Shown here: positions 1 to 64,000 of the stretch, one piece after another
Position numbering within the stretch: the first letter of the stretch is position 1
Layout: each line of letters opens with the position of its first letter
Source of the DNA: an uncultured Bacilli bacterium
GTDB lineage: Bacteria > Bacillota_I > Bacilli_A > RF39 > UBA660
Direction of reading: 5' to 3'
DNA: 64,000 bases
NCBI GenBank assembly: GCA_934098505.1
Contig: CAKOOR010000002.1
Location: 83,279 to 147,278 of the forward strand
Notes under the pieces: generated by a model
The model's database searches: none
What the model saw: the letters and a program-made list of their open reading frames with translations, nothing else
Told to the model about the DNA's origin: nothing
Made by a program: the position numbers and the translations under genes

Positions 1-477
1 ATTTTTAGCAGAAGAATCAACGCCAATAACCGGAATATGAATAGTTAAAAGAGAAGGAGCATTTTTTTTGGTGGGACCTACATAGGTAATAGAAATATTA
101 TCTATATCATATGAACCATAATTTAAGTCCCATTTTTCCATCGAACCACTGGGGCCGTATGCTATAAAGCTTTTATTAACATATAGATTTTTAATAGTAT
201 CATTTTTAAATTTGAACTGATAACATGAGTTAGTATTTTCTTGATCTTTTTGATTACAATTTTGAATAAATGTTGTTAAATAATTATTATCATCGATTAA
301 GTCGCCTTCAATAACATTAATAAACGAAGCTCTCGTAAGACTATCTGTATTTCTTTTATTACTTAACATACCTTCATTTTTTAAATCTGATAATAAATTG
401 ACAACAAAAATCATGACTATTGATATGAGAACGAGGCTTACCAACACTTCCATTAAAGTCATACCTTTTTTATTCAT
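1..477 (-). CDS. prepilin-type N-terminal cleavage/methylation domain protein (competence/T2SS pseudopilin-like), partial at window edge
   Basis: The minus-strand ORF starts at ATG 477 and reads MNKKGMTLMEVLVSLVLISIVMIF, a class-III signal with G at -1 and E at +5. Its start overlaps the stop of the upstream pseudopilin gene (ATGA-type coupling). Confidence 0.55.
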   Translation of the reverse strand, partial: MNKKGMTLMEVLVSLVLISIVMIFVVNLLSDLKNEGMLSNKRNTDSLTRASFINVIEGDLIDDNNYLTTFIQNCNQKDQENTNSCYQFKFKNDTIKNLYVNKSFIAYGPSGSMEKWDLNYGSYDIDNISITYVGPTKKNAPSLLTIHIPVIGVDSSAKN

Positions 478-479
478 TT

Positions 480-1196
480 TTATTCCTCCGTATGTAATTT
501 GACACTGTTAAAATAACTTTTTGTCACTTGACGATAGCAAATTTCCTTGTCTTTATCTTTACTTTTAACATAGTTGTTAGGACAACTACCATCTTTATCT
601 AAATTTTTGGACTTTTTGTAGTCAATATAAGAATCTTGATACTCAACAATTAAACGATAACCATCACCAGTACCTGATAAAGTTTTTAGATAATAGTAGA
701 TGTTAGTATTTTGAAGATTATATAGATCTTCCATACTAGCATTACCTTGACAAATATTTTTACCAGTTTTACTAATACATTGTTTTAAGTCATTGACATT
801 ATAATAGGTTATATACATATTAGCAATATTTAAGACACTTTGACCACTAGTAGTACTTAATACTTTGCTACTAAAAAGCATTTTTTCTTTTTCTATTGAA
901 CCTTCAATTGTTAACTTTGCTGCATCATATAAAAAACTATTATCAGGACGCAAAAGAACTATTTTACGATTAGCATCGACTAAATATGTTTTTATATAAT
1001 TACTGATATCTAAAGAATTAAGATAATCTTCAATTAAATAAGTACGATAAAGATAAGAAGTATCATCAAACATAGCTCTTCTTTTTTCGCTTAATAAAAC
1101 ACGAGAAAATGTAATATAAATAGTTAATAAAATAGTTGTTAATATTGTCATAACCATGATAGTTTCTACAAACATAAATCCTTTTTTATTCTTCAT
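480..1196 (-). CDS. prepilin-type N-terminal cleavage/methylation domain protein (minor pseudopilin-like)
   Basis: MKNKKGFMFVETIMVMTIL shows a G|FxxxE prepilin motif followed by a hydrophobic helix. It lies in tandem with a second pseudopilin gene. Confidence 0.6.
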   Translation of the reverse strand: MKNKKGFMFVETIMVMTILTTILLTIYITFSRVLLSEKRRAMFDDTSYLYRTYLIEDYLNSLDISNYIKTYLVDANRKIVLLRPDNSFLYDAAKLTIEGSIEKEKMLFSSKVLSTTSGQSVLNIANMYITYYNVNDLKQCISKTGKNICQGNASMEDLYNLQNTNIYYYLKTLSGTGDGYRLIVEYQDSYIDYKKSKNLDKDGSCPNNYVKSKDKDKEICYRQVTKSYFNSVKLHTEE

Positions 1197-1331
1197 AAAT
1201 CGTCCTTATCTTCTATCAATAGAATAGCATATTTTTAGTAAAAAAAAAAGTAAGTATACATATCTAAGTTAACAATAAGTGTTTTTTTCTTTAATGTATG
1301 TTATTATAATATAAGAAAGGATAGAGGAGTT

Positions 1332-2300
1332 GTGAAAAAAAGTAGTAAAATTGTAATTATAGTCCTAATAATTATAGTAACATTTAGTTTAGGAACTGGT
1401 GGTGGCTATTTACTATTTAAAAACAGGTATGAAAGTAGTAAAAACAATACTTTAGAAAATGATAATAATAATCCAGAAAATAAACAAGATAATTATAATA
1501 ATAGTAAAGATGATAGTACTATTAAAGAAGAAAATATAAGTACGACTGATAATACTGTACAGAAATTATATAATAGGAAAACTAATTTTCATACTACTAG
1601 TAAAGTTACTTATGATACATTAAGTGACCAGTTGAAATTAAGTGTTGATTTAGATGGATTAATGAAAAAAAGCTTTAGTAATTTAGACTATAAAGACATA
1701 TGCGCTAAGTTAAAAAATAGTGGTAATGCAATTATGCAAAATGCATATCAATACTGTTTAAGTGTAGAAGCAAAATATGAAGGTTATGCCGATTTAGTTA
1801 CTTATTATGACTTAGAAGAAGTTAGAAATAATAATATAAAATATTTTAATGAAAGTAACAAGTTACCTAAAACATATGGTTATGTAAATACAGTTTCATT
1901 AGAAGTAGAGAGTCAATGCGGACAAGTAATTCTTCAAGAAAAAGATAATTATTATTTAAGTTATGATTCGCAGTGTGGTTATGGTGGTTTAAATCCTATA
2001 ACCAAAAGAACTTTATTAAAAGCGGTAAAATATGGTGATGAGTTATACATTTATGATAAATTTATTGTTGGCACTTTAAATAATTCAGAAAATAATTATG
2101 TTAATTATGACTTTTATACAGATGATAGTGTTTCTAATAAGGTAACTAGTTATAAATTTAAAGAAACTGATGATGGTAATTATAATATAGAAGTTAATGA
2201 TATATTAAAATATATGAAAACTTTTAAACATACTTATAAATTAAATAGTAATAATGAATATTATTGGGTATCTAGTGAACCTGTTAGTAATATTAATTAA
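1332..2300 (+). CDS. hypothetical membrane-anchored N/D/S-rich protein
   Basis: GTG start, an N-terminal TM helix, then a low-complexity secreted region. No recognisable motif. Confidence 0.45.
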   Translation: MKKSSKIVIIVLIIIVTFSLGTGGGYLLFKNRYESSKNNTLENDNNNPENKQDNYNNSKDDSTIKEENISTTDNTVQKLYNRKTNFHTTSKVTYDTLSDQLKLSVDLDGLMKKSFSNLDYKDICAKLKNSGNAIMQNAYQYCLSVEAKYEGYADLVTYYDLEEVRNNNIKYFNESNKLPKTYGYVNTVSLEVESQCGQVILQEKDNYYLSYDSQCGYGGLNPITKRTLLKAVKYGDELYIYDKFIVGTLNNSENNYVNYDFYTDDSVSNKVTSYKFKETDDGNYNIEVNDILKYMKTFKHTYKLNSNNEYYWVSSEPVSNIN

Positions 2301-2354
2301 TTGAAAAATATCTATTCCCAGTGAGTAGATATTTTATTTTTTCTAATATAGTTG

Positions 2355-4868
2355 TTATAATTTTTTACTTTCTTTGTTAATTAGAGATTTTCTTAACCAA
2401 TCAAAAGGAATAACGCTTAGGGATATCAAAATAACAAATAACAGTTCTTTTACTGTAAGACCGTAAGTTCTAAATAGGTCGCCACCAAAATAGATTAAGT
2501 AAAGTTGAACAATCATAATGCCCGTAAAAATGAAAATAAATGGTTTATTTTTGGTAATGTTAGCTAGAATATTTAAACGGGTGGTTCTGGCATTTAGGGC
2601 ATTAAATAAAGCTGAAAAAATAAAGATAGCAAAGTAAGCAGTGTATAGATAACGGTAGTCACTAGAGTAACGGATAAAGTTATAAATAAAATTAGATTTT
2701 AAAAAGAAGATGCCTAAAAAAGAAGTATAAAGACCGGTAAACAATATTTCTTTGAACATATAACTATTAATTATCGGGATTGCCTTGGTCTTAGGAGGTT
2801 CTAACATATATTCTAAAAGAGGTGGCTCACTTGCAAAAGCAATACCTGCTAAAGTATCCATAATCATATTTATCCAAAGCATTTGAATTACGGTAACAGG
2901 AGTAGTTATATCAAATATAGGACCTAAAATAGCCATCAACATTGCGCAAATATTAACGGTTAATTGAAATATAATAAATTTACGAATGCTTTTAAAGATA
3001 GTTCGACCAAAAAGAATAGCTTTAGTTATCGATTTAATATTATCATCTAAGATAATTATGTCACTAGCTTCTTTCGCTACTTCGGTGCCAGAACCCATTG
3101 CAAAACCTACGTCAGCAGTCTTTAAAGCCCCAGCGTCATTAATGCCATCACCTGTCATACCGACTATTAAATCCATATTTTGAAGGATTTTAACCATTCG
3201 ACTTTTATCTTTTGGTAAAGAGCGCGCTATTACTTTAATGCGACTATAAAGAGTACTTATTTCTTCATCAGATAAATTATTAAATTCTTTGCTAGTTAAG
3301 GCTAAATCATTTTTACCAGTTATAATGCCTGTTTCTTTGGCAATGGAAGTAGCGGTATCAATGTTATCGCCAGTTATCATTATGACATTTATACCTGCTT
3401 GATGTAAAATATTAATTGAGGGAACGGTTGTTGAACGAACTGTATCTTTAATAATTAGGTAGCCAAGATAAGCGGGAAAATTACTATGTTTATCTTGGCA
3501 AGTCAAAAAAATTATACGAGAACCAGTCTTAGCTTCGTTATCAATATTTTTACTTATTATTTCTTTATTATGAAGGACTTGACGATTACCATTATTATCT
3601 AAATAATATAGACACTTGTCTAATAAAACTTCTTTAGCACCTTTATAATAAGTTATTCCATTATCAAGAGTTACAGAACTATATTTATCTTTACTATCAA
3701 AAAGTTTTTTGGAAATAATTTGCTGTTGTGAAGCAGGTTTTTTAATATATTTTAAAATGGCTTTATCAGTCTGATTGCCACCTGTAATTTCGTTATCACT
3801 GTTATAAAATGAAGAATTATTATAATAAAGATTGTTAGCAATTTCCATTTGTAATTTAGGAGAAAGGGTATTTAAATTAGTTATTTTGCGATTTAAAGGA
3901 GTAATAAAACTTGTTACTTTAAGATTACCTTCAGTTAAGGTACCGGTTTTATCAGTTAATAGACAGTTTATATTGCCACTGGTTTCAATACCTATAAGTT
4001 TTCTAACTAGAACATTATCTTTTAACATTCTTTTCATATTAGATGACAAAACTAGAGTAACCATAAGAGGAAGGCCTTCAGGAACGGTAACTACGATTAC
4101 AGTCATGCTTAAAGTTAGAGAATAAAGAATATTATTAAGACTAAAATTTTTAGTAGTTAAAAGATAAACTAAGGCGACTATTATGGCGCCAACATATCCA
4201 AAGATACTAATGATTTTAGCTAAATGTGTAAGACGTGATTTGAGGGGACTGATTGTTGGGGGAATTTGGATATCCTTAGCTAGTCCGCCAATCAAAGTGT
4301 TATCACCAACCTTATCGACTTTCATTTTAGCTTCACCTTCATAACAAATAGTGGAAGAATAAACGTACTGTCCACGCGTTTTTTCTTTATCTTTGGTTTC
4401 ACCGTTGATACTGGCTTCATTAACTGATATTTTTCCATCGACAATATAACCGTCAGCTGGAATACTATTACCACTAGAAATTAAAACAATATCTCCAACT
4501 ACAACTTCGGTTACGCTTATCGTTTCAAGTTTACCATTTCGTAAGACATTGCATTTCTTTTTACTAGCTTCTTCCTCTAAGCGATTAAAGGCTTCTTCAC
4601 TACCATACTCAGCAAAAGAGCCAATCGTAGAAGCTAATATTATAGCAATCAAAATGCCAATAGTTTCAAACCAATCATTATTCTTAAATAAAAAAACAAT
4701 CTTAAACACTAAGACAATAATAAGAATTTTAATAATCGGATCACCTAGTGACTCTAAAATTAGGGAAAATAAGGTCTTCTTCTTTACTTTTGTTAAAGTA
4801 TTACTTCCATATTTATTACGATTTTGAATAACTTCTTTATTTGTTAATCCGTTCATACATGCACCCAT
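2355..4868 (-). CDS. cation-transporting P-type ATPase, P2-type (Ca2+-ATPase/YloB-like)
   Basis: The DKTGTLT phosphorylation motif, PEGLP in TM4, the MITGDN and GDGINDAGALKTADVGFAMG hinge motifs, 837 aa. Confidence 0.85.
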   Translation of the reverse strand: MGACMNGLTNKEVIQNRNKYGSNTLTKVKKKTLFSLILESLGDPIIKILIIVLVFKIVFLFKNNDWFETIGILIAIILASTIGSFAEYGSEEAFNRLEEEASKKKCNVLRNGKLETISVTEVVVGDIVLISSGNSIPADGYIVDGKISVNEASINGETKDKEKTRGQYVYSSTICYEGEAKMKVDKVGDNTLIGGLAKDIQIPPTISPLKSRLTHLAKIISIFGYVGAIIVALVYLLTTKNFSLNNILYSLTLSMTVIVVTVPEGLPLMVTLVLSSNMKRMLKDNVLVRKLIGIETSGNINCLLTDKTGTLTEGNLKVTSFITPLNRKITNLNTLSPKLQMEIANNLYYNNSSFYNSDNEITGGNQTDKAILKYIKKPASQQQIISKKLFDSKDKYSSVTLDNGITYYKGAKEVLLDKCLYYLDNNGNRQVLHNKEIISKNIDNEAKTGSRIIFLTCQDKHSNFPAYLGYLIIKDTVRSTTVPSINILHQAGINVIMITGDNIDTATSIAKETGIITGKNDLALTSKEFNNLSDEEISTLYSRIKVIARSLPKDKSRMVKILQNMDLIVGMTGDGINDAGALKTADVGFAMGSGTEVAKEASDIIILDDNIKSITKAILFGRTIFKSIRKFIIFQLTVNICAMLMAILGPIFDITTPVTVIQMLWINMIMDTLAGIAFASEPPLLEYMLEPPKTKAIPIINSYMFKEILFTGLYTSFLGIFFLKSNFIYNFIRYSSDYRYLYTAYFAIFIFSALFNALNARTTRLNILANITKNKPFIFIFTGIMIVQLYLIYFGGDLFRTYGLTVKELLFVILISLSVIPFDWLRKSLINKESKKL

Positions 4869-5089
4869 TTAATAGTATGAATTTTCAAACTTAGATATGA
4901 AAAATATTAATATAGTGCTGCATTTATGATTTAAAAATCAAAAATAGTTGTAAAATTAATTGAAAGTAAAAAGCTATTATAAAATCGCTTATGAAAAGGA
5001 TATTATTTCTTCAAATGATAATAAGTAGTAGGGAAGATTTATTAAAAAATTTATAAAATCACTTTCGTTTATAAATTAACTAATTGATA

Positions 5090-5728
5090 TTAAGATAGAA
5101 AATCATTATATTTTTGTTTTATTCTTTTGAAAATATTATTTATAGATAGAGGATTTTCTTCTTTTTGTTTTACTTGAAGCCAACTTGGCAACTGCGTGCT
5201 AGTTATTTTTATGCTTTTTAACAGTTCCTCTAAGGCGTTATAATTATCATTATTAGAATCTTTAGCACAATCCAAAGGAATAGTAACATTTTTACCACTT
5301 TTCTGATGAATTTTTATATTTTCTGTTGATAAAATAACGCCACAAGTATTGGTAGTGTCTACAACTTTTAGAGGCTTGAATTTAAGAAAATCTTTAATAT
5401 TTTCAAGATTGGCAAATAAGCGATTTAAATGATTAGTCGCGTTAAAAATATTAATTTTTAAATCTTCATCGTTACTGATATAAATAAAGCCTTTATCTTT
5501 TTGAACTATTGTTAGCTCTTGCCAATAATGACGATTAGCATCATCATCATAATTTTTGACAAATAAAGATATTTCTTTTTTAGCTAAATTTATTTTTTTA
5601 AAAATAACTATTTCTAGGCCTAAATCATTAGCCAAAAAATTAGCATATTTTTTGTAAATTGTGACTTTAGTTGCTGATAAATTTTTCAAAGTATTATACA
5701 CTTCATATAAGCTTATTTCTTGTTCCAT
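5090..5728 (-). CDS. hypothetical protein
   Basis: Intact 212-aa ORF with coding-like composition. No motif recognised. Confidence 0.4.
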   Translation of the reverse strand: MEQEISLYEVYNTLKNLSATKVTIYKKYANFLANDLGLEIVIFKKINLAKKEISLFVKNYDDDANRHYWQELTIVQKDKGFIYISNDEDLKINIFNATNHLNRLFANLENIKDFLKFKPLKVVDTTNTCGVILSTENIKIHQKSGKNVTIPLDCAKDSNNDNYNALEELLKSIKITSTQLPSWLQVKQKEENPLSINNIFKRIKQKYNDFLS

Positions 5729-5890
5729 ATTGTTCCTTTACATTGTTATTTCATTTATTATACAGTTAAAAATTACCAAAATCATTTATATTAAAGCCAG
5801 ATTATATTAAAAGTACTCTTAAATGCTTTTATAATTTTTACATGTAATAATTATTATCATATCATACCACAAAGGAAATTTGCGGAAAAT

Positions 5891-6382
5891 TTATTTTAAA
5901 TCACTTATGTTTGTTAATTTATTAAAAACTAATTCTTTAGCAGCGTCATAGCTAATTTGCATAGCATAGGCTATTTCGTTAAATAAAAATTGTTCAGCTA
6001 ACTCTTGACAACTTGTATCTTTGTCGCTTAAATGTTTGTGATTACTTTTTCTAATTTCATTTCTTATATAGGTAGTCTTAATTATCTTGATTAGATCTTC
6101 AATAGTTTTTCCTTGTAATAAAACTTTATACTGTTCTTCTAAATTACGTTCATTAATATCTAGGGGTGGTATATTATTAATATTATCTAAAGTACTTGTT
6201 ATTTCTTCAAAAGTTGCTAAAGGTCTTAATAATAGATGCTCTTGCGATACCGGAACACTGACTATTAATGAAGAATCTTCTTTATTTTCTAAAGTATAAT
6301 AATCTTGATTATTTATTTTTTTTAAGTTTTTGATTTTGCAAACTTCTCTTTTATATATAACATAATCATTAATTTTGTACAT
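5891..6382 (-). CDS. CarD/CdnL/TRCF-family RNA-polymerase-binding regulator (YdeB-like)
   Basis: N-terminus MYKINDYVIYK...YYTLE...IVSVPVSQ matches the CarD_TRCF Tudor-like domain (B. subtilis YdeB YYVIRMP...MVPVSQ). Confidence 0.55.
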   Translation of the reverse strand: MYKINDYVIYKREVCKIKNLKKINNQDYYTLENKEDSSLIVSVPVSQEHLLLRPLATFEEITSTLDNINNIPPLDINERNLEEQYKVLLQGKTIEDLIKIIKTTYIRNEIRKSNHKHLSDKDTSCQELAEQFLFNEIAYAMQISYDAAKELVFNKLTNISDLK

Positions 6383-6549
6383 TTTGTAGTTCCTCCATAG
6401 ATTTTACAGTCTTATATTTATTATACCTTTTTTTAAAATTTATTTCTAATTAAATTTACTAATTTAGGGATATTTTCTAATTCTTTGGTCAATATGTATT
6501 TGTTATTTTAAATTTTTTTGATAAAATTAGTTAGGAAAGTAGGGCAGTT

Positions 6550-7455
6550 ATGACAAAGCGAAAAAGTAATAAAAAAGTTAATGCATTAATCTATTTTTGT
6601 TTAGGTCTATTGGTTTTATTAATTGGTTATTTTACAACTAGTTCTGATAATATATCGAGTAATTATGATAATAATTCTAGTAACAATGATAATAGTGAAG
6701 TTTTAGTTTATTTTATTGATGTTGGTCAAGCTGATGCCATATATATTAAGGATGGTAACAGTAATATGATGATTGATGCTGGGAATAATGCGGATGGCAA
6801 GCTTTTAGTTAAGTATTTACAGTCTTTAAATGTCGATGGATTCAAATATATCGTGGGAACTCATGCTCACGAAGATCATATTGGTGGTATGGATGATATT
6901 ATTAACAATTTTAAAATTGATAATTTCTATATGCCAGAAGCCATTAGTACAAGTAAAACCTTTGAAGATGTTTTGGATGCTTTAGATAATAAGAAAGTTA
7001 CTTTTCAGACACCTAAAATAGGAGATAAATTTACTCTAGAAAAAGCAAGTTTTGAAGTTTTAAGTATTGGTACAGATATTAGTGATTTAAATGATACTTC
7101 GCTAGTCTTAAAAATGACTTATAATACTACTTGTGTTTTATTTATGGGCGATGCTTCAAGTAACGTTGAAAAAAACTTGTTAGACAAAGATATTAATTGT
7201 CAAGTTTTGAAAGTTGGTCATCATGGTTCTAGATACTCAAGTAGTGAAGAATTTATTAAAAAAGTTAAACCAACCTATGGAATTATAATGGTAGGTAAGG
7301 ATAATAAATATGGTCATCCAACGAAGAAAGCATTAGATATTTTAGAAAAATATCAAGTTAATATTCATCGAACTGATCAAGAAGGTACTATCTTAATGCA
7401 TTTAAAAGGTCATGATATTTCTTTTGAAAACTTTCAAACAGGAACGAATGGTTAA
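6550..7455 (+). CDS. MBL-fold metallo-hydrolase, ComEC/Rec2 beta-lactamase-like domain, membrane anchored
   Basis: VYFIDVGQADAIYI...THAHEDHIGG (HxHxDH) and GHHGS motifs. N-terminal TM segment. Confidence 0.7.
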   Translation: MTKRKSNKKVNALIYFCLGLLVLLIGYFTTSSDNISSNYDNNSSNNDNSEVLVYFIDVGQADAIYIKDGNSNMMIDAGNNADGKLLVKYLQSLNVDGFKYIVGTHAHEDHIGGMDDIINNFKIDNFYMPEAISTSKTFEDVLDALDNKKVTFQTPKIGDKFTLEKASFEVLSIGTDISDLNDTSLVLKMTYNTTCVLFMGDASSNVEKNLLDKDINCQVLKVGHHGSRYSSSEEFIKKVKPTYGIIMVGKDNKYGHPTKKALDILEKYQVNIHRTDQEGTILMHLKGHDISFENFQTGTNG

Positions 7456-7457
7456 TT

Positions 7458-7688
7458 ATGAAGTATAGTGTTGATGAGATTATTGATAATGTTATTAAAT
7501 TAGAAAATTTAGAAACTAGAGAAATAATTTATTTAAATCAAAGTGATTTGGATTTTAAGGTGTTAGAAAATGATATTTTATTTTATAAAGATGGTAAGTA
7601 TTATAAAGATGAAAAAGTTAAGAATGACCGAATAAAAATGTTAAAAGAGAAATTAGAAAGATTAAAAAATTCACAGTTTAAAGAGTGA
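7458..7688 (+). CDS. small hypothetical protein, translationally coupled to the MBL hydrolase gene
   Basis: Its ATG overlaps the upstream stop (TAATTATG). 76 aa, charged. Confidence 0.35.
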   Translation: MKYSVDEIIDNVIKLENLETREIIYLNQSDLDFKVLENDILFYKDGKYYKDEKVKNDRIKMLKEKLERLKNSQFKE

Positions 7689-7774
7689 GTTTTTTTATTT
7701 TTAATTTAAAATATAATGTGACTAATTGTATCTTATACCATTTTTTGGTAAAATTATAAGTAGTAGGAGAGTTT

Positions 7775-8206
7775 ATGAATGAATTTAAGGCTAAATTAAA
7801 AGAAAATAAAAAGAAGAATGAAATATTAATGTCATATTATGAATCTTTCTTAAGAAAAAAGCATTTAGATCCTTATGTTCTTCGTAAGTATTGTTTTAAC
7901 GTTGCTTTCTTTATCTATATATATTTAACTCAGGATGATGTAATTATTCCTGCAGTTGAAGGATATAAAGCATTAAAGGATTTTCCGTATTATTTTATGA
8001 CAAAATATACTTGGACTTCCCTCCGTAATTATGAAAGTGGTATTTATAGTATTGATTTATTCTATAAATGTCTGTATAAAATGGATATGATAACAAAAGA
8101 TGAATACAAGATTGTTAGTGATTTTCGCAAAAAAGACGTTCCTAAGTTTTTAGCCAAATATCAATTTATGGGACAAGCTTATCTCGATGATTTTATAATT
8201 GATTAA
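7775..8206 (+). CDS. hypothetical protein
   Basis: 143-aa ORF. An RBS-like AGGAG lies upstream. Confidence 0.4.
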   Translation: MNEFKAKLKENKKKNEILMSYYESFLRKKHLDPYVLRKYCFNVAFFIYIYLTQDDVIIPAVEGYKALKDFPYYFMTKYTWTSLRNYESGIYSIDLFYKCLYKMDMITKDEYKIVSDFRKKDVPKFLAKYQFMGQAYLDDFIID

Positions 8207-8277
8207 AAAGTATAATTTCAATGGAATGATTATAAAATATTTAATATCTAAATTAGATAATTAAAGATAGTAAATTT

Positions 8278-8325
8278 AAAAAACTACTAGGTAATTTAAT
8301 AAAGCTTCTTAGTAGTTTTTATTTG
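8278..8325. terminator. bidirectional rho-independent terminator between convergent genes
   Basis: aaactactagg...cttagtagttttt forms a hairpin with T-runs on both sides. Confidence 0.45.
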
Positions 8326-8439
8326 TTTTTATCCATAATATTAATATCTTTTTCTATTCTTTTTAATTTATTAATTATTTCTTGATCAGTAAGATTTAAG
8401 CAAAATAATCAAAAAAATTATATGGACATTTAAAAAAAC

Positions 8440-8961
8440 TCACAAGTCATCTTGTGAATTATTTATTAAACAAGCAATATAAGTAGAATAATTACTAAAT
8501 ATTATATGTTTATTATTAACTTTAAACTCTTTATTACCAAAGATATATAACTTAGGAATATTATCTAAATAAAAATTTAAACCATTAATATCTATATTAT
8601 AAGTAATATTGTTAACTATATAATAAAGTGAATTATTATTATAAATTAAATATTTTTTATCTTTATCTAACAAGTCATTTATGGATAAAACTTTATTTAA
8701 AGTAAGGTTTAATTTTTCAAATAAATAGTTATAGTAAACTATTTCTTTAGGTAAAGCTTGATAATTTAAATAAACATCAATAGGATAATAAATTATTGAA
8801 GATATTAATTTATGGTCTTTTAAGAATTTTTTAAAATCTTTTAGAAATATAGTTTCTTCTATAATATTACCATTACTTATACTAGGAGAAGTAAAAGTAA
8901 TTATTTTATCTTTAATAATTTGAATTTCGTTATCATTAAGATAGATAATTAGTTTAGTCAT
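8440..8961 (-). CDS. hypothetical protein, co-transcribed with spoIIQ-like gene
   Basis: 8-nt overlap with the upstream gene. A hairpin tcacaag-N5-cttgtga plus a T-run follows its stop. Confidence 0.4.
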   Translation of the reverse strand: MTKLIIYLNDNEIQIIKDKIITFTSPSISNGNIIEETIFLKDFKKFLKDHKLISSIIYYPIDVYLNYQALPKEIVYYNYLFEKLNLTLNKVLSINDLLDKDKKYLIYNNNSLYYIVNNITYNIDINGLNFYLDNIPKLYIFGNKEFKVNNKHIIFSNYSTYIACLINNSQDDL

Positions 8962-9616
8962 TATTCATTACTTCAGTATAATCAAGTAAATAAAATTCTT
9001 CTGGATTAAAAACTTCGCCTTTATAGAATACTTCAAAATGAAGGGCATTGCTTGTATCAGTTGTTATTTTATTTTGACCGCTAGTAGCAATTATATCGCC
9101 TTGTTTTACTGTATCGCCAACTTTAACTTTAACTTCACCTAAACTTTGATAAACCGTTGTTAAGTTATTAGTATGTTCAATTTCAACAATATTACCCATT
9201 AAACTATCTTCTTTAATATTTTTAACGGTACCATCTAGTATGGATACAACGTCAAAAGTATTATTAGAAGTATATAAAACACCAGTGTTTTGCATATAAA
9301 TACCTTCATAGTAGATTAGTGCGGCTGCTTGTTCATCATTGGTACCATCTATATTATAATAAGGAATGGTCGCACTGACATCGGTGCTAGTATATGGTCT
9401 TATAATAGTTTTAGATTCGCTGATAGTAGGAGTTATATTAGTATCATCTTGATTATTATTTACTTCACTAGTATTGTCTTTAGGAGTGGGATTAACTACT
9501 GGAACACCTGCGGTTAAAATTTGATACATTTTATAACTACTAAACACGATTGTACATACTAACATTAAGCATATTGTTGGAATAACATATTTTCTTAATC
9601 TTCTTCTCTTTTTCAT
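8954..9616 (-). CDS. spoIIQ: stage II sporulation protein Q-like (M23/LytM domain forespore protein)
   Basis: The C-terminal LytM domain (TVYQSLGEVKVKVGDTVKQGDIIATSGQN...ALHFEVF) closely parallels B. subtilis SpoIIQ (TVYQSLSEVSVEQGDKVKQ...HVHFEI). An N-terminal TM anchor is present. Confidence 0.6.
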   Translation of the reverse strand: MKKRRRLRKYVIPTICLMLVCTIVFSSYKMYQILTAGVPVVNPTPKDNTSEVNNNQDDTNITPTISESKTIIRPYTSTDVSATIPYYNIDGTNDEQAAALIYYEGIYMQNTGVLYTSNNTFDVVSILDGTVKNIKEDSLMGNIVEIEHTNNLTTVYQSLGEVKVKVGDTVKQGDIIATSGQNKITTDTSNALHFEVFYKGEVFNPEEFYLLDYTEVMNND

Positions 9617-9736
9617 AAATTCACCTTTCTATTAAAAAGTGTGAACTAAAAAGATGATTTTATACATTTAATTTACAATTTTTGTTAATTAGAAGAAAAA
9701 GTTCTAATGACTGCGATTAGGACTAGTTGCTTCATT

Positions 9737-9850
9737 CTATTTATTTATTCGCATATGCTCAATTTCTTCAATAGAAAGTCCAGTTATTTTGGATGTGGTT
9801 TCATTATCTAAACCTAGGTTAATGGCATTTTTAATCATTAATTTCTGGTC
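9737..9850 (-). pseudogene. C-terminal remnant of an Rpn/YhgA-like (Transposase_31, PD-(D/E)XK) recombination nuclease
   Basis: The 34-codon fragment ...IKNAINLGLDNETTSKITGLSIEEIEHM matches the C-terminal GL..EQI..TGLSIEEI signature of the intact Rpn gene at 56507-57442. It is preceded by an in-frame stop. Confidence 0.35.
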
Positions 9851-10004
9851 ATTATTTAGATGTAGTTAAAATTACTCTCTCTAATTATATTTATTGGCAA
9901 CAGAAGTCCAATTTCCTTCTTTTTTAAATAAATTTTTTCTAAAGATTACAAATTTCTTTTAATTTTGACTATCCTGACACAATTCTTATAAAACATACTA
10001 TTCT

Positions 10005-10036
10005 GGGAGTGGTGGGTGGGAAGTAATAATAATTTT
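10005..10036 (+). repeat. G-rich dispersed repeat copy A (GGGAGTGGTGGGTGGGAAGTAATAATAATT)
   Basis: One of four ~30-bp near-identical copies in the window. A TATACT -10-like hexamer lies ~50 bp downstream. Confidence 0.7.
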
Positions 10037-10062
10037 ATAAGCCCTAAAAAAAGAATATAAAT

Positions 10063-10974
10063 TTAAATCTTATACTCTTCAATAGTTACCCCTTGGTAAT
10101 AATACTCCAAAATATCTTTATAATTAGAACCTTCTTTAGCCATAGCATTCGCACCATATTGACTCATACCAACACCATGACCATAACCTTTTGTCGTAAA
10201 AATAATATTACCATTTTCCTCAGTAATTGAAAAATCAGTAGATCGAAGACCGAATAATTTACGAATTTCAATACCAGTAAAAGTCTTTTCATTAATAGAT
10301 ATAGTTTCTACACGATTAGAATAGTCATTTGTAATTTTTTTTATATTAAGACGAGTACAATCAATATTTAAAGTAGCGCAAAACTCACTTTTAGATATTT
10401 TTTTAGTCACAAGAAACTTAGTAGTATTTTCATTATCCATAGTAGGCATTATGGTATTTAGGTAAGGTAAGTCTTCATTAAATACACTTAAAGACGTAGT
10501 TGTATAACCGTTACTCATCGCATAAAAGTAGGACTTTATTAACTGATTATCAAAAGTCATTACTTGATTTTTAGTAAGATTAACAGCCTGTTTTATTTTA
10601 TTTAAATATGTATAATAATTCTCTTGCCATTTACTTTGCAATTCTTCCAAAGTACTGTAAGCCTGATCACCAGTCGTCACATAACCCCGAGTATTTTCTT
10701 CATAAAGGGCAAAAGTTCTGCTAGCAACCGCTTGAGATTTTAAAGCTTCGATATCAAAAAGAGCTGGAACTTCTGCGCCAACTACACTTACTAAATACTC
10801 TTCTAAAGGTATTTGCTTTTTTTCATTATTTATTAATAAATCAATATAGATTTCTTGCTTTTTTGAAATTTCATTAGGATTACTTTGATTAGTAGGAGAT
10901 ATCTGCTTAAATAATATAAAAACTGTAATAGGTAAAAGAATTGCGATAATGCTAAGTAAGATTTTATTCTTCAT
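10063..10974 (-). CDS. spoIID: SpoIID/LytB domain protein (stage II sporulation protein D)
   Basis: GYGHGVGMSQYGANAMA is the SpoIID signature. N-terminal TM. Confidence 0.8.
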   Translation of the reverse strand: MKNKILLSIIAILLPITVFILFKQISPTNQSNPNEISKKQEIYIDLLINNEKKQIPLEEYLVSVVGAEVPALFDIEALKSQAVASRTFALYEENTRGYVTTGDQAYSTLEELQSKWQENYYTYLNKIKQAVNLTKNQVMTFDNQLIKSYFYAMSNGYTTTSLSVFNEDLPYLNTIMPTMDNENTTKFLVTKKISKSEFCATLNIDCTRLNIKKITNDYSNRVETISINEKTFTGIEIRKLFGLRSTDFSITEENGNIIFTTKGYGHGVGMSQYGANAMAKEGSNYKDILEYYYQGVTIEEYKI

Positions 10975-11015
10975 AGATTCTCCTTAAATAACGCCTTTTT
11001 AGAAATAAAGGTGTT

Positions 11016-11216
11016 TTAAGACATAAAATCTGTTATAAAATTGGTTATTAAATAACTAGTAGCAATACCAAAGATGATAACTAACATTCTGGCTTCAATA
11101 GGTTTATTCCTTTTCATAAACTTATCAAAATTGATACCACTTAGGGCAACCATACTTAAAAGAAGATTAATTGCATATAACAGAGTTTTATAATTCATTA
11201 TATGATCCTTCTTCAT
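11016..11216 (-). CDS. small hydrophobic protein (uncertain)
   Basis: 66-aa ORF with two hydrophobic segments. It overlaps the rpiB 3' end by 29 nt and may be spurious. Confidence 0.25.
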   Translation of the reverse strand: MKKDHIMNYKTLLYAINLLLSMVALSGINFDKFMKRNKPIEARMLVIIFGIATSYLITNFITDFMS

Positions 11217-11637
11217 AACTTATGATTTTATTGATTCTTCTTACATGACGTTCTTCATTACTTGGTAAAGTATCCAAAAAAGTTTTTATAATTTCTAAAG
11301 CGACGTTTTTTTCTAGTGAGGCCGGAATAGCAATTACATTAGCATGATTATGAATTCTAGCGCTTTTAGCATCATCTAAATTATTAATTCGTGCGCATCT
11401 TATCCCTTTTACCTTATTAGCAGCGATGGATATACCGATGCCAGTACCACAAATTAATATACCTAAGTCTTTTGCTTTATCCATTTTAGTGCAAATATCA
11501 AAGGCAAAGTCTGGATAGTCATCTTCACTAGAGTTAGGAAGAGAAGAACTTATTATTTCATAAGTATTTTCTAAATTTTCTATTAAATGTTTTTTTAATT
11601 CACACCCGCGATGATCGCAAGCAATATATATTTTCAT
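11188..11637 (-). CDS. rpiB: ribose-5-phosphate isomerase B
   Basis: MKIYIACDHRGCELK...GILICGTGIGISIAANKVKGIRCA, RpiB/LacAB family. Confidence 0.85.
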   Translation of the reverse strand: MKIYIACDHRGCELKKHLIENLENTYEIISSSLPNSSEDDYPDFAFDICTKMDKAKDLGILICGTGIGISIAANKVKGIRCARINNLDDAKSARIHNHANVIAIPASLEKNVALEIIKTFLDTLPSNEERHVRRINKIISYEEGSYNEL

Positions 11638-11666
11638 ATTTTTTCTTCTTTCTTTTTTTATATTTT

Positions 11667-12596
11667 TTATTTAAATATATCTTTAATCAACTTATGGTGA
11701 TTTAACAAACTTAATAATTGGAACTCCTGGTAACTTGGGGCAATTGATATATCTTTTAAACTAGGACCATCACTGGTCATCACTATATCTATTTGTAAAT
11801 ATTTATTATCAGGAATAGTATTTTTAATGCGATTAACTAATCTTAAAGTTCGTGGCCATTTCGGAATAGTAAGCCAGAGAAGGGGAGATTTTGTTAAAGG
11901 ATGTTCCTCATAGATATTTTTGGTTAAGTCATAAAATGGGGAGTCAATAAGACCCGTATCTAAATTTATAGAAGCAATAATTTGGTTATTAGCAGTAACT
12001 TCATAATCTTCTTTACTAGTTACTAAATAGGAAAAAATGATATCGTCTTTAAAAGTTATAAAACGAATAAATGATAAATTGTTAGGATTTAATCTATCTA
12101 ATATTTCGTCTTGTTTAATAGCACTTTCTAAAATAGTCATTTTACTTAAATATAAATCATTATAAACATTAGTATAATTTTTTAAATCAATTTTAATTTT
12201 TTTTGTGTCATTTTTTACTTTCAAATCATATTTAGCATATATATAATCTTTATTTTGAATAAAATCATAAAAGTCAGTAATATTATCGCCATTAAGTTCT
12301 AACCATTTGTAATTAAGAAAGGGATAAAATTTTTTATTAAATTTATGGCGAGAGTAAATAATTTCTTTTAAATTAGAATTATTATACATTTTTATTAACT
12401 TTTGATTATATTTATTAGTAAGTAAATTAGTTTTTTCTAGGTCAGTCATTTTATAACATTCAAACAATTGATATTCAAAAAGACTGATATGATGCTTATA
12501 ATGAGATCGAAGATAATCATTAATTATAGTAATGGTTTTGATATTGGTACGACTTGATAATACTTTTGCTACTTTATATATATTTTGATGTGTCAT
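11667..12596 (-). CDS. hypothetical protein
   Basis: 309-aa ORF. No P-loop or other motif recognised. Confidence 0.4.
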   Translation of the reverse strand: MTHQNIYKVAKVLSSRTNIKTITIINDYLRSHYKHHISLFEYQLFECYKMTDLEKTNLLTNKYNQKLIKMYNNSNLKEIIYSRHKFNKKFYPFLNYKWLELNGDNITDFYDFIQNKDYIYAKYDLKVKNDTKKIKIDLKNYTNVYNDLYLSKMTILESAIKQDEILDRLNPNNLSFIRFITFKDDIIFSYLVTSKEDYEVTANNQIIASINLDTGLIDSPFYDLTKNIYEEHPLTKSPLLWLTIPKWPRTLRLVNRIKNTIPDNKYLQIDIVMTSDGPSLKDISIAPSYQEFQLLSLLNHHKLIKDIFK

Positions 12597-12613
12597 TTAA
12601 TCAACTCCATCTT

Positions 12614-12650
12614 TATTATAGCAAAAAAACTGCAATTATGCAGTTTTTGT
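12614..12650 (-). terminator. rho-independent terminator of rpmE
   Basis: The hairpin ctgcaattatgcag is flanked by A7/T5 runs and overlaps the rpmE stop. Confidence 0.6.
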
Positions 12651-12879
12651 TTCGTCGTGATTAAAGCCGTATTTACGGTTGAATTTTTCTACTGAGCCAG
12701 TCTTCTTAGCACGAGCTTGTGAACCTGTATAGAATGGGTGGCAAGCACTACAAACATCACATTGGATACTGTCTTTAGTAGATTTTACTGTAAATGTATT
12801 TCCGCAAGCACAATGTACTTCTACTTCGTGCATTTCTGGATGAATTCCCTTTTTCATGATACTCTCCTTCCGCCATGTT
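12636..12879 (-). CDS. rpmE: 50S ribosomal protein L31 (Zn-binding type A)
   Basis: [19 protein letters not shown]...[13 protein letters not shown]. The RBS GGAGG precedes ATG 12879. The ORF-track start 12887 is an upstream extension. Confidence 0.85.
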
Positions 12880-13065
12880 ATATTCATAACATAGAAATTT
12901 GTTTGTCCTATGTATTATATCATAAGATTTTAGTTTTGCAATTATTAATAAGTTTATTTTTCCTGATTTTCAATAATTTTTTAATATTTAAATTAAATGA
13001 GCATTTACTATTTTCCATAAACTTAATGGTTATTAAAACATTTTATATTCTAAATAGCAAAAGTT

Positions 13066-13590
13066 TTATTTGATTTTTATTTTAAGATTGGCTAAGATTT
13101 TTCCAACTAAAAATGATATTTTATCACTATTTTTAGTAGCTATTGATTTACAGATAGCCTTACCACCTACGGTAAAACTAGAAATGAAAGCTGTAAGTAA
13201 AACGGATATAATGCTTAAATTAATATTGGTTGAGTTACTAACTGATATTGCTAAGACAGCGCCAATAGAACCACTGATAATTCCACAAATATCGCCAATA
13301 ACATCATTACATATACTAGAAATTTTACTAGAATTTTTAAGTAAGCCGATAGTTTCTTTACCACCTTTTATTTTTTGAGAAGCAATTGACAAGAAAGTCT
13401 TTTCTTTACTCGTTAAAACTGCTACACCTATCATATCGAAGATAATGCCTATTACAATTATTAAAATTAATATTATAAATAAAAAGATACTATTCAATGA
13501 GTTTGATATAATATTAGAGATAATACTAAATAAGCATGATAGGATAAAAGTTAATAAAAAAACTTTATATATCCAGGCTTTATTATTCAT
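13066..13590 (-). CDS. hypothetical integral membrane protein
   Basis: The AGGAGG RBS precedes MNNKAWIYK. Four or more hydrophobic helices. Confidence 0.5.
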   Translation of the reverse strand: MNNKAWIYKVFLLTFILSCLFSIISNIISNSLNSIFLFIILILIIVIGIIFDMIGVAVLTSKEKTFLSIASQKIKGGKETIGLLKNSSKISSICNDVIGDICGIISGSIGAVLAISVSNSTNINLSIISVLLTAFISSFTVGGKAICKSIATKNSDKISFLVGKILANLKIKIK

Positions 13591-13640
13591 AATTCCTCCT
13601 ATATAAAGTAATATTCTAATTTTTGTATGGTATATCAAAA

Positions 13641-14079
13641 GTTAATTTTACGGCTTGAGGTCGAGTTGAGTTTCTCTAAATATCTTCCACTTGATTACTC
13701 ATTGGCACTTTCGTCTTTAGGATATTTAATTAATATTTAATTCATTAATTACTCGATTGCCACTTAGTCCGCACTTCAATACTCTTAATATAGACAGTCT
13801 AGAGGTTTTCCCTGACATAAGTAACTATACTTATTCGCTTTTGCAAGCATTATTTCAACTTATAGTATTCCTAATACTCACGCACGACATACGTAACTTT
13901 GAAATGACGTAATGAAAGGATGTGGGTTATATGCCATTATAACTTTCCTTAGATTTTAAATCTTATATTCACCCTAACTTGGGCCGATAAAGCAAATATA
14001 AGAAGTGTCGGTAATGTAATTGATGGATTTTTAGCCCCATCTTCATATAGTGTTATGACTAGAATAATGCACCACACAT
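13641..14079 (-). ncRNA. candidate structured leader/ncRNA (~430 nt, ORF-free, GC-richer than surroundings) transcribed from consensus promoter
   Basis: No ORF on either strand. Local GC is elevated. It contains GGGUGAAU and GAUGGGGC segments faintly reminiscent of a c-di-AMP (ydaO) riboswitch. Identity unresolved. Confidence 0.3.
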
Positions 14080-14086
14080 AGCCGAG

Positions 14087-14115
14087 ATTATAACACAAGA
14101 TATTTCGTTTGTCAA
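14087..14115 (-). promoter_or_regulatory. consensus sigma-A promoter (TTGACA-17-TGtTATAAT) reading leftward
   Basis: Minus strand: TTGACA (14115-14110), a 17-bp spacer, then the extended -10 TGTTATAAT (14095-14087). All three elements are perfect matches. Confidence 0.7.
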
Positions 14116-14212
14116 ATTTTGTTTTCTTAGAGTGTAAACAAGAGCGATTTTGACACTTTTTTTGAATTTTATTATAATCTTCTTTTAATTATATGTCTTT
14201 TTAATAAAAATA

Positions 14213-14689
14213 TTATTTGTCAATTAATTTACTTACTAAATTTAACATTTTACTATTATTGTGAACAAATTTATTTGGTTTAAATTTTTTTACCTTTGTT
14301 AAAGCTTCAGCTAATCCTTCAACATCTTGTAAACCAATTATGTATCCTAGTGAATTAAACTTAGCAATGATTTGGGTTTGATGATCATTGATATGCTCTC
14401 CATACTTAGCAAGTCTGGGGATTGCTATTACTTTTTTATTTTTTTCCAGAGCAGAGATAATGTTACCAACACCACCATGGGTAATAATCAAGTCGGCCTT
14501 GTCCATTAAGAAATTAAATTCATCTTGAGGTATTAAATCAAATATTTCCATATTTTGTGAACTATACTTAGTAAAACCAGCTTGAACTATTACTTTATCT
14601 TTTATTAAACCTTGTTTTATTAATTGGTCAATCTTTTCTAGAAGACGGACAAAGGTTTTATCTTGAGTTCCTAAAGTTACTAAAATCAT
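14213..14689 (-). CDS. glycosyltransferase family 28 C-terminal domain protein (Alg13-like, EpsF/Cps14G-type)
   Basis: MILVTLGTQ...ITHGGVGNIISAL. AAGGA RBS. Start trimmed to M13. Confidence 0.65.
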   Translation of the reverse strand: MILVTLGTQDKTFVRLLEKIDQLIKQGLIKDKVIVQAGFTKYSSQNMEIFDLIPQDEFNFLMDKADLIITHGGVGNIISALEKNKKVIAIPRLAKYGEHINDHQTQIIAKFNSLGYIIGLQDVEGLAEALTKVKKFKPNKFVHNNSKMLNLVSKLIDK

Positions 14690-14705
14690 AAGAAATCCTT
14701 TCTTT

Positions 14706-15194
14706 TTAATAAATCCACCCACCATAAATGGCGTTGGGATAAACTTCTAACATGCTTTCCCATTGAACAATAAAATAGTCGGCAAATTTATATATCAACC
14801 GCCCAGCACGAGTAGGGGTAGTACTGTTGGCAATAGTTTCGATAAAAATAACTTTTTTACGGAATAATTTAGCTAAGCAACACATAGGTCCAACATTATG
14901 GGAACCTGTTGTTACAACAACATCCGGTCTTATTTTAATAATTAAATGTAGCGAAATAAAACAATTTAAAAGGAGTTTAAAAGGGTAAACCAACTTAGCT
15001 TTAAAATTAGTATAAGTACCGCTAATTATATAATGAATTCGATTAGGATATTTATTAGCTAGATCAAGGTTATTTTTAGTTTTTTCGGTAACAATTGTAT
15101 AATCATATTTTTTGAATAAGGGGGCAAGCTGCATTAGTTCACTTAAATGACCACCAGTACTAGCAATAAACATTACTTTTTTCTTTGTTTTCAC
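14706..15194 (-). CDS. Alg14-like oligosaccharide biosynthesis membrane protein (EpsE/Cps14F-type partner of Alg13-like GT)
   Basis: The MFIASTGGHLSELMQL motif. Adjacent to the Alg13-like gene. Confidence 0.6.
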   Translation of the reverse strand: MKTKKKVMFIASTGGHLSELMQLAPLFKKYDYTIVTEKTKNNLDLANKYPNRIHYIISGTYTNFKAKLVYPFKLLLNCFISLHLIIKIRPDVVVTTGSHNVGPMCCLAKLFRKKVIFIETIANSTTPTRAGRLIYKFADYFIVQWESMLEVYPNAIYGGWIY

Positions 15195-15343
15195 GTATAA
15201 TCACCTTAAAGCTATTATACTATAAAAGATTCGTTATTAGAAAAAAAGATTTGGAATATTAGAAAATTAAAAGAAAAAAGCTTTACATAAAAGTGAAATT
15301 TTAATTTAATGACAAATATCTAATATTTGAATATATAAACATA

Positions 15344-15940
15344 TTAGTTTTCAATTTTCCAAGTTGAAATAATATTATTAAATAATTTATTAGCAATCTT
15401 TTTATGGTCTTCTTGATTTAAAGTATAATTTTGAGAAGATAATCTTTGTAAAATACTAGATGTATTAATAAAATCTATTTTATATTTACGAGTTAAATCA
15501 TTTAAAAGATAGTTAGATGTTAAGTTAATAGGGCTTATATAGATAATTTGTTTAGAGTTATACTTTCTTAAAAGAATAAATAAGTTTTCTAAATTAGTAT
15601 AAATATTAATTATATTTTCTTTTTCATGAATAAGCTCAAAATCTCCTAAATAAATGATTATAACATTAGAAGAATTTAACTTTTCTTGAATATCATTATA
15701 ATTACTTTTTATTTTATCGACAACATTTTCTATTTCCAAATTTTCTTTATGATAGGTATTAAAAGTTGTAGGTAATAATTTTTCTAGGTCTTTCTGTAAA
15801 AATGGACTAAAATTTTCTTGAATAGTCGTAGTGTCATCATAGATAACAGTTATCTTTATTTCTTGATGATTGTTAGCATTAAAAATAAGGTATGTTAAGA
15901 TGATTGCCCCTAAAGACAAAAAGAATAATTTTACTTTCAT
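15344..15940 (-). CDS. hypothetical secreted/membrane-anchored protein
   Basis: N-terminal signal/TM MKVKLFFLSLGAIILTYLIF. Confidence 0.4.
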   Translation of the reverse strand: MKVKLFFLSLGAIILTYLIFNANNHQEIKITVIYDDTTTIQENFSPFLQKDLEKLLPTTFNTYHKENLEIENVVDKIKSNYNDIQEKLNSSNVIIIYLGDFELIHEKENIINIYTNLENLFILLRKYNSKQIIYISPINLTSNYLLNDLTRKYKIDFINTSSILQRLSSQNYTLNQEDHKKIANKLFNNIISTWKIEN

Positions 15941-15964
15941 AAGACCTCACTTACTTAGTATAAT

Positions 15965-17215
15965 TTATTCTTCTATTCTTATTTTAGCACCTACCTTAGA
16001 TAGTTTTGTTTTAATATTTTCGTAGCCTCGCAATATATGGTCAGCTTGGTTGATGGTAGTTTGACCTTCGGCGATAAGTCCTGCCAAGACTAAAGAAGCT
16101 CCAGCGCGTAAGTCGCTTGCTGTTACTTCACAGCCTATTAAAGAAGATGGACCCGTTATGAAAGCTTTATTATTCGTATTAGCAATATTGGCACCCATTT
16201 TATTTAAATATTCTATATGACCCATTCGATTTTCGTAAATTGTTTCTGTAAAAGTTGATATGCCATTTGCTTGAGTGAGAAGGGTTTGCATAGTTTGACC
16301 TAAGTCAGTTACAAAGCCAGGATAAACTTGCGAGGTTATATTGATAGGTTTTAAATCAGTTTGTTTGGAAATTATAATTGAACTTTCTTCTAAGATATAA
16401 TTTATATTCATATTTTTTAAAGTATCTAACAAACTTTCTAAGTGTTTGGGTTCAATTTTATCAATAACCAAATTATCACCAGCAAGGGCGCCCGCAATTA
16501 TATATGTCCCAGCTTCTATGCGATCAGGAATAGTATATATATTGCCTTTATTTAACTTTTTGACGCCGGTTATAGTAATAGTATCAGTGCCTGCACCTTT
16601 AATTTTAGCTCCCATACTTTTCAAAAAATCAGCGACATTAACGATTTCCGGTTCCCTAGCAGCATTAAAAATTCTAGTTTGGCCATTAGCTTTTACAGCA
16701 GCCAGCATAATATTAATTGTGGCACCAACGGAAGGAAAATCAAAAGTAATATCAGTACCCGTTAATTCTTTAGCATCAATAATATACTTATCGCCTTCAA
16801 TTGTAACTGTAGCTCCCAATTTTTCAAAACCTTTAATATGATAATCAATTGGTCGTTTACCGATTTTACAACCACCAGGAAAATACATTTCTACATGATG
16901 ATATTTAGATAATAAAGAGCCCATAAAATAATAAGAAGCTCTTAATTTTTTGGCTAATGCTTCTTCAATTACTTGATTTTTAACATTGCTAGTATCAATA
17001 CTTAGAAGATTATTTTCATATTTATAATCAGCATTTAAAAGCTTTAGAATTTCCAGTAAAGCTTTGGTATCTGTTATATCAGGAACATTGTCAATTATTA
17101 CATCATCATCACAAAGAATAGCTGCTGGTATTAAAGCGACTACACTGTTTTTAGCACCACTTATTTCAATGGTACCACTTAATTTATTGGGTCCTTCGAT
17201 TATTAATTTGGTCAT
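15965..17215 (-). CDS. murA: UDP-N-acetylglucosamine 1-carboxyvinyltransferase
   Basis: MTKLIIEGPNKLSGTIEISGAKNSVVALIPAAIL and full-length EPSP-synthase-fold similarity. Confidence 0.9.
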   Translation of the reverse strand: MTKLIIEGPNKLSGTIEISGAKNSVVALIPAAILCDDDVIIDNVPDITDTKALLEILKLLNADYKYENNLLSIDTSNVKNQVIEEALAKKLRASYYFMGSLLSKYHHVEMYFPGGCKIGKRPIDYHIKGFEKLGATVTIEGDKYIIDAKELTGTDITFDFPSVGATINIMLAAVKANGQTRIFNAAREPEIVNVADFLKSMGAKIKGAGTDTITITGVKKLNKGNIYTIPDRIEAGTYIIAGALAGDNLVIDKIEPKHLESLLDTLKNMNINYILEESSIIISKQTDLKPINITSQVYPGFVTDLGQTMQTLLTQANGISTFTETIYENRMGHIEYLNKMGANIANTNNKAFITGPSSLIGCEVTASDLRAGASLVLAGLIAEGQTTINQADHILRGYENIKTKLSKVGAKIRIEE

Positions 17216-17391
17216 ATATAATACACCCCATCTAACTATAATTAACTATATCTAATTTACTACATTAAGTCAAACAAAAAAACATCTATAAAACTATATT
17301 ATAGAAATTTTTCTATTATTCTTAATTTTAGTATTTATTAAACTTAATTTGATTTATTGACATTTTACCTAAACTCTAATTACTAATAAAT

Positions 17392-17883
17392 TTAATTATA
17401 TTTTAAAAGAACTTCCTTAATATACGACTTGTATTCAATATTTGATTTATCATTATTTTCATCAATTAAACATAAAGGTGGATACATTACGCACCAAAAG
17501 TTTTCACCAAGACCGTGACCTAAAGTTATTACTAAAGAATTATAATAACCGGCAGGATATTTAATGCCTTTATAGGTTTTAGAAGGAAAAAAGTTATTAC
17601 CATAAGAAATATTATAGGGAACTTGATAATGATTTAAAATAGTACGAAAAGTAGACATATTATTTTTTATATAACTATCAATGTCAGTATTTTTATTAAT
17701 ATACGGCAAAATTTGTTTCATTAAGTCTTCTTTAATCCTCGTCTTAGTTAATTGATCTTGCAAATTATTAGAATTAGCTATTATACGAAAACGAATAGAG
17801 TCATCGGGAATTATTATTTCTTCTTTATTACTATTTAAGTAGAATAAAGCAATAATGGTTAAAACAACTATAATCTTTTTTAT
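17392..17883 (-). CDS. spoIIR: stage II sporulation protein R, apparent ATA (non-ATG) start or start-codon lesion
   Basis: IPDDSIRFRIIANSN and YPAGYYNSLVITLGHGLGENFWCVMYPPLCL match B. subtilis SpoIIR. The signal peptide (I)KKIIVVLTIIALFYL is encoded only if translation begins at ATA 17883. There is no in-frame ATG/GTG/TTG before the stop at 17892. Confidence 0.6.
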   Translation of the reverse strand: MKKIIVVLTIIALFYLNSNKEEIIIPDDSIRFRIIANSNNLQDQLTKTRIKEDLMKQILPYINKNTDIDSYIKNNMSTFRTILNHYQVPYNISYGNNFFPSKTYKGIKYPAGYYNSLVITLGHGLGENFWCVMYPPLCLIDENNDKSNIEYKSYIKEVLLKYN

Positions 17884-17924
17884 AAAAAATCACCCAATTT
17901 AATATTGAGTGACTTTTATTTTTT

Positions 17925-18665
17925 TTATTCATTAATTATGAAAATATATCTATCCTTACCGGCTAAGTCCTTTTTTACTTGAATATAGGCATGTGGATAA
18001 AGATTTCTTGCTAGATTTGTAATATCTTGACTTTGAGTACAACCAATTTCAAAGGCTATTATACTTTTAGGTTCTAAAAATTCTTTACTTCTTTTTAAAA
18101 TTATCTCGTAAAATTCAAGACCGTTATTATGTGCAAATAGGGCATTTTGTGGTTCATATTTAGTTGCTGGATCAACTGGTTCATCATACTTAACATATGG
18201 AGGATTGCTAACTAAAATATTATATTTTTTCTTAATGCTACAATTTTTGATATCTCCAAGAGCAAAATTAACATTGGCATGGTTTAGAACGGCATTTGAA
18301 CTTGCTAATTCAATGGCATCTTTAGAAATATCTAGAGCGTCGACCGTAGTGTTTAATTCTTTAGATAAAGTTATAGCAATGCAACCACTTCCCGTACCGA
18401 TTTCTAAGATTTTAAGAGTAAGGTAATTAGTTTGACTTTTAATTAATTTTAGTAATTCATCGACTAAGCCTTCGGTTTCAAAACGGGGTATTAAAGCTCG
18501 TTCATCAACTTTTATCGAATATCCATAAAAATTAACATTACCAATCAAATATTGAATAGGGTAGTCATTGTTAATTTTTTGGATAATTTCTTCCATGTTA
18601 TTAGGATATAATTTTTTTAATAATTCATAGTCAGTACTAGAAATATATCTTTCTTTTTTTATCAT
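17925..18665 (-). CDS. prmC: release factor glutamine N5-methyltransferase
   Basis: SAM-MTase motifs LEIGTGSGCIAI and VSNPPY. Directly downstream of prfA. Confidence 0.85.
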   Translation of the reverse strand: MIKKERYISSTDYELLKKLYPNNMEEIIQKINNDYPIQYLIGNVNFYGYSIKVDERALIPRFETEGLVDELLKLIKSQTNYLTLKILEIGTGSGCIAITLSKELNTTVDALDISKDAIELASSNAVLNHANVNFALGDIKNCSIKKKYNILVSNPPYVKYDEPVDPATKYEPQNALFAHNNGLEFYEIILKRSKEFLEPKSIIAFEIGCTQSQDITNLARNLYPHAYIQVKKDLAGKDRYIFIINE

Positions 18666-19717
18666 TATTCTCCTGCTAATTTTAATCTTTGATCTTCAGT
18701 AATTAAAGCCTCAATTATTGGATCTAAATTGCCTTCCATTACACGATCTAATTCCATAATTGAAAAATTAATACGATGATCGGTAACACGATTTTGCGGA
18801 TAGTTGTAAGTTCTAATCTTTTCACTACGATCGCCAGTACCGATTTTTTTACGTGATTCGCCAACTTGTTGCTCTTTTTCAGCTAAGGCAGCGTCGTGTA
18901 ATTTGGCTGCTAACATTTTCATAGCTTTTTCTTTATTCTTTAATTGTGAACGTTCTACTTGACAAGTAACAATGGTATTAGTAGGAATATGAGTAATTCT
19001 AACAGCTGAGTTAGAGGTATTTACTGATTGCCCACCAGCGCCACTAGAATGGTAAACATCAATTTTTAAGTCAGTTTCCTTAATTTCGACATCATTAACA
19101 TTTACTTCGGGCATAACTAATACAGTAGCAGTTGAAGTATGAACACGACCACCAGCTTCAGTTACCGGTACTCTTTGAACACGGTGAGAACCACTTTCAA
19201 ATTTTAATTTTGAATAGACATTTTCGCCTTTAATCATAAATTCAATTTGTGAGTATCCACCAGCAGATCCTTCTATTTCGTGAAGAACCTCAATTTTCCA
19301 ATTATTTTTTTCGGCATATCTTGTGTACATACGGTATAAATCACCAGCGAAAATATTGGCCTCATCGCCACCAGCAGCCCCTCTTATTTCCATGATAATA
19401 TTTTTATCATCGTTAGGATCTTTAGGTATTAATAGTAATTGTAATTCTTTTTCTAACTTTTCCTTATTAGCAGTGGCAGTAGCAATTTCTTCTTCGGCTA
19501 AATCTTTTAAGTCAGGATCGTTTAACATTTCTTTAGCTTCAATAATGGTTTCATCGCATTTTTGATATTCATTATATTTTAATACTATTTCTTCCAGATC
19601 TGCTTTTTCTTTAGATAATTTTCTTAATTTATTATAATCTTGTAAAACATCTTCGTGAGTTAATTCTTCTATTAACTCTTGATATTTAGCTGTAATATTT
19701 TGTAATCTTTCTATCAT
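18665..19717 (-). CDS. prfA: peptide chain release factor 1
   Basis: GGQ motif (SSGAGGQSVNT), RF1-type tripeptide PVT, N-terminus MIERLQNITAKYQEL. Confidence 0.85.
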   Translation of the reverse strand: MIERLQNITAKYQELIEELTHEDVLQDYNKLRKLSKEKADLEEIVLKYNEYQKCDETIIEAKEMLNDPDLKDLAEEEIATATANKEKLEKELQLLLIPKDPNDDKNIIMEIRGAAGGDEANIFAGDLYRMYTRYAEKNNWKIEVLHEIEGSAGGYSQIEFMIKGENVYSKLKFESGSHRVQRVPVTEAGGRVHTSTATVLVMPEVNVNDVEIKETDLKIDVYHSSGAGGQSVNTSNSAVRITHIPTNTIVTCQVERSQLKNKEKAMKMLAAKLHDAALAEKEQQVGESRKKIGTGDRSEKIRTYNYPQNRVTDHRINFSIMELDRVMEGNLDPIIEALITEDQRLKLAGE

Positions 19718-19836
19718 AAAAAGGTTTCCTTTCTCGTTAATTATATAAAAATAGAAGAAAAAAAGCAATTATTTTAAACATTGCCATTCTCTTTAATAAT
19801 TTAACCTCATATAAATGAAATTATTGAAAGTTGATA

Positions 19837-20277
19837 TTAATCTAAATTACTATTTTCTTCATCTGAATCATCATTTACAACTACTAAATCTTGTAAATCA
19901 TCGTCATCATCGTCAGTTGGTTCATCTTCATCATAGTAAATATTGTCGTTATCTTCTTCAATTTCTTCTTCTTCATCTTCAAGACTACCATCGATATCTT
20001 CTTCTTCATCTTCAATAATAATCTTAGCTTGGTGACGACTTCTTAAATCCCAAAAGCCTTTTTCTAACATAATGAAACGGTGATCAGTAGATAATACTTG
20101 GAAAAAGTCAGCAATTTTAGCTTCATATTCCTCATTTGATAGTCCCAATAAATCACATATTTGCTTAAAAAGGTCGGTAATTTTTACTTTTTCGCCTGAT
20201 GATTCTAATATCATATAGGCTATATCATCATAACTTTTTGATTCTAATTCTTCTTTGGATAAATCGGTAATTTTCAT
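19837..20277 (-). CDS. rpoE: DNA-directed RNA polymerase delta subunit
   Basis: A HARE-HTH N-domain (FWDLRSRH) followed by a poly-D/E acidic tail. Confidence 0.75.
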   Translation of the reverse strand: MKITDLSKEELESKSYDDIAYMILESSGEKVKITDLFKQICDLLGLSNEEYEAKIADFFQVLSTDHRFIMLEKGFWDLRSRHQAKIIIEDEEEDIDGSLEDEEEEIEEDNDNIYYDEDEPTDDDDDDLQDLVVVNDDSDEENSNLD

Positions 20278-20288
20278 ATTTATTCCTC

Positions 20289-22037
20289 CTACATTTTTTC
20301 AGGTATTTCAATACCTAGTATATTCAATAGTTTAATATTATTCTCATAAATTATTTTTGTCAATATTAACCATGATTCTCTCGTTAATTTATTTTCTTCA
20401 ATTAACACTTTATTGCTGGAATAGAAATTATTATAAAGATTTGTAACTTTATATAAATAATCAGCAATATCACTTAATGACTTAGTGCTAAAAGCTTTAT
20501 TAATTATACTTCTTAAAGTCATAGTGGTAAGAATTATTTCTCTTTCAATATCAGTTGAAATTTGATTATAGTTTTCATAAGAAATATTATTTTCTTGGGC
20601 TTTATCTAGTAATGATTTCATTCTGATTGTTGAATAAAGAAGGTAAGGTCCAGTTTTTCCTTGTAAATCACTAAATTTTACAGGATCAAAGTTGTAATCT
20701 TTACCACGGAATGGAATAAGATCAGCATATTTTACAGTAGCAATGCCAACTATTTCGGCAATTTTGTTTCTTTCTTCCCCGGTAATACTAGGCATTATTT
20801 TGCGTTCACATTCAGTAGTAACCATATTTAGTAAATCTTCTAAACGCATAACACCGCCATCACGGGTTTTAAATGGTTTACCATCACTACCATTCATGGT
20901 ACCAAAAGGAATATATTCTAATTTAGTATTTTCTTTAACTATCTTAGCTTTACGAACGGCTCTAAAAACTTGTTCAAAATGAAGGGACTGACGAGCATCG
21001 GCTAAATACCAAATTTCATCAGGATGCCATTTTTTCATACGTTCCCAAATGCAAGCCATATCCGTAGTTTGATAAGAGGCAGAACCATTACTTTTTTCTA
21101 GAATTACTGGTGGTACTTCATGGTCATCATTTTCCTCATTAACATAAATTACTTTAGCACCATTTGATTCTTCTACTAAACCTAATGAATTAAGATATGA
21201 GGTCATCTCCGGAATATATTTACTACCATCTGATTCGCCTTCCCAAATATCAAAAGTTGTATTAAGACGGTCGTATGTTTTTTTTATATCTTCCTTAGAA
21301 ATACGCATAATAGCATTCCATAAGGCCATTAACCCTTTTTTGCTTTCTTGAAAATCCACGGTCATTTGACGAGCTTCTTCTAAATAAGCTTCATCTTCTT
21401 TAGCTTTAGTACTAGCTAGAGGATATATTTCTATTAGATCGTTATTCGTAATGGGTAGATCTTCTGGATATTTTCCTTGATAATTTTCATCAAAGTATGG
21501 CAATTCGGGATATCTATGTTTAATTTCTGTCATAACAAGACCAATTGGTCGGCCAAAATCACCTAGGTGAGCGTCGCTGTAAGTTTTATTACCTAACGCG
21601 GTTGCTAATCTCTTTAAAGCCTCACCGATATTAGCAGAACGCAAATGACCAACATGTAAAGCTTTGGCAACATTAGCTCCACCATAATCGAAAAAAATAG
21701 TCTTTTTATTATCGGTATAATAATTCCAATTGATATCTTTATTTAAACGATTAAAATAATCAACTAAAGCTGTCTTTTTAAAAGAAAAATTGATAAAACC
21801 AGGACCGGCAATATTGACATTATTATATCGGCCGTCCTTATTTAAGGCTTCAACAATAACATTTGCAATTTCGTGAGGATGTTTATGCAGTTTACCTGCT
21901 AAAGGCATAACTCCATTATACTGATAGTCACCAAGTTCTTTTCTTACTGAAGGACTTAATACAACACTTTCAATATCAAAGCCACAATTTTTAATTAAAT
22001 TAAGCCAATAGACTTGTTCTTCTTCAATAAAACTCAT
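20289..22037 (-). CDS. argS: arginine--tRNA ligase
   Basis: IAGPGFINF in the N-domain, the HVGH motif, 582 aa. Confidence 0.8.
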   Translation of the reverse strand: MSFIEEEQVYWLNLIKNCGFDIESVVLSPSVRKELGDYQYNGVMPLAGKLHKHPHEIANVIVEALNKDGRYNNVNIAGPGFINFSFKKTALVDYFNRLNKDINWNYYTDNKKTIFFDYGGANVAKALHVGHLRSANIGEALKRLATALGNKTYSDAHLGDFGRPIGLVMTEIKHRYPELPYFDENYQGKYPEDLPITNNDLIEIYPLASTKAKEDEAYLEEARQMTVDFQESKKGLMALWNAIMRISKEDIKKTYDRLNTTFDIWEGESDGSKYIPEMTSYLNSLGLVEESNGAKVIYVNEENDDHEVPPVILEKSNGSASYQTTDMACIWERMKKWHPDEIWYLADARQSLHFEQVFRAVRKAKIVKENTKLEYIPFGTMNGSDGKPFKTRDGGVMRLEDLLNMVTTECERKIMPSITGEERNKIAEIVGIATVKYADLIPFRGKDYNFDPVKFSDLQGKTGPYLLYSTIRMKSLLDKAQENNISYENYNQISTDIEREIILTTMTLRSIINKAFSTKSLSDIADYLYKVTNLYNNFYSSNKVLIEENKLTRESWLILTKIIYENNIKLLNILGIEIPEKM

Positions 22038-22167
22038 AATTCTAATACCTTTCTTATTTAACTAAGCAATATAATAACCTATGAAAACTGCTTTTCTTAC
22101 GGATAATAATTCATAAACTATTATTTGTTTAGGTAATTTAATTAGTCTACACTAAAATTGTCTAATC

Positions 22168-22527
22168 TTAATTAAAACTTATTTCAAGTTTAGTAAATTG
22201 GTCGTCACTTTCCAACTGGTAATATAACTCTAATTTATCATTTTGTATACTAAATTCTGCACTATCGACAATTATATCAACATAAGCATCTAATTCTTTT
22301 AAAAGGTATTTGCAGTTATGTTTACCATCTTTGTTAATTGTTAATTCCAACTGAGATTCTTTGTTATCTCTAACTAAGATTAATGATTCATCGTTAATAG
22401 TAATAGTATTTAAAACATCTTCAAGTGTAAATTCGTATTTATTATCATTTCTTACATAATTTAATGACTCTTTTTCTAAATATAAGTCATTATTTTTATA
22501 TAATTTTAAACTTAGGAAATTATTCAA
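22168..22527 (-). CDS. DUF1934/YwiB-like protein upstream of argS
   Basis: It occupies the conserved ywiB-argS position in Firmicutes. 119 aa. Confidence 0.45.
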   Translation of the reverse strand: MNNFLSLKLYKNNDLYLEKESLNYVRNDNKYEFTLEDVLNTITINDESLILVRDNKESQLELTINKDGKHNCKYLLKELDAYVDIIVDSAEFSIQNDKLELYYQLESDDQFTKLEISFN

Positions 22528-22627
22528 AAAACATTACCTCCGTTTTTTTCTAAAACATTATAACATAGGTCTTTTAAAATAACTACATAAATTAAATATT
22601 TTTTTACATAATAAAAAGGGTGAGGAT

Positions 22628-24580
22628 ATGAAGTTTATTAAAAAGACTATAAAACTTGGGATAATCTTCAGTATTTTAGGTATTTTAGGCATTATTGGGT
22701 TATACGTTTGTGCTTATTTTTCACCAGTATTGGATATTAAAAGTACAGGACAGTATTACATCTATGATAATGATAATTTCTTAGTTTTTCAAGGAAGTGG
22801 AAATTCGAAGTGGGTTGATTTAAGTGATGTATCGCCTGATTTTATAGATGCTATTATCAGTACAGAAGATAAAAATTTTTATAAACACAATGGTTTTGAT
22901 TATTTAAGAATTATGAAGACCTTATTTCTAAATGTCAAAAAAGGTACAATAGTAGGAGGGGCTTCGACCATCTCGCAACAATATGTTAAAAATTTATTTT
23001 TAGATTTTGATAAAACTTGGGAGCGAAAATTAGAGGAAGCTTGGTTAACGCTGAAACTAGAAGTACATTATTCAAAAGATGATATTTTGGAAGGTTATAT
23101 TAATACAATTAATTTTGGTCAAGGTAATTATGGGATTGAGAATGCAGCGAGTTTTTATTTTAACAAGCATGCCAAGGATTTAACTTTAGAAGAAAGTATT
23201 ATTTTATCGGGTATACCTAAGGGTCCTAGCTATTATAATCCTTTAAGTAATTATGATAATGCCATTAAAAGAGCCAAAGTTGTTGCTACAGCAATGGTTA
23301 ATAACAAGAAAATAGACGAAACAACCAAGGATAATCTTTTTAAAGAAAAGTTAGAAATATATGGTAAAAGAACAGAAAATAATTCCAATACGATTATGTA
23401 TTATCAAGATTTAGTTATGAAAGAATTAGAAGGAATTAGTAGCATACCAACTTCATTAATAGATACCGGTGGTTTAAAAATTTATACTTCATTTAATAAA
23501 GATATTCAAATGTCTTTAGAAAACAGTATCAATAAAAACATTACAGATGAAGAATTACAAGTTGCTAGTATTGTAATAGACCCTAAAACAGGAAATATTA
23601 TGGCTTTGACCGGTGGAAAAGATTATACTAAAAGTCAATATAACAGGGCATCAACTATGAAAAGGCAAGTAGGAAGTACCATGAAACCGTTACTTTATTA
23701 TGCTGCGTTAGAAAATGGTATGACATCGTCTTCGACCTTTTTAAGTCAAGAAACAACTTTTGTTTTTTCACAAAATGATACTTATTCTCCGCAAAACTTT
23801 AATCAAAAATATGCTAATAAAGAAATTACCATGGCGGCAGCTTTAAGTTATAGTGATAATATTTATGCAGTAAAAACGCACCTATTTTTAGGTACTGATA
23901 CCTTAGTCAATATTTCGCATAGGATGGGAATTAAAGAAGATTTACCTAGTATTGCTTCACTTCCTTTAGGTACAGTTGAATTATCCATGTTAGATTTTGC
24001 TAATGCTTACACAACTTTGGCAAGTGGGGGATATAAAAAAGACTTAACTTTCATTCGAAAAGTTACAGATATAAATGGTAATATTTTATACGAAAAAAAA
24101 GATAATAGTACGCAAGTTCTAAATTCTAGTTATACTTATATTTTAAATAATTTACTGACTGCTACTTATGATAGTGCATTCCGCGATTATAACAATCCGA
24201 CAATTATTAGCCTAGCTTCTAAAATCAGTAGAAAATATGCAATGAAAACAGGTACTACTAATACTGATTGCTGGATGATAGGGTATAATCCTGACGTTTT
24301 AATGTTAGTATGGAATGGTTATGATGATAATAGGGAATTAAAGGTTTCTAACAGTATAATTGGTAAAAATATCTGGGTGGATACTGTTGAAGAGTATCTT
24401 AAAGACAAGGAAGATAGTTGGTATGAAAAACCAGATAATGTAGTGGGTATTCCAAGAGATGCTGTTACTGGTAAAGATGTTACTGACGTTAATAAATCTT
24501 TTGTTTATTACTATGTTAAAGGTAGTGAGATTGTTGTTAGTAATGATAATGGCGATAGCAAAGAAAAATTAGAAAATTAA
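22628..24580 (+). CDS. class A penicillin-binding protein (transglycosylase/transpeptidase)
   Basis: The GT51 motifs GGASTISQQYVKN and EEAWLTLKLE, and the STMKP SxxK motif. N-terminal TM. Confidence 0.8.
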   Translation: MKFIKKTIKLGIIFSILGILGIIGLYVCAYFSPVLDIKSTGQYYIYDNDNFLVFQGSGNSKWVDLSDVSPDFIDAIISTEDKNFYKHNGFDYLRIMKTLFLNVKKGTIVGGASTISQQYVKNLFLDFDKTWERKLEEAWLTLKLEVHYSKDDILEGYINTINFGQGNYGIENAASFYFNKHAKDLTLEESIILSGIPKGPSYYNPLSNYDNAIKRAKVVATAMVNNKKIDETTKDNLFKEKLEIYGKRTENNSNTIMYYQDLVMKELEGISSIPTSLIDTGGLKIYTSFNKDIQMSLENSINKNITDEELQVASIVIDPKTGNIMALTGGKDYTKSQYNRASTMKRQVGSTMKPLLYYAALENGMTSSSTFLSQETTFVFSQNDTYSPQNFNQKYANKEITMAAALSYSDNIYAVKTHLFLGTDTLVNISHRMGIKEDLPSIASLPLGTVELSMLDFANAYTTLASGGYKKDLTFIRKVTDINGNILYEKKDNSTQVLNSSYTYILNNLLTATYDSAFRDYNNPTIISLASKISRKYAMKTGTTNTDCWMIGYNPDVLMLVWNGYDDNRELKVSNSIIGKNIWVDTVEEYLKDKEDSWYEKPDNVVGIPRDAVTGKDVTDVNKSFVYYYVKGSEIVVSNDNGDSKEKLEN

Positions 24581-24587
24581 GTTACTT

Positions 24588-24626
24588 TATTTTGGCTTCA
24601 CTATTAAATGAATAAGTGAAGTTTTT
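24588..24626 (+). terminator. rho-independent terminator after PBP gene
   Basis: The hairpin cttcact-N13-gtgaag followed by TTTTTT. Confidence 0.55.
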
Positions 24627-24829
24627 TAGTTTGAATACCTTAAATTCCAATAATTATTTTAGGCAGTGTTTAAACTTTTCTCAGATAGAGTAAATAAATT
24701 TAGAAAAAATAAAAAGTATAGCATAAACTACACTTATATTTAATAATTATTAAAAATTGTTTTTTTGCGGTTATTTTTAGTTAAATAATTATTTTTAATT
24801 AGTACTTTTTTTATTTACGTAATTAAATT

Positions 24830-26245
24830 TTAGTCAATATCAATGGTAATTTTACAACCATTTTCTTTATTTTCAAATGAGTAATCAACTTTGAAACCTT
24901 GTAATTTCAAATTATTAATAACATCTTCAATATCTTTTTTAGCAATATCTAAATCTTCTTTATGGGTTGAAGGTGTATCATTTGTTAGGTTACCTAAAAG
25001 ACTCATAGGGTCAAATAATTCATCATCTTCTTGTTTATTTAAGTTACTATTTAAGTTTGAATTAATTTGTTCTTGATTATTTTTAATTGGTGTAAAAAAT
25101 TTATTATTTGGATTTAAATTACTAATTGATGAGTTATCAAAACTATTAGCAAATGAATTAGAACTAGTAAAATTAGAATAGCTGTCTGGTTCTGGTAAAG
25201 GTTCATTATCTGAACTTGCACTTAGATTAAGATCTGGTTCTAAAACTTCTAAATCCTTCTTTACCGGAGTTGGTTCTTCTGGCTGATCAAAGTTAAAAGA
25301 GAAATAACCTTTGTTACCAACATTTTGTTTAGCTTGGTCTTCAGGCGCTAGAGGTTCTAAAGTTTCAAAGAAAGTAGTTTTATTTGGTACTTCATAAGGA
25401 TTAGTTAAAACGTCGCTATTATTAGAAATTGGTTCTTGTAAAGGATCAATTATTTCGACATTAGGTTTCTCTAAAATTTTTCCACCATTATTTTCGGTAT
25501 CATCTGGGTTTTCGCTATAATCTTTTAAAATATCATCAGTTGGTTGTAATTTATTAGGATTTTTATTGATGTCAAAAGAATTATTTTTAATAGTATCTGC
25601 ATTAAAACTTAAATCAACTAAAGGAATATCAGTTTTATTTTCTTCTTCTTTTAGTTTTTTTAACTCTTGGTCTAATTGACGAACAGTAAGACGCTCAGTA
25701 ATTATTCGGTTTAACCATTCTTTTTCCTTTTCAGCATCATTTAAAACTAATAGACTTCTAGCGTGTCTTTCACTAATCTTGCCTTCAAGTAAAGCTTGTT
25801 GAACACTTTCGTCTAAGTTTAAAAGACGTAATTTATTAGCAACTGAACTTTGGGAAATTCCCATTTTTTGGGCTAATTGTTCTTGAGTATAACCTTTATC
25901 CAAAAGATTTTTATAACTTCGGGCTTCTTCAATTGGGGTTAAATTTCTTCTTTGAATATTTTCAACAAGGGCTATTTCAGCAGAGGAATTATCATCAATA
26001 TTGGAAATTACAGCAGGAACTGTAGTAAGACCAGCCATGATTGAGGCCTTATAACGTCTTTCACCAGCAATTATTTCATATTTACTTCCTAATTTTCTTA
26101 AAACAAGAGGTTGAATTATACCGTGTTCTTTAATTGAAGAAGCTAATTCTTTTAGACCTTGCTCATCAAAGGCTAATCGTGGTTGGAAACGATTAGGTAT
26201 AATATCATCAACACTTACTTGTAAAACATTATCTTCCATTTTCAT
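24830..26245 (-). CDS. noc: nucleoid occlusion protein Noc-type ParB homologue with ~250-aa low-complexity insertion
   Basis: It is directly downstream of rsmG, the canonical noc position. PNRFQPR, GISQSSVANKLRLL and ISERHAR follow the Noc pattern (PNRFQPR/GQSTIANKLRLL/ITERHAR), not the Spo0J pattern (PNPYQPR/SRPHIANHLRLL). There is a long N/S/P-rich disordered region before the C-terminal domain. Confidence 0.7.
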   Translation of the reverse strand: MKMEDNVLQVSVDDIIPNRFQPRLAFDEQGLKELASSIKEHGIIQPLVLRKLGSKYEIIAGERRYKASIMAGLTTVPAVISNIDDNSSAEIALVENIQRRNLTPIEEARSYKNLLDKGYTQEQLAQKMGISQSSVANKLRLLNLDESVQQALLEGKISERHARSLLVLNDAEKEKEWLNRIITERLTVRQLDQELKKLKEEENKTDIPLVDLSFNADTIKNNSFDINKNPNKLQPTDDILKDYSENPDDTENNGGKILEKPNVEIIDPLQEPISNNSDVLTNPYEVPNKTTFFETLEPLAPEDQAKQNVGNKGYFSFNFDQPEEPTPVKKDLEVLEPDLNLSASSDNEPLPEPDSYSNFTSSNSFANSFDNSSISNLNPNNKFFTPIKNNQEQINSNLNSNLNKQEDDELFDPMSLLGNLTNDTPSTHKEDLDIAKKDIEDVINNLKLQGFKVDYSFENKENGCKITIDID

Positions 26246-26293
26246 ATTTTTTGTGGCCCCTTTACTATTATAGTCTATATTTATCATACATTA

Positions 26294-27016
26294 TTATTGA
26301 CGTTTTTGCAACTTAATTTGTGCGTCCTTTTTGATTGTATTATAACTACGAGGATATTTTTTATTGGTTATTTTTTCTTTATTTATAGTGATAATTACAC
26401 GGTTCATATCTGTTTTAGGAAGAGTAAATTCAGTAATTTTAGTTACTTTAGAATTTAATTTTTGTAAAATATTTTGGGCATCATTCAATTCTTCTTGATA
26501 ATTTGCTTTCATGGCAATAAAATTACCACCAACCTTAAGATAAGGAATAGCAAGTTCACTTAAAATACTAAGATCAGCAACAGCGCGAGAAGTTACAATA
26601 TCATAATATTCTCGACGATTTTGAACAAAAACTTCGGCTCTATCATAAATAATTTCCACATCTATACTTAATTTTTCAGATAGTTCTTTTAAAAAGGCTA
26701 TTTTTTTATTGTTAGAATCTAGGAGTGTTATTTTTAAATTAGGATAACAAATTTTTAAAACCATTCCGGGAAAACCAGCGCCAGTACCAATATCTAATAA
26801 AGTTGTAACTTTGTTTAAATCAACATTTTTTACAATAGTTAGGGAATCATAAAAGTGTTTTAAGTAGACATCAGTTATCGTTTTAATAGCGGTAAGATTG
26901 GTATGTTCATTATATTCTAATAAAAATTTAGCATAATTATCTAAATCTGCAATTTGATTATCATTTAAACTAATTCCTAGTTTATTTACTTCTAATAAGA
27001 AGTCATCTTTAGTCAT
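26294..27016 (-). CDS. rsmG: 16S rRNA (guanine527-N7)-methyltransferase
   Basis: The GidB family motif LLDIGTGAGFPG. Start trimmed to MTKDDFLL, overlapping the mnmG stop. Confidence 0.85.
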   Translation of the reverse strand: MTKDDFLLEVNKLGISLNDNQIADLDNYAKFLLEYNEHTNLTAIKTITDVYLKHFYDSLTIVKNVDLNKVTTLLDIGTGAGFPGMVLKICYPNLKITLLDSNNKKIAFLKELSEKLSIDVEIIYDRAEVFVQNRREYYDIVTSRAVADLSILSELAIPYLKVGGNFIAMKANYQEELNDAQNILQKLNSKVTKITEFTLPKTDMNRVIITINKEKITNKKYPRSYNTIKKDAQIKLQKRQ

Positions 27017-28889
27017 GGCGATTATATTCCTTTCGTAAATAAATGGATAAAATTGAAATATCAGCAGGATTAACACCACTAATTCGCATTGCTTGAGCAA
27101 TAGTTTTAGGGGCTACTTTCTTTAATTTTTGACGAGCCTCACTAGCCAAATTAACAACTTTATCATAATCTAAATCACTAGGGATTTCTTTACTTTCTAG
27201 TTTTAGCATTTTTTCTACTTCTTTATAAGTTTTAGCGATATATCCTTCATATTTAGTACTAATTTCGACTTGTTCTTTAACAGCATCGTTATAATTTATA
27301 TCAGTTAATTTTGATAAAAATGCCAAGTTTATTTCGGGGCGCTTTAATAAATCGTAAAAACTCATTGAATAATTAGGTACTGGAATATTATTTTCCAGAA
27401 AAATAGTTTTTACTTCTTCGTTTAATTTTAATTTAGTATTTTTTAAAAATGTGGTTAAAGCCTCGATATCTTTTTGTTTAGTGATAAAATTATAATATTG
27501 CTCTTTAGTAATGGAATTTACTTGATTAGCAAGGGGACGAAGACGCAAATCAGCGTTATCATGTCTTAAAATTAGTCGAAATTCAGCACGAGAAGTAAGC
27601 ATTCTATAAGGTTCGTTAGTTCCTTTTGTTACTAAATCGTCAATTAATACGCCGATATAAGCCTCATTTCTTTTTAAAATCAAAGGGTCTTGTTGTTCTA
27701 ATTTTAAAGCGGCATTAATACCAGCCACAATGCCTTGACCGGCTGCTTCTTCATAACCACTCGTGCCATTTATCTGACCAGCGGTAAAAATTCCATCTAT
27801 TACTTTGGATTCTAAAGAAGGTTTGATTTGTAAAGGATTAATCGCATCATATTCGATGGCATAGGCATATTTTGAAATTACAGCATTCTCAAGACCAGGT
27901 AGGGAATGAACCATTTGCTCTTGAATATCATGAGGCATTGAAGTAGAAAAACCTTGTAAATACCAATCATCATAATATAAAGATTCTGGTTCTAAGAATA
28001 ATTGATGACGATCTTTATCGTGGAAACGAACTACTTTGTCTTCAATAGAAGGACAATATCTAGGTCCAACACCTTCGACATAACCACCGTACATACTTGA
28101 TTTGTCTAAATTATCTTTGATTATTTTCTTGGTTTCGATGGTAGTATATAAAAGATAACATTTTTGTTGTTTATTTATATCATAGGTTGCAGGGTAATCA
28201 TTAGAGAAGGTCCAATATGTATTATCACCACATTCAGGATGCATTTTAGAAAAATCAATAGATGAGGCTTTAATTCTTTGCGGAGTTCCGGTCTTTAATC
28301 TTTGAATTTGAAACCCATATTTTTTCATATTGGTACTTAGATATTCACTGCGTCTTTCACCATGAGGGCCACCATTATGTTTTTCAGCCCCGCATAAAAT
28401 GCTACCTCTTAAGTAAGTACCGGTCGTTAATATCAAGGCTTGACATTTAATGATTTCGCCAGTTTCTAAAATAACCCCTTTAATTTTATTATCTTCGATA
28501 ACTAAGTCTTCTACCATGCCTTCGATTATATCAAGATTAGGAGTATTTTTTAGTTCTCTTAGCATCTCTTTAGGATAGGTTACTTTATCGGCCTGCGCAC
28601 GTAAACTACGAACGGCAGGTCCTTTGCCACTATTTAACATTTTAATTTGAAAGTGAGTTCGATCTGCCACGCGTCCCATTAAGCCACCTAAAGCATCTAT
28701 TTCGCGAACAATAATACCTTTAGCCGTTCCGCCAATGGAAGGATTGCAAGGCATATCAGCGATATTTTTTAAATTCATGGTGATTAAGGCAGTTTTATGT
28801 CCTTTGAAAGCGGCTATATGAGAAGCTTCGCAACCAGCATGACCACCACCAACAACAATTATTTCATATTCTTTTTCCATAAAATTCAT
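27009..28889 (-). CDS. mnmG: tRNA uridine 5-carboxymethylaminomethyl modification enzyme MnmG
   Basis: The FAD motif IVVGGGHAGCEA. 626 aa. Confidence 0.9.
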   Translation of the reverse strand: MNFMEKEYEIIVVGGGHAGCEASHIAAFKGHKTALITMNLKNIADMPCNPSIGGTAKGIIVREIDALGGLMGRVADRTHFQIKMLNSGKGPAVRSLRAQADKVTYPKEMLRELKNTPNLDIIEGMVEDLVIEDNKIKGVILETGEIIKCQALILTTGTYLRGSILCGAEKHNGGPHGERRSEYLSTNMKKYGFQIQRLKTGTPQRIKASSIDFSKMHPECGDNTYWTFSNDYPATYDINKQQKCYLLYTTIETKKIIKDNLDKSSMYGGYVEGVGPRYCPSIEDKVVRFHDKDRHQLFLEPESLYYDDWYLQGFSTSMPHDIQEQMVHSLPGLENAVISKYAYAIEYDAINPLQIKPSLESKVIDGIFTAGQINGTSGYEEAAGQGIVAGINAALKLEQQDPLILKRNEAYIGVLIDDLVTKGTNEPYRMLTSRAEFRLILRHDNADLRLRPLANQVNSITKEQYYNFITKQKDIEALTTFLKNTKLKLNEEVKTIFLENNIPVPNYSMSFYDLLKRPEINLAFLSKLTDINYNDAVKEQVEISTKYEGYIAKTYKEVEKMLKLESKEIPSDLDYDKVVNLASEARQKLKKVAPKTIAQAMRISGVNPADISILSIYLRKEYNRHD

Positions 28890-30248
28890 CTACTTTCCTA
28901 AACAGAAATTACTAAATAATTCATCTAATAATTCATCTTTATAAGTTGCCCCAATAATTTCACCTAAAGTATCCCAACAAGCACGAATATCGATTTCTAA
29001 CATATCAACAGAATAACCATTTGCGATATTTTCTAAAGCGGAATTTAAATAGTTTAGAGCAATTTCAATAAGGGCTTTATGACGAGCATTGGTAATATAT
29101 GTTGCATCATTAGTACTAATTTTTTCTAAATTAAAGAGGGTAGTTATCATTTCTTTTAACTCTTTAATACCGGTTGTTGTTAAAGTATTACCATAAATAA
29201 CATTGTTATATTTAGAGATTTCTAAATCTATTTTAGAAGGTAAGTCATTTTTATTGATAAAAATAATATAATTTTTATCTTTAACAAGTTCTAATAGTTC
29301 TAAATCATCAGGAGTTAATTTTTCATTATTATTCAAAACTAAGATTATTAAGTCAGCAGTGTTAATGATTTTTTTACTTTTATCAACACCTATTTTTTCT
29401 ACAACATTAGCAGTTTTTCGGATACCGGCAGTATCTAAAAAATTTATTTTAATACCATTAATGATGGTTTCGCCTTCGACAATATCTCGTGTGGTTCCAG
29501 CAATATCTGTAACGATAGCCTTATCTTCTTCTAAAAAGGCATTTAAAAGACTAGATTTACCAACATTAGGGCGACCAATCATACAAATATTAATACCATC
29601 TTTGATAATTTTAGCGTCATTAGAGTTTTTTAATAGTTCTTCTAGTTTACTTTTAATAGGGAGCAACTTTTCTTTTAACTTTTGTAAAGTTATGTCCTCG
29701 GCATCTTCATATTCAGGATAGTCAATATTTACTTCGATATTAGCAATTAAATTCATGATATCTTTTCTAATTTCGGTAATTAAATTTTTTAAGGAACCGG
29801 TTAATTGATTCATGGATAGTCTTAAAGATTTATCGGTTGAAGAGTTGATAACATCTTCGATAGCCTCGGCTTCAGTTAAATCAATACGCCCATTTAAGAA
29901 GGCTCTTTTAGTAAATTCTCCCGGTTGGGCAAGACGAGCCCCATTTACAAGACACAATTCTAAAACTTTATTAGTAGAGGCAATCCCCCCGTGTGTATTA
30001 ATTTCAACTATATCTTCCATCGTATAAGTTTTAGGAGCCCGCATTACTGATACTAAAACCTCATCTATAGTACTTCCGTTTTTATCTACAATATAGCCAT
30101 GATTAATGGTATGACTGGCTACGGTTTTTAGATCTTTACCTTTAAAAATTTTACTTACAATATCTAAGGCGTTTTGACCGCTTAATCTTATAATTGAAAT
30201 AGCACCGATGCCACGGGCTGTTGATATAGCAACAATTGTATCTTCCAT
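28890..30248 (-). CDS. mnmE: tRNA modification GTPase MnmE
   Basis: The G-domain GRPNVGKSSLLN and the C-terminal CLGK. Confidence 0.9.
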   Translation of the reverse strand: MEDTIVAISTARGIGAISIIRLSGQNALDIVSKIFKGKDLKTVASHTINHGYIVDKNGSTIDEVLVSVMRAPKTYTMEDIVEINTHGGIASTNKVLELCLVNGARLAQPGEFTKRAFLNGRIDLTEAEAIEDVINSSTDKSLRLSMNQLTGSLKNLITEIRKDIMNLIANIEVNIDYPEYEDAEDITLQKLKEKLLPIKSKLEELLKNSNDAKIIKDGINICMIGRPNVGKSSLLNAFLEEDKAIVTDIAGTTRDIVEGETIINGIKINFLDTAGIRKTANVVEKIGVDKSKKIINTADLIILVLNNNEKLTPDDLELLELVKDKNYIIFINKNDLPSKIDLEISKYNNVIYGNTLTTTGIKELKEMITTLFNLEKISTNDATYITNARHKALIEIALNYLNSALENIANGYSVDMLEIDIRACWDTLGEIIGATYKDELLDELFSNFCLGK

Positions 30249-30410
30249 AAATATCCCTCTTTCTTAAATTTTTTCTGACTGCTTAAATGATATCACAATT
30301 TTTTCTAATTTTATATTAAATATTTAGAATAAATTGTATTATAACATAAAGATTAAATGATAGATAATTTTTCTAAATGGTAATTTACTTAAAGTATGAA
30401 AAAAGAAGAA

Positions 30411-30920
30411 CTAGTCTTCCTTCTTTTCAATAAACTTAATTACAATATGACGATTAGGTTCTTCACCAACAGAAACAGTTGATATTTCTTTTTCATCTTT
30501 TAGGGCATTGTGGATAATACGGCGTTCATAAGAATTCATATTATCAAGTTCAACAGCATTTTTACTCTTTTTAACATCACTGGCGATTTTTTTAGCCAGA
30601 CGAATTAAATTTTCTTCTCTTTGTTCTTGATAATTGTTAACATTTAAAACCACATTAGGATAAATTTTTAATTGTTGATAAGTATGTTTACACACTATCA
30701 TTTGTAAGGCTTTAAGAGTACGACCATCTTTACCAATTAAAATCGCATTATTATTTGAATCCATATTGATAATAATTTGGTCATTGTGAAACTTTGCTGA
30801 TATTTTTACTTCTAAATGCATATTGGTTAATAACTCATCTAAATAATTAATAACAAAAGCGGATATTTCTTCTAAGTTGTTAACAGAGTTATCTACAGTA
30901 TTTTTTACTTCTTCTTCCAT
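30411..30920 (-). CDS. jag: RNA-binding protein KhpB/Jag (KH + R3H)
   Basis: The R3H motif region, positioned after yidC. Confidence 0.7.
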   Translation of the reverse strand: MEEEVKNTVDNSVNNLEEISAFVINYLDELLTNMHLEVKISAKFHNDQIIINMDSNNNAILIGKDGRTLKALQMIVCKHTYQQLKIYPNVVLNVNNYQEQREENLIRLAKKIASDVKKSKNAVELDNMNSYERRIIHNALKDEKEISTVSVGEEPNRHIVIKFIEKKED

Positions 30921-30921
30921 A

Positions 30922-31866
30922 TTATCTTGCTTCCTTTATTTTCTTCATAACAAAATTTTGAACGATACCAAAGACATTATTAACAATCCAGTAAAGGGCT
31001 AAGGCTGTTGGTAGTGAAAGTGATGCCATTAAAATCATAAACATCATGATATAAGTCATAGTCTTAGTTTGGCGCATCATATCAGAATTGCCGTCTTGAG
31101 GTTGGCTAGCCATGGCTTGTTTAAATGAGAAGAATGTACTTAACGCAATAATAACAAGTAAAATTAGATAAATGTAATTACCACTAGCAAGGGCTTTACT
31201 TGGAGTCATTCCTAAATTCATATTCCATAGTGTACCTTCGAAAATAGCAGGAACTCTATTGATTGCTTCTAAAAAGGCAAATAACAAAGGTAATTGAATT
31301 AATGATGTTAGGCAACTACTAGCCGGATTGATGTTATATTTACGATAGATTAGCATCATTTCTTGTGATTTTTGCATCATTGCTTCATTATCAGTACGGT
31401 TAGCATATTTTTGTTCTAACTTATTTAATTCTTTACTAGCTTTTTTCATGTTTTCTGATTGAGCCATGGTATTTTTAGTTAGAGGAATTAAAATAATACG
31501 AATTAATAAACTGATAATAATTACTGATAAACCATAATTGTTAACAAATTCTCCTAATTTTAGGATTAACCATGCAAGAGGTTTAACAAAAATACTTTCC
31601 CATAAACTTTGATACTTGATATCTGTCGGTTTAAAATTTTCACATGAAGGTAAATCTTCTAACTTAGTTGTTAATTTATCATCATATTTATTATAAACAG
31701 CAAGTAAATCGTCGGTAGTAGGCTTACATAAAATGTTGGAAGTTAATGTTTGACCGGTGGTTTCATTAATAACTTGTCTTTTGTCATCGTCTTTAACATA
31801 TTTTGTACAACCTACTGTGAGGAAAACCATAAGGGTTAGTATTCCAACTTTAATTTTTTTGTTCAT
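30922..31866 (-). CDS. yidC: membrane protein insertase YidC/SpoIIIJ (lipoprotein)
   Basis: The lipobox LTVGC and the 60-kDa inner-membrane-protein core. Confidence 0.85.
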   Translation of the reverse strand: MNKKIKVGILTLMVFLTVGCTKYVKDDDKRQVINETTGQTLTSNILCKPTTDDLLAVYNKYDDKLTTKLEDLPSCENFKPTDIKYQSLWESIFVKPLAWLILKLGEFVNNYGLSVIIISLLIRIILIPLTKNTMAQSENMKKASKELNKLEQKYANRTDNEAMMQKSQEMMLIYRKYNINPASSCLTSLIQLPLLFAFLEAINRVPAIFEGTLWNMNLGMTPSKALASGNYIYLILLVIIALSTFFSFKQAMASQPQDGNSDMMRQTKTMTYIMMFMILMASLSLPTALALYWIVNNVFGIVQNFVMKKIKEAR

Positions 31867-32189
31867 TTAATCTCCTTTATTAAACTTGTAAAATTAGATT
31901 CCAGTTCTTGAAAGGAAACATTTTTACAAGTGTTCTTTATCATTATAATATATTTAGCTGAATTTTTGAATTCTTTTTTATAGTTATCCACAAGGAAACG
32001 TACTTGTCTTTTTATTTTGTTTCTTTCCACAGCAGTACCATAACTTTTTTTTACGGCAATACCAAACTGTGGATAACTTTGGGGATAACTTTTTAGATAG
32101 ATTGTAAATAATTTATTAGTAACAAATTTTTTGTTGTGAATAATTTCTTGAAAATCATTGTTGGCTTTAACCATTTCTATTCTTTTCAT
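31863..32189 (-). CDS. rnpA: ribonuclease P protein component
   Basis: FGIAVKKSYGTAVERNKIKRQVR. Confidence 0.85.
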   Translation of the reverse strand: MKRIEMVKANNDFQEIIHNKKFVTNKLFTIYLKSYPQSYPQFGIAVKKSYGTAVERNKIKRQVRFLVDNYKKEFKNSAKYIIMIKNTCKNVSFQELESNFTSLIKEIK

Positions 32190-32225
32190 ACTAACTCCTT
32201 AAGGAAAAAACCACTAGGTAGTGGT

Positions 32226-32348
32226 TTACTTACATAATACTTTACGTCCTTTTTTTCTTCTTGATTTAAGAATATTGCTTTCTTTTCTAGCAAAGAAACC
32301 ATGTTTTTTAGCTTTTTTGCGTTGATTTGGTTGATAAGTTCTTTTCAT
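32226..32348 (-). CDS. rpmH: 50S ribosomal protein L34
   Basis: [40 protein letters not shown]. Missed by the ORF track because it is short. A TTGACA-18-TATAAT promoter lies at 32409-32380 on the minus strand. Confidence 0.85.
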
Positions 32349-32417
32349 TTTGACACCTCCACATCTAATTAGCAAAGTTATTATAATAAAATTTTTAGGA
32401 TATTGTCAAGGTTTTAA

Positions 32418-32450
32418 TGATTATTATTACTTCCCAACCCACCCACCCTT
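32418..32450 (-). repeat. G-rich dispersed repeat copy B, abutting rpmH -35
   Basis: The minus strand reads AAGGGTGGGTGGGTTGGGAAGTAATAATAATCA. It ends 8 bp upstream of the rpmH TTGACA. Confidence 0.7.
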
Positions 32451-32520
32451 AAAGGGATGTTTTTAAAGAATAGTTTATGATTTTAGTTTTATGTTTTAGA
32501 AATTTTATATTTTGATAAAT

Positions 32521-33056
32521 TGTGGATAAGTGTGGATAACTTTTCTTTTATTATTATTATTATATATATATTCATCATCATAATACTGTGGATATGTGGA
32601 TAACTTTTAAAAAAATCCCGAAAGTACGCCAATAAAATGACCGTTTTGAGGTGTTGATAACTTTTGAGTTATCAACAGTTGGGGTGTGGATAACTGTGTT
32701 TTGAGGTGTTGATAACTCCAAAAATAGTCAAAAATCGACCAAAATTTACCTAAAAAAAGTGTCAAGTTTTAGTGTCAAGTAAGAAGTTATCCACAGTTTT
32801 GCCTAAAAATAGTGCATTTATGGGAAGTTATCCACAGGCGTGAGCCCTTATAAACACTGGGCTCAAATGAGTTATCCACATTATCAACAGGTACTACCAC
32901 CCAAGTTATCCACATGTTGATAACAAAAAAAGCCCTAAACTGTGGATAACTCAAAAATTTCCCAGACTTCTGGGAAAAAAACTGTGGATAAACTGTTGAT
33001 AAGTTGTTGATAACCTGTGGACAAAACTGTGGATAACTTTACTAGGGGTGTTGATA
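32521..33056. other. oriC: cluster of >=20 DnaA boxes (TTATCCACA/TTATCAACA) with AT-rich (TTA)n/(TA)n tract
   Basis: Perfect or one-mismatch boxes, in both orientations, at 32521, 32531, 32587, 32595, 32652, 32669, 32686, 32707, 32787, 32828, 32872, 32881, 32906, 32915, 32941, 32973, 32984, 32995, 33007, 33018 and 33048. An AT tract lies at 32546-32582. Confidence 0.9.
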
Positions 33057-33134
33057 ACTTTAAATCGGTAAAAAAGTACGAAAGTTCTTTACTAAAGTTT
33101 TAGGATGTTATAAAATAGGTGTTGATTATTGGTT

Positions 33135-34508
33135 ATGAGTGGGGTGATAATTTTGAAATCCGAGGAATTATGGGATAAATTTCTTTCTGTAATGCAAGAA
33201 AAAATGAATCCTATTTCCTTTAATACATGGTTTAAACCGTTAAAATTGCAAGAACTTAATACTAAAGATAACAAAATTATCATTCAAGTACCTATGGGTG
33301 TGCATAAAACGACTTTGGAAACCAGTTGGCATCAAGTAATTGAAGAAACTTTACAAGAGTTAACTGGTAATACTTTTGAACTATTGTATGTTTTAGAAGA
33401 TTTACAAACTGCTAAAGATAAACCTTTAGATAAGGTAAAAGCTAAAAAAAATAATGATGAAGTATTTGTAACGAACTTAAAGAAAGAGTTTACATTTGAT
33501 AATTTTGTAACTGGAGATACAAATAAATTTGCGAAGACAGCTGCGATAGCGGTGGCGGAGGCTCCGGGAAAAATATATAATCCTTTATTTATGTATGGTA
33601 AAAGTGGGGTAGGTAAGACTCATTTAATGCATGCGATAGGTAATTACATAACTGAACATTCGGACTTGAAGGTTTTATACACAACAAGTGATAGTTTTAA
33701 GGATGATTATACTAATATTGCTGGAGGGACGAATGATAATTCTTTTGAAAGAGCTGAATATTTCAAAAATAAGTATCGTGATGTTGATGTTTTGCTTATT
33801 GATGATATTCAGTTTTTAGTTGGAGCTGAAAAGACCCAACAAGGTTTTTTTCATACATTTAATGAATTACATGATAAAAATAAACAAATAATAATTACAT
33901 CAGATCGTTCACCAGAGGATTTAAAGCTTTTGGAGGAACGTTTAAGAAGTCGTTTTACATGGGGTCTTCCGGTTGATATTTATCCACCTGATTATGAACT
34001 TCGATGTCGGATAATTAGGGATAAGATAAGATACTTGAATTTATCCACAATGATGAATGATGATGTTATTAACTATATTGCTAATTCGTGTGATACCGAT
34101 GTAAGGGAAATAGAAGGAGCGATTAATAGATTACAAGCCTATACAGCTGTCTATGCGCCACCTAATATTACTTTAGAATTTGCAATGGAAGCCTTAGGTG
34201 ACTATGTAAATAACAATATATATTCAATTAGTAATATAACTGTTGTACAAAAAGCCGTTGCAGATTATTATGGGATAACAGTTGAAGCCTTAAAAGGAAA
34301 GAAGAAATCAAAGAATATAGCTTATCCAAGAATGCTTGGAATGTATATGGCTCGTATTATGACAAATGAGTCATTCCCAAGAATAGGTTTAGAGTTTGGT
34401 GGTCGTGATCATTCTACCGTTATTCATGCTTGCGATAAAATAGAAGAAGATTTAAAGGATAATAAACAATTACAAGAGATTATTAATGAAATAAAAACAA
34501 AAATTTAA
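33135..34508 (+). CDS. dnaA: chromosomal replication initiator protein DnaA
   Basis: The AAA+ Walker A GKSGVGKTHL and the C-terminal DnaA signature. The start is ambiguous: TTG 33129, ATG 33135, or TTG 33153 with a GGGGTG RBS. Confidence 0.9.
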   Translation: MSGVIILKSEELWDKFLSVMQEKMNPISFNTWFKPLKLQELNTKDNKIIIQVPMGVHKTTLETSWHQVIEETLQELTGNTFELLYVLEDLQTAKDKPLDKVKAKKNNDEVFVTNLKKEFTFDNFVTGDTNKFAKTAAIAVAEAPGKIYNPLFMYGKSGVGKTHLMHAIGNYITEHSDLKVLYTTSDSFKDDYTNIAGGTNDNSFERAEYFKNKYRDVDVLLIDDIQFLVGAEKTQQGFFHTFNELHDKNKQIIITSDRSPEDLKLLEERLRSRFTWGLPVDIYPPDYELRCRIIRDKIRYLNLSTMMNDDVINYIANSCDTDVREIEGAINRLQAYTAVYAPPNITLEFAMEALGDYVNNNIYSISNITVVQKAVADYYGITVEALKGKKKSKNIAYPRMLGMYMARIMTNESFPRIGLEFGGRDHSTVIHACDKIEEDLKDNKQLQEIINEIKTKI

Positions 34509-34534
34509 TATTTATAAAGAAAGAGAGAAAGTAT

Positions 34535-35653
34535 ATGAAATTTACAATTGATAAAAATATAATTTTAGAAAATTTAATGAATGTTGCTAGAGCAATATCT
34601 ACTAAAAATGTTATTCCTGTTTTAAATGGAATTAAATTTGAAATGACTGAGGAAGGTCTTTATTTAACAGCCAGTGATAGTGAACTTACAATTAAATCAT
34701 TTATTGAAAAGAAAGATATTAAAAATGTTGAGGCTTTAGGAAATATTATTATTCAAAGTAAATTTATTGTTGATATTATTAGAAAAATGCCTAGTGATAT
34801 TATTGATTTTGAAGTAGTAGATGGGTTAAAAATCAAACTAACTAGTGGTTCTAGTGAATGTAGTTTGAATTGTTTAGATTCAAGTGAGTATCCACAAATC
34901 GATTTAGAAGAACATAAGACTCCTATCTATATTAATAGTATGTTATTTAAAAGCATTGTTAGTCAAACGGCTTTTGCTATTTCAACTCAGGAATTAAGAC
35001 CACTTCTTACTGGTTTGAATTTTAAAATTACTGGTGATATTTTAGAATGTATTGCAACGGATTCATACCGTTTAGCTAAAAAGACAGTTACTTTAACAGG
35101 TGCTAGTGATAATGATGTTAATATGGTAATACCAGGAAAAAATGTTTTAGAACTTGATAAAATTATTAATGACGATGTTGATATGGAATTACATGTATTC
35201 AGTAATAAAGTGTTATTTAAATATAAAAATATTATTTTCCAAAGTAATTTACTTGCAGGTAATTATCCTAATACTAATAACTTAATTCCTACTAATTTTG
35301 AATACATGATGAGTACAAACTTAAATGATTTTTATAATGCTATTGATCGTGCTTCTTTAGTAACTCAAAGTAAAGATAAAAACATTGTTAAGATGACATT
35401 GTCTGGTAAAAAGCTAATTATTAATTCTTATGCTAGTGAAATTGGTAAGGTAGAAGAAACAATTGATGTTGAATGCAATGTTGAAAATGACATTTCTATT
35501 TCCTTTAGTGCTAAATATATGTTAGAGGCTTTAAAGACTTTTAAGGATGAAAAGATTATGATTTTATTAAATGGGGATATTAAACCTATTGTTGTTAAAT
35601 CAACAGAAGATGAAACTTTAATTCAATTAATTTTACCTATTAAGACTTATTAG
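34535..35653 (+). CDS. dnaN: DNA polymerase III beta sliding clamp
   Basis: Three-domain clamp, 372 aa, directly after dnaA. Confidence 0.9.
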   Translation: MKFTIDKNIILENLMNVARAISTKNVIPVLNGIKFEMTEEGLYLTASDSELTIKSFIEKKDIKNVEALGNIIIQSKFIVDIIRKMPSDIIDFEVVDGLKIKLTSGSSECSLNCLDSSEYPQIDLEEHKTPIYINSMLFKSIVSQTAFAISTQELRPLLTGLNFKITGDILECIATDSYRLAKKTVTLTGASDNDVNMVIPGKNVLELDKIINDDVDMELHVFSNKVLFKYKNIIFQSNLLAGNYPNTNNLIPTNFEYMMSTNLNDFYNAIDRASLVTQSKDKNIVKMTLSGKKLIINSYASEIGKVEETIDVECNVENDISISFSAKYMLEALKTFKDEKIMILLNGDIKPIVVKSTEDETLIQLILPIKTY

Positions 35654-35958
35654 GATATAGATGCAATTTATTTAGAAAATAAGCTAGAAAATATTAAATT
35701 TAGAAGGTTATTGAAAAAAATTTAAGTAGTAGAAATATGAAATATAAGATGGCTATGGAATTATTTTAAATTTTCCATTACATAATAATGAATAGAGGGC
35801 TGAAGAAATTTGGCTCTTTTTGATTTTAGAAAAACTATAAAAAGTTAGCTAAAAATGCAGTTTGGAAATAAAAATCAAGCTAAATTTAGTTCTATAAATA
35901 TAACTAATTTCAGGTAATAGTTATGAATTTTAGTTAAAAATTTACCTTTTTTTACCAA

Positions 35959-35988
35959 TTCGACAAAATTTGACAAAATTCGACAAAG
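35959..35988 (+). promoter_or_regulatory. three tandem 10-bp direct repeats AATT(C/T)GACAA upstream of comK-like gene, followed by extended -10 TGcTATACT
   Basis: ttcgacaaaa / tttgacaaaa / ttcgacaaag at 10-bp phase. TGCTATACT lies at 35994-36002. Confidence 0.5.
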
Positions 35989-36036
35989 GGACTTGCTATA
36001 CTATGGTACAATTCATTAAAAAAAGGGGGAAATTTT

Positions 36037-36501
36037 ATGGAAGAATTATATTCAATTAATGAAGATACATTATTTTTAGAAGGAGTTGTAGATGATAGGG
36101 GTAAAGTTTTAACTAAAATTTATGAACAAGATAAAGTGTTGAAACTTTATGATACACCAACAAACATTATAAGATACGGTTGTGAATACTTTGGCTCGAC
36201 TTTAGAAGGGCGTCAAAAAGGGTCGATGAGTTTATTGGGAATTAAACATAAAGTTCCGGTAATGGTTGAAGGAAGTATGGAATTAATATTCTTTCCAATG
36301 TGTTCACCAAGAATAAGAGATTGTTCGTGGGTATGTTTTAATAATATTGTAAGCTATAAAAGAAGTGGATATGATACAGAGGTATTATTTAAAAATGGTC
36401 AAAAAATAACTTTAAATATTTCTTATGGAATATTTGAAAATCAATATATGCGTGCTACTAAATTAAAAATGGTTAATACCCTAAGAAAATTGGCAAAATA
36501 A
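36037..36501 (+). CDS. comK: competence transcription factor ComK-like
   Basis: CEYFGSTLEGRQKGS...HKVPVMV, IFFPMCSPRIRDCSWV and ISYGIFENQYMRAT align with B. subtilis ComK. Confidence 0.7.
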   Translation: MEELYSINEDTLFLEGVVDDRGKVLTKIYEQDKVLKLYDTPTNIIRYGCEYFGSTLEGRQKGSMSLLGIKHKVPVMVEGSMELIFFPMCSPRIRDCSWVCFNNIVSYKRSGYDTEVLFKNGQKITLNISYGIFENQYMRATKLKMVNTLRKLAK

Positions 36502-36606
36502 AGAAAATTGGCTGTAAAATAAGCAAAATTTATGATATAATTTAAGTAGGTATATGGGTACTAATATACCTATTATTTTACTATAAGTTAGAAAGAGGCA
36601 CTTTAA

Positions 36607-37701
36607 ATGCGAATAGTCAATCTAAAGTTACTTAATTTTAGAAACTATAATCATTTAACCTTATCGTTTTCGCCAAGTATTAATGTTATATATGGTAAAA
36701 ATGGTAGTGGTAAGACTAATTTAATTGAAGCAATATATGTCTTAGGTTTAACAAAGTCTTTCCGATCTACTACGGATAAAGTATTAGTAACGAAAGATAA
36801 AAACTTAACAAAAATATCGGGGGTAGTTTTTGATAACATAAATAAAGAATATCAACTTACTATTTCTGGTGATGGCAAGGTTGCAAAAATAGATAGTCAT
36901 CGGCAAAATAAGTTAAGTGATTATATAGCTAAGGTAAATATTGTATTATTTCATCCCGATAGCTTAAAAGTAATTAAGGATTCACCTGGTGTAAGAAGAG
37001 ATAATCTCAATATTGATATGTCGCAGTTTGATAATGAATTTGTTAATTTACTTAATGATTATGAAAAAGTATTGAAGCAGAGAAATGCTTATCTTAAAGT
37101 AATGTATGCTAATGCGAATAAATCGCAAGTCTATTTAGATATATTAACAGATAAATTAGTAGATTATGGTTTAAAGATTTATGAAAAAAGAGCTAATTTT
37201 ATTGAACAAATTAATAAATATATAGGTAATTTCTATAGTAAAATAAGTGGTGTTGGTACTTTAAAAATTAAATACCAGTCAGAATTAAAGGATAAAAATC
37301 AGGAAAAGTTAAAGAAAATGTATAATGGTCTTAAAAATAAGGATATGCTTCTTGGTAATACAACTTTAGGTGTTCATAAAGATGATTATGCATTTTGTTT
37401 TGAAAGTGAATCTTTAAAAGATTATGCTTCGCAAGGCCAACAAAAAAATGCCATTATTGCTTATAAACTTTCTTTAATAGAATTGTTTAAAAATGAGCGA
37501 AATATTAAACCTATTTTGATATTAGATGATTTGTTTAGCGAGTTAGATAATGAAAAAATTAATAATATTTTAGAAGTAATTGATAAAGATTTACAAATAT
37601 TTATTACTGTTACTGATTTAAATAAATTACCAAATGATATAAAAAATAAAAATAATAAAATTTTTGATTGTGCTTTTGGTAAAATAAGGGAGGATATATG
37701 A
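36607..37701 (+). CDS. recF: DNA replication and repair protein RecF
   Basis: [14 protein letters not shown] and [14 protein letters not shown]. Confidence 0.9.
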
Positions 37702-39626
37702 GAGAATTAGGACATGAAGATTATAATGATAATGATATTCAAGTTTTAGAAGGATTAGAAGCTGTTCGCAAACGACCTGGTATGTATATCGGTACAACTG
37801 GTGAGGCTGGACTTCATCATTTAGTTTGGGAAATTGTTGATAATGCTGTCGATGAGGCTTTAGCTGGATATTGTGATGATATCGAAGTAATCGTTGAAAA
37901 AGGCAACATAATTACGGTTCGCGATGACGGTCGTGGAATTCCAACTGGTATGAATAAAAAAACAGGTTTATCCACAGTTGAAACTATTTTTACAGTATTA
38001 CATGCAGGTGGTAAATTTGGCGGTGGTGGATATAAAGTATCTGGTGGTTTGCACGGAGTAGGTGCTTCCGTTGTTAATGCTTTATCCACATGGCTTGAAG
38101 TTACTATTTATCGTGATGGACATATTTATTATCAAAAGTTTGAAAACGGCGGTCATTCAGTAGAACCTTTAAAAATTATAGGTGAATGTGATGCTAACCG
38201 TACAGGTTCAACGGTAAGATTTAAAGCAGATCCAGAAATATTTAGAGAAACGACTGTTTATAGTTATGCTATTTTGGCAAAGCGATTACAGGAAATTGCT
38301 TTCTTAAATAAGGGTTTAAGAATTATTCTTATGGATGATAGAGAAGATAATAAAAAAGATGAATTCTTATATCAAGGTGGAATTATTGAGTTTGTTAAAA
38401 TGTTAAATAAAAATAAAACACCTATACATGATGATGTAATTTATGTTGAAGGAAGAGAAGACAACATTTTAATTGAAGTAGCTATGCAATATAATGATGG
38501 TTATAATGAGGCTTTATATTCTTATACCAATAATATTCATACCCATGAAGGTGGAACTCATGAAGATGGTGTTAAGAGAGCTTTAACGAGAATTATTAAT
38601 AATTATGCTCGCAACAATAAAATGTTAAGTGAAAAGGCTGATCCTTTGACTGGTGATGATGTTCGTGAAGGTTTAACAATGATAATTTCTTGTAAACATC
38701 CAGATCCTCAGTTTGAAGGTCAGACTAAGACTAAACTAGGTAATATGGAAGTTCGTAAGATTGCTGATGATGTATTTAGTAATGGTTTTGAAAGATATTT
38801 AATGGAAAATCCGGAGATAGCTAAGAAGATTGTTGAAAAATCATTAACAGCATCTCGTGCAAGAATGGCTGCTAAGAAAGCTAGAGAATTACAAAGACAA
38901 ACCAAAGGTGGTTTAGATTTATCTAACCAATGGGGAAAATTAACTGATTGTACGAGTAAAAATCCTAGTGAATGTGAAATATTTATTGTTGAGGGAGATT
39001 CAGCCGGTGGTTCTGCTATCGGTGGTAGAAATTCTAAGACGCAAGCTGTTTTACCTTTAAGAGGAAAGATTTTAAATGTAGAAAAGGCAAGATTAGATAG
39101 AGCTCTTTCTAATGAAGAAATTAGAAGTATGATTACTGCTTTTGGTACTGGTATTGGTGAAGATTTTGATATTTCTAAATTAAGATATGATAAAATCATT
39201 ATTATGACTGATGCCGATGTCGATGGTGACCATATTAGAATTTTACTTTTGACTTTATTTTATCGTTTCTTTAGACCTTTGGTTGAAACTGGACATATTT
39301 ATATAGCTCAACCTCCTTTATATAAAGTATCGTGGGGTAAAAATTTCCATTATGTTCTAACTGATGCTGAACGCGATGAGTTTTTAAAGACTTTACCTGC
39401 AAATGTTAAATTTGATGTTGCTCGTAATAAGGGACTTGGTGAAATGGATCCCGAAGAACTATGTTCAACAACAATGGATATTAACAATAGAACACTAATT
39501 CAAGTTAAATTAGATGAAGCGATGGAAGCTGATGGTATTTTCAGTCTATTAATGGGTGAAGAAGTAGAACCAAGAAGAAAGTTTATTGAAGAAAATGCTC
39601 ATTTTGCTTCAAATTTAGATTATTAG
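37698..39626 (+). CDS. gyrB: DNA gyrase subunit B
   Basis: The GHKL ATPase, Toprim EGDSAGG, and [12 protein letters not shown]. Confidence 0.95.
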
Positions 39627-39636
39627 GAGGTATATC

Positions 39637-42111
39637 ATGGATAATAGAGAATCAAAAAATGTAGTTAATGTAATGAAAGATTCCTTCATTAACTATGCAA
39701 TGGATGTAATTATTGCTCGTGCATTACCAGATTTGAGAGATGGTTTAAAACCAGTACATCGTCGTATTTTATACACAATGTATGAAGATGGTTTAACTCC
39801 TGATAAAGCATTCCGCAAGAGTGCTACAACAGTAGGAGCCGTTTTAGGTAAATACCATCCACATGGTGATACATCAGTTTATGATGCGATGGTAAGAATG
39901 GCTCAAGACTTTAGTTATCGTCATCCATTAGTTGATGGTCATGGTAACTTTGGTTCAGTTGATGGATATGGTGCTGCTGCTTATCGTTATACAGAGGCTA
40001 GGTTATCAAAAATTTCTTTAGAATTATTAAGAGATATCAACAAGAATACAGTAGACTTCGTTCCTAACTTTGATCAAACTAAGAAAGAACCCGTAGTAAT
40101 TCCTAGTAGATTTCCAAACATTTTAGTAAATGGTACCATGGGTATTGCTGTCGGTATGGCAACAAATATTCCTCCTCATAATTTAGGAGAAGTAATTGAT
40201 GGCTGTGTTGCTTATATTGATGATAATAATATTACTGTTGAAGGGTTGATGAAGCATATCAAAGGTCCGGATTTTCCAACAGGGGCAGCTATTTTAGGTA
40301 ACAGAGGTATTAAACAAGCTTATGAAACTGGCCGTGGGACAATTACTATTAGAGCTCATGCAGAAATCGTAGAGCACAATGGTAAACAACAGATCGTATT
40401 TACAGATATTCCTTACCAAGTAACTAAGATGGAACTTCAGAAGAGAATTGCAGAATTAGTAAGAGATAAGGTACTTGAAGGAATTACTGATTTACATGAT
40501 GAATCAACATTAACAGAAATTAAGTTGGTAGTACATTTAAAGAAAGAAGCTAATGCTAATGTAGTATTGAATAATTTATATAAACATACCTCTTTACAAA
40601 CTACTTATGGTATTATATTCTTGATGTTAGATCAAGGTTTACCAAAGACTTTAAATTTAAAAGAAATTATTAGTAAATATATTGATTATCAAAGAGAAGT
40701 TATTTATAGAAGAACTAAATATGACTTGGAAAAAGCCGAAAAGCGTGTTCATATTTTAGAAGGATATAAGATAGCTTTAGATAATTTAGATGCAGTTATT
40801 AACATAATTAGAAATGCTAAAGATGATGATACTGCTAAACATGAATTAATGACTAGATTTAATTTGGATGATGTTCAAGCTGAATCTATATTAGAATTAA
40901 AGTTAAGAAGATTAACTGGCTTAGAACGCAGCAAGATTGAAGAAGAATTGAATGATCTATTAAAATTAATTGATGAATTAAAAGGCATTTTAGCCAGTGA
41001 TGCGAAGATTTATGACATTATTAAACAAGAATTACTTGAAATTAAAGCTAAATATGCTGATGAACGTCGTACAGAGATTGATATGACTGCTATTGATTAT
41101 ATTGATGATGAAGCATTAATTCCTGAAGAGAATATAGTTGTAGCATTAACTAATAAAGGCTATATTAAGAGAACTACTAGTGATACATTTAAGTCACAAA
41201 ATCGTGGAGGTGTTGGTGTTAAGGGTATGACTACGAATGAAGAAGACTTTGTAGAGCATTTAGTAGATTTATCAACACACGATTATCTATTGTTCTTTAC
41301 TAATAAGGGTAAAGTTTATCGATTAAAAGGTTATGAAATTCCACAATTCGGTCGTCAATCAAAAGGTTTGCCAATAATCAACTTATTGCAAATAGATAAA
41401 GATGAACGAATAAGCAGCGTTATTAAAATTTCTGCGAATGATGATAAAAAATACTTGCTATTTGTAACAAAAAGTGGTATAATTAAGAAGACGATTTTAA
41501 CCCAATTTGAAAATATACGTCAAAACGGAAAAATTGCTATTACGTTGAAGGAAAATGATGAATTAATAGCTGTTAAAAAGACTAGTGGCGAAGATATGGT
41601 ATTAATTGGTTCAAGTGAAGGGCGTATGGTTAAGTTTACCGAAGACGAGATCAGAGATATGGGACGTACTGCTAGCGGTGTTAAAGGTATTGATTTAGAA
41701 AATGACGCAATAGTAGTTGGTGCTGAAGTGGTAAATAATGATGATAATATTTTACTAATAACTGAAAATGGCTATGGTAAACAAACGAAGGTTGCAGACT
41801 TTAGACAAACAAGAAGGGGATCCAAAGGAGTTAAAGCGTTAAATATAACTGATAAGAATGGTAAAATAGCAGACTTTAAGGTTATAGGCGATGCTAATGA
41901 TGTAATAATAGTAACTAATTCTGGTATGATAATGAGAATGCCAATTAGTCAGATAAGTGTATTAGGTAGAATTACTCAAGGTGTTAGATTGATAAATTTG
42001 AAAGATGGTCAAAAAGTATCAACAATAACTTTGATTAAATCCGACGAACAATCAGAAGAAGATGGAACAACTGCTGGAATTAATGAAGAGGCAACACCAG
42101 AAAATGAGTAA
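39637..42111 (+). CDS. gyrA: DNA gyrase subunit A
   Basis: The active-site region AAMRYTE (here AAYRYTE) and the GyrA-box C-terminal beta-pinwheel repeats. Confidence 0.95.
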
Positions 42112-42122
42112 TGAAATTTATA

Positions 42123-42722
42123 TGTTTCACGTGAAACGTATAAACAAGTAATAAGTAAAATATAAAAACAATGTTTCACGTGAAACATTGTTTTTTTTGC
42201 ATAATTTTTTAATGTTTCACGTGAAACATTGACTGTTGATAAAATTTTATGGTTATTTGTTTTAAATAAAAGTTATTTTCAATGATATTTAGAATTAATT
42301 TTTTTAAATACTATTTAAAATTTATATGTTTCACGTGAAACATATAAAAAATGTTGATATTTATTATTTAAATAATAATAGGATAATAAAACTTTACAAC
42401 ATTATTTATATTAAAAAACTAATGTTTCACGTGAAACATTGTTATTAACAAGCATATTTGTATGATTAACGTTAAGCTGATTCAATGGCTTATTAAATAA
42501 TTAATAATCTTGCAATAAATATTTAATGCTTTTTGTTTAAAGTATTTTATACATTAAATTAATTTGGCAGCTAAAATTTATTTATATAAATAAATTATTT
42601 TTTGATTTAAGAAATAAATTTTAATTTAATCATTATTTTAATGTTTCACGTGAAACATTAAAATTTTGTTCATAATAAATAATTGCTAATTAATTATTTT
42701 TTATGATGTTTCACGTGAAACA
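42123..42722. repeat. array of seven parS centromere palindromes (TGTTTCACGTGAAACA)
   Basis: Six perfect 16-bp parS copies at 42172, 42213, 42327, 42423, 42642 and 42707, and a 15/16 copy at 42123. The flanks extend each palindrome to 18-26 bp. Confidence 0.85.
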
Positions 42723-42840
42723 TCATAAAAAAGTTATAAACAGTTTTGCTTGATAAAATATTTTTTATATTGAAGTAGTTATTTATAAAGGAAGGTTAAA
42801 ATTTTTGTTGTATCTTTGGAATTTTTATGGTAATATTAAG

Positions 42841-42919
42841 AGGTGCAATAAGTACATAGGAACTTGGTCAGGGTAGGAATACAGCAGCCATAACTATCAA
42901 TGCTTATGTGCACTTTTTT
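42841..42919 (+). ncRNA. ffs: small SRP RNA (4.5S/ffs)
   Basis: UUGGUCAGGGUAGGAAUACAGCAGCC contains the domain-IV GGUCAGG ... AGCAGCC motifs around a GUA[GGAA]UAC tetraloop stem. The 5'/3' ends pair (gtgcaataag/cttatgtgcac). A T7 terminator and an extended -10 TGgTAATAT lie at 42828-42836. Confidence 0.65.
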
Positions 42920-42932
42920 TATGGAGTTTAAT

Positions 42933-43349
42933 ATGGAACAATACTTTGAATTACTATATAAATTGGCCTTAAAAGCCTTTAGAAACGGCGATATTCCAGT
43001 GGCAGCCATTTTAATTAAAAATGATAAGATCGTTGCTACAGGTTACAATAATAGGCATAAAAAAGGATATGTTTTAGGCCATGCCGAGGTAAATGCTATT
43101 ATCAAAGCTGAGAAGAAACTAAAAGATTTTAGATTAGATGGATACACTATGATTACTACATTAAAACCATGTAAGATGTGCCAAGCCGTAATTGAGGCTT
43201 CAAGAGTATCTAAAGTTTATTACATTTTGGAAGGTAAAGATGATAAAAGTTATCCACAAGCAAATTATGTAAAATTAGATAAAATAGATCAAAAATTTAT
43301 TAAAAATTATTTTGATTTATTTAATGAATTCTTTCAAAATATAAGATAA
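42933..43349 (+). CDS. tadA: tRNA-specific adenosine deaminase
   Basis: HAEVNAI...PCKMC zinc-deaminase motifs. GGAG RBS. The ORF-track start 42900 would overlap the SRP RNA. Confidence 0.75.
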   Translation: MEQYFELLYKLALKAFRNGDIPVAAILIKNDKIVATGYNNRHKKGYVLGHAEVNAIIKAEKKLKDFRLDGYTMITTLKPCKMCQAVIEASRVSKVYYILEGKDDKSYPQANYVKLDKIDQKFIKNYFDLFNEFFQNIR

Positions 43350-43389
43350 ATAAATTCAGTTATGGTATAATAAGGAGCAAGGAGTTTTT

Positions 43390-45030
43390 ATGGATTATCA
43401 AGTATTATATAGAAAATATAGACCTCATGATTTTGATTCTTTGGTAGGTCAGGAATATACGAAAAAATTATTAAAAAATAGCGTTATAAATAATAAGTTT
43501 GCTCATGCCTATATATTTACCGGGCCTAGAGGTACAGGTAAAACAAGTAGTGCTAAAATATTTGCTAAAGCTATTAATTGTTTACATCAGGTTGACGGAA
43601 ATCCATGCAATAAGTGTCAAAATTGTGTAAACTTTGAGAGCAGTCCGGATATAATTGAATTAGATGCTGCTTCTAATAATGGCGTAGATGATATAAGAGA
43701 GATAATAAATAATGTAAGACTAGCACCAAGTAGCATGAAAATTAAGGTTTATATTATTGACGAATTTCATATGTTATCCACAAGTGCTTTTAACGCATTA
43801 TTATTAACTTTAGAAGAGCCACCAAAAGATGTTGTATTTATTTTGGCAACTACTGATATTCAAAGTGTTCCGATAACTGTTTTATCCAGATGTCAAAGAT
43901 TTGATTTTAAACCAATTTCTATTCAAGATATTGAAGATAGATTGAAATATGTTTGTACTGAAGAAAAATTAAATGTTACGGATGAAGCTATTAAAGAAAT
44001 AGCAATGATGTCAAATGGTGGATTGAGAGATGCTTTAAGTATTTTAGATCAAGTAGCAAGTAATGGAGAAGAGATTACTGTTCAAGATGTAATTGCTAAT
44101 TTTGGAGGAGTATCAAATAAAAAGATAAATCAACTATTAGATTATTATGAAGCTAATAGTGTAAGTGAATTAATAGATTATATTAATGAGATTAAAAATG
44201 ATGGTATTGATATAAAAATTTTAATTGATAAATTGGTAACAAGAATTAAAAATGTATTAATAGATATTAAATTAGATAATTATAATGGGAAACTAGATTT
44301 TGATAATTTATATAACTTAGTTTTTGAATTAAATAAATTATTGACTAGTGAGAGAAATGGTGCTAATTATTATGATTTATTAGAAATTATATTTTTAAAG
44401 TATATAAATTATTTCCCGGGAAATAATTTTGTGGATAAAAAAACGACAAAGTTATCTGATCGTGAAAAAGAGTCAGCTGTAATCCAAAATGCGGAAGAAA
44501 GTCCAATAGTATCAGTACCTGCAGCAGAGCAACCAATTATTTCCCAAAAAAATCAATCTCAAGAAAAAAATAAAAATATTGACTTTGATGTAGATATTAG
44601 AATAAATAATACTTTTGTTAATGCTAAAAAAGAATTTTTAAATAATATAAAAAGCAAGTGGAATGATTTTGTTATCTATGAAAGTAATGCTAATAAAGCT
44701 ATGCTATCTTATTTAGCTGATACTAATATTGTTGCAGCTTCGAATAAATATGCGATATTGACTAATAATTTAGATATTACTAATGATTTAATTAATCAAA
44801 ATATTAAAACATTAGAAAAAGATTTTAATTTATTTTTTAATGGTAATTATTGTTTAGCGGCTATATCGCCAAAAAAATGGGAACAAGAACGAAATAAATA
44901 CATAAATAATATCAAAAATGGATATAAATATGAGATAATAGATAATGATATAATTATTAAAGAAGATAAAAGTGAATTAGAAAAGATTGCTAAGGAAATC
45001 TTTGGCAATAATTATAAGAAAGTAGAATAA
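43390..45030 (+). CDS. dnaX: DNA polymerase III subunits gamma/tau
   Basis: GPRGTGKTS Walker A and the Zn module CNKCQNC. Confidence 0.9.
   Translation: MDYQVLYRKYRPHDFDSLVGQEYTKKLLKNSVINNKFAHAYIFTGPRGTGKTSSAKIFAKAINCLHQVDGNPCNKCQNCVNFESSPDIIELDAASNNGVDDIREIINNVRLAPSSMKIKVYIIDEFHMLSTSAFNALLLTLEEPPKDVVFILATTDIQSVPITVLSRCQRFDFKPISIQDIEDRLKYVCTEEKLNVTDEAIKEIAMMSNGGLRDALSILDQVASNGEEITVQDVIANFGGVSNKKINQLLDYYEANSVSELIDYINEIKNDGIDIKILIDKLVTRIKNVLIDIKLDNYNGKLDFDNLYNLVFELNKLLTSERNGANYYDLLEIIFLKYINYFPGNNFVDKKTTKLSDREKESAVIQNAEESPIVSVPAAEQPIISQKNQSQEKNKNIDFDVDIRINNTFVNAKKEFLNNIKSKWNDFVIYESNANKAMLSYLADTNIVAASNKYAILTNNLDITNDLINQNIKTLEKDFNLFFNGNYCLAAISPKKWEQERNKYINNIKNGYKYEIIDNDIIIKEDKSELEKIAKEIFGNNYKKVE
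44406..44441. repeat. 36-bp module: Noc-binding-site palindrome TTATTTCCCGGGAAATAA + DnaA box TGTGGATAA, inside dnaX
   Basis: AAATTATTTCCCGGGAAATAATTTTGTGGATAAAAA is identical to the 46850-46885 copy. Confidence 0.7.
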
Positions 45031-45043
45031 GGAGATTTTTATT

Positions 45044-45337
45044 ATGAATATGCAAAATTTAATGGCTCAAGCTCAAAGAATGCAAAGAGATATTATGAAA
45101 AAGAAAGAAGAAGTAGAAAAGAAAACTTTTATTGGTTCTAGTGATTTAGTTACTGTTACTGTAAATGGTAAGAAAGAATTACAAAAGGTAGAATTTTCTT
45201 CTAATGTTGCTGCTGATGATTTAGAAATTTTACAAGACATGGTTGTTATTGCTACAAATAAAGCAATGGAACAAGTTGATGCTGCTATGGAAAGCGCAAT
45301 GGGACAATATGGTAGCATGTTTAATGGTTTATTCTAA
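45044..45337 (+). CDS. ybaB: nucleoid-associated protein YbaB/EbfC
   Basis: 97 aa, at the conserved dnaX-ybaB-recR position. Confidence 0.8.
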   Translation: MNMQNLMAQAQRMQRDIMKKKEEVEKKTFIGSSDLVTVTVNGKKELQKVEFSSNVAADDLEILQDMVVIATNKAMEQVDAAMESAMGQYGSMFNGLF

Positions 45338-45939
45338 TGATCTATCCAAAAGTATTGATGGATTTAATTGAATATTTTAGGAAGTTGCCAGGTATTGGTG
45401 AAAAAAGTGCGGAGCGTATGGCTTTAGCACTTTTAGACATTAATACAGAGGATGTTAGTGCGTTTGCTGATGCGATGTGCAATGCCAAATTGAAATTACA
45501 TCCGTGTTCTATATGTGGTTGTTTAACTGAGTTAGAAGTATGTCAAATATGTTCGAGTGAAGCTAGAGATAACGATGTAATTTGTGTGCTAGAAGACTAT
45601 AAAGGTGTTTTTGCTTTTGAAAAAACTGGGAAATTTAATGGAAAATATCATGTATTAAACGGTTTAATTTCTCCTATCGAAGATATTGGCCCTGAAGATA
45701 TAAATATTTATGGATTAATTGAGCGGATTAAATATATGCCTGAAGTAGAACTTATTATAGCTTTAAAACCATCTATTGAAGGAGAAACAACTACTTTGTA
45801 TTTAAAAAAGATTTTAGAAAAATATTCTAATGTAAAAATATCACGTTTATCGTACGGTATCCCAATGGGAGTAGATATTGATTATTTAGATGAATTGACA
45901 TTACTAAATGCGTTAAGTGAAAGAAAGAATATTACATAA
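45337..45939 (+). CDS. recR: recombination protein RecR
   Basis: The HhH motif, the C4 zinc finger CSICG...CQIC, and Toprim. Confidence 0.9.
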   Translation: MIYPKVLMDLIEYFRKLPGIGEKSAERMALALLDINTEDVSAFADAMCNAKLKLHPCSICGCLTELEVCQICSSEARDNDVICVLEDYKGVFAFEKTGKFNGKYHVLNGLISPIEDIGPEDINIYGLIERIKYMPEVELIIALKPSIEGETTTLYLKKILEKYSNVKISRLSYGIPMGVDIDYLDELTLLNALSERKNIT

Positions 45940-45965
45940 AGTTAAGCTAAACATCATATATTGGA

Positions 45966-46163
45966 GTGGTGATATATATGCATAACTTTGTTAAAATATT
46001 AAAAAAATTAATTTTTTCTTTTTTATTATTATTTGGATTAAATACTATGCTAAAATATATAGGGATAATTATTCCTATTAATTATATTAATTTATTAGTA
46101 ACTTACTTTTTAGGTGGATTTGGAATAATATCTTTAATAATAATTAAATTTTTTATAATATAG
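45966..46163 (+). CDS. bofA: sigma-K processing inhibitor BofA-like membrane protein
   Basis: IPINYINLLVTYFLGGFGIISLIIIKFFII resembles the BofA C-terminus (HVPINF...GIAALVIIKQFII). The position after recR matches the B. subtilis recR-yaaL-bofA order. Confidence 0.55.
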   Translation: MVIYMHNFVKILKKLIFSFLLLFGLNTMLKYIGIIIPINYINLLVTYFLGGFGIISLIIIKFFII

Positions 46164-46180
46164 TAGTATGGAGATGAAGT

Positions 46181-46999
46181 ATGAGTAGTTTAAAAATGAT
46201 ACAAAATTTAATTAATAAATATGAGACTGGAAGACTATCTCATGCTTTTTTAGTTGAAACAAATAATATAGATCTATGTTTAAATGATATTAAATTATTT
46301 GTAAAATATATTAATTGTTCACATAAATATAATGAGAATTGCAATGAATGTAATTTGTGCAAGCTAATAGATTTGAATAATTTACCAAGTTTAACTATTA
46401 TTGAACCAGATGGTATGAGTATTAAGAAAAATCAATTGCAAGAATTGCAAGATAAATATAGTATGAAACCTGTATATTCAAAATATAATACTTATATTAT
46501 TTTAAATGCTGAATTGATGAACGCTTCATCTGCTAATAGTATACTTAAATTTTTAGAAGAACCAACTGACCATATAATTGGATTTTTAATAACTACTAAT
46601 AAAGAAAAAATGCTAGATACAATAATTAGTAGATGTCAAAATGTAAAGTTTATTTATAAGGATACAAATGAAAATAATGAAAATATTAAATTAATCGCAA
46701 CAGAGTATTTAGATCAAATAGAAAATGATAATTCATTTTTAATAAATAAAACATTGATTTTGAGTACATTGACAACTAGATATGATATAAATAATTTGTT
46801 TATTGAAATTTTGTATCAATTAATGAAAAAAATTAGAGAAAATTATTTCCCGGGAAATAATTTTGTGGATAAAAATCTAAATAAATATAATATGCAAATT
46901 GAAATCGTTCGAAAAGTTTTAATCATGATTAAACAAAATGTTAATTTAGAATTATTATTAGATTACTTTGTTATAGAGATGAGGAAATTAAATGAATGA
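46181..46999 (+). CDS. holB: DNA polymerase III delta' subunit
   Basis: AAA+-like with a cysteine module CNECNLCK. Positioned before yaaT. Confidence 0.7.
   Translation: MSSLKMIQNLINKYETGRLSHAFLVETNNIDLCLNDIKLFVKYINCSHKYNENCNECNLCKLIDLNNLPSLTIIEPDGMSIKKNQLQELQDKYSMKPVYSKYNTYIILNAELMNASSANSILKFLEEPTDHIIGFLITTNKEKMLDTIISRCQNVKFIYKDTNENNENIKLIATEYLDQIENDNSFLINKTLILSTLTTRYDINNLFIEILYQLMKKIRENYFPGNNFVDKNLNKYNMQIEIVRKVLIMIKQNVNLELLLDYFVIEMRKLNE
46850..46885. repeat. second copy of 36-bp NBS+DnaA-box module, inside holB
   Basis: Identical 36 bp. It encodes YFPGNNFVDK in the same frame as in dnaX. Confidence 0.7.
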
Positions 47000-47780
47000 A
47001 ATTTATAAAGTTTTAATTGAAAATAAAAAAAGTATTAATGCCTTGTCTAATTTTGGGAAATATTTAATTGGTGATTATGTCGTAGTTAAGACTAATAGAG
47101 GCGAACAATATGGCAGAATTGATAGTATAATCAATAATGGTAGCGATGAAATAAATGATATATATATAATAAGGAAAGCAAATAATAAAGATTATAATAA
47201 TTATTTGAAGAATTTACGTCAAAGTGAAGAAATGCTTAGGTTTGCTAAACATGAAGCTAATCGCTTAAAATTGACGATGAATTTTATAAGTGCTGACTTA
47301 ACTTTAGATAATAAGCATTTATTATATTATTTCGTAGCTGATGAAAGAGTTGATTTTAGAGAATTGGCTAAAGATATTGCTGGTAAGTATAGACTACGAG
47401 TTGAATTAAGACAAATTGGAGCTAGAGATAAGGCTAAATTAATTGATGGTCTTGGGCCTTGTGGTAGACGTTTATGTTGTACAAGTTTCTTAGATAAGTT
47501 AGATTCTATTAGTATGAATATGGCTAAGAATCAAGGTATTGCTCTAAATCCTTCTAAAATAAATGGTGTTTGTGGTCGTTTAATGTGTTGTTTAACTTAT
47601 GAAAATGATAATTATACTGAATGTCATAAGCAGTTACCTGGGATTGGCAAAATAGTAGAAACAGAATATGGCACTGGAAAAGTTGTTAATGAAGATGTAT
47701 TAAATTTAAAATATACAGTCAACGTTAATAATGAGTTAAAAGAAATTAAGGTAATAAATGATGAAAATAGAATTAAATGA
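46992..47780 (+). CDS. ricT: PSP1 domain protein RicT/YaaT
   Basis: GPCGRRLCCTSFL and GVCGRLMCCLTYE, the PSP1 C-terminal motifs. Confidence 0.8.
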   Translation: MNEIYKVLIENKKSINALSNFGKYLIGDYVVVKTNRGEQYGRIDSIINNGSDEINDIYIIRKANNKDYNNYLKNLRQSEEMLRFAKHEANRLKLTMNFISADLTLDNKHLLYYFVADERVDFRELAKDIAGKYRLRVELRQIGARDKAKLIDGLGPCGRRLCCTSFLDKLDSISMNMAKNQGIALNPSKINGVCGRLMCCLTYENDNYTECHKQLPGIGKIVETEYGTGKVVNEDVLNLKYTVNVNNELKEIKVINDENRIK

Positions 47781-48465
47781 TTTATATGACTATGGTATGA
47801 AAATATATCAAGCAAAAAACTTATTTAAGTTTTCTATAGATAGTATTCTTTTGGCCGAGTTTGTAGATATTAGATGGAATAGTAATTTAATTGTAGATTT
47901 TTGTACTGGTAATGCTGCTGTTCCTTTAATCTTGTCTACTAAGTATAAAAGTCAAATAATTGGTTTTGAAATACAAAAGCAAGTTTCAACACTTGCTTAC
48001 AATTCTGTTTTGTTAAATAATTTAGAAAATCAAATTAAGATAATTAATGATAATTTAAGTACAGCTTTAGAGTATATTTTACCAGAAACGGTGGATGCTA
48101 TTACATGTAATCCTCCATATTTTAAAATTAATGAAGGATCATATTTAAATGATGATGAAGGTAAAAGAATTGCTCGCCACGAAATTGCTACTAATTTGGA
48201 ACAGATTATTATGACAGCTAAATATTTATTAAAAAATAGAGCACCTATATATTTGGTTCATCGTCCAGAAAGATTAATCGAAATAATAAACATTTTAAAT
48301 AAATATAAATTTAGTATAAAAAAAATACAATTAGTTTATTCTAGTTTTGATAAGCCGGCTGTTATGGTTTTAATAAAAGCTACAAAAAATGGCGCAGATG
48401 GGGTTATAATTAATCAGCCATTAAATATTGCAAATAGAAATACTTATAAAAATATTTTTAGATAG
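47758..48465 (+). CDS. class I SAM-dependent methyltransferase, YabB/TrmN6-like
   Basis: The NPPYF motif. At the yabB position. Confidence 0.65.
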   Translation: MMKIELNDLYDYGMKIYQAKNLFKFSIDSILLAEFVDIRWNSNLIVDFCTGNAAVPLILSTKYKSQIIGFEIQKQVSTLAYNSVLLNNLENQIKIINDNLSTALEYILPETVDAITCNPPYFKINEGSYLNDDEGKRIARHEIATNLEQIIMTAKYLLKNRAPIYLVHRPERLIEIINILNKYKFSIKKIQLVYSSFDKPAVMVLIKATKNGADGVIINQPLNIANRNTYKNIFR

Positions 48466-48477
48466 GAAGTAATAAAA

Positions 48478-49029
48478 ATGAAATTAATTGTTGGATTAGG
48501 AAATCCTGGTAAGGAATATGAAAATACAAGACATAACATTGGTTTTATGGTACTAAATTATTTTTCGGGAAATAATTTGTGGAAAGAAAAATTTAACGGT
48601 ATGTATTGTCAACAAAATGTAAAGGGAGAAAAAGTTATATTTTTAAAGCCACTTACTTATATGAATTTATCTGGTAGTTGTGTAATTAAATATGTTAAGT
48701 ATTTTGATATTAAAATAGATGACATTTTAATAATTCAAGATGACTTAGATTTACCTTATATGCAGTATCGCTTAAAATATGATAGTTCAGCAGGTGGTCA
48801 CAATGGAATTAAATCAATTATTAATAATTTAGGAACGCAAAAAATACCAAGATTAAAAATAGGTATAGCTCATGATCGTAGTATAGATACTAAGGATTAT
48901 GTGCTGGGACATTTTAATAAAGAAGATTTAATTTTGTTTGAAGAAAAAACTAAAATATTCAATAATATTATAAATGATTTTATTTCCCAAGATATTAATT
49001 ATTGTATGGCAAATTATAATAGAAAATAG
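48478..49029 (+). CDS. pth: peptidyl-tRNA hydrolase
   Basis: MKLIVGLGNPGKEYENTRHNIGF and AGGHNGIKS. Confidence 0.9.
   Translation: MKLIVGLGNPGKEYENTRHNIGFMVLNYFSGNNLWKEKFNGMYCQQNVKGEKVIFLKPLTYMNLSGSCVIKYVKYFDIKIDDILIIQDDLDLPYMQYRLKYDSSAGGHNGIKSIINNLGTQKIPRLKIGIAHDRSIDTKDYVLGHFNKEDLILFEEKTKIFNNIINDFISQDINYCMANYNRK
48555..48590. repeat. degenerate third copy of NBS-like module inside pth
   Basis: AAATTATTTTTCGGGAAATAATTTGTGGAAAGAAAA, in-frame as NYFSGNNLWKEK. Confidence 0.45.
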
Positions 49030-49042
49030 ATAGGTAATTGTT

Positions 49043-52000
49043 ATGGACTTTTTAAATAATTATTTTAAATATCAAAATAAGATTGAAATAGTTGGTTTAA
49101 CTTCTGAGTTGAACATTTTTTGCATACTTAATTATTTTCAAAAAATAAATAAAAGTATTTTGGTTTTAACTAATACTTTATATGAGGCTAATAAGTACTT
49201 TGATTCTATATCAACTTTCACAGATGATTGTTTATTATTTCCAATGGATGATTTTGTAGCTTCTGTAGCTTTAGCAATATCTCCAGAGCTAAAAATTAAA
49301 AGACTAGAAACTATTAATATTTTGAAAGAAAATAATCATAAAATAATTGTTACTAATTTAATGGGATTTTTGAGATATCTTCCAGATCATAAAACGGCAA
49401 GTAAATTAGAATTTAAGTTAGAAACAGGAATGTCTATTAATCGAGATAAAATTTTAGAAGTTTTAGATTCTTTTGGCTATAAACGAGATACATTGGTAAC
49501 ATCAACAGGTGAGTATGCCGTTAGAGGTTATGTTATTGATTTGTTTTTAATAGAACAAGAACACCCTATAAGAATTGAATTCTTTGGTAATGAAATTGAA
49601 TCTATTCGTTTTTTTGATGAAAATACGCAGATGTCAATTAAAGAAGTAAAGGAAATAATTTGTCTTCCTTATCAAGAAATTGCCACTTCAACAAAAAGTT
49701 CAATTCTCGATTATTTAGATACACCGACAGTATTTGAAATTGACAAAGAAGATATAGACTTAGGATATGAAAAATTATCTGAGGAAATTTTAGCATATAA
49801 AAAAGAAAATAATATTGATAAAGATTTAATGTTTAGATTAGAAGATATTAATATAAAGAATGTTATATACCTTAATAAATTTGTAATTAATAGAAGTTGT
49901 GCTATTGTTTATCAAAGTAATACTTTAGATAACTTTAATTCTAACTTTCAATTATTACGAGAATTTGTAAATAAAAAATTAACAGATAAAAAGACAGTTA
50001 TTTTTTGCTTGTCTAGAAAAGCTGAGATTGATTTTATTAAAGAAATGTTTCATGTAACTAGAGTAGTTGATGAAGAACATTTATTTATAGAAAAAGTTAA
50101 TATTTTAAACAAGAAAATTAATAATGGTTTTGAATTTGATAAATTTGTGGTTATTGGTGAATACGATATTGAGAAAATAAACACCAGAGAAATTAAATAT
50201 AAGAATAGTTATAAAATTGGTAAAAAGATAAGGGGTTTTGATCAATTACAAGTTGGAGATTATGTTGTTCACACTATTCATGGTATTGGACAATACCAAG
50301 GAGTTATTTCATTAACCAAAAATGGTGTAGTGAAAGATTATTTACAAATTATATACGCTGATAATGATAAAATTTATGTTCCAGTTGAAAAGATTAGTAC
50401 TATTTTTAAATATTCATCAAAAGATGGAGTTGCTCCTGTTTTAAGCAAATTAAATGGGACGGCTTGGGCAAAGACTAAAAAGGCTTTACAGAAGAAGATT
50501 CACGATATTTCATTGGAACTTATTAAATTATATGCTGCTCGTAGTAAAGTCACAGGACCAGTTTTTATAGATGATCCAATGGATGTAATGTTTGATGCTG
50601 ATTTTAAATATGAACCAACAATTGATCAGCAAAAAGCTTTTTTTGATGTAAAAAAAGACTTAGAAAATAAAGTACCAATGGATCGCTTATTGTGTGGTGA
50701 TGTTGGTTTCGGTAAAACAGAAGTGGCTTTCCGAGCTATGTTTATGACTGCGATTAATGGTTTCCAAGTAGCTTATTTGTGTCCAACAACTATATTAAGT
50801 AATCAACAATATGAAAATGCTTTACAAAGATTTAAGAACTTCCCAGTAGAAATTGCTTTATTAAACCGATTTACAACTAAAAAAGAAGCTGAACGGATTA
50901 TTGCTGGTTTAAAAAATGGAACAATCGATATTGTTTTTGGTACCCATCGTTTGTTGAGTGATGATGTTGGTTATAAAAATTTAGGTTTATTAGTAGTTGA
51001 TGAAGAACAAAGATTTGGTGTAACACATAAAGAAAAAATCAAAAAGTATAAGAATGATGTTAATGTGTTAACTTTATCAGCAACACCAATTCCAAGAACT
51101 TTAAAGATGGCTATGTCTGGTTTACGAGATTTATCAATAATTGATACAGCGCCGGTAAATAGATATCCAGTTCAAACTTATGTTATAAAAGAACAAGATA
51201 TGGTGGTTAAAGATGCTATTTATAAAGAATTAGGACGTAATGGTCAAATTTTTGTTTTGTATAATCGAATTGATAGTATTGAAAGTAAGAAAAATGAATT
51301 ACAACGTTTAGTACCAGAAGCAAGAATAGTAATTGCCCATGGTCGGATGAATAAATCTCAAATGGAAGATGTAATGCAAGATTTTATTGATCATAAATAT
51401 GATATTTTATTGTGTACTACGATTATTGAAACAGGAATCGATATAGCAAATGCTAATACATTAATAATTTATGATGCTGATCGTTTTGGCTTAAGTCAGT
51501 TGTATCAGATTAGAGGGCGGGTTGGTAGAAGTTCTAAAATTGCTTATGCTTACCTTATGTATAGTAAAGATAAAATGCTAAATGAAATTGCTGTTAAACG
51601 ATTAGAGGCTATTAAAGAATTTACAGAATTAGGAAGCGGCTACCGAATTGCCATGCGAGATTTGTCGTTGCGCGGTGCTGGTGATATTTTAGGAAGCGAC
51701 CAAGCGGGATTTGTCGATGCAGTTGGCTTAGATTTATATATGAAAATGGTTGATGATGAAGTTAAACGACTTAATGGTGAAGAACCAGTAGAGGATAAAT
51801 CGAATAATTCTTTAATTGATGTTGATACCCATATTAGTGATTCTTATGTATCTGATGAATCATTAAAAATTGAAATCCATCAAAAAATTAATAAAATTGA
51901 TAGTTTTGATAAATTAATAGAAATTCAAAAAGAATTAGAAGATCGTTTTGGTAAAATTAATGATCAAATTAAAGTATATATGTATGAAGAATGGTTTGAA

Positions 52001-52279
52001 AAATTAGCCTTGTCTTTAAATATAGAAAGAGTTGTTCAAAATAATAAAATTGTTGAATTAGAAATACCAGCATCACTTACTAAGACGCTTAAATTTGATA
52101 AATTGTTTATGCAGATTTATAATATTTGTCCAAAAGTACAATTTAGATCAATGCTTAATAATGTTTATATAACTTTACCTATAGCTAATTTACCTAAGCA
52201 TTTTGTTTATTATTTAGTTGATATTTTAAACTTGATAAAAGACGAAGTAAATAAAGAAGAAGAGATTAACGATAATTAA
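49043..52279 (+). CDS. mfd: transcription-repair coupling factor
   Basis: 1078 aa. A CarD-like RID, a DEAD/DEAH helicase (GDVGFGKTEV, DEEQRFGV), and a TRG motif. Confidence 0.9.
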   Translation: MDFLNNYFKYQNKIEIVGLTSELNIFCILNYFQKINKSILVLTNTLYEANKYFDSISTFTDDCLLFPMDDFVASVALAISPELKIKRLETINILKENNHKIIVTNLMGFLRYLPDHKTASKLEFKLETGMSINRDKILEVLDSFGYKRDTLVTSTGEYAVRGYVIDLFLIEQEHPIRIEFFGNEIESIRFFDENTQMSIKEVKEIICLPYQEIATSTKSSILDYLDTPTVFEIDKEDIDLGYEKLSEEILAYKKENNIDKDLMFRLEDINIKNVIYLNKFVINRSCAIVYQSNTLDNFNSNFQLLREFVNKKLTDKKTVIFCLSRKAEIDFIKEMFHVTRVVDEEHLFIEKVNILNKKINNGFEFDKFVVIGEYDIEKINTREIKYKNSYKIGKKIRGFDQLQVGDYVVHTIHGIGQYQGVISLTKNGVVKDYLQIIYADNDKIYVPVEKISTIFKYSSKDGVAPVLSKLNGTAWAKTKKALQKKIHDISLELIKLYAARSKVTGPVFIDDPMDVMFDADFKYEPTIDQQKAFFDVKKDLENKVPMDRLLCGDVGFGKTEVAFRAMFMTAINGFQVAYLCPTTILSNQQYENALQRFKNFPVEIALLNRFTTKKEAERIIAGLKNGTIDIVFGTHRLLSDDVGYKNLGLLVVDEEQRFGVTHKEKIKKYKNDVNVLTLSATPIPRTLKMAMSGLRDLSIIDTAPVNRYPVQTYVIKEQDMVVKDAIYKELGRNGQIFVLYNRIDSIESKKNELQRLVPEARIVIAHGRMNKSQMEDVMQDFIDHKYDILLCTTIIETGIDIANANTLIIYDADRFGLSQLYQIRGRVGRSSKIAYAYLMYSKDKMLNEIAVKRLEAIKEFTELGSGYRIAMRDLSLRGAGDILGSDQAGFVDAVGLDLYMKMVDDEVKRLNGEEPVEDKSNNSLIDVDTHISDSYVSDESLKIEIHQKINKIDSFDKLIEIQKELEDRFGKINDQIKVYMYEEWFEKLALSLNIERVVQNNKIVELEIPASLTKTLKFDKLFMQIYNICPKVQFRSMLNNVYITLPIANLPKHFVYYLVDILNLIKDEVNKEEEINDN

Positions 52280-52469
52280 ATTTGTTAAAAGATTTTATTG
52301 TAGTGATTATAAATGTCGATATTGAATGTATAAATTTATGAGAGTAATTTCTTGTAAAAAGATTATATTTGATATAGACATTTTTTTACATATTAGAAAC
52401 TTTATTGCATAACTTTTGTGTATCTTTTTAATTTTTATGGTAAAATTAAATCATAATAGGAGGTAAGAT

Positions 52470-54809
52470 ATGGCTAATAGAATGGTTCTTAATGAAACTT
52501 CTTATTTTGGCTGGAATGCTAGAGAAAATTTAGTATCAGAAATCAAAAAAAGAAATTTCAAAAGAATATTAGTTGTAAGTGATGAAAATTTAGTTAAATG
52601 TGGGGTAACTGGTAAAGTAACTGAATTGTTGGATAATGCTAAGATAAAGTATAGTGTCTTCGATAAAGTTAAACCTAATCCAACAATTAGTAATTGTCAT
52701 GATGGGATAAGGGCTGCTAAGAAATTTCATGCTGATAGTTTAATTGCTGTTGGTGGTGGAAGTGTTATTGATACGGCTAAATGTATTGGTATCGTCATTA
52801 ATAATAGAGAATTTTATGATATAAATTCTTTAGAAGGTGTTGCAGATACTAAGAATAAGTCGTTACCTATAATTGCTTTACCAACAACCGCTGGTACGGC
52901 GGCAGAGGTAACAATTAATTATGTAATTACAGATGAAATTGGGAAAGTTAAAAGAGTTTGTGTAGATACAAATGACATTCCTGTTTTAGCAATAATTGAT
53001 ACAGAATTAATGAGTAAAATGCCTAAAATGACGGCTGCTGCCACAGGGTTAGATGCACTAACTCATGCGATGGAAGGATATATTACGAAGGCTCATTGGG
53101 AAATTCCCGATATGTTCCATTTACAAAGTATGGGAATGACTTATAAAAATTTAGTAAAGTCCGTTAATAAAGAACGAGATGCTCAAGAACAAATGGCAAT
53201 GAGTGAATATATTGCGGGTATGGGATTTTCTAATGTCGGACTTGGGATTGTTCATTCCATGGCTCACCAATTAGGGGCAACTTATGATATTGCTCATGGT
53301 ATTGCTTGTAGTTTATTTTTACCATATGTTTTAGAGTGGAATGGAGAAGTTGCTTATGATAGATATCGTAAGATGGCAGAAAGTTTTGGTTTAACAACAA
53401 CTGGCAAAACTGATAAACAATGTGTAGAACTTGTTGTTAGAGCAGTTCGTGATTTAGAAAAGACTTTAAAAGTACCAATGACTTTAAAAGAATTAAATGT
53501 AAGTCCAGATAGTTTTGAAGAAATGGCTGCTAAGGCTTTAATTGATCCTTGTACGGGTGGTAATCCACGAGAAGTTACAAAGGAAGATATTATTGAACTA
53601 TTTAATAGAGCTTATGAAGGAAAAGGAGTTAGTAAAAACATGAGAACTAAAGTTGGTTATAGTGAAAATGTAGATGCTTATACAAGTGGTGTTGAAACTG
53701 CTAAAATGGCTAATAAAATAGAGAATCCACAAGTTGGTTTATTATTTACCAGTTGTGTTCAAGATCAAAAAGAAATCATGAAAGGTATTAAGAGTGTCTT
53801 AAAAGATATAGACATTGTTGGTTGTACTTCTAGTGCTGCTATATGTACTCAAGATGGTTATTTAAATAAACCTACTGGTTATTCTGGGATGATGTTATTA
53901 GGTGGTGGTGCTAAGGTTGTTGCCGCTGGTTCGCCAAAGACTAATGATGATGCTAGAAGTATTGGTCGTAAATTAGCAACTAAGGCTGTTAAAGAGGCTA
54001 ATTGTATTGAAAAACCAAGTTATGTATTTGTAAGTGCTTCACCAAAAGAAGAAGAAGAATACTTAAAAGGTATTGCTGATGTAATTGGTGATGTTCCAGT
54101 ATTTGGTGGTAGTGCTGCTGATAATACAGTTGAAGGTAAATGGAGTTTACTATATAATGGTGAGGCTTTTGCTGATGGTTGTGTTATGGCTTTAATTTAT
54201 GCTGATACTGAGATTAAAAACTTGTATACAGGTAATTATATAGAAACTAATGACGCTGGTTTAATTACCGAAGTTAAAGATAAAAGAACATTAGTATCTA
54301 TTAATGGAAAACCTGCATTAGATGTTTATGCTGATTGGACTGGTAAAAAGATAGAAGACATGATGGGTAATAATTTATTAACAGAAACAATCTTCAATCC
54401 ACTTGGAGTAAAAGATCAAATTGGTAATGTTACGGCTGTTAGACATCCGATGTTTGCTAATGTTGATAAATCAATGAATATTGGGGCTAATTTAGAAGAA
54501 AATACGGCTATTATTCATTTAACTAATACCCCAGAAGGTATGTTAGATAGTAATGCTTGTGTAGTTAAGAAATTAAATGATTTAATGGATAATACACCAG
54601 AAAGTTATTTCCTTGTTCACTGTGGTGGTCGTCGTTTAGGACTTCAATTAACTAATATGGAAGATAAAATTTATCCAGCTATTAAGAAGGCAATTCCTAA
54701 AAAAGAATTCTTAATGGTATTTACCTTTGGTGAATATGGTAGATGTGAACATTCTAGTAATATTGTTGGTGGTTTATCTCTATCATTTACTGGATTTGGA
54801 AAGGAATAA
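52470..54809 (+). CDS. iron-containing alcohol dehydrogenase fused to an uncharacterised ~390-aa C-terminal domain (possibly FIST-like sensor fold)
   Basis: The N-terminal half carries Fe-ADH motifs (GGGSVIDTAK, the His cluster HAMEGY...HSMAHQLG). The C-terminal half has no ALDH or ADH motifs and ends FTFGEYG...HSSN. Confidence 0.6.
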   Translation: MANRMVLNETSYFGWNARENLVSEIKKRNFKRILVVSDENLVKCGVTGKVTELLDNAKIKYSVFDKVKPNPTISNCHDGIRAAKKFHADSLIAVGGGSVIDTAKCIGIVINNREFYDINSLEGVADTKNKSLPIIALPTTAGTAAEVTINYVITDEIGKVKRVCVDTNDIPVLAIIDTELMSKMPKMTAAATGLDALTHAMEGYITKAHWEIPDMFHLQSMGMTYKNLVKSVNKERDAQEQMAMSEYIAGMGFSNVGLGIVHSMAHQLGATYDIAHGIACSLFLPYVLEWNGEVAYDRYRKMAESFGLTTTGKTDKQCVELVVRAVRDLEKTLKVPMTLKELNVSPDSFEEMAAKALIDPCTGGNPREVTKEDIIELFNRAYEGKGVSKNMRTKVGYSENVDAYTSGVETAKMANKIENPQVGLLFTSCVQDQKEIMKGIKSVLKDIDIVGCTSSAAICTQDGYLNKPTGYSGMMLLGGGAKVVAAGSPKTNDDARSIGRKLATKAVKEANCIEKPSYVFVSASPKEEEEYLKGIADVIGDVPVFGGSAADNTVEGKWSLLYNGEAFADGCVMALIYADTEIKNLYTGNYIETNDAGLITEVKDKRTLVSINGKPALDVYADWTGKKIEDMMGNNLLTETIFNPLGVKDQIGNVTAVRHPMFANVDKSMNIGANLEENTAIIHLTNTPEGMLDSNACVVKKLNDLMDNTPESYFLVHCGGRRLGLQLTNMEDKIYPAIKKAIPKKEFLMVFTFGEYGRCEHSSNIVGGLSLSFTGFGKE

Positions 54810-54812
54810 AAA

Positions 54813-56249
54813 ATGGCAAAGAATTTAATTGGGGCAAGTTGGTGTGATGCGAGTAACGGGGAAGTAATTGAGATTACTAACCCTGCTACTAATGCACTAA
54901 TCGATACAGTACCAAAAAGTACAAAAGAAGACTGCGACAAGGCAGTTGAAGCGGCTTTTGAGGCACAAAAAGAATGGGCTAAAGTGCCTTTACATGAAAG
55001 AGCAAGTCGTTTAATGAAGTTTGTTTCTTTAGTAGAAAGAGATAAAGATAGTTTAGCAAAATTATTATGCGAAGAAACTGGTAAACCAATTAGTGAAGCA
55101 ATAGGAGAAATTGCCAATGTTGCTATTGGGATTCCAGCATTCTGTGAAAGAGCAAAACATGAATATGGAAAAGTAATTCCTTATGGTCAAGAAAAAGGTA
55201 ATGAGGCTACTTTACAATATACAGTACAGGCTCCTTTAGGAGTAGTTGTTGCGGTAATTCCGTTTAATTTCCCTAGTGACTTATTCTGTCAAAAAGTTCC
55301 TGCAGCTTTATTAATGGGAAATAGTGTTATTTTAAAACCAAGTGCTCATAATCCTTTAACTTTAACTAAGTATGTGGAGTTATTAATTGAGGCTGGTATT
55401 CCTGGGGGAGCAATTAATTTAATCAATGGCGCTGGTGGCGAGGCTGTTCAAAATTTAGCTGAGAATTCTAAAGTGGCGTTAGTAAGTCTTACTGGTTCTA
55501 CTTTGGCTGGAGCGGAAACAATGGCTAAATGTGCTAAAAATATTACTCATGTTATGTTAGAATTGGGAGGAAATGATGCTTTCATTCTTCATAAAGATGG
55601 TGATGTTGATTTAGCAGTTAAAGAAACTATCTGGGGTCGTCTATATAATACTGGTCAAGTTTGCTGTGCTTCTAAGCGTTTCTTAGTTCATAAAGATGTT
55701 TTAGACGAATTTGTTAATAAATTAACAGAAACTTTCAAAGGCATTAAGGTTTGTATGCCTAGTAATCCTAATGCTAAAATTGGTTGTTTAATTAGTGAAG
55801 ATGCTGCTAAAAAGGTAGAAGAACAAGTTAATTCTACTGTTGAATTGGGCGCTAAGGTTGTTTATGGTGGTCGTCGTAAAGGGGCTTTCTATGAACCAAC
55901 TATTTTAACTGATGTTACCCGTGATATGCCTGTTGCTAAAGATATGGAGATCTTTGGACCTGTTGTTTCTATTATTAGTTATGATACTATTGAAGAAGCA
56001 ATCGAGATTGCTAATCAATCAAGTTTTGGTTTATGTGGATGTATTATTTCTAAAGATCAAAAAGTATGTCAAAAAGTTGCTAATGAACTTGAATGCGGTG
56101 GGGTAATTATTAATGGTGCTTCTTTCTTCCGTTCATTTGAAATGCCATTTGGTGGCTGGAAACATTCTGGTTATGGTAATGAAGGCGTTGCTAGTACTCT
56201 TCATGAAATGAGTAGAACTAAAACTGTTATTTTAAAAAATATACTTTAA
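54813..56249 (+). CDS. NAD(P)-dependent aldehyde dehydrogenase
   Basis: ELGGNDAF, the catalytic Cys in GQVCCASKR, 478 aa. Confidence 0.85.
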   Translation: MAKNLIGASWCDASNGEVIEITNPATNALIDTVPKSTKEDCDKAVEAAFEAQKEWAKVPLHERASRLMKFVSLVERDKDSLAKLLCEETGKPISEAIGEIANVAIGIPAFCERAKHEYGKVIPYGQEKGNEATLQYTVQAPLGVVVAVIPFNFPSDLFCQKVPAALLMGNSVILKPSAHNPLTLTKYVELLIEAGIPGGAINLINGAGGEAVQNLAENSKVALVSLTGSTLAGAETMAKCAKNITHVMLELGGNDAFILHKDGDVDLAVKETIWGRLYNTGQVCCASKRFLVHKDVLDEFVNKLTETFKGIKVCMPSNPNAKIGCLISEDAAKKVEEQVNSTVELGAKVVYGGRRKGAFYEPTILTDVTRDMPVAKDMEIFGPVVSIISYDTIEEAIEIANQSSFGLCGCIISKDQKVCQKVANELECGGVIINGASFFRSFEMPFGGWKHSGYGNEGVASTLHEMSRTKTVILKNIL

Positions 56250-56271
56250 AAATATGAAGATATTATTGTTT

Positions 56272-56298
56272 GTTAAGACGATAATGTCTTTTTTATTT
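56272..56298 (+). terminator. rho-independent terminator after ALDH
   Basis: aagacgataatgtctt followed by TTTTTT. Confidence 0.6.
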
Positions 56299-56506
56299 TG
56301 CTTTAATATTTACAAAAATGTCAAATTATCGTCAAATTTTATAAAAAAATGTAATTTTTAGTAAAAATTTTAAAAAAAAAGAAGGAAATTAGACTTCACT
56401 TACCAATATATATAATTAGGAGGGTAAATAATATCCTTCTTAAGAAAAGGAGGTGAATTTATGAGAAATTTTGCCAAAAACAATATGGAAAAGGAAGTGA
56501 TGATCA

Positions 56507-57442
56507 ATGAAAAGCAAGAAAGAAATAGAAAGAACTTTAAAAGAAAATAAAGGCGCCGATTTTGTTTTACCTATGACTTGGGATGTAATGTTCGAGCAAA
56601 TGTTCATTTCTGAAGAAGCCATGCCTTTACTTGAATGTATTATTTCAATATTTGGCAATGTCGATATTAAAGATGTTAAGGGTAAAGTTAGGTTACTACC
56701 AAATGAATTAAAACAAACATCGGCAAAAGATACGAGAAGTAAAAGTGATATAATTGCTGATTATTTTAAAGATGAAAAAAATATTGATAAGTATATTGTG
56801 GAAATGAATTCATCAAAAAAGATGCCTTGGCGTAATGTTTTCTATGCTTATATAGTAGCAGGCGGTGGTATTTCTATTAATGATGATAAATATGTTAAGG
56901 CTTACGACACTATCTTAATTGATTTTAACACATTTGCTGATGATGAAAATGATTTGGTAGAAATGATTACTATGCGTTACAAAACTGGTAAAATCTTTGA
57001 TGATAGTACTAAAATATTCGAAGTAAATATGGCAAAAGCAAAAGATACGAGTTATAATTATGTCGATAAACAAGAAGAACAAGTAGCCATAATTAGTAGA
57101 ATGTTTATGACTACCAGTTCACTTGAATTGGATAAGGAGTCAGATAAACTTATGAGTAAAAAAGATACGGAAAAATTAGTTAGTCGTGCCAAGGAATTAT
57201 CGAGTGATGATGGTTATATTAGACTTTTTGATAAAGAAGAAAATTATAAGGAGCTGATTCGTAATACCGAGTTAGCAGAAGCTCGTGAGGAAGGAAAGTT
57301 AGAAGGCATGAAATTAGGCTCTAAAGAAGCAAAAATAGATGTTGCTAAAAGTCTTATTAAAATAGGATTAACCAATGAGCAAATTGTCGAAGCCACAAAG
57401 ATTTCAATTGAAGAAATCAATATATTAAGAAAAGAAGTTTAA
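56507..57442 (+). CDS. Rpn/YhgA-like recombination-promoting nuclease / putative transposase (Transposase_31, PD-(D/E)XK)
   Basis: C-terminal AEAREEGKLEGMKLG...IKIGLTNEQIVEATKISIEEINIL, the signature tail of this family. 311 aa. Confidence 0.6.
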   Translation: MKSKKEIERTLKENKGADFVLPMTWDVMFEQMFISEEAMPLLECIISIFGNVDIKDVKGKVRLLPNELKQTSAKDTRSKSDIIADYFKDEKNIDKYIVEMNSSKKMPWRNVFYAYIVAGGGISINDDKYVKAYDTILIDFNTFADDENDLVEMITMRYKTGKIFDDSTKIFEVNMAKAKDTSYNYVDKQEEQVAIISRMFMTTSSLELDKESDKLMSKKDTEKLVSRAKELSSDDGYIRLFDKEENYKELIRNTELAEAREEGKLEGMKLGSKEAKIDVAKSLIKIGLTNEQIVEATKISIEEINILRKEV

Positions 57443-57589
57443 AGTAATAAATATTATTATAGAAAATATTTTAATTGAAAAGTGTAGTCATGTGGCTATG
57501 CTTTTTATAAATATTTATAATATGTACTAAAAAATAAAAAAATATAGTGCTAGTCATTATATCTAAAGCGATTATGACATCTATATTTT

Positions 57590-57770
57590 TAGTTTAGGCG
57601 TATGGCCTGGTAGGTTATCTGTTTCCAATCTAAATTAGATTACGATTAATCGTTGCCGCTTTTATAAATGTCCGTAGGCATTTATCCTAAGTTCATAGCA
57701 TTTAGCAGGAATCTGGCCGAACCCCGTCAAGGAAAAAGAAACAGACGGCGAGGAAGCCCTAAAATTATAT
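57590..57770. ncRNA. candidate structured ncRNA (GC-rich ~180-nt island without ORF; 6S-like size)
   Basis: Its GC content is well above the flanking intergenic DNA. The 5' CUGUUUCC and 3' GGAAAAAGAAACAG segments could pair. No motif confirms an identity. Confidence 0.25.
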
Positions 57771-57849
57771 TGATAACTGGTATCTTTAATTTTAAAGTAG
57801 ATAATTGTTTTTTATTGAAAATAATTGGTAAAAAAATTAAATAATTATA

Positions 57850-58281
57850 TTACACAATTTTAATTAAATCCAAATCTGTTTGTTTATTTTCTACAAGAAC
57901 ATTAAGATTGCTAATTATCCAATTGGGAGATCTTAATTCGTCTTTCATTTTTAGTATTTCTTCATAGCTAAACCATTTTACATCTAATATTTCTGACTTA
58001 TTTATATTTATATTTTCTTCTAATAATTTTGTTGAAAAGAGTATGCCTATCCAAATACCGTTTTCTAAAATTTTGTTGCAAACTTTTAGAACCCCAGTTA
58101 GTTCAACTTTACATCCTGTTTCTTCAAAAATTTCCCTTTTAGCTCCATCAAAAATACTTTCCTTTGGTTCGAGATGACCTGCGGGAATATTCCATTTTCC
58201 ACGACATATTTCTTTAGCTTCTTGTACTAGTAAAAATTTGCCATCTTTTTCTATAAAACCGCCAACAATAATTGAGTTCAT
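57850..58281 (-). CDS. NUDIX hydrolase
   Basis: The Nudix box GHLEPKESIFDGAKREIFEETG. Confidence 0.8.
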   Translation of the reverse strand: MNSIIVGGFIEKDGKFLLVQEAKEICRGKWNIPAGHLEPKESIFDGAKREIFEETGCKVELTGVLKVCNKILENGIWIGILFSTKLLEENININKSEILDVKWFSYEEILKMKDELRSPNWIISNLNVLVENKQTDLDLIKIV

Positions 58282-58284
58282 ATA

Positions 58285-59514
58285 TTAATTTCCTTTCCTA
58301 ATTGTGTGTTTAATTTTCTTTAAAATATTAAACAAGGTATTAACAGGACTTAAAGATAATTCATAAGCACCAAGAAGTTCTTCGACATAGCCGCCGAAGC
58401 CTTTTTTAAATTCGTAAACACCACGGTCTTTACCATTAGGATTAAATACATCTTGAATACCAAAGAAGTTATATCTCTTATAATTATGGTCTGCAGCATA
58501 TTTAATTATTTCCCATTGTAGGCGATATTGACCACAAAACTGCATATACTCGGCATAAGAACCACTAAATAAATAAATGATTTCATCACCATATAATATG
58601 AACATAGCAGCTGATAAAGGAATAATTTCGCCTTTTTCTTGCCTTAAATTTTTCGCCTCTTGTATCTTTTTATTATTATTTTCAATATCTTTTTTCATGA
58701 CTTCTTTTTTCTTTAAGTTAGAATTAGAATCAGATAACTCTTCTAATTTAGAAGTCATTTCTTTATTAGAATCTTCTAATTTTTGAATATAATTCTTTAG
58801 ATTAATTTCACATATTTTAAAAGTTACATCATCTTTAAAACAATCATACATTTCTTCATAATATTTTAAAGATTTATCGGAAAATGATCTACGATCACAA
58901 GTATCACTGGTAATAGTTTTAAATTCTTTTAATTCATCTTTAGATAGTGTTCTAATATTTAAATCATATTTAGTTAAAGTTTTATTAATATTATTACGAG
59001 TACTACTACGAAAATCATTAAATAATTCTTTACTAGTTTTACCATTAATATCAAGACAATAAGTCCATTTAACTTGGCTACTTTGGGAATCTTTATAACC
59101 TAAAGTGTGTAGATAATCTATAATATCTCGGTTATCAAATTCATCAGTAATTTCCGCTTCCATATTACGAGAAACAGCAGGTATATAAGGGTCAATTATT
59201 AATTTTAAGCCATTTCTTTCTTTTAGAAAGTTCTTAACACCATCAGTCATAAATCTAAGTAATTCTTTATTATGATAATCAAGAATAAAGCCTTTATAAG
59301 CCTCATATGTTATTTTACCTAAGAATTTTTGTGGGGTTTCGGCGATAAGACTGGCTGCAATAACTTTGCTATTTTCTTTAACTCCTACTAAATAAACCTT
59401 TGTTCCATCACATTCTAATTTCTTTTTCATCATTACAGTTTGAAAGAAATTTTTATTATTTTGTGTATCGACAAAATTTTGAAATTCCTGTTCTGTTAGT
59501 TCTGTAAATTTCAT
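58285..59514 (-). CDS. FemAB-family peptidoglycan aminoacyltransferase
   Basis: The N-terminus MKFTELTEQEFQNFVD...FFQTV parallels S. aureus FemA (MKFTNLTAKEFGAF...FTQTV). A central coiled-coil insertion is present. Confidence 0.65.
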   Translation of the reverse strand: MKFTELTEQEFQNFVDTQNNKNFFQTVMMKKKLECDGTKVYLVGVKENSKVIAASLIAETPQKFLGKITYEAYKGFILDYHNKELLRFMTDGVKNFLKERNGLKLIIDPYIPAVSRNMEAEITDEFDNRDIIDYLHTLGYKDSQSSQVKWTYCLDINGKTSKELFNDFRSSTRNNINKTLTKYDLNIRTLSKDELKEFKTITSDTCDRRSFSDKSLKYYEEMYDCFKDDVTFKICEINLKNYIQKLEDSNKEMTSKLEELSDSNSNLKKKEVMKKDIENNNKKIQEAKNLRQEKGEIIPLSAAMFILYGDEIIYLFSGSYAEYMQFCGQYRLQWEIIKYAADHNYKRYNFFGIQDVFNPNGKDRGVYEFKKGFGGYVEELLGAYELSLSPVNTLFNILKKIKHTIRKGN

Positions 59515-59597
59515 TGTATCACCCATTTATAAGTATAAACTAAAATTATAATATTTAATAGTTAAAAAGAAATAAATCTAATAAAAAGATACTTTTT

Positions 59598-59630
59598 AGG
59601 GAGTGGCGGGTGGGAAGAAATAATAAGATT
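59598..59630 (+). repeat. G-rich dispersed repeat copy C, overlapping the -35 region upstream of the AbrB/SpoVT-family gene
   Basis: AGGGAGTGGCGGGTGGGAAGAAATAATAAGATT. An extended -10 TGTTATAAA lies at 59647-59655. Confidence 0.7.
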
Positions 59631-59693
59631 ATAAATAAAAAAATAATGTTATAAATTTTAAAAAAAAGACAATAATAAACTTAGAGGTAAGAT

Positions 59694-60161
59694 ATGAACG
59701 GACAAATAAAAAGAATTGATGAATTAGGACGCATTGTAATTCCTAAAGATATAAGAAAAAGGCTTTCCATTAAGACTAATGATACTCTGGAAATAGGGAT
59801 GGATGGCGATAAAATAGTTTTAAACAAAAGAATAGCTATCAAAGAGTATAATGATTATGTTAAGACTTTACTAACTATTTTAACTAATTATAGTGGGATT
59901 AAGTTTTTAGCGACTAATCGGGAAGATATTATTTTTAATAATACGGATATAGTTGGTTTTGAGGTTAAGAAGTATATTAATATGTCTTTATATGAAATGG
60001 ATAAGGTTAAGGATGAGATATGTAGTGGTTGTGATATAAGACCGGTTATTATTGATAGTAATGTGGAAGGGATTATTTTAGTTATAAATAGTGAATGTAA
60101 TAAAGAAATTGGGAAAATTATTAATATTTTAGTTACTTCTAAACTTGATATTTCATGTTAA
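59694..60161 (+). CDS. AbrB/SpoVT-family transcriptional regulator (SpoVT-like: swapped-hairpin N-domain + C-terminal domain)
   Basis: IKRIDELGRIVIPKDIRKRLSIKTNDTLEI is the AbrB-N domain. 155 aa with a C-domain resembling SpoVT. It is upstream of metG, like abrB in B. subtilis. Confidence 0.6.
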   Translation: MNGQIKRIDELGRIVIPKDIRKRLSIKTNDTLEIGMDGDKIVLNKRIAIKEYNDYVKTLLTILTNYSGIKFLATNREDIIFNNTDIVGFEVKKYINMSLYEMDKVKDEICSGCDIRPVIIDSNVEGIILVINSECNKEIGKIINILVTSKLDISC

Positions 60162-60194
60162 GAATTATATACTCGTATTATGACAGGAGATTTT

Positions 60195-61196
60195 ATGGAT
60201 AATACGGGTTTTATTTTGACTTTTTTAAGGGATTTAGAGTGGGAAATGAAGAAAATTGGTTTAAGGTCGGCTATTTCTTTAAAGATTTTAAAAAAGGATA
60301 TGTTTTTAGAAGATGGTAATACTTTAGGGGTAATGTTTGTTTCGGGCATACCTACTTATATATTAACATCTCAAGGGCGTATTAAGATTTTAGATGAGGC
60401 TTTTCGAGGGAAGAATATTGATTTAGATAAGAAGAATAATTATATTAATATGTTCTTTCAAAGATATGATTGTAGGCTTGCTCTTAATTTAAAGGGCTCA
60501 AGTATTTATAGTATAAAAAGGGTTCCTATGGTTGATAGGGAGTTAGATGATATTAGCTTAGTTAGAAATTTTGATAAGAAAGAAGAAAGTAGAAAAAGGT
60601 TATCTTTAGTAGCGGGTATTAATTTTAATGAGCAGGAAAGGTTAAAGATGGGATTGGAAGTTAAAAGGTTTGTAATGTATGAACTTGAATTTTTAAGGGG
60701 AACATATAATTCTCATGATGGTTTTTTAGGTATTGATAGTTATTATAAATCAGGTAAATTATGTGAGGATATGGACGCTAATAAGGTTTATTTATGTGAA
60801 GATGATATAATTAATATTGGTAATTTAGTAGAAATGGCAATTGTTTATGTAGGCTTGCCTAGTACGAGTATTAGGGGTAATATAAGAGATTTTTGCTATA
60901 CTTTATTATCGGGGTTGCAGTTATATCTTGATGATTTTAATATCTTAGCAACTAAAAAAGATTTGTATAAGAGGCAACTAGATAAGTATCTGGCTTATTT
61001 TACTTTGGAGCCAAAAGAAGAAAGAGGTCTGGATTTTATTTACGATTATAATAAGACCTTCTTAAATGGAGTTGGGGTTTTAGAGATTGTTAAAGATGAC
61101 CAAGTGCTTTATGGGATTAGTGATGATGGAAATATTAAGATTGATAAGTATAATGGATTGAGTTTGGAAAGAAAATTTGGTAAGAGGTGTGATTAA
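60195..61196 (+). CDS. hypothetical protein (G-rich codon bias)
   Basis: An ACAGGAG RBS. No homologue recognised. Unusually frequent GGG/AGG codons. Confidence 0.4.
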   Translation: MDNTGFILTFLRDLEWEMKKIGLRSAISLKILKKDMFLEDGNTLGVMFVSGIPTYILTSQGRIKILDEAFRGKNIDLDKKNNYINMFFQRYDCRLALNLKGSSIYSIKRVPMVDRELDDISLVRNFDKKEESRKRLSLVAGINFNEQERLKMGLEVKRFVMYELEFLRGTYNSHDGFLGIDSYYKSGKLCEDMDANKVYLCEDDIINIGNLVEMAIVYVGLPSTSIRGNIRDFCYTLLSGLQLYLDDFNILATKKDLYKRQLDKYLAYFTLEPKEERGLDFIYDYNKTFLNGVGVLEIVKDDQVLYGISDDGNIKIDKYNGLSLERKFGKRCD

Positions 61197-61273
61197 TGGT
61201 AGCGAGAGTATTTTAGTAGACAATTTTATTGGTTGTATCAAGATATAATTAGATACACAATAGCAAAAATTTG

Positions 61274-61312
61274 AGCGAGGCTAGGTGAAATTTGGCTTCG
61301 CTCATTTTAAGT
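61274..61312 (+). terminator. rho-independent terminator
   Basis: The hairpin tgagcgaggc-N13-gcttcgctca followed by TTTT. Confidence 0.55.
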
Positions 61313-61526
61313 GTCAAAGAAAATTTATCGTAGTGCCAATTTTTGTATTTTGTAATATACAATCATATTGCAATAGTAAATTAAAAGTAACGCATTTGTA
61401 GATAACTAAATAATATTTTAGCAAAGATTAGAAAAGTTTAGTAGAAGTGCATTTAGTGTAGACTTTAAATTAATTGTATGCTATTTTAGTAGCACAAGTA
61501 GCAATTGATTATGATTATACAGCGTT

Positions 61527-62285
61527 ATGGAGGTTTTTAAAATGATGAATGATTTACTAAAATTAAAAGAAGAAATAGAAATGGCGCGTAAATATGTTCC
61601 TTTAATTTTGAGCGATGATTGTGATGCGTGTATTGTAAGTGATGAGGAAGGGAAAACTGATGAGGAAGGGAAAACGCTTTTAGAATATGCGAATATGGAA
61701 AGTACAAGTGAAATTGTTAGGCAATGTGAAGACCTTATGAAAGAAGCCGTAGTATTGTTTGGCAGAAATAATATTCCTTACGATATAATTGGGCTTACAT
61801 CATATGCGGGGGTTTTGTGTACGCCTGAACTAGTTGAACTTTTAAAAAATAAATTAGAAGTATTAGCGAATGAAGATGAATTTGCTTATTTCAATCAGAT
61901 TATACTTAATAGTATCGGTACTAATATATCTTTAAAATATGTTCCTGTAGAATTTAGTATTGGTCCTTACGAAAGTGGTATTTTTACGCGTAATAAAGAC
62001 TTTTTATGCTTAAGTGATTATTTAGGTCAAGATTATGCACCAAAGGTTAAGGAGATAACTGATATTCAAAATTTGGTTGAAAAAAGAATTTTGGGGATTG
62101 TTGATTTTGAAAAATTCAGAACGGAAATTAGAAGTTTAGATTATGAATTTGGTGTTTGGAATGATGGTGTTATTAAAGATTATGGTAATGATTATGCAAA
62201 GGCTTTGAAAAATGGGTTATTTGATACAAGACTTGAGATTATAGCGGATTTTAGACCATTGGAGTTAAAGAGAAAAATGAATTAA
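61527..62285 (+). CDS. hypothetical protein with internal 15-bp tandem duplication (DEEGKTDEEGKT)
   Basis: The ORF is intact. It carries the tandem repeat gaggaagggaaaact/gaggaagggaaaacg. Confidence 0.4.
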   Translation: MEVFKMMNDLLKLKEEIEMARKYVPLILSDDCDACIVSDEEGKTDEEGKTLLEYANMESTSEIVRQCEDLMKEAVVLFGRNNIPYDIIGLTSYAGVLCTPELVELLKNKLEVLANEDEFAYFNQIILNSIGTNISLKYVPVEFSIGPYESGIFTRNKDFLCLSDYLGQDYAPKVKEITDIQNLVEKRILGIVDFEKFRTEIRSLDYEFGVWNDGVIKDYGNDYAKALKNGLFDTRLEIIADFRPLELKRKMN

Positions 62286-62300
62286 AATATTAGCCTATCT

Positions 62301-62332
62301 ATGGAGTGGTGGGTGGGAAGTAATCAATAATT
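62301..62332 (+). repeat. G-rich dispersed repeat copy D upstream of metG T-box promoter
   Basis: ATGGAGTGGTGGGTGGGAAGTAATCAATAATT. TGcTATACT lies at 62375-62383. Confidence 0.7.
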
Positions 62333-62394
62333 CATATAGATAAATAAAAAATAAGTAACAAATAAAAGAAAATGTGCTATACTATGAGTAATTA

Positions 62395-62628
62395 ACAAGG
62401 AACAAATGGGTACCTAAGCGTCTTCGAAAAGAGAGCCTTTTAGTTGGTGAAAGATAGGCAAGATTAATAGGGAGTATGGATTTGGGAGTTAAATCGTTTA
62501 ATCGCGTTAAGATAAGAGTGTATGTTAAGTCATAAAATAAGGTGGTACCGCGGTAATTCGTCCTTATATTTATGGCTTTTTTATATTCTTAGGGATTAAA
62601 TGATAAAGGTAAGAAAGGTATGATAATT
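62395..62628 (+). promoter_or_regulatory. T-box riboswitch leader (Met-specific presumed) for metG
   Basis: The T-box sequence AAGGTGGTACCGCGG at 62540-62554, a GA/K-turn motif, and a T-run at 62576. Confidence 0.7.
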
Positions 62629-64000
62629 ATGGAAAAGAAGAGATTTTATATTAGTACAGCTATTGCTTATACTTCAGGTAAACCACATATTGGTAATACT
62701 TACGAGATTGTTTTAGCCGATGCGATAGCAAGATTTAAAAGATTAGAAGGATACGATGTTTATTTTCAAACAGGTACTGATGAACATGGGGAGAAAATAG
62801 AGTTAAAAGCCAAGGAAGCAGGTATTACTCCTCAAGAATTTGTAGATAATGTATCAGGAGAAATTAAAAATATTTGGGATACAATGAATACCAGTTATGA
62901 TAAGTTTGTAAGAACTACCGATAAACATCATGAAGAAGTAGTCCAAAGAATATTTAAGAAAATGTATGATAAAGGGGATATTTATAAGGGTGAATATAGT
63001 GGTCTATATTGTACACCTTGTGAATCTTTCTGGACGGAAAGTCAGTTAGTTGATGGTAAATGCCCTGATTGTGGTAGAGATGTTGAAGAGAAAAAAGAAG
63101 AAGCATACTTTTTTAAATTATCTAAATATCAAGATAAGTTAATTGAATATATTGAATCCCATCCAGATTTTATTCTTCCAGCTGCGCGTAAAAATGAAAT
63201 GATTAATAATTTTATTAAACCTGGTTTACAAGATTTATGTGTTTCGCGTTCAACTTTTAGCTGGGGAATTCCGGTAACTTTTGATCCTAAACATGTTGTT
63301 TATGTATGGCTTGATGCTTTAACTAACTATATTACTAATATTGGTTATGATATTGATGGTGGTAATGAAGATTTTAAGAAATGGTGGCCAGCTGACTTAC
63401 ATTTAATTGGTAAAGATATTATTAGATTTCATACTATTTATTGGCCTTGTTTCTTAATGAGTTTAGATTTACCATTACCAAAACGAGTATTTGGACACCC
63501 TTGGTTAATCATGGCTGATGGCAAGATGAGTAAGTCAAAAGGAAATGTTGTTTATGCTGATGATTTAGTTAAAAAATATGGTGTGGATGCAGTTAGATAT
63601 TATTTTTTACATGAAATACCTTTTAGTGCGGATGGGGTATATAGTGAAGATTTATTAGTCGAAAGAATTAATAGTGATTTAGTAAATATTTTAGGTAATT
63701 TAGTTAATCGTACTGTTAGTATGGCTTATAAATACTTTGATGGGGTTATAAGTAATCCTTGTGTTAGAGAAAGTATTGATGATGAACTAATTAATATGAG
63801 TGAAAATCTTTATAATAATGTTAAGATTAAAATGGATAGTTTACATATTGGGGAGGCTATTGATGAAATATTTAATGTTTTAAAAAGATGTAATAAATAT
63901 ATTGATGAGACAACTCCTTGGGTTTTAGCGAAAGATGAGGCAAAGAAAGATAGATTGGCGACAGTTTTATATAACTTGTTAGAAAGTATTAGAGTTTGTA
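62629..64000 (+). CDS. metG: methionine--tRNA ligase (partial, continues past window)
   Basis: MEKKRFYISTAIAYTSGKPHIGNTYE (HIGH motif) and the Zn knuckle CTPCE...CPDCG. Confidence 0.85.
   Translation, partial: MEKKRFYISTAIAYTSGKPHIGNTYEIVLADAIARFKRLEGYDVYFQTGTDEHGEKIELKAKEAGITPQEFVDNVSGEIKNIWDTMNTSYDKFVRTTDKHHEEVVQRIFKKMYDKGDIYKGEYSGLYCTPCESFWTESQLVDGKCPDCGRDVEEKKEEAYFFKLSKYQDKLIEYIESHPDFILPAARKNEMINNFIKPGLQDLCVSRSTFSWGIPVTFDPKHVVYVWLDALTNYITNIGYDIDGGNEDFKKWWPADLHLIGKDIIRFHTIYWPCFLMSLDLPLPKRVFGHPWLIMADGKMSKSKGNVVYADDLVKKYGVDAVRYYFLHEIPFSADGVYSEDLLVERINSDLVNILGNLVNRTVSMAYKYFDGVISNPCVRESIDDELINMSENLYNNVKIKMDSLHIGEAIDEIFNVLKRCNKYIDETTPWVLAKDEAKKDRLATVLYNLLESIRVC

Follow-up and report, generated by a model that had tools for sequence, protein, structure and literature searches.

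Short interspersed intergenic repeats of bacteria often lie beside terminators, and some are preferred targets for mobile DNA, such as REP sequences, which are targeted by IS elements, and dRS3, which is targeted by Neisseria prophages. The STAR elements of S. aureus form G/C-rich islands in an AT-rich genome, where they occur as interspersed tandem arrays. Chi sites are 5 to 8 nt long, occur in hundreds of copies, including inside genes, and are co-oriented with replication. Classical homing takes place between alleles and not to new loci. Rpn/YhgA-like nucleases occur widely, and they favour both RecA-independent gene transfer and defence against phages. Rpn proteins have been described as toxic anti-phage endonucleases (PMC10400941). 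Target specificity was proposed for the Rpn/YhgA-like nucleases by Kingston et al. 2017 (PMC5350276), with the existence of a true target site left open. For rpnC, two separate insertions at a single locus were inferred, and E. coli RpnA was not sequence-specific in vitro (PMC5350276). At the gonococcal pilE G4, the small RNA gar is initiated within the G4, and its transcription runs away from the variable pilE gene (PMC3547852, PMC10094033).

In this study, a short G-rich repeat was characterized in a 64-kb window (the whole stretch of DNA analysed, 27% GC) belonging to a bacterium related to the gut 'Mycoplasma sp. CAG:956'. All sequences compared were metagenome assemblies, with about 0.4 Mb examined. 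The four dispersed copies listed in the first-pass annotation (A to D) were recovered: a core consensus allowing up to three mismatches matched A (10006-10032, +), C (59600-59626, +) and D (62303-62329, +), with no chance match in 100 shuffles. Copy B was correctly assigned to the minus strand but lies at 32421-32448 rather than starting at 32418, and carries a 1-nt insertion relative to the consensus (GGGTGGGTGGGTTGGGAAGTAATAATAA, minus strand). A 59-nt profile found no additional copies in the window, of which A to D are the sole intergenic G-rich islands. At a G4Hunter score of ≥1.5, only A, B, C and one unrelated coding site (4241-4264) were detected in the window, copy D scoring 1.4. The G-rich copies of this common gut bacterium are a genuine short repeat that had not been described before. 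The relevant features of the window are the following.

9737 to 9838, minus strand: 33-aa remnant of an Rpn C-terminal (HTH_Rpn_C-like) module
9840 to 9984, minus strand: leader of the degraded Rpn gene unit, abutting the arm of copy A with its outer end (..GAATTGTGTCAG)
9985 to 10004, plus strand: AT-rich arm of copy A, CTTATAAAACATACTATTCT, with a -10-like TACTAT 3 nt before the G-run
10005 to 10032, plus strand: core of copy A, GGGAGTGGTGGGTGGGAAG plus TAATAATAA
32421 to 32448, minus strand: core of copy B with the canonical G4 motif GGGTGGGTGGGTTGGG, without a recognisable arm
56507 to 57442, plus strand: intact Rpn-family gene of the window, not adjacent to any copy
59581 to 59598, plus strand: arm of copy C, 6 nt shorter than in other strains
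59599 to 59626, plus strand: core of copy C, GGGAGTGGCGGGTGGGAAG plus AAATAATAA, its 5' half hypervariable among strains
61323 to 62274, plus strand: strain-variable segment with a 252-aa gene (61527-62285), ending at the degenerate arm of copy D
62303 to 62330, plus strand: core of copy D, GGAGTGGTGGGTGGGAAGTAATCAATAA, with the degenerate arm (62282-62302) on its 5' side
62389 to 62568, plus strand: metG T-box leader downstream of copy D, given as context outside the repeat

The 28-bp core consists of an irregular G/T-rich run, then GGGAAG, then WAATAATAA, and in about two thirds of the copies a 20-bp AT-rich arm, TTTATAAAWRATACTWTTCT, stands on its 5' side. This arm is conserved in L099, L100, L067, L164 and the orthologues of copy C, and is also kept in the related gut Bacilli MAGs to which the family extends; the arm pattern by itself occurs at chance level. 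The repeat extends over 28 nt in B, D and L022 and over 48 nt in C, L067, L100 and L114. Conserved core genes lie beyond its sharp AATAATAA edge, and strain-variable DNA lies on the arm side. Irregular arms were found at priA, where 27 extra nt separate arm and G-run, and in L022, where the arm is inverted and on the opposite side. Copy density is about 1 per 16 kb (four in 64 kb, all intergenic), and orientation around oriC is mixed: relative to the replichore, A points the other way from B, C and D. Folding of both strands gave z scores of about 0 or above and no hairpin or palindrome, except for an AT stem in the arm of C. Searches for a partner end, a transposase, TIRs, matches in phage or plasmid collections, and extended homology between solo copies were all negative. 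Matches at the Rfam 15 gathering score on either strand of the window were limited to OLE, SRP and the L31 leader, and at E ≤ 10 only noise was obtained over copy A.

Like REP/BIME, BOX, RUP, Correia/NIME-dRS3 and STAR elements, the repeat measures tens of base pairs and is multi-copy, intergenic and lineage-specific, and it is best read as a family of short interspersed intergenic repeats that is young and confined to its lineage. In contrast to the REP and STAR kinds, it is strongly strand-asymmetric and purine/G-rich and does not form STAR-like tandem arrays. A REP/MITE-type structure was rejected, as neither an imperfect palindrome nor a stable hairpin nor TIRs with target duplications were present. 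The repeat resembles Chi in being G-rich and polar, in containing a Chi-like GTGGTGG and in having recombination tracts on its 5' side. However, a repeat of 28 to 48 nt with four copies in 64 kb, exclusively intergenic and in mixed orientation, does not qualify as a Chi hotspot. An integron attC or other site-specific recombination site was likewise discarded, given the missing hairpin and the single copy per insertion; no integrase genes were seen in the listed neighbourhoods.

The repeat is gained, lost and decayed between close strains. Ten strains whose DnaA is 97% identical lack copy B, and in them the divergent tract ends exactly at the 3' edge of the repeat. Copy D is absent in L126 and decayed in L020, L123 and L124. 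In place of the segment preceding D, L123 has 135 bp and L124 has different DNA that includes a PDC-S01 defence ATPase (a PADLOC candidate); non-Rpn cargo likewise terminates at the arm of D. The G-run is 6 to 9 times more variable than its flanks, with 6 of 19 variable columns against 14 of 295 for copy C (p = 5e-4) and 8 of 19 against 15 of 149 for copy D (p = 1e-3). Many G/A differences are concentrated in the 5' half of the run, which is its hypervariable part, while nine strains show no change in the 3' half of copy C.

The first-pass annotation had interpreted the copies as elements positioned upstream of promoters. The settings it described largely hold. Copy A runs antisense to spoIID, 30 nt beyond the stop of this oppositely stranded gene, with the 33-aa Rpn remnant about 165 nt away; copy C precedes a gene with an AbrB/MazE fold, in line with the proposed AbrB/SpoVT family; and copy D precedes the metG T-box (77.8 bits, E = 2e-17, below the Rfam gathering score of 93). 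Copy B has DnaA boxes upstream and is indeed close to the rpmH -35, although TTGACA begins 11 nt downstream and not 8 bp. The -10 hexamers reported 33 to 58 bp downstream are present, and exact TATAAT, TATACT or TATAAA is uncommon by chance at such distances (about 11% of positions only). However, promoter-like sites around the copies occurred at chance level in a generic sigma-70 scan, which selected CTGACA-16-TACTAT at 9974-10001 for copy A, and only the promoters downstream of B and D are convincing.

A cis-regulatory element, whether G4 or protein-binding, that modulates rpmH, the abrB-like gene, metG and others would be in keeping with copies B and D lying 11 and 25 nt 5' of convincing -35 boxes, with six of nine independent sites being co-oriented upstream of a gene, and with the conserved 3' half of copy C. 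We nevertheless consider it very improbable, and a promoter-tied role was not supported. The spacing to the -35 is not constant, and the other three of the nine sites are antisense between two co-directional genes and directed into the 3' ends of convergent genes. Furthermore, the rpmH -35/-10 region is identical in ten CAG:956-type strains that lack a G-run at the B site, the metG T-box promoter is kept in L126 without copy D, and no repeat is present in the orthologous lemA-tmk spacer of L168, a more distant relative. The element also changes faster than the promoters it supposedly controls. As the repeat is gained and lost between close strains and marks insertion spots, it does not appear to act as a promoter control element. 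These natural 'deletion' alleles strongly suggest that expression would be the same with and without it.

Rpn genes repeatedly adjoin the arm. Rpn units abut the outer arm edge at three loci, including the remnant by copy A, and stop at the same few nucleotides. On the G-strand, the junctions (marked by a slash) read CACAATTC/TTATAAAAC in copy A, CACTATTT/TTATAAAAG in L099, ACATTTTTA/TATAAAGAA in L164 and AACTAAA/TTTATAAAG at priA. At the lemA-tmk site, compared in three genomes whose Tmk proteins are 97% identical, the repeat stands alone in L114 ('empty'), L099 has an Rpn just 41% identical to the others, and L164/L165 has an Rpn 79% identical to that of the window; the Rpn genes of L099 and L164 share orientation and both abut the arm. 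Relatives thus share one specific lemA-tmk site that is filled by a nuclease gene in some and empty in others. The copies beside the 41%-identical proteins are 93% identical over 58 nt, which makes the repeat copies younger than the Rpn split. A nuclease gene also stands beside the repeat at the priA and spoIID sites, with the order Rpn, repeat, priA in L156-159 and L162-163.

The leader next to copy A shows collinear homology to the Rpn leaders of L099, the window (56240-56506), L132 and L141, and the Rpn gene of the window has a hairpin terminator where A, L099 and L164 carry the repeat. Its product matches TIGR01784 over the full model length (E = 1.1e-10) at 41.8 bits, below the curated cut-off of 52.1, and has no Pfam-A match; PF27070 HTH_Rpn_C was detected in several 76 to 85%-identical homologues and in a small ORF downstream in L155. 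The first-pass annotation would have given way had the motif been part of a longer mobile element. This is partly the case, because copy A is contiguous with an Rpn leader and remnant and intact relatives of this gene unit occur elsewhere. The far junctions of the Rpn units and of the 252-aa gene carry no second repeat copy. Short AT-rich putative target duplications (TTTATAAA-like) lie at the far junction.

Together with the anatomy of the repeat, its turnover between close strains and its variable G-run, these junctions lead us tentatively, at somewhat less than even confidence, to regard this young dispersed repeat as an insertion and recombination junction, or 'landing pad', for Rpn cassettes and other accessory DNA. 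The repeat would be recognised, and a break would thus arise at the arm edge; the recognising agent would most likely be an Rpn-type PD-(D/E)XK nuclease acting through its variable C-terminal HTH module, with a putative cleavage that could be homing-like or type-IIS-like. Repair of the break would then capture an Rpn cassette or other accessory DNA, which the AT-rich far-junction duplications would fit. This explanation addresses cassette capture at the repeat and not the spread of the 28- to 48-bp repeat itself. As with free-standing homing-endonuclease genes, a nuclease gene lies by a specific sequence, occupied and empty alleles coexist, and different paralogues are found at the same site. 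Unlike in homing pairs, however, cleavage is putative, most Rpn loci lack the repeat (5 of 8) and most repeat sites lack an Rpn (6 of 9). The repeat lies within 200 bp of three of eight distinct Rpn loci (P = 8e-4 at the copy density of the window), an adjacency that becomes marginal (P about 0.08) when both features are conditioned on being intergenic. Further points against a landing pad are the irregular arms at priA and in L022, the chance-level arm pattern, the AT-richness of the putative duplications, the low TIGR01784 score of the window Rpn and the unspecific activity of E. coli RpnA in vitro (PMC5350276). L114 could also be a deletion scar instead of a virgin site.

That the copies are instead inert debris, the 28- to 48-bp terminus or footprint of a mobile element or of repeated horizontal replacement tracts, is unlikely in our assessment, though it accounts for several observations. 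Functionless copies that decay as AT-biased mutation acts on a 27% GC genome would explain their presence, absence or decay between close strains, the constant edge opposite a variable side of 28 or 48 nt, and the finding that G/C columns of the flanks also vary more than A/T columns (8.6% against 3.8% at C, 20% against 5.7% at D). Rpn genes would be nearby only because both collect in permissive, post-terminator intergenic slots, as the conditioned adjacency allows, and about 105 nt of the L114 lemA-tmk spacer are missing from L168. In contrast, debris does not predict that two Rpn lineages join the repeat at the same nucleotide, in both orientations, that the copies are younger than the Rpn split, or that the 3' half of copy C stays unchanged; the missing partner end, transposase, TIR and hairpin and the lack of phage or plasmid matches also argue against it. 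A transcription-activated G-rich recombination initiator, by analogy with the gonococcal garP-G4, seems distinctly unlikely. The arm would be a weak promoter, transcription would begin within the G-run, the G-rich strand being non-template, and an R-loop, with or without a G4, would create a break-prone site that replaces promoter-side DNA and makes a sequence-specific nuclease unnecessary. Indeed, TACTNT lies 3 nt 5' of the G-run in six copies, with hexamer positions 1, 2 and 6 invariant (T, A, T), the Rpn unit end supplies (C/T)TGACA 16 nt upstream in A and L099, and many G/A differences in the 5' half of the run are expected from an exposed C strand. The gonococcal layout is the same, ..GTTAGAATA-GGGTGGGTTGGGTGGGG-AATTTTC (PMC3547852, PMC10094033), with a -10-like hexamer immediately preceding the G-run on the G strand and variable DNA on the promoter side.

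The G4 potential claimed by the first-pass annotation stands for copy B, whose motif GGGTGGGTGGGTTGGG compares with the 16-nt G3-tract motif of AT-rich intergenic pilE DNA, GGGTGGGTTGGGTGGG. Predictions, which cover unbulged forms, gave three-layer G4s for B, L022 and L067 (-29 to -39 kcal/mol; B, at -29, equals the pilE G4). However, A, C, D and L099 reach only weak two-layer forms (-3 to -4.5 kcal/mol), and L164, L156 and the variant of C carried by most strains have no G4 prediction at all, so G4 capacity is not conserved. An initiator is also difficult to reconcile with the -35 being found only where an Rpn unit abuts and missing from solo copies, with the arm missing in B and D (degenerate in the latter), and with Rpn junctions that are nucleotide-precise rather than scattered. 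In gonococci the element occurs once, is strictly conserved and serves pilE gene conversion from silent pilS, whereas the present repeat, from a Gram-positive gut commensal, is multi-copy and subject to rapid gain and loss, its cargo being Rpn and accessory genes with no silent donor cassettes seen.

The trigger would be nuclease recognition or a garP-G4-like R-loop, and we think it rather doubtful that the repeat is a dedicated landing pad, that is, a specific target of an Rpn/YhgA-like lineage or a multi-copy garP-G4-like break site. G-rich islands 5' of promoters in AT-rich genomes should be checked for strain-level conservation before they are called regulators. The repeat would also be a second bacterial case, after the pilE G4 and in a Gram-positive gut commensal, of a G-run with an adjacent -10 beside hypervariable DNA. 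Since 2017 it has been an open question by what route Rpn genes spread and whether a target site exists for them, and a repeat with two Rpn lineages at the same nucleotide and an empty allele offers a concrete substrate for biochemistry. If the dedicated landing-pad reading is true, gut Bacilli would take up and exchange cassettes of anti-phage nucleases at defined positions between genes, and Rpn units would be site-specific mobile defence genes.

The G-rich repeat occurs in four copies in the window, as the first-pass annotation had proposed. A 27-nt consensus with up to 3 mismatches matched three plus-strand sites in the window and had no match in 100 shuffles, and the fourth copy was located separately on the minus strand.

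Copies of the G-rich repeat in the window
10006-10032, plus strand, copy A
32421-32448, minus strand, copy B, with one extra T (GGGTGGGTGGGTTGGGAAGTAATAATAA)
59600-59626, plus strand, copy C
62303-62329, plus strand, copy D

A 59-nt profile built from all copies found no additional member in the window, the GC content of which ranges from 23 to 34%. The gene contexts first described were also recovered: spoIID lies antisense to copy A, the nearby remnant of a gene of the Rpn/YhgA-like nuclease family is a 33-aa C-terminal piece, an AbrB/MazE-fold gene follows copy C, and the T-box downstream of copy D scored 77.8 bits, under the Rfam gathering score. Copy B does lie on the minus strand upstream of rpmH and close to its TTGACA, but its start is corrected from 32418 to 32421 and the gap from 8 to 11 nt. 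Conservation in relatives reaches further upstream of the core (TTTATAAAWRATACTWTTCT-GGGAGTGGNGGGTGGGAAGWAATAATAA), so that the repeat unit consists of two parts. These are a 28-bp core, sharply bounded at its AATAATAA edge, and a 20-bp AT-rich arm, present in about two thirds of the copies. The arm is missing from its usual place in copies B and D and at L022 (L-numbers denote loci or contigs of related gut Bacilli); at L022 it is inverted, 25 nt past the core. At the priA copy, 27 extra nt separate arm and core.

The window DnaA is 97% identical to the protein named by NCBI for 'Mycoplasma sp. CAG:956', a member of the Bacilli that is very common in the human gut and has sporulation genes. 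The pattern used in the genome-contig scan was too permissive and gave mostly chance matches in high-GC genomes; the six useful loci, all from true relatives, were L020 (CAG:956) and five loci of Hadza gut Bacilli MAGs. A metagenome scan added orthologues of copies C and D only. The related sequence compared amounts to ~0.4 Mb, is largely redundant and comes entirely from metagenome assemblies; one Tmk homologue (P0266) has a different synteny. Three structured RNA elements were seen in the window, among them OLE RNA, in a genome of the human-gut Bacilli that bears the label 'Mycoplasma sp. CAG:956' and also has sporulation genes (spoIID in the window; SpoIVA, SpoIIIAH and GerE in related loci).

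Structured RNA elements in the window
12864-12894, minus strand, L31 ribosomal-protein leader
13611-14091, minus strand, OLE RNA (201.9 bits)
42834-42929, plus strand, SRP RNA

Several identities for the repeat were rejected. No ORF is present on either strand; the LLLLPTHHSQNS reading of copy A and L099 lacks a start codon, is interrupted by stops in D and falls in another frame in B. A known RNA was rejected as the repeat has no Rfam match, and folding did not exceed shuffle level on either strand. The repeat contains no hairpin, and it is not the terminator of the upstream gene, since a separate hairpin/T-run belonging to lemA or spoIID precedes it and L168 has the hairpin alone. Phage or plasmid origin gave no significant match, and the two viral-contig matches arise by coincidence from coding sequence of a giant-virus MAG. 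Nothing relevant came from a literature search for the repeat sequence strings.

A promoter-tied role, as suggested by the original reading, was not borne out. Of nine independent sites, six have the repeat upstream of, and co-oriented with, one of rpmH, the abrB-like gene, metG, priA, a T2SSE ATPase gene and an unknown gene; at the other three, which follow spoIID, lemA and engB, it lies antisense with co-directional genes on both sides. A generic sigma-70 scan placed promoter-like sites around the copies at chance level (4 found versus 4.0 expected, and 21 versus 19.2). The three exact -10 hexamers noted originally are scarcer (~0.11 per position) and occur near the copies because three of these sit in 5' regions. 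In ten strains with 97%-identical DnaA, the -35/-10 region of rpmH is exactly unchanged while the G-run is replaced by ATAATGCAAAAACATAGGAAATAAGAATAATC, and the 3' edge of the repeat marks the exact end of a highly divergent tract. Likewise, L126 retains the T-box promoter with copy D absent, and in L020, L123 and L124 copy D has decayed to GGGATTGGCGGACTGGTAG with the 150 nt downstream nearly identical. The lemA-tmk spacer of the more distant relative L168 (Tmk 88%) contains a hairpin terminator alone. Natural variation is decisive here, and on these comparisons the repeat is not a promoter accessory. Lineages sharing 97% DnaA identity diverge strongly across the ~100 nt that separate the DnaA-box cluster from the rpmH promoter (window 32450-32560 versus L177-L186), and several of their DnaA boxes differ (TTATCCACA versus TTATCAACA).

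The proposed quadruplex (G4) potential was predicted for copy B but not across the whole family. In a G4-aware energy model, a three-layer quadruplex was predicted only for B, L022 and L067 (-29 to -39 kcal/mol; gonococcal pilE G4, -29.1 kcal/mol). Predictions were weak and two-layer for A, C, D and L099, and none was obtained for the majority C variant, L164 or L156. This spread argues that the predicted G4 capacity is real for some copies and is not a maintained property. G4Hunter scores of copies and variants ranged from 1.05 to 2.06; in the window, only A, B, C and one coding stretch reached at least 1.5, with D at 1.4. The coding site (4241-4264, plus strand) lies inside a P-type ATPase gene (minus strand ..IPPTISPLK..) and is unrelated to the repeat.

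The G-run itself is variable. Eight strains compared at the copy C site showed variation in 6 of 19 G-run columns versus 14 of 295 in the flanks (p = 5e-4); at the copy D site it affected 8 of 19 versus 15 of 149 (p = 1e-3). As other G/C columns at both sites are somewhat more variable than A/T columns, AT-biased mutation explains the excess in part, not wholly. Variation in copy C is restricted to the 5' half of the G-run, the 3' half and AAATAATAAG being invariant; two contigs otherwise 99.6% identical show four differences inside this copy. The same variants recur at different loci, e.g., GAAAGTGGTGGGT(T)GGGAAG at CAG:956 copy C and at the priA site. DGR-type adenine mutagenesis was rejected, as non-A positions also change and no copy occurs at DGR loci. 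In a genome of 27% GC, the presence of intact G-runs at positions that are not orthologous implies that the copies arose recently and repeatedly.

Copy A and L099 are collinear over ~230 nt, comprising the repeat, a conserved leader and an Rpn-family gene, which in the window is reduced to its C-terminal remnant. The same leader lies 5' of the intact Rpn gene (window 56507-57442, plus strand) and of Rpn genes at five other loci. Those units end at a common ..ACATTTTT boundary with ordinary terminators beyond it, and the repeat is therefore a neighbour, not a part, of the Rpn unit; its role as an integral unit end was rejected because five Rpn loci have this boundary without the repeat. A reading of solo arms flanking the Rpn remnant as terminal inverted repeats was set aside, the arm pattern occurring at chance frequency. 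The lemA-tmk site exists in three states in three genomes whose Tmk is 97% identical.

States of the lemA-tmk site
L114, repeat alone
L099, repeat and an Rpn gene just 41% identical to all others
L164/L165, repeat and an Rpn gene 79% identical to that of the window

Both Rpn genes have one orientation and adjoin the outer end of the arm. At a third locus the order is Rpn, arm, core, priA, with two Rpn variants. A copy lies within 200 bp at three of eight distinct Rpn loci (P = 8e-4 at window copy density, and ~0.08 if both features are simply taken as intergenic). The Rpn junctions agree to 1-2 nt in arm position. Over 58 nt, the copies beside the 41%-identical Rpn lineages share 93% identity, and thus the junctions were not inherited from a single ancient composite. 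At the far junctions, short TTTATAAA-like repeats hint at a possible target duplication but are too AT-rich to count. The L099 Rpn gene (5480-6709, minus strand) contains an in-frame TGA, and its C-terminal ~95-aa RpnS/HTH-like module is repeated in tandem after it. At other loci, Rpn is followed by a separate ORF of 92-96 aa, which in L155 carries PF27070.

Non-Rpn cargo at copy D resembles Rpn cargo in behaviour: a 252-aa gene ends at the degenerate arm of D, and 135 bp take its place in L123. This gene, in a variable slot (window 61323-62274), could not be annotated; the slot in L124 (3166-4374, plus strand) holds an AAA_14/DUF4143 ATPase of the PADLOC candidate defence family PDC-S01 (E 1e-149). 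The borders of this slot, which lies upstream of copy D, carry one to three tandem copies of the palindrome TTTTGTATTTTGCAAAATACTTTTTTG, with GTGCATTTAGT after them (window 61333-61375; L122 1740-1830; L124 8740-8830, flipped). Just downstream of the intact Rpn gene lies a GC-rich ~340-bp segment (window 57505-57833, plus strand) with no Rfam match at E<=1 and two copies each in L124 and L126, one inverted; in relatives it adjoins a DGR reverse transcriptase and bAvd and may be a DGR template/ncRNA remnant. Relative to window 56250-56507, some strains (L151-L154, 7504-13792) carry an extra block (514-aa protein, second Rpn, DGR RT, bAvd) that separates the aldehyde dehydrogenase gene from the Rpn gene shared with the window. 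In L126 the FemAB gene (window 57834-59369) is nearly gone, a short N-terminal fragment remaining beside copy C; the Nudix gene may likewise be gone, though a 143-aa ORF lies just upstream.

What is consistent across copies is position: the core edge is sharp and faces conserved genes, the arm side faces variable DNA, and Rpn units were captured repeatedly at the arm edge. The repeat could therefore be an insertion and recombination landing pad, a tentative reading somewhat short of probable. As the trigger, we favour recognition of the repeat by an Rpn-type nuclease, given that the junctions are nucleotide-precise and occur in both orientations, and given the literature, in which the target specificity of Rpn is an open question and rpnC is described with two insertions at a single locus (PMC5350276). 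In vitro, E. coli RpnA acts on DNA non-specifically. The main rival is a mechanism like that of the gonococcal garP-G4 element, in which a -10 precedes the G4 and the variable locus is promoter-side (PMC3547852, PMC10094033). The same order is seen here, with TACTNT 3 nt before the G-run and, in A and L099, (C/T)TGACA contributed by the Rpn unit end 16 nt upstream. However, solo copies have no -35 and G4 capacity is not conserved, both of which count against this mechanism. The likeness to pilE G4/garP is one of layout only. As a third alternative, the copies could be inert remnants of some other element.

Among known systems, the repeat lacks the palindrome or terminal inverted repeats of REP/MITE-type repeats, differs from Chi in length, number and orientation, and does not have the defining features of attC-like sites or of a promoter operator. 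Together with Rpn, it shows by sequence comparison the population-genetic pattern of a homing-gene/target pair, with a putative target role. As a landing pad, it would be classed among short interspersed repeats that act as insertion hotspots. In L177-L186 (~4264-4374; near 35.9 kb of the window by synteny), a ComK-family gene lies downstream of dnaN. It suggests that this species is naturally competent, which, if so, would bear on cassette exchange by transformation.

What the first reader, a model, noticed from the sequence alone, without database searches (positions are those of the whole stretch)
13640..14116. Perfect consensus sigma-A promoter driving a ~430-nt ORF-free, GC-enriched leader upstream of a membrane protein gene
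TTGACA, a 17-bp spacer and the extended -10 TGTTATAAT are all exact matches, which is rare in this genome. The transcript runs about 430 nt before the AGGAGG RBS of the 13066-13590 membrane protein. It contains no ORF on either strand. It is markedly less AT-rich than typical intergenic DNA here. It contains GGGUGAAU- and GAUGGGGC-type segments. I could not match it to RNase P, tmRNA, SRP, T-box or common riboswitch consensus sequences.
Basis: seen in the sequence. Interest (0 to 1): 0.55.

Follow-up and report, generated by a model that had tools for sequence, protein, structure and literature searches.

The report
Shortened OLE RNA with its oapA gene
The "ORF-free leader" is a copy of OLE RNA, a known large structured bacterial RNA that binds the membrane protein encoded just downstream (OapA); this copy is the shortened form already described in reduced-genome gut bacteria, so the finding is real but ordinary.

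Summary
A perfect TTGACA-17-TGnTATAAT promoter lies at 14115..14087 on the minus strand. It is followed by about 470 nt of non-coding sequence (32% GC against 24% for other spacers) that ends 20 nt before a membrane-protein gene.

The interpretation as an unknown leader does not hold. Rfam RF01071 (OLE, ornate large extremophilic RNA) matches 14091..13611 end to end at 201.9 bits (gathering score 50, E 3e-55). The downstream 174-aa protein is OapA, OLE's obligate membrane partner. All 55 related oapA loci scanned carry OLE upstream.

Across 35 relatives the OLE fold is kept: 89% of cells pair against about 40% in slid controls, and 69 of 106 pairs show compensatory changes.

The copy is short (481 nt against about 600). 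It lacks P7, P8 and the distal P9 arch. In this lineage it also lacks the P13 GNRA loop that OapB binds.

Loss of P7 and P8 is the published "variant 2" of the RF39 gut clade (Fernando and Breaker 2024), a clade also reported to lack OapB and OapC.

Verdict: already known, low interest. The residual value is as a natural near-minimal OLE-OapA particle.

The parts
14087..14115 (-). Sigma-70/sigma-A type promoter of ole: -35 TTGACA (14115-14110), 17-nt spacer, extended -10 TGT-TATAAT (14095-14087). The transcription start is inferred at about 14079-14083.
   Evidence: 12/12 match, 2 in the window against 0.08 expected. A near-consensus promoter sits at the same distance from GUGGUGCA in most relatives, and is 12/12 in L001 and L002. 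The start site is inferred from spacing only.
13611..14091 (-). OLE RNA gene (Rfam RF01071), a reduced 481-nt form. The first ~10 model positions overlap the -10 box, so the RNA proper probably starts near 14080.
   Evidence: 201.9 bits, gathering score 50, E 3e-55, model 1-616 complete; covariation in 35 sequences.
14059..14066 (-). P3 5' strand (UAUUCUAG). It pairs with 13795-13802 (CUAGACUG). This long-range helix encloses P4-P9 and is the helix proposed in the literature to cross the membrane.
   Evidence: 8 pairs, 99% paired, and the central pair has 5 pair types. Naming follows PMC12265935.
14046..14051 (-). P3.1 5' strand (ACUAUA). It pairs with 13824-13829 (UAUAGU).
   Evidence: all 6 pairs show changes on both sides, 95% paired.
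14022..14041 (-). P4 hairpin with the A-rich loop GCUAAAAA, which is the A-A dimer contact in the cryo-EM structures.
   Evidence: helix 1, 100% paired. The loop is invariant in 35 sequences. Its role is taken from PMC12286853 and PMC12265935.
13960..14005 (-). P5/P5.1 long hairpin with loop GCCCA, the kissing partner of L6.1.
   Evidence: (helix 2, 12 pairs with compensatory change).
13911..13955 (-). P6/P6.1 hairpin with loop AAUGGCAU.
   Evidence: (helices 3 and 4).
13889..13910 (-). 22-nt linker between P6 and P9. Full-length OLE RNAs carry the P7 and P8 hairpins here. Within the linker, 80 model positions are replaced by 15 nt.
   Evidence: (local ends 44+36 reduced to 8+7) compared with the full-length L016.
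13834..13888 (-). P9 basal part only. The distal ~46-position extension with the palindromic UUGGCCAA kissing loop (the 'P9 arch') is replaced by 3 nt.
   Evidence: helices 5-7.
13631..13792 (-). 3' domain ('domain 2'): nested helices P10-P12.2 enclosing P13 (13729-13749, here an all-A/U segment without a GNRA loop or bulge) and P14/P14.1 (13677-13728, with the invariant GUAA tetraloop at 13695-13698).
   Evidence: (helices 9-14). Naming follows PMC7936274.
13066..13590 (-). oapA: a 174-aa membrane protein with about 4 hydrophobic segments and the conserved basic motif KIKGGKE. The RBS AGGAGG is at 13600-13595. No terminator separates ole and oapA.
   Evidence: weak CNNM PF01595 hit, 19.3 bits against a 28.4-bit cutoff; 4667 homologs; invariant K73 G76 K78 E79; hydropathy; OLE upstream in 55 of 55 loci; no minus-strand terminator.

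Best explanation
The region is the gene for OLE RNA, a large structured non-coding RNA of Bacillota. It is transcribed from its own strong promoter, most likely on one transcript with oapA, which starts 20 nt after the RNA model ends. By analogy with the studied species, the RNA folds into the conserved OLE architecture and dimerises through its P4 and P5.1/P6.1 loops. It is then held at the cell membrane by the four-helix membrane protein OapA, a distant relative of CNNM/MpfA-type Mg2+ transporters. The resulting ribonucleoprotein helps the cell cope with stresses such as alcohols, cold, excess Mg2+ and poor carbon sources. This copy is the reduced form typical of RF39-type gut Bacilli. It lacks P7, P8 and the P9 arch, and in this lineage it also lacks the P13 GNRA loop, which is the primary OapB-binding site. 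Shown here: family membership, conserved fold, conserved promoter, synteny with oapA, and which helices are missing. Inferred from work on other species: dimerisation, membrane localisation, OapA binding and the stress-response role.
For: - Rfam RF01071 matches the full model at 201.9 bits (gathering score 50), and no other family reaches E<=1 in the region.
- Covariation across 35 sequences: 89.3% of cells pair against 39-43% in slid controls, 69 of 106 pairs have changes on both sides, and 0 of 500 shuffles reach any measure.
- The P3/P3.1 long-range helices, which Rfam's structure line does not annotate, were recovered from covariation alone at 97.6% paired.
- OLE lies upstream of the OapA homolog in all 55 loci scanned, usually within about 10-130 nt (larger in L008 and L045). 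This includes 15 Clostridia loci with full-length OLE at 358-509 bits.
- OLE is 96.9% identical to L001 while the flanking DNA is about 86% identical, and one of the 15 differences is a compensatory U-A to C-G change.
- A consensus promoter is conserved across the clade.
- The dimer-contact loops L4, L5.1 and L6.1 are invariant or nearly so.
- Literature: oapA is the commonest immediate downstream neighbour of ole, OapA binds and localises OLE, RF39 'variant 2' lacks P7 and P8, and RF39 lacks OapB and OapC (PMC12265935, PMC11332333).
Against: - There are no expression, processing or localisation data for this organism.
- The score is the lowest among the complete copies scanned, apart from L036.
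- Ten of 120 predicted pairs are not standard pairs in the window copy, and P13 has no stable fold.
- The P9 kissing loop, one of four dimer contact centres in the cryo-EM models, is absent, so dimerisation is assumed and not shown.
- Assignment of the organism to RF39 is indirect. It rests on relatives such as Candidatus Coprovivens (PMC8035907). The nearest genomes are only about 86% identical in DNA.
Confidence: 0.96

Rival explanations
1. It is a cis-acting regulatory leader (riboswitch or attenuator) that controls expression of the downstream membrane-protein gene.
For: The RNA lies between the promoter and the oapA RBS with no terminator or second promoter in between, so it is physically the 5' part of the oapA transcript. 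In several relatives a U-run follows the last OLE helix (L027, L031, L040, L045, L071, L079), which could attenuate read-through there.
Against: No riboswitch or leader family scores at E<=1. The window has no terminator or antiterminator alternative, and no U-run after the RNA. The sequence is a full-model OLE match. In the studied species OLE is an abundant RNA that forms a ribonucleoprotein with OapA and other proteins (PMC12265935). In L008 and L045 OLE lies about 2 kb and about 0.4 kb from oapA, so adjacency is not obligatory.
Confidence: 0.03
2. It is a decaying relic of OLE that no longer functions, in a genome undergoing reduction.
For: It has the lowest bit score among the complete copies scanned, apart from L036. 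P7, P8, the P9 arch and the P13 GNRA loop are lost. A relative (L036) has an even more truncated 381-nt copy that appears to lack P5, P6 and most of P9.
Against: OLE is 96.9% identical to L001 against about 86% for the flanks. In the window copy, 110 of 120 pairs are standard. The conserved loops are invariant, and the promoter is a perfect consensus match that is conserved across relatives. oapA is intact and keeps all family-invariant residues.
Confidence: 0.02
3. The region encodes one or more small proteins (30-51 aa ORFs).
For: Mechanical ORFs exist at 13949-14098 (minus strand, 49 aa, TTG start) and 13757-13912 (plus strand, 51 aa).
Against: The 49-aa ORF starts at a TTG upstream of the inferred transcription start, next to the -10 box. 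No AGGAGG-type RBS is seen before the minus-strand ORFs in the sequence. Relatives differ by non-triplet indels (read by eye). Substitutions are compensatory in helices rather than codon-patterned.
Confidence: 0.01

Closest known systems
OLE RNA 'variant 2' of the RF39 clade (Fernando and Breaker 2024, mSphere, PMC11332333)
   Same: - P7 and P8 are entirely absent.
- The host is a low-GC, uncultured gut Bacilli organism of the RF39 type.
- oapA lies immediately downstream.
- The clade is reported to lack OapB and OapC, and no L7Ae/YbxF-type (OapC-like) or KOW-type (OapB-like) domain was found among the 10 small proteins of the window that were scanned.
   Different: This copy also lacks the distal P9 arch and the P13 GNRA tetraloop and bulge. 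The paper lists those features under 'variant 1'. I could not see the paper's figure, so I do not know whether its variant 2 consensus already includes a short P9. The paper's class cut-offs use the authors' own model's bit scores, so class assignment by score could not be reproduced.
Full-length OLE RNA (Rfam RF01071; Halalkalibacterium halodurans, Clostridium acetobutylicum)
   Same: - The overall architecture is the same: P3/P3.1 enclosing P4, P5/5.1, P6/6.1 and P9, followed by the 3' domain P10-P14.1.
- The highly conserved stretches are kept: GUGGUGCA, CUAAAAAU, GCCCA, AAUGGCAU, UGCAAAAGCG, GGAAAAC, GUGCGGACUAAGUGG and GACC..AAGCCGUAAAAUU.
- The gene sits next to oapA.
   Different: It is 481 nt rather than about 580-700 nt. 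It has no P7, no P8, no P9 kissing loop and no small hairpin at model positions 424-435. P13 lacks its GNRA loop. It has its own consensus promoter directly upstream, whereas in H. halodurans ole sits inside a long polycistronic gene cluster (PMC12265935). The neighbours here are polysaccharide glycosyltransferases (pssD/pssE-like) and rpmE.
MpfA/CorB/CNNM Mg2+ transporters (protein relatives of OapA)
   Same: The OapA here gives a weak match to the CNNM transmembrane domain (PF01595, 19.3 bits), and many of its homologs carry that precomputed domain. This agrees with the published OapA-MpfA relationship.
   Different: OapA is only the ~170-aa transmembrane part and has no CBS or CorC domains. 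The score is below Pfam's gathering cut-off of 28.4 bits. No solved structure matches by sequence.

Membership tests
OLE RNA (Rfam RF01071) | Covariance-model score at or above the curated gathering score, over the whole model | tested here: met
   201.9 bits against 50, E 3e-55, model positions 1-616, not truncated.
OLE RNA (Rfam RF01071) | Conserved multi-helix secondary structure supported by covariation | tested here: met
   Of 106 Rfam pairs, 89.3% of cells pair against about 40% in slid controls, and 69 pairs show compensatory change. P3/P3.1 is 97.6% paired. In the window copy itself, 110 of 120 pairs are standard.
OLE RNA (Rfam RF01071) | Blocks of near-invariant nucleotides (about 25% of positions), including the L4 A-rich loop, L5.1 GCCCA and L6.1 AAUGGCAU | tested here: met
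   About 150 invariant columns among 35 sequences include these loops.
OLE RNA (Rfam RF01071) | Gene adjacent to oapA, usually immediately upstream and on the same strand | tested here: met
   oapA starts 20 nt after the model ends. All 55 related oapA loci scanned have OLE upstream.
OLE RNA (Rfam RF01071) | Host in Bacillota, typically anaerobic or extremophilic | tested here: met
   The nearest relatives are gut 'Bacilli bacterium' MAGs, and others are RF39 members such as Candidatus Coprovivens (PMC8035907). An anaerobic lifestyle is inferred from the gut origin.
OLE RNA (Rfam RF01071) | Stable, abundant RNA that localises to the membrane through OapA | not testable with these tools
   This needs RNA-seq or Northern data, fractionation and binding assays.
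OLE 'variant 2' (RF39 type; Fernando and Breaker 2024) | P7 and P8 entirely absent | tested here: met
   Model positions 198-277, which form two hairpins in the full-length L016, are replaced by 15 nt in the window.
OLE 'variant 2' (RF39 type; Fernando and Breaker 2024) | Bit score of 235 to under 310 with the authors' own covariance model | not testable with these tools
   The authors' Stockholm file and model are not available here, and Rfam bit scores are not comparable.
OLE 'variant 2' (RF39 type; Fernando and Breaker 2024) | Host genome lacks OapB and OapC | tested here: inconclusive
   The 10 small proteins of the window that were scanned show no L7Ae/YbxF-type or KOW-type Pfam domain. 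However, 64 kb is a fraction of the genome, and no OapB or OapC query sequence was available.
OapA (OLE-associated protein A) | Small (~170-aa) protein with four predicted transmembrane helices and a conserved basic cluster, encoded next to ole | tested here: met
   The protein is 174 aa. Hydropathy gives hydrophobic runs at about 5-30, 23-63 (these two overlap), 96-119 and 123-143, consistent with about four helices though not cleanly resolved. K73, G76, K78, E79 and K85 are invariant or nearly invariant. It is 40-46% identical to proteins downstream of full-length OLE in Clostridia.
OapA (OLE-associated protein A) | Direct sequence match to the reference OapA of H. halodurans (WP_010898928.1) | not tested
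   The reference sequence was not retrievable with these tools. Membership rests on homology to OLE-linked proteins and on synteny.

The most novel reading that the evidence does not exclude
This lineage may carry close to the smallest natural OLE particle that still works: an RNA of about 470 nt plus OapA. P7, P8 and the P9 arch kissing loop are missing, as is the P13 GNRA tetraloop and bulge that form the primary OapB site. The P4, P5.1/P6.1, P3/P3.1 and P14.1 GUAA elements stay invariant. If so, it would define the essential core of the OLE ribonucleoprotein. It would also imply that the P9 arch and the P13-OapB module are accessories, and that the invariant P14.1 tetraloop has an OapB-independent role. 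The general idea that RF39 OLE particles need fewer partners has already been voiced in the literature. Only the specific combination seen here, and the still smaller L036 form, would add to it.
Probability: 0.3. Interest if true: 0.3.

Novelty: already known. Interest (0 to 1): 0.12.

Why it matters
For the scan, it matters mainly as a resolved case. A striking promoter followed by a long ORF-free, GC-richer stretch turns out to be a catalogued RNA family, found by a default Rfam search.

OLE RNA is itself one of the most puzzling large bacterial RNAs. Its biochemical function is unknown, and it is proposed to span the membrane as a dimer. Naturally minimised copies such as this one are useful for deciding which helices are dispensable and for designing smaller constructs for structural work with OapA. 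That value is incremental, because the RF39 reduced variants are already published.

Tried and rejected
- **Other RNA families:** a permissive Rfam scan (E<=1) of 13300-14400 for riboswitch, leader or sRNA families found nothing but OLE.
- **OapA structure by sequence:** a search of solved structures found no hit at E<=1.
- **OapA in NCBIfam:** no family matched. Pfam gave only a sub-threshold CNNM match.
- **OapB and OapC in the window:** a Pfam scan of 10 small proteins found no L7Ae/YbxF-type or KOW-type domain. This is uninformative for the whole genome.
- **Published hit list:** a search of the paper's supplement for this lineage's accession found no table held as text.
- **Mislabelled helix:** I first took the invariant GUAA hairpin to be P13. 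Reading Yang et al. 2021 showed it is P14.1 and that P13 is the preceding hairpin.
- **Own covariance model:** building one for the whole RNA was not attempted because the alignment (562 columns) exceeds the 400-column limit.
- **Small-ORF and decaying-relic readings:** both were rejected, as set out under the rival explanations.

Full report
**1. Observation**

On the minus strand, the window carries TTGACA at 14115-14110, a 17-nt spacer, and TGT-TATAAT at 14095-14087. A search for TTGACA-N17-TATAAT finds only two perfect sites in the 64-kb window, against 0.08 expected from dinucleotide shuffles. Both lie in the 622-nt spacer 13591-14212.

Downstream of the minus-strand promoter there is no ORF of 60 aa or more. 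Mechanical ORFs of 30-51 aa do exist. The stretch runs to an AGGAGG at 13600-13595 and an ATG at 13590. That ATG opens a 174-aa hydrophobic protein.

The stretch is 32.4% GC, against 24.1% for the other spacers and 28.8% for coding sequence. Two corrections are minor: the 'ORF-free' claim is only loosely true, and the structured RNA extends about 30 nt beyond the stated end.

**2. Identity**

A default Rfam scan of the window gives three hits at gathering level. The strongest is RF01071, OLE (ornate large extremophilic) RNA, at 14091..13611 on the minus strand. It scores 201.9 bits against a gathering score of 50, with E 3e-55, covers model positions 1-616 and is not truncated. A permissive scan of the region (E<=1) finds no other family.

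GAUGGGGC is the 5' strand of the P4 hairpin, and GGGUGAAU is the 3' strand of P5.1.

**3. The downstream protein is OapA**

- The protein has 4667 homologs at E<=0.001.
- It gives a weak match to the CNNM transmembrane domain (19.3 bits, below the 28.4-bit cutoff).
- It has about four hydrophobic segments.
- It keeps an invariant basic motif with K73, G76, K78 and E79.

Eighty related loci were fetched from species-representative genomes. I scanned 55 with Rfam, and all 55 carry OLE upstream of the homolog on the same strand. In most, the gap is 10 to about 130 nt.

Fifteen Clostridia loci (Agathobaculum, Oscillibacter, Faecousia, Anaerosolibacter and others) carry full-length OLE of 600-695 nt at 358-509 bits. 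Their proteins are 40-46% identical to the window's.

The literature defines oapA as the commonest immediate downstream neighbour of ole. It encodes a four-helix membrane protein that binds OLE and brings it to the membrane (PMC12265935).

**4. Structure and selection**

I aligned the window copy with 34 relatives and projected the Rfam consensus structure onto the alignment.

- 89.3% of cells form standard pairs, against 39-43% when partners are slid by 1-3 columns.
- 69 of 106 pairs show changes on both sides.
- No shuffle out of 500 reaches any measure.

Rfam's structure line does not annotate the long-range P3/P3.1 helices described in the literature. A blind scan for covarying helices between the 5' end and the segment after P9 recovered an 8-bp helix and a 6-bp helix in the expected places. 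They are 97.6% paired, and all six P3.1 pairs covary.

The window copy is 96.9% identical to its nearest relative L001, while the flanking DNA is about 86% identical. One of the 15 differences is a compensatory U-A to C-G change. In the window copy, 110 of 120 predicted pairs are standard pairs.

**5. What is missing**

Comparison with a full-length copy on the same model (L016) shows four losses in the window RNA:

- **P7 and P8.** The two hairpins at model positions 198-244 and 252-280 are gone. Eighty model positions are replaced by 15 nt.
- **The distal P9 arch.** The 15-bp extension whose palindromic loop UUGGCCAA forms the arch kissing contact in the cryo-EM dimers is replaced by 3 nt.
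- **A small hairpin** at model positions 424-435.
- **The P13 GNRA tetraloop and bulge.** In the window and L001, P13 is an all-A/U segment with no stable predicted fold.

By minimum-free-energy folding, 24 of the 35 copies have a GNRA loop on P13. By eye, five more contain a G-GNRA-C motif. That tetraloop and bulge form the primary OapB-binding site (PMC7936274). The neighbouring P14.1 GUAA tetraloop is invariant in all 35.

The loops that make the other dimer contacts are retained and invariant or nearly so: the L4 A-rich loop, L5.1 GCCCA and L6.1 AAUGGCAU (PMC12286853; PMC12265935).

**6. Relation to what is published**

Fernando and Breaker (2024, PMC11332333) searched GTDB genomes and described full-length OLE plus two reduced classes. 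Variant 1 is common in the TANB77 clade. It has shorter P7-P9 and often lacks the OapB site on P13. Variant 2 is common in the RF39 clade and lacks P7 and P8 entirely. They also report that RF39 and TANB77 largely lack OapB and OapC.

The window's relatives are uncultured gut 'Bacilli bacterium' MAGs, 'Mycoplasma sp. CAG:472', 'Tenericutes UMGS1021' and Candidatus Coprovivens. GTDB assigns Candidatus Coprovivens to order RF39, family CAG-1000 (PMC8035907). The window is 28% GC.

The window copy is therefore a published kind of OLE. The extra loss of the P9 arch and the P13 loop is a lineage-level detail. I could not place it in the authors' score bins because their model is not available here.

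**7. Promoter and transcript**

A near-consensus TTGACA-17-TGnTATAAT promoter lies at a fixed distance (the -10 box ends 9-13 nt before GUGGUGCA) in most of the relatives. It is 12/12 in L001 and L002.

No terminator-like site lies between the RNA and oapA, and the gap is 20 nt. ole and oapA are therefore most likely one transcript. Whether the RNA is then processed cannot be told from sequence. A separate promoter-like site (12941-12914) and an L31 leader (12864-12894) precede rpmE downstream.

**8. Mechanism and confidence**

Shown here:
- family membership;
- the conserved fold;
- the conserved promoter;
- synteny with oapA;
- the exact set of missing helices.

Inferred from H. halodurans and Clostridium work:
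- RNA dimerisation;
- OapA-dependent membrane localisation;
- a role in tolerance to alcohol, cold, excess Mg2+ and poor carbon sources (PMC12265935).

The rival readings are a cis-regulatory leader, a decaying relic, and small ORFs. Each is contradicted by the evidence above, and together they carry a few percent.

**9. Verdict**

It is an already known RNA family in an already described reduced form. Interest is low. The residual value is as a natural near-minimal OLE-OapA pair for structural and functional dissection.

Noticed in passing
window 14150-14178 (+ strand): A second perfect TTGACA-17-TATAAT promoter lies 35 nt from the OLE promoter and points the other way. These are the only two perfect matches in 64 kb (0.08 expected). 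A transcript from it would run antisense into the pssE/pssD-like glycosyltransferase genes (14213-15194, minus strand). It is not a perfect match in the 86%-identical relatives L001 and L002.
   Followed up: partly
L036:2616-2996: A rabbit-gut Bacilli MAG has an OLE hit of only 381 nt at 134 bits. Aligned to the clade, it keeps P3, P4 and the whole 3' domain but appears to lack P5/5.1, P6/6.1 and most of P9. It is either a far more reduced OLE or a decaying copy, and it still sits directly upstream of an intact oapA.
   Followed up: partly
L028:2439-2973 and L050:2453-2971: Two relatives keep a long P9 arm whose loop is the palindrome UUGAUCAA instead of the usual UUGGCCAA. This is the pattern expected if a self-complementary kissing loop is maintained by covariation.
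   Followed up: no
window 12864-12894 (-) and 12636-12887 (-): An L31-Firmicutes ribosomal-protein leader (RF03156, 36 bits against 33.3) precedes rpmE immediately downstream of oapA. The ole-oapA-rpmE order recurs in several relatives (L001-L003, L027, L028, L031, L050).
   Followed up: partly
window 31863-42111: This looks like the chromosomal origin region: rnpA (31863-32189, minus strand; Pfam), then a 939-nt spacer (32190-33128), then + strand ORFs whose sizes and order suggest dnaA, dnaN, gyrB and gyrA (not tested against any protein library). Gene orientation switches from minus to plus at the spacer. OLE lies about 19 kb to the left of it.
   Followed up: no
window 17392-17763 (-) and 36037-36501 (+): A SpoIIR-like protein (Pfam 82.6 bits) and a ComK protein (138.9 bits) are encoded in what is presumed to be a reduced RF39-type genome. 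[quoted passage not shown]
   Followed up: no
window 42112-42929 (+): A bacterial small SRP RNA lies at 42834-42929 (60 bits). It is preceded by a ~720-nt very AT-rich stretch (the whole 42112-42899 spacer is 19.5% GC) with no ORF of 70 aa or more.
   Followed up: no
L008 and L045: In two relatives OLE is not adjacent to oapA, with gaps of about 2.0 kb and about 0.4 kb. Tight linkage is therefore usual but not obligatory in this clade.
   Followed up: no

Follow-up and report, generated by a model that had tools for sequence, protein, structure and literature searches.

The gene that directly follows rsmG in this uncultured Bacilli genome raises the question of whether a ParB-family protein interrupted by a long low-complexity segment is a Noc, a chromosomal ParB (Spo0J) or a form derived from either, and whether its reading frame is genuine at all. 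In the window, by which we mean the whole 64-kb stretch of DNA that was analysed, noc is present on the minus strand as one intact open reading frame of the Noc-clade ParB family (24830..26287), and the motifs PNRFQPR, SQSSVANKLRLL and ISERHAR, picked out by a sequence-only reading of the locus, are all found in it. That reading gave the protein 485 aa, which is correct for the frame counted from the first ATG, but the probable coding sequence (24830..26248, minus strand) starts at M14 and specifies 472 aa: the ATG at 26248 has AAAGGGG 11 nt upstream, and the remoter homologues, starting with the CAG:956 protein (82% identical), have MKMEDN or MQMESQ as their first residues, the 13-aa extension being found only in the closest congeners. 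Public records of relatives carry the labels 'Mycoplasma sp. CAG:956' or 'uncultured Bacilli'.

Domain organisation and DNA specificity

The protein comprises an N-terminal ParB CTPase domain (ParB_N, residues 20-112, 25952..26230, minus strand; Pfam E=7e-33), an HTH DNA-binding domain (HTH_ParB by Pfam, residues 115-213, 25649..25945, minus strand), an expanded linker and a C-terminal domain of one helix and two strands (residues 442-485, 24833..24964, minus strand). The CTPase domain retains the conserved ParB-box residues (GERR, ENxQR), as in Noc, and across 70 homologues the residues of the motifs IQPLVLRK, GERRYKA and ENIQRR are invariant, as are the CTP motif residues Q46-K52, G62-R65, E96, N97, Q99 and R100 (472-aa numbering). 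Among solved structures, those of Noc are the closest in both sequence and fold, and comparison of the DNA-binding domain with the Noc-NBS complex 6y93 gave a TM score of 0.90 and an rmsd of 1.2-1.6 Å. The NCBIfam cut-off for Noc (TIGR04285, 315 bits) is missed, the native protein scoring 271.6 bits and the protein without its linker 287.1 bits; the linker-deleted construct aligns to positions 2-253 of the 255 in the profile. Within it the C-terminal 44 aa align to positions 209-253, with 12.9 bits on their own and a gain of about +15 bits once the linker is deleted, and AlphaFold models this domain at a pLDDT of 80-89, while the C-terminal 83 aa alone gave no significant sequence match in the PDB. 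These data point weakly but consistently to a dimerisation domain of the Noc type, in agreement with the dimerisation-like domain of about 50 aa that had been proposed from the sequence.

The four specificity positions of Jalal et al. 2020 were read after aligning the protein with Spo0J (6sdk) and Noc (7ol9) of B. subtilis and with Geobacillus Noc (7ng0), a comparison that the sequence-only reading had put forward as a check on its own claim of Noc-type rather than Spo0J-type residues. They are Q-K-N-R both in the window protein (Q146, K152, N157 and R174 in 485-aa numbering) and in 117 of 120 homologues, as compared to QKKR for Noc, while Spo0J has R, H, T and G (RxxG). The claim therefore holds at three of the four positions (Q173, K179 and R201) and fails at position 184, which is occupied by N instead of the Noc-typical K, and the parS-reading R173 and G201 of Spo0J are absent, Q and R being found there. 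Q173 and R201 suffice for a preference for NBS when accompanied by one K, at 179 or at 184, and R173 and G201 are reported to be absolutely conserved among parS binders (Jalal 2020, PMC7383237); the QKNR variant is absent from the supplements of that paper. In a neighbour-joining tree of small sampling (25 sequences, 200 columns) the bipartition that groups the long-linker proteins with Bacillus and Geobacillus Noc, apart from all Spo0J, was recovered in 91 of 100 bootstraps. Residues and tree together support a Noc-branch paralogue of ParB with a predicted preference for NBS, in which both the recognition of DNA and the chemistry of the clamp have probably been kept as in Noc.

The linker and the N terminus

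The expanded linker (residues 219-441, 24965..25633, minus strand) consists of a conserved proximal segment followed by predicted disorder. A disordered, N/S/P/D-rich insertion of about 250 aa had been described at this place; its disorder and composition were confirmed but its length was not, as about 196 aa have an AlphaFold pLDDT below 50 and about 223 aa separate the end of the DNA-binding domain from the C-terminal domain. In addition to N, S, P and D the linker is rich in E, and it contains 36 D/E as compared to 11 K/R, with a net charge of about -25. Its dN/dS of 0.22-0.27, as against 0.005-0.02 for the core, indicates that the linker is under purifying selection. Four conserved short motifs, all on the minus strand, are found in it: M1, DIPLVDLxPNIExIKNNAxDIN (residues 220-241, 25565..25630); M2, NKFFNxLE(D/E) (residues 302-311, 25355..25384), which takes the form NKTTFFETLE in the window; M3, ELNPNN(K/R)FF(T/Q)PI (residues 391-401, 25085..25117), in which N395, F397 and F398 do not vary among 70 sequences; and M4, EE(L/I)(I/F)(D/N)PMx(L/F)(V/L) (residues 421-434, 24986..25027), in which P427 is invariant and M428 is present in 69 of the 70. 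Most plausibly, the motifs would be docking sites for a putative protein partner. They are shared by no other open reading frame of the window, and we know of no partner for the NKFF or (D/N)PM motifs. We weighed a likeness of the motifs to the C-terminal peptide of FtsZ, to the tail of SSB and to clamp-binding motifs, and found it too loose to support a claim. A second, copy-like version of the M4 core, IIDPL, is located at residues 277-281.

The N terminus of the protein sets it apart from Noc, in which an amphipathic membrane-targeting helix at this end is required for function and was conserved in every homologue examined (Adams 2015, PMC4331003; also Jalal 2021). Counted from the probable start, the ParB N domain begins after only 5-6 residues, and the reading frame upstream of noc is closed by a stop beside rsmG. 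The conserved N-terminal motif of Noc and its spacer were found in no homologue of the clade, nearly all members of which start 5-10 residues before the ParB N domain, an 18-residue extension at one locus (L014) looking unrelated. By sequence comparison, the whole clade is without the membrane-targeting helix. The ParA-activating and ParA-binding motif of Spo0J, LG(K/R)GL, is absent from the protein as well.

Binding sites and gene neighbourhood

The parS array that had been reported about 16 kb away is real and starts 15.8 kb from noc, in the interval that separates gyrA from the SRP RNA gene (42123..42722; this and the following sites are given without strand), and it is made up of six perfect and one one-mismatch copy of the 16-bp TGTTTCACGTGAAACA, as compared to 0.04 expected. 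Two perfect copies of the 16-bp NBS TATTTCCCGGGAAATA, as compared to 1.4e-4 expected, are also present in the window, one inside dnaX (44410..44425) and one inside holB (46844..46859), each within the same 24-bp palindrome AAATTATTTCCCGGGAAATAATTT and at positions conserved in congeners. An NBS-like site with two mismatches lies inside pth (48559..48574), where the congeners L055-L058 have an NBS with at most one mismatch at the same position. The wider distribution was taken from sampled loci, many of them from redundant strains, and not from whole genomes: in 80 gyrA loci, 112 perfect parS and 46 perfect NBS sites lie within 1.5 kb downstream of gyrA, a further 36 NBS in the 8.5 kb that follow and only three in 505 kb upstream, which places 82 of the 85 perfect NBS within 10 kb downstream of gyrA, and other loci, amounting to about 746 kb, hold a single NBS. 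Typed by their half-sites, the sites of the window and of the 80 related gyrA loci comprise 123 parS, 87 perfect NBS and 8 others, and the separation of the two types fits two distinct homodimeric binders. Downstream of gyrA the NBS often alternate with parS, some lineages having parS+NBS units in tandem, and in a few lineages only NBS-type sites were seen there.

As the sequence-only reading had it, rsmG (gidB; 26294..27016, minus strand; 240 aa as called on identical contigs) lies directly upstream of noc. A class A PBP with transglycosylase and transpeptidase (22628..24580, plus strand) lies directly downstream, in the place that soj-spo0J holds in B. subtilis and at locus L017; its position had been described correctly but not its orientation, as it is convergent (tail to tail) with noc and not divergent. 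The rsmG-noc-PBP order is conserved across the clade and rsmG-noc-soj-spo0J survives only in L017, soj-spo0J being absent from the canonical position, as had been noticed, in the window and in L001-L016 and L018-L020. Neither a second ParB nor a ParA was found in the window, whether by tblastn with the ParB N domain and B. subtilis Soj (an approximate query sequence that still detected the L017 soj at 59% identity) or by Pfam on 35 of its larger open reading frames, and no soj or spo0J was found in the 10 kb to its left. On the other side, the gene at the right end of the window occurs only on contigs of about 2 kb. That the PBP 'replaces' soj-spo0J should nevertheless be taken of the position and not as a loss, since the presence of the parS array implies that a parS-binding ParB is encoded elsewhere. 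Canonical RxxG Spo0J and Soj, relocated beside whiA, are abundant in similar gut Bacilli contigs of ~29-32% GC, the Spo0J proteins of which have short basic linkers and form a separate clade; the five Spo0J matches examined from a search with L017 Spo0J had no assembly, contig or sample in common with the Noc loci. We infer that soj-spo0J are most likely encoded elsewhere in the same genome, parted from noc by an old rearrangement.

Competing readings and a proposed role

A linker that is low in complexity, AT-rich and similar to intergenic DNA of the same genome could betray an artefact, namely a short ParB gene joined by a frameshift or mis-assembly to a small downstream gene, in which the linker would be non-coding read-through. 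However, the same protein occurs, identical, on at least 23 independent contigs, and more than 100 homologues of 353-670 aa keep a single reading frame, the linker varying in length through in-frame indels only; together with a linker dN/dS of about 0.25, the invariant residues in all four motifs and the fit of the C-terminal 44 aa to the end of the Noc profile, this refutes the artefact, to which we attach practically no credence. A frameshifted two-gene fusion, which the sequence-only reading had named as a finding that could undo it, was thus not borne out, and the protein without its linker fits the Noc profile from end to end. It is also highly improbable that the protein is the sole ParB of the genome and the centromere binder of the parS array, soj-spo0J having truly been lost. 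The searches of the 64-kb origin window and the 10 kb to its left, and the failure to find a Spo0J of the same genome, are in keeping with such a role, but parS and NBS remain distinct as types of site, hybrids being almost absent, perfect NBS sites lie alongside parS, canonical RxxG Spo0J and Soj abound in similar gut Bacilli contigs, and Q at 173 and R at 201 stand against the R and G reported to be absolutely conserved in parS binders (PMC7383237).

A weightier, though still unlikely, alternative is an ordinary nucleoid-occlusion Noc, which would act as a membrane tether or divisome block over the nucleoid, the aromatic linker motifs (NKFF twice, FDPM) replacing the N-terminal helix and the origin NBS cluster with spreading sufficing where the genome is small. 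Its place in the Noc clade, the NBS-type residues and the NBS sites all agree with it, and an RFF-like aromatic core, to which the linker aromatics are a parallel, is present in the canonical Noc helix. The linker is, however, unfavourably acidic for anionic membranes, and because of its net charge we marked down the idea that it replaces the helix; moreover, the FF motifs are proline-flanked with no helix predicted. NBS near the origin would still leave the terminus free, in accordance with the logic of nucleoid occlusion (PMC7383237), but the helix that the clade lacks is the one found necessary and conserved in Noc (Adams 2015, PMC4331003).

The clade protein is best described as a new form of Noc which, by sequence, keeps the known NBS specificity and CTP motifs. 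With the Noc proteins of Bacillus subtilis, Geobacillus thermoleovorans and Staphylococcus aureus it shares a ParB-type CTPase domain with intact ParB boxes, an HTH with Q173, K179 and R201 and the cognate 16-bp NBS in the genome, a C-terminal dimerisation domain (predicted here), a gene right after rsmG and a place in the same tree group. Unlike those proteins it is without the N-terminal amphipathic helix and spacer, has N for K at 184, scores below the NCBIfam cut-off, and carries, where theirs is short, an acidic disordered linker of ~200-220 aa that contains conserved short motifs; in addition, its gene is not followed by soj-spo0J, and its NBS in the sampled loci cluster beside parS near gyrA, whereas those of Noc are scattered over the chromosome except the terminus. 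It resembles chromosomal ParB/Spo0J in fold, domain order, CTP-binding motifs and in having sites that adjoin oriC like parS, and differs in being without R173/G201, LG(K/R)GL and an adjacent ParA gene.

Our preferred account, to which we assign a probability of roughly 0.6, is that of a Noc-branch ParB paralogue that would be an NBS-loaded CTP clamp without a membrane helix, signalling through its linker from origin-proximal sites. In this uncultured, low-GC, spore-forming gut Bacilli lineage, the C-terminally dimerised protein would nucleate on the 16-bp NBS through its HTH with Q173, K179 and R201, bind CTP through the intact ParB-box motifs and close into a DNA-sliding clamp, probably forming an origin-proximal nucleoprotein complex beside that of Spo0J. 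The missing helix, the motif-bearing linker and the location of NBS near parS together suggest that such a complex would probably signal via the linker and not by direct membrane binding. The 'remodelled partition/nucleoid-occlusion system' suggested from the sequence gains further support from the missing membrane helix and from the clustering of NBS with parS beside gyrA. A more far-reaching version, tentative and with the odds against it, is that the Noc paralogue of this reduced-genome gut Bacilli clade is a second centromere-region CTP clamp, its NBS paired or alternated with parS right of oriC and its acidic arm recruiting a partner to the origin, and that it has ceased to be a genome-wide inhibitor of division that tethers to the membrane. 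In the few lineages with only NBS-type sites seen downstream of gyrA, the marking of the origin may even have passed to Noc. RacA of B. subtilis is an origin-region anchoring protein of a spore former, with sites clustered origin-proximally, that acts through a protein partner; it is a functional analogy only, being of unrelated fold and not a homologue, and RacA-like origin anchoring, while it would fit the origin-restricted NBS cluster and the linker docking motifs, is purely hypothetical.

Noc is the model for how a duplicated ParB gains a new DNA specificity, and for membrane binding governed by a CTP switch. The clade described here separates the 'NBS-specific clamp' from the 'membrane tether' and raises the question of what else a clamp of the Noc type can do, and, although the organisms are uncultured, the shortness of both the proteins and the sites would allow reconstitution in vitro. 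On the composite parS-NBS arrays, sliding clamps of the two paralogues, loaded at a spacing of 10 bp, could cooperate, compete or bound each other's spreading.

Noc ancestry and the N-terminus

The noc-clade ORF (24830..26287, minus strand) begins 6 nt after rsmG and specifies 485 aa, in which Pfam recognizes ParB_N (residues 20-112) and HTH_ParB (115-213) and no domain across the remaining 270 residues. Translation of the first 13 residues is unlikely and the true product is probably the 472-aa protein from M14, as more distant homologues, from a CAG:956 protein (82% identical) outward, begin with MKMEDN or MQMESQ, the 13-residue extension is common to the closest congeners only, and the ATG at 26248 has an AAAGGGG element 11 nt upstream while that at 26287 has no ribosome-binding site in front of it; window coordinates are given for the 485-aa ORF. 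Sequence comparison established Geobacillus Noc (7ng0 and 7nfu, E about 1e-57) as the closest solved relatives, followed at about 1e-50 by B. subtilis Spo0J, Thermus Spo0J and B. subtilis Noc. In fold comparison the top five PDB matches were Noc structures, and the DNA-binding domain superposed on the Noc-NBS complex 6y93 with a TM of 0.90. Jalal et al. 2020 (PMC7383237) defined four specificity positions, R173 and G201 being absolutely conserved in ParB, and reported that two NBS-specific bases are read by Q173 and R201, given a lysine at 179, 184 or both. Residue-by-residue alignments to solved relatives gave R, H, T and G for B. subtilis Spo0J (recognition-helix region GKSRPHIANHLRLLTL...LSMGHGR), Q, K, K and R for B. 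subtilis Noc (GKGQSTIANKLRLLKL...ITERHAR) and Q, K, N and R for the window protein (GISQSSVANKLRLLNL...ISERHAR), in agreement with the sequence-only reading, which had proposed Noc-type rather than Spo0J-type residues; with its lysine at 179, QKNR fits the published rule. Of the 120 closest database homologues, 117 have this combination, position 184 being K, D or T in more distant clade members, and the CTP motifs of the window protein are intact. A neighbour-joining tree of 25 sequences, built on the N-terminal plus DNA-binding regions, groups the long-linker proteins with Bacillus/Geobacillus Noc, split from all Spo0J (bootstrap 91/100), and recovers the long-linker clade by itself at 100/100.

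At its N-terminus canonical Noc has an amphipathic helix of 10 aa, followed by another helix and a loop (26 aa in Geobacillus), with CTP controlling their binding to the membrane (PMC8429893); this N-terminus is extremely conserved in all homologues examined and necessary for function (Adams et al. 2015, PMC4331003). The helix is absent from the window protein which, unlike Noc, has just 5-6 residues before the ParB N domain when read from the 472-aa start. Nearly every homologue is likewise short, and the Noc N-terminal motif was found in no homologue of the long-linker clade; a distant homologue at the gyrA-centred locus L117 also lacks it, with an in-frame stop just upstream. The ParA-activating LG(K/R)GL motif was not found in the window protein either. 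The NCBIfam Noc model scores it at 271.6 bits, as compared to 177.6 for the generic ParB model, and short of the Noc cut-off of 315 bits. As a defining Noc feature was absent when tested and the curated cut-off was missed, the protein is better described as a variant within the Noc clade than as Noc itself.

The expanded linker

Without residues 219-441 the window protein aligns to positions 2-253 of the 255 in the Noc profile (287.1 bits), and its last 44 residues by themselves match positions 209-253. All homologues (353-670 aa) retain a single ORF, and human gut metagenomes contain the identical protein on at least 23 contigs. Region-by-region dN/dS against congeneric species was 0.005-0.02 for the core (N-terminal plus DNA-binding domains), 0.04-0.09 for the C-terminal domain and 0.22-0.27 for the linker, indicating that the latter evolves under relaxed constraint but plainly encodes protein. 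A frameshifted fusion of two genes, the check set when the long segment was ascribed to one protein, is excluded by this linker ratio, the one ORF in all homologues and the end-to-end profile match. The disorder claimed for the segment was borne out by AlphaFold2, run with a 70-sequence alignment (472-aa numbering): a confident core (1-205) and a stretch of intermediate confidence (206-232) precede residues 233-428, where pLDDT is below 50 almost throughout, and residues 429-472 are predicted as a single helix with two strands at pLDDT 80-89.

The linker holds 36 D/E against 11 K/R, with 30 N, 20 S, 20 P and 15 aromatic residues. Comparison of 70 homologues, with identity down to 48%, defined four conserved motifs: M1, DIPLVDLxPNIExIKNNAxDIN; M2, NKFFNxLE; M3, ELNPNN(K/R)FF(T/Q)PI, whose N, F and F are invariant; and M4, EE(L/I)(I/F)(D/N)PMx(L/F)(V/L), in which P never varies and M is kept in 69 of the 70. 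Related motifs (NKFFNFLEDE, IIDPLDSVIKL and QYDPIMP) are retained in more distant lineages, and the 670-aa homologue of locus L019 (9998-12010) carries in its linker four to five tandem copies of a unit of ~62 aa with (LP)WLNDPLF. That motifs within a disordered arm are conserved, repeated and acidic-aromatic suggests that they may be protein docking sites. In the window protein's family a (D/N)P(M/L) motif conserved ahead of the C-terminal domain is similar to the LPWLNDPLF of L019.

Separation of noc from soj-spo0J

The window is an origin region of ~28% GC, with rnpA-yidC-jag-mnmE-mnmG-rsmG leading away from oriC on the minus strand and dnaA-dnaN-(ComK-like)-recF-gyrB-gyrA on the plus strand. 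Neither the window nor the 10 kb on its left contained a ParA or a second ParB, so the absence of soj-spo0J from its canonical position, noted from the sequence, stands. The PBP gene described directly downstream of noc is there, in an order (rsmG-noc, PBP, DUF1934, argS) kept in loci L001-L015 and in a lineage with a full-length Noc 53% identical, and is convergent with noc rather than divergent as first read. One related genome (L017) retains mnmG-noc-soj-spo0J-mscS-abgT, and in it Noc already combines the long linker with the lack of the helix; the linker is therefore either older than the rearrangement or unconnected with it.

Relatives of the L017 Spo0J (64-77% identical) are abundant in gut Bacilli contigs of ~29-32% GC; R173/G201 is present in nearly all and an LGxGL motif at the N-terminus in all, with short, basic linkers. 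Many have ALGMGL where the ParA-activating motif is normally LG(K/R)GL. The order whiA-soj-spo0J-mscS-DUF951-abgT-ychF was found in 4 of the 5 Spo0J lineages looked up, one further lineage having ftsH upstream of soj with the downstream genes unchanged. In these Spo0J loci (L022-L030, L035-L044), which contain no parS or NBS, lgt-trxB-whiA rather than noc is joined to the soj block, and longer flanks in one lineage continue it with rpsF-ssb-rpsR-rplI-dnaC; this block, here joined to whiA, is the one that comes after noc in B. subtilis. The break between noc and soj is conserved, and the whiA-joined block looks like its other side; no whiA-soj-spo0J contig could be matched to a genome with a long-linker Noc. 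A canonical Spo0J is probably encoded elsewhere in the window's genome, for which the parS array is the strongest argument.

Several other features of the region were recorded. The mechanical ORF of rsmG (26294-27100, minus strand) has 268 aa with a TTG start and runs 92 nt into mnmG; the 240-aa gene calls on identical contigs still leave an overlap of 8 nt. A ComK-family ORF, annotated on the identical contig L001, lies between dnaN and recF (36037-36501, plus strand). The sporulation genes spoIIR and spoIID are in the window, and cotJB and a Mn-catalase (cotJC-like) gene just to its left. An OLE (ornate large extremophilic) RNA at 13611-14091 (minus strand; 201.9 bits, full-length model matched), here in a human-gut, low-GC Bacilli genome, adjoins Alg13/Alg14-like glycosyltransferase genes. 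At 52470-54809 (plus strand) an unusual 779-aa fusion has an iron-containing alcohol dehydrogenase as its N-terminal 380 aa, linked to FIST N and C sensor domains, and is followed by an aldehyde dehydrogenase gene.

parS and NBS sites and a possible role at the origin

Between gyrA and the SRP RNA gene, a 600-bp stretch (42123-42722) holds six perfect parS sites and one near-perfect one. Perfect copies of NBS, TATTTCCCGGGAAATA, lie inside dnaX (44410-44425) and holB (46844-46859), as compared to about 1.4e-4 expected in the window by composition, each embedded in the identical 24-bp palindrome AAATTATTTCCCGGGAAATAATTT, and a two-mismatch copy is inside pth (48559-48574). All three are kept in position within the window's genus (L055-L058), and an NBS about 2 kb past gyrA recurs in distant lineages. 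The three sites have one common reading frame, encoding YFPGNNF, YFPGNNF and YFSGNNL respectively, and the extended 24-bp palindrome is common to them; selection on this element seems to act on the DNA, the encoded peptide being tolerated.

Perfect sites were counted per region in 80 loci around GyrA relatives (59-96% identity), many of them redundant strains, so that the effective sample is below the totals: 112 parS and 46 NBS within 1.5 kb downstream of gyrA (89 kb), 4 and 36 at 1.5-10 kb (329 kb), and 0 and 3 upstream (505 kb). Loci centred on noc, spo0J or the window's left flank (~746 kb) gave no parS and one NBS, with just one further NBS when two mismatches were allowed. In the sampled loci NBS is thus concentrated beside parS, and in a few lineages the 10 kb around gyrA show sites of the NBS type only. 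A parS array past gyrA is a feature of the whole clade: of the 60 related loci with enough sequence, 34 have 2-8 perfect parS in the first 1.5 kb beyond the gene; in some lineages (L122, L091) a two-mismatch parS variant forms arrays of about 100-bp period. The two sites alternate in L070 (3410-3870; parS, 10 bp, NBS), L078 (12500-13020; a tandem unit of 119 bp, present four to five times, that pairs one parS with one NBS) and L127 (12440-14700; 8 parS and 5 NBS), in composite arrays that are centromere-like. Of the sites that match the common palindrome frame exactly, 123 were parS, 87 were NBS and only 8 were other combinations, which argues that two separate homodimeric readers are maintained.

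From its sequence the window protein is predicted to bind NBS, to clamp DNA in a CTP-dependent manner and to dimerize through its C-terminal domain, while the linker motifs would engage a protein partner. The effector step may be a role in the origin region beside the partition complex, to which, in its sharpest form, we assign a probability of about 0.3. Ordinary nucleoid occlusion reached via another route is doubtful as the effector step, and membrane binding through the linker is unlikely given its net charge of about -25. Within the Noc/ParB literature consulted (full texts, and titles and abstracts of a full-text search) we found no description of a Noc without the N-terminal helix, of one bearing a long disordered arm, or of NBS interleaved with parS. 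A helix-less, long-arm Noc clade is of real interest for ParB and Noc specialists, and is amenable to in vitro testing.

Follow-up and report, generated by a model that had tools for sequence, protein, structure and literature searches.

ParB proteins of other organisms nucleate at parS sites, close into clamps in a CTP-dependent manner, slide along the DNA and recruit condensin. On plasmids, centromeres such as sopC of F consist of tandem repeats that bring many ParB-type sites together in a short non-coding stretch. [quoted passage not shown] These sites are dispersed, with several inside genes, and noc has soj-spo0J beside it. Noc itself is targeted to the membrane by an N-terminal amphipathic helix (PMC8429893). 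Compact chromosomal parS clusters are already known outside the Firmicutes. For example, Caulobacter crescentus has a compact cluster a few kb from oriC which supports one ParB complex (PMC5815017), and clustered chromosomal parS sites near oriC also occur in Pseudomonas aeruginosa (parS1-4) and Streptomyces coelicolor (PMC7022226). Clusters of this kind extend over several kb, run across genes and lie near parAB.

Here we describe a parS array from an uncultured member of the Bacilli, found in a window of 64 kb, by which we mean the whole stretch of DNA that was analysed. The array shares with the Spo0J/parS system of B. subtilis the 16-bp consensus TGTTNCACGTGAAACA, an origin-proximal position, a host of the class Bacilli and the presence of a Noc paralogue with separate Noc-binding sites (NBS). 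In contrast to B. subtilis, all of the sites seen are in a single spacer of about 0.7 kb and the noc locus is without soj-spo0J. Compared with the Caulobacter-type clusters, seven sites are packed into 600 bp of one intergenic region, their flanks are symmetric and variable, and no parAB genes are nearby. A compact array of this kind is new and unusual for Bacilli, and it is set apart by its density (seven sites in 600 bp), a fixed locus in about 70 species, symmetric variable flanks, NBS frequently interleaved with parS in relatives and the lack of par genes nearby. We consider it likely that the seven palindromes are a chromosomal centromere, a compact parS array that nucleates dimers of a canonical Spo0J/ParB which is presumably encoded outside the window.

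The parS array and its position beside oriC

The features of the array and its surroundings are as follows (those without a sign have no strand).

31984-33057: oriC DnaA-box cluster of about 27 boxes, upstream of dnaA (33129-34508); GC skew changes sign there
39637-42111 (+): gyrA, left boundary of the array (NF004043, 1155 bits)
42112-42833: gyrA-SRP RNA intergenic region, non-coding, GC 16-23%, holding the entire array
42123-42138: parS-1, one mismatch, final base G (TGTTTCACGTGAAACG); 28 bp with symmetric flanks (42117-42144)
42172-42187: parS-2, perfect; extended palindrome of 32 bp (42164-42195), followed by a T run
42213-42228: parS-3, perfect; palindrome of 20 bp; 41 bp from parS-2
42327-42342: parS-4, perfect; extended palindrome of 28 bp (42321-42348)
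42423-42438: parS-5, perfect; palindrome of 20 bp
42642-42657: parS-6, perfect; extended palindrome of 30 bp (42635-42664)
42707-42722: parS-7, perfect; extended palindrome of 36 bp (42697-42732); RNA hairpin -17.2 kcal/mol
42834-42929 (+): small SRP RNA, right boundary of the array (RF00169, 60 bits)
42930-43349 (+): tadA-like deaminase gene, followed by dnaX (43390-45030)

All 64 kb were scanned with the pattern TGTTTCACGTGAAACA at up to two mismatches. Exactly seven matches were found, six of them perfect and one with a single mismatch, and together they span 42123-42722; dinucleotide-preserving shuffles of the sequence gave a mean of 0.03 matches and a maximum of 1. The sites are 16-bp inverted repeats that fit the parS consensus and stand 35-220 bp apart; from one match to the next, the scan gives spacings of 41-219 bp. 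No open reading frame of at least 60 aa is present in the gyrA-SRP RNA spacer, and sigma-70-like promoters are no more frequent there than in shuffled sequence. Despite DnaA-box-like 9-mers beside some of the sites, the array contains just one DnaA box at up to one mismatch. Helical phasing of the parS spacing was also considered and set aside, as the signal was weak and the genomes are non-independent samples.

Measured from the DnaA-box cluster and the turn in GC skew, the array is 9.1-9.7 kb away on the right, close to the origin. To the left of the origin are rnpA, yidC, jag, mnmE, mnmG, rsmG and a ParB-family gene; to the right are dnaA, dnaN, a ComK-family gene, recF, gyrB, gyrA, the array, the SRP RNA gene, tadA, dnaX, ybaB, recR and holB. 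This gene order is typical for Bacilli. The ComK-family gene (36037-36501, +) sits between dnaN and recF, and occupies the same place in the related loci L001, L088 and L090.

An earlier note on this DNA had read the palindrome as the canonical parS consensus, with six perfect copies and one single-mismatch copy within 600 bp of AT-rich non-coding DNA between gyrA and SRP RNA/tadA, beside oriC. The match to the consensus is exact, the scan returns the same count, GC content falls to 16% and the DnaA-box cluster is at the distance given above, so this description stands in full. The copies do have symmetric flanks of their own, as the note had also claimed, but its range of 18-26 bp for the extended palindromes does not; from parS-1 to parS-7 they measure 28, 32, 20, 28, 20, 30 and 36 bp.

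Conservation of the array in related species

Relatives were collected with a DnaX query, using one genome per species, which gave 80 loci at 39-97% identity. The closest public genomes by this query are from uncultured gut Bacilli near 'Mycoplasma sp. CAG:956'. When parS sites were counted across the clade with the standard consensus TGTTNCACGTGNAACA at up to one mismatch, 358 of 362 sites in 1.53 Mb fell within the gyrA-to-dnaX interval, which makes up 6.8% of the DNA examined. In the 72 species with a complete interval the median number of sites is 4 and the maximum 9; at least two are present in 71 species, at least three in 59 and at least five in 34. Among the relatives, L049 alone is without parS. 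Arrays of different species differ in the number and spacing of their sites. In the closest relatives the parS sites stand as conserved islands amid otherwise unalignable spacer DNA, and directly 3' of gyrA these genomes still have the first perfect site along with the A run and T run that flank it. Such conservation at one locus argues that the array is an old clade-wide feature maintained by selection and not the peculiarity of one genome.

It could be asked whether the palindromes are a mobile repeat of the REP or MITE kind which accumulated in one spacer and has no role as a centromere. Several copies do stand in AT-rich DNA, and in one relative (L021, 1-185) five parS copies form a clean, iteron-like direct repeat with a tandem unit of 41 bp. 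However, the window array has no tandem repeat or fixed period, its copies have only the palindrome in common and are separated by unrelated spacers, and across the clade the copies are confined to one orthologous interval instead of being dispersed. We find a mobile repeat scarcely credible as the explanation. The L021 repeat suggests that arrays grow via tandem duplication before their spacers diverge.

The same observations bear on the comparison with plasmids. Dense packing of sites in short non-coding DNA is a true likeness to plasmid centromeres, one to which L021 adds its tandem unit, and the earlier note had drawn this parallel. The window array differs in lacking a fixed period, in its unrelated spacers, in its chromosomal location, in its chromosomal parS sequence and in the lack of adjacent parAB. 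As the array is the rule in its clade and compact chromosomal clusters are known elsewhere, the plasmid analogy is unneeded and was dropped. The note's statement that parS sites are dispersed in Firmicutes agrees with the range of -27 to +91 degrees in B. subtilis (PMC4536313). A seven-site array is therefore unusual when set against the dispersed sites of B. subtilis; within its own clade it is not, with 71 of 72 species having their sites at the same locus.

Symmetry and hairpin potential of the parS flanks

The invariant core of the sites is really 18 bp, with A at -1 and T at +1 in 228 of 229 sites. Beyond this core the flanks have no fixed sequence, yet they are mutually complementary above the expectation from base composition. 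At offsets 2-7 the observed complementarity was 0.70, 0.57, 0.53, 0.54, 0.48 and 0.43, against expected values of 0.48, 0.33, 0.33, 0.36, 0.36 and 0.37, and the excess had vanished by offset 8. Symmetric extensions of at least 5 bp were found at 89 of the 229 sites, where 9 would be expected. Furthermore, the two flanks of a site have changed jointly in aligned copies. At parS-4 this is seen in L008 and L009, where symmetry is kept; at parS-7 the flanks read ATGATG...CATCAT in the window, ACAATG...CATTGT in L004 and GACTATG...CATAGTC in L009. Because the correlation is within sites, it is not explained by independent preferences of the two half-sites. Candidate causes are selection for a hairpin or cruciform, hairpin-templated correction, or an origin of the sites in inverted duplications.

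This symmetry, together with predicted RNA hairpins of -8 to -17 kcal/mol, would also be expected if the palindromes were mainly hairpins, which might terminate transcription or insulate gyrA from the SRP RNA gene, or form cruciforms in the DNA, and their match to parS were incidental. The best case for such a role is parS-2, which lies just 3' of gyrA, has a predicted RNA hairpin of -14.3 kcal/mol and is kept with its flanks in relatives. It is the only site that fits the description of a terminator as a GC-containing hairpin followed by a T run; the other six have no proper T tail, and the T run at parS-7 is on the wrong side. A hairpin role would not keep 18 bases invariant over 81 genomes while the flanks drift, and the core is the ParB consensus down to its known degenerate position. 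We therefore regard hairpins as a very improbable main function. On the centromere reading, they may form a secondary layer, in which parS-2 would double as the gyrA terminator hairpin and the symmetry of the flanks may come from hairpins that form there or that template repair.

The Noc-like protein and its predicted binding sites

The window contains one ParB-family gene and two perfect NBS sites.

24830-26287 (-): Noc-like gene, sole ParB-family gene in the window, after rsmG
44410-44425: NBS in dnaX, perfect TATTTCCCGGGAAATA, 1.7 kb to the right of the array
46844-46859: NBS in holB, perfect TATTTCCCGGGAAATA, 4.1 kb from the array

The best-scoring model for the Noc-like protein was the NCBIfam family TIGR04285 (Noc), at 271.6 bits and below the cut-off of 315, and its best solved relatives are the Noc structures 7ng0 and 7nfu. 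At the specificity positions 173/179/184/201 it has Q-K-N-R, and Q-K-(N/S/T)-R is found in 118 of 120 close homologues. In true ParB proteins R173 and G201 are invariant, Q173 and R201 shift recognition to NBS, and one lysine, at either 179 or 184, is sufficient to permit the switch (Jalal et al., PMC7383237). The Q-K-N-R variant has no entry in the accessible part of the supplementary data of PMC7383237. Given Q173, K179 and R201, the Noc-like protein is predicted to read NBS rather than parS.

The start of the Noc-like protein is probably Met15 (26245), and the 14 extra N-terminal residues of the window's open reading frame are unconserved. In 95 of 116 orthologues just 14 residues precede the motif IIPNRFQPR. 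With so few residues ahead of this motif, the Noc-like proteins of the clade lack the membrane-targeting helix of Noc, and the window's protein is no textbook Noc. The name noc, which the gene had been given before, therefore suits its DNA-reading residues and not its N-terminus. Between its DNA-binding domain and a small C-terminal domain that resembles that of Noc runs a low-complexity linker of about 260 aa with many N, S, P, D and E residues. Owing to this linker, the length of related proteins varies from about 300 to 700 aa.

We know of no description of NBS clustered at a centromere. The loci of the relatives contain 214 NBS sites, and in 37 of the 72 complete intervals NBS stand among the parS sites, often only 6-21 bp apart (22-37 bp start to start). 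Members of the window's own genus have parS alone in the spacer, and their NBS are located in dnaX, holB and pth. The NBS inside dnaX is over-represented in this sample, since a peptide pattern that encodes this site was among those by which the relatives were retrieved; the parS counts and the NBS in spacers are unaffected. The locus thus resembles the Noc-NBS system in having a nearby ParB-family protein with Noc-type residues, perfect NBS at 1.7 and 4.1 kb and NBS inside the arrays of half of the relatives. It is unlike that system in that parS is not NBS, hybrids between the two are absent, and the clade's Noc-like protein is without the helix that defines Noc function (PMC8429893).

Several smaller observations concern these coding-region sites. 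An NBS with two mismatches lies in pth (48559-48574), where L003, L004, L005 and L008 have a perfect one. An identical in-frame stretch of 36 nt is present in dnaX (44406-44441) and holB (46840-46875), and is translated as NYFPGNNFVDK in each; within it, a perfect NBS flanked by AAAT/ATTT precedes a perfect DnaA box (TGTGGATAA). This combination appears confined to the window's genus, as a DnaA box within 30 bp accompanies only 12 of 213 NBS sites. In L012 (11020) and L013 (4948, 4990), dnaX carries parS at the linker position where most relatives have NBS, and the DnaX linker stretch seems to tolerate either site in frame.

Separation of parS and NBS half-sites

Three types of half-site dominate in the 81 genomes, namely TGTTTCAC (548 occurrences), TGTTCCAC (142) and the NBS half TATTTCCC (442), and other variants are near background. 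Position 5 of parS varies between T, C and rarely A, this being the known degenerate position of TGTTNCACGTGAAACA. T-type halves of parS pair freely with C-type ones, and 38 sites are mixed in this way. Among the 538 full sites of the 81 genomes, by contrast, there is no parS/NBS hybrid. The absence of hybrids points to two separate homodimeric proteins with distinct specificities, and would imply that a dedicated parS-binding ParB exists apart from the Noc-type protein; it is the strongest indirect evidence for such a ParB in this analysis. Some relatives had at one stage seemed to have arrays of NBS only, as if parS and NBS were interchangeable. That was wrong, and these species carry the symmetric variant TGTTCCACGTGGAACA.

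Search for the cognate ParB and ParA

The 64-kb window and the adjoining 10 kb on its left, together about 74 kb around oriC, yielded neither a ParB with R173 and G201 nor a ParA. Neither was found in the origin regions of about 80 clade members, which amount to about 1.6 Mb at loci around dnaX or noc. Every open reading frame of the window and of the clade loci was searched for homologues of ParB and Soj, and the Noc-like gene alone matched. The absence of spo0J and soj downstream of noc, which had been pointed out before for the window, extends to L088-L090. In the window, L088 and L089 a PBP1A gene on the other strand stands directly after the noc-like gene, and in L090 one additional gene separates the noc-like gene from the PBP gene.

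A metagenome scan with a Spo0J-type query returned 80 low-GC loci, of which only one (L108) has an NBS. Its order is mnmE, NBS, mnmG, rsmG, noc-like (Q-K-S-R, without the N-terminal helix), soj and spo0J (R...G). The L108 Spo0J family is large, and the order rsmG, noc-like, soj, spo0J, mscS, DUF951 was found wherever the context was examined. The identities of its MnmG and Noc proteins place this lineage outside the window's clade, as an outgroup. Since L108 carries all three genes, a helix-less Noc paralogue coexists with Soj and Spo0J in the outgroup. In the window's clade, a rearrangement has taken soj and spo0J out of the noc locus. The Spo0J-type genes that could be traced are all from other lineages, with either rsmG-parA-parB without noc or the outgroup order noc-soj-spo0J.

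Two sets of candidates were rejected in this search. The first is a protein from the related locus L091 (P0117, 433-1203), whose first 108 residues are those of the window's Noc-like protein and are followed by a Spo0J-type DNA-binding domain (R...G) and C-terminus, with DUF951 next to it. L091 is a single metagenome contig of 3.9 kb from a related species; its rsmG-noc part has 89% nucleotide identity to the window, its gene order conflicts with that of the window and L088-L090, and the Spo0J part of P0117 has no relative above 52% identity. Being a singleton without close relatives, P0117 was not counted as evidence, and it is taken to be an assembly chimera or a one-off noc::spo0J deletion fusion. 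The second set comprises Spo0J-type matches of 172-191 aa, which resembled ParB proteins without a CTP-binding domain but were artefacts, caused by scaffold gaps or by a frameshift.

Two features of the outgroup may be added. In this gut lineage (L180, L184; 10001-10882) Spo0J has a serine at the reportedly invariant G201, with LSMSHAR in place of MGHAR. At every outgroup locus viewed, a perfect NBS with AAAT/ATTT flanks lies just upstream of mnmG (L108 1542; L180 5343; L184 4928).

These results raise the question of whether Spo0J has been lost in the clade and the array is bound instead by a dual-specificity, Noc-derived paralogue acting as the centromere clamp, or by a protein of another kind than the canonical ParBs. 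The Noc-like gene is the only member of the ParB family within 74 kb of oriC, its locus has neither soj nor spo0J, the lack of a membrane helix gives its product a ParB-like architecture, and NBS stand amid the parS sites of half of the relatives. However, residues Q173, K179 and R201 specify NBS (PMC7383237), and a dual-specificity binder should accept hybrid sites, of which there are none even though T- and C-type parS halves mix. In addition, the outgroup lineage has kept both the Noc-like protein and Spo0J. Loss of Spo0J with takeover of the array by such a binder therefore seems improbable to us.

A related proposal concerns the Noc-like protein itself. As it is without the membrane helix, the Noc-derived paralogue could now serve as a second ParB-like CTP clamp that loads at the locus where Spo0J does, or that replaces a lost Spo0J/Soj, instead of acting in nucleoid occlusion. 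The result would be a dual centromere. We put this forward tentatively and think it rather unlikely.

Proposed mechanism and significance

On the preferred reading, a canonical ParB encoded elsewhere would act at the array in the following way. By analogy with other organisms, a parS-bound ParB dimer would take up CTP, close to a sliding clamp and move onto adjacent DNA. Seven loading sites in 600 bp would let clamps load at a high rate at one point, about 9.4 kb to the right of oriC, and could build a single dense ParB-DNA complex over the gyrBA-dnaX region. Such a complex would mark the origin for segregation and would probably load SMC condensin at one defined locus, compared with the many dispersed ones in B. 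subtilis.

In model Firmicutes the scattered parS sites lead to several competing loading points for ParB and condensin. A large uncultured gut clade whose arrays hold as many as nine sites within about 1 kb, at a fixed position, would offer a natural single-point-loading design in Bacilli. It allows one to ask how the number and spacing of sites tune the loading of ParB-CTP clamps, why parS flanks stay symmetric without a fixed sequence, and what adjacent parS and NBS loading sites do for two sister clamp families. The Noc paralogue in this clade could not reach the membrane through the known helix. If it is true that the clade lacks Spo0J, the parS binder would be of a new kind.

Other features of the window

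An OLE (ornate large extremophilic) RNA is encoded in this gut bacterium at 13611-14091 on the minus strand (202 bits), and is adjoined by an open reading frame for a small membrane protein (13066-13638).
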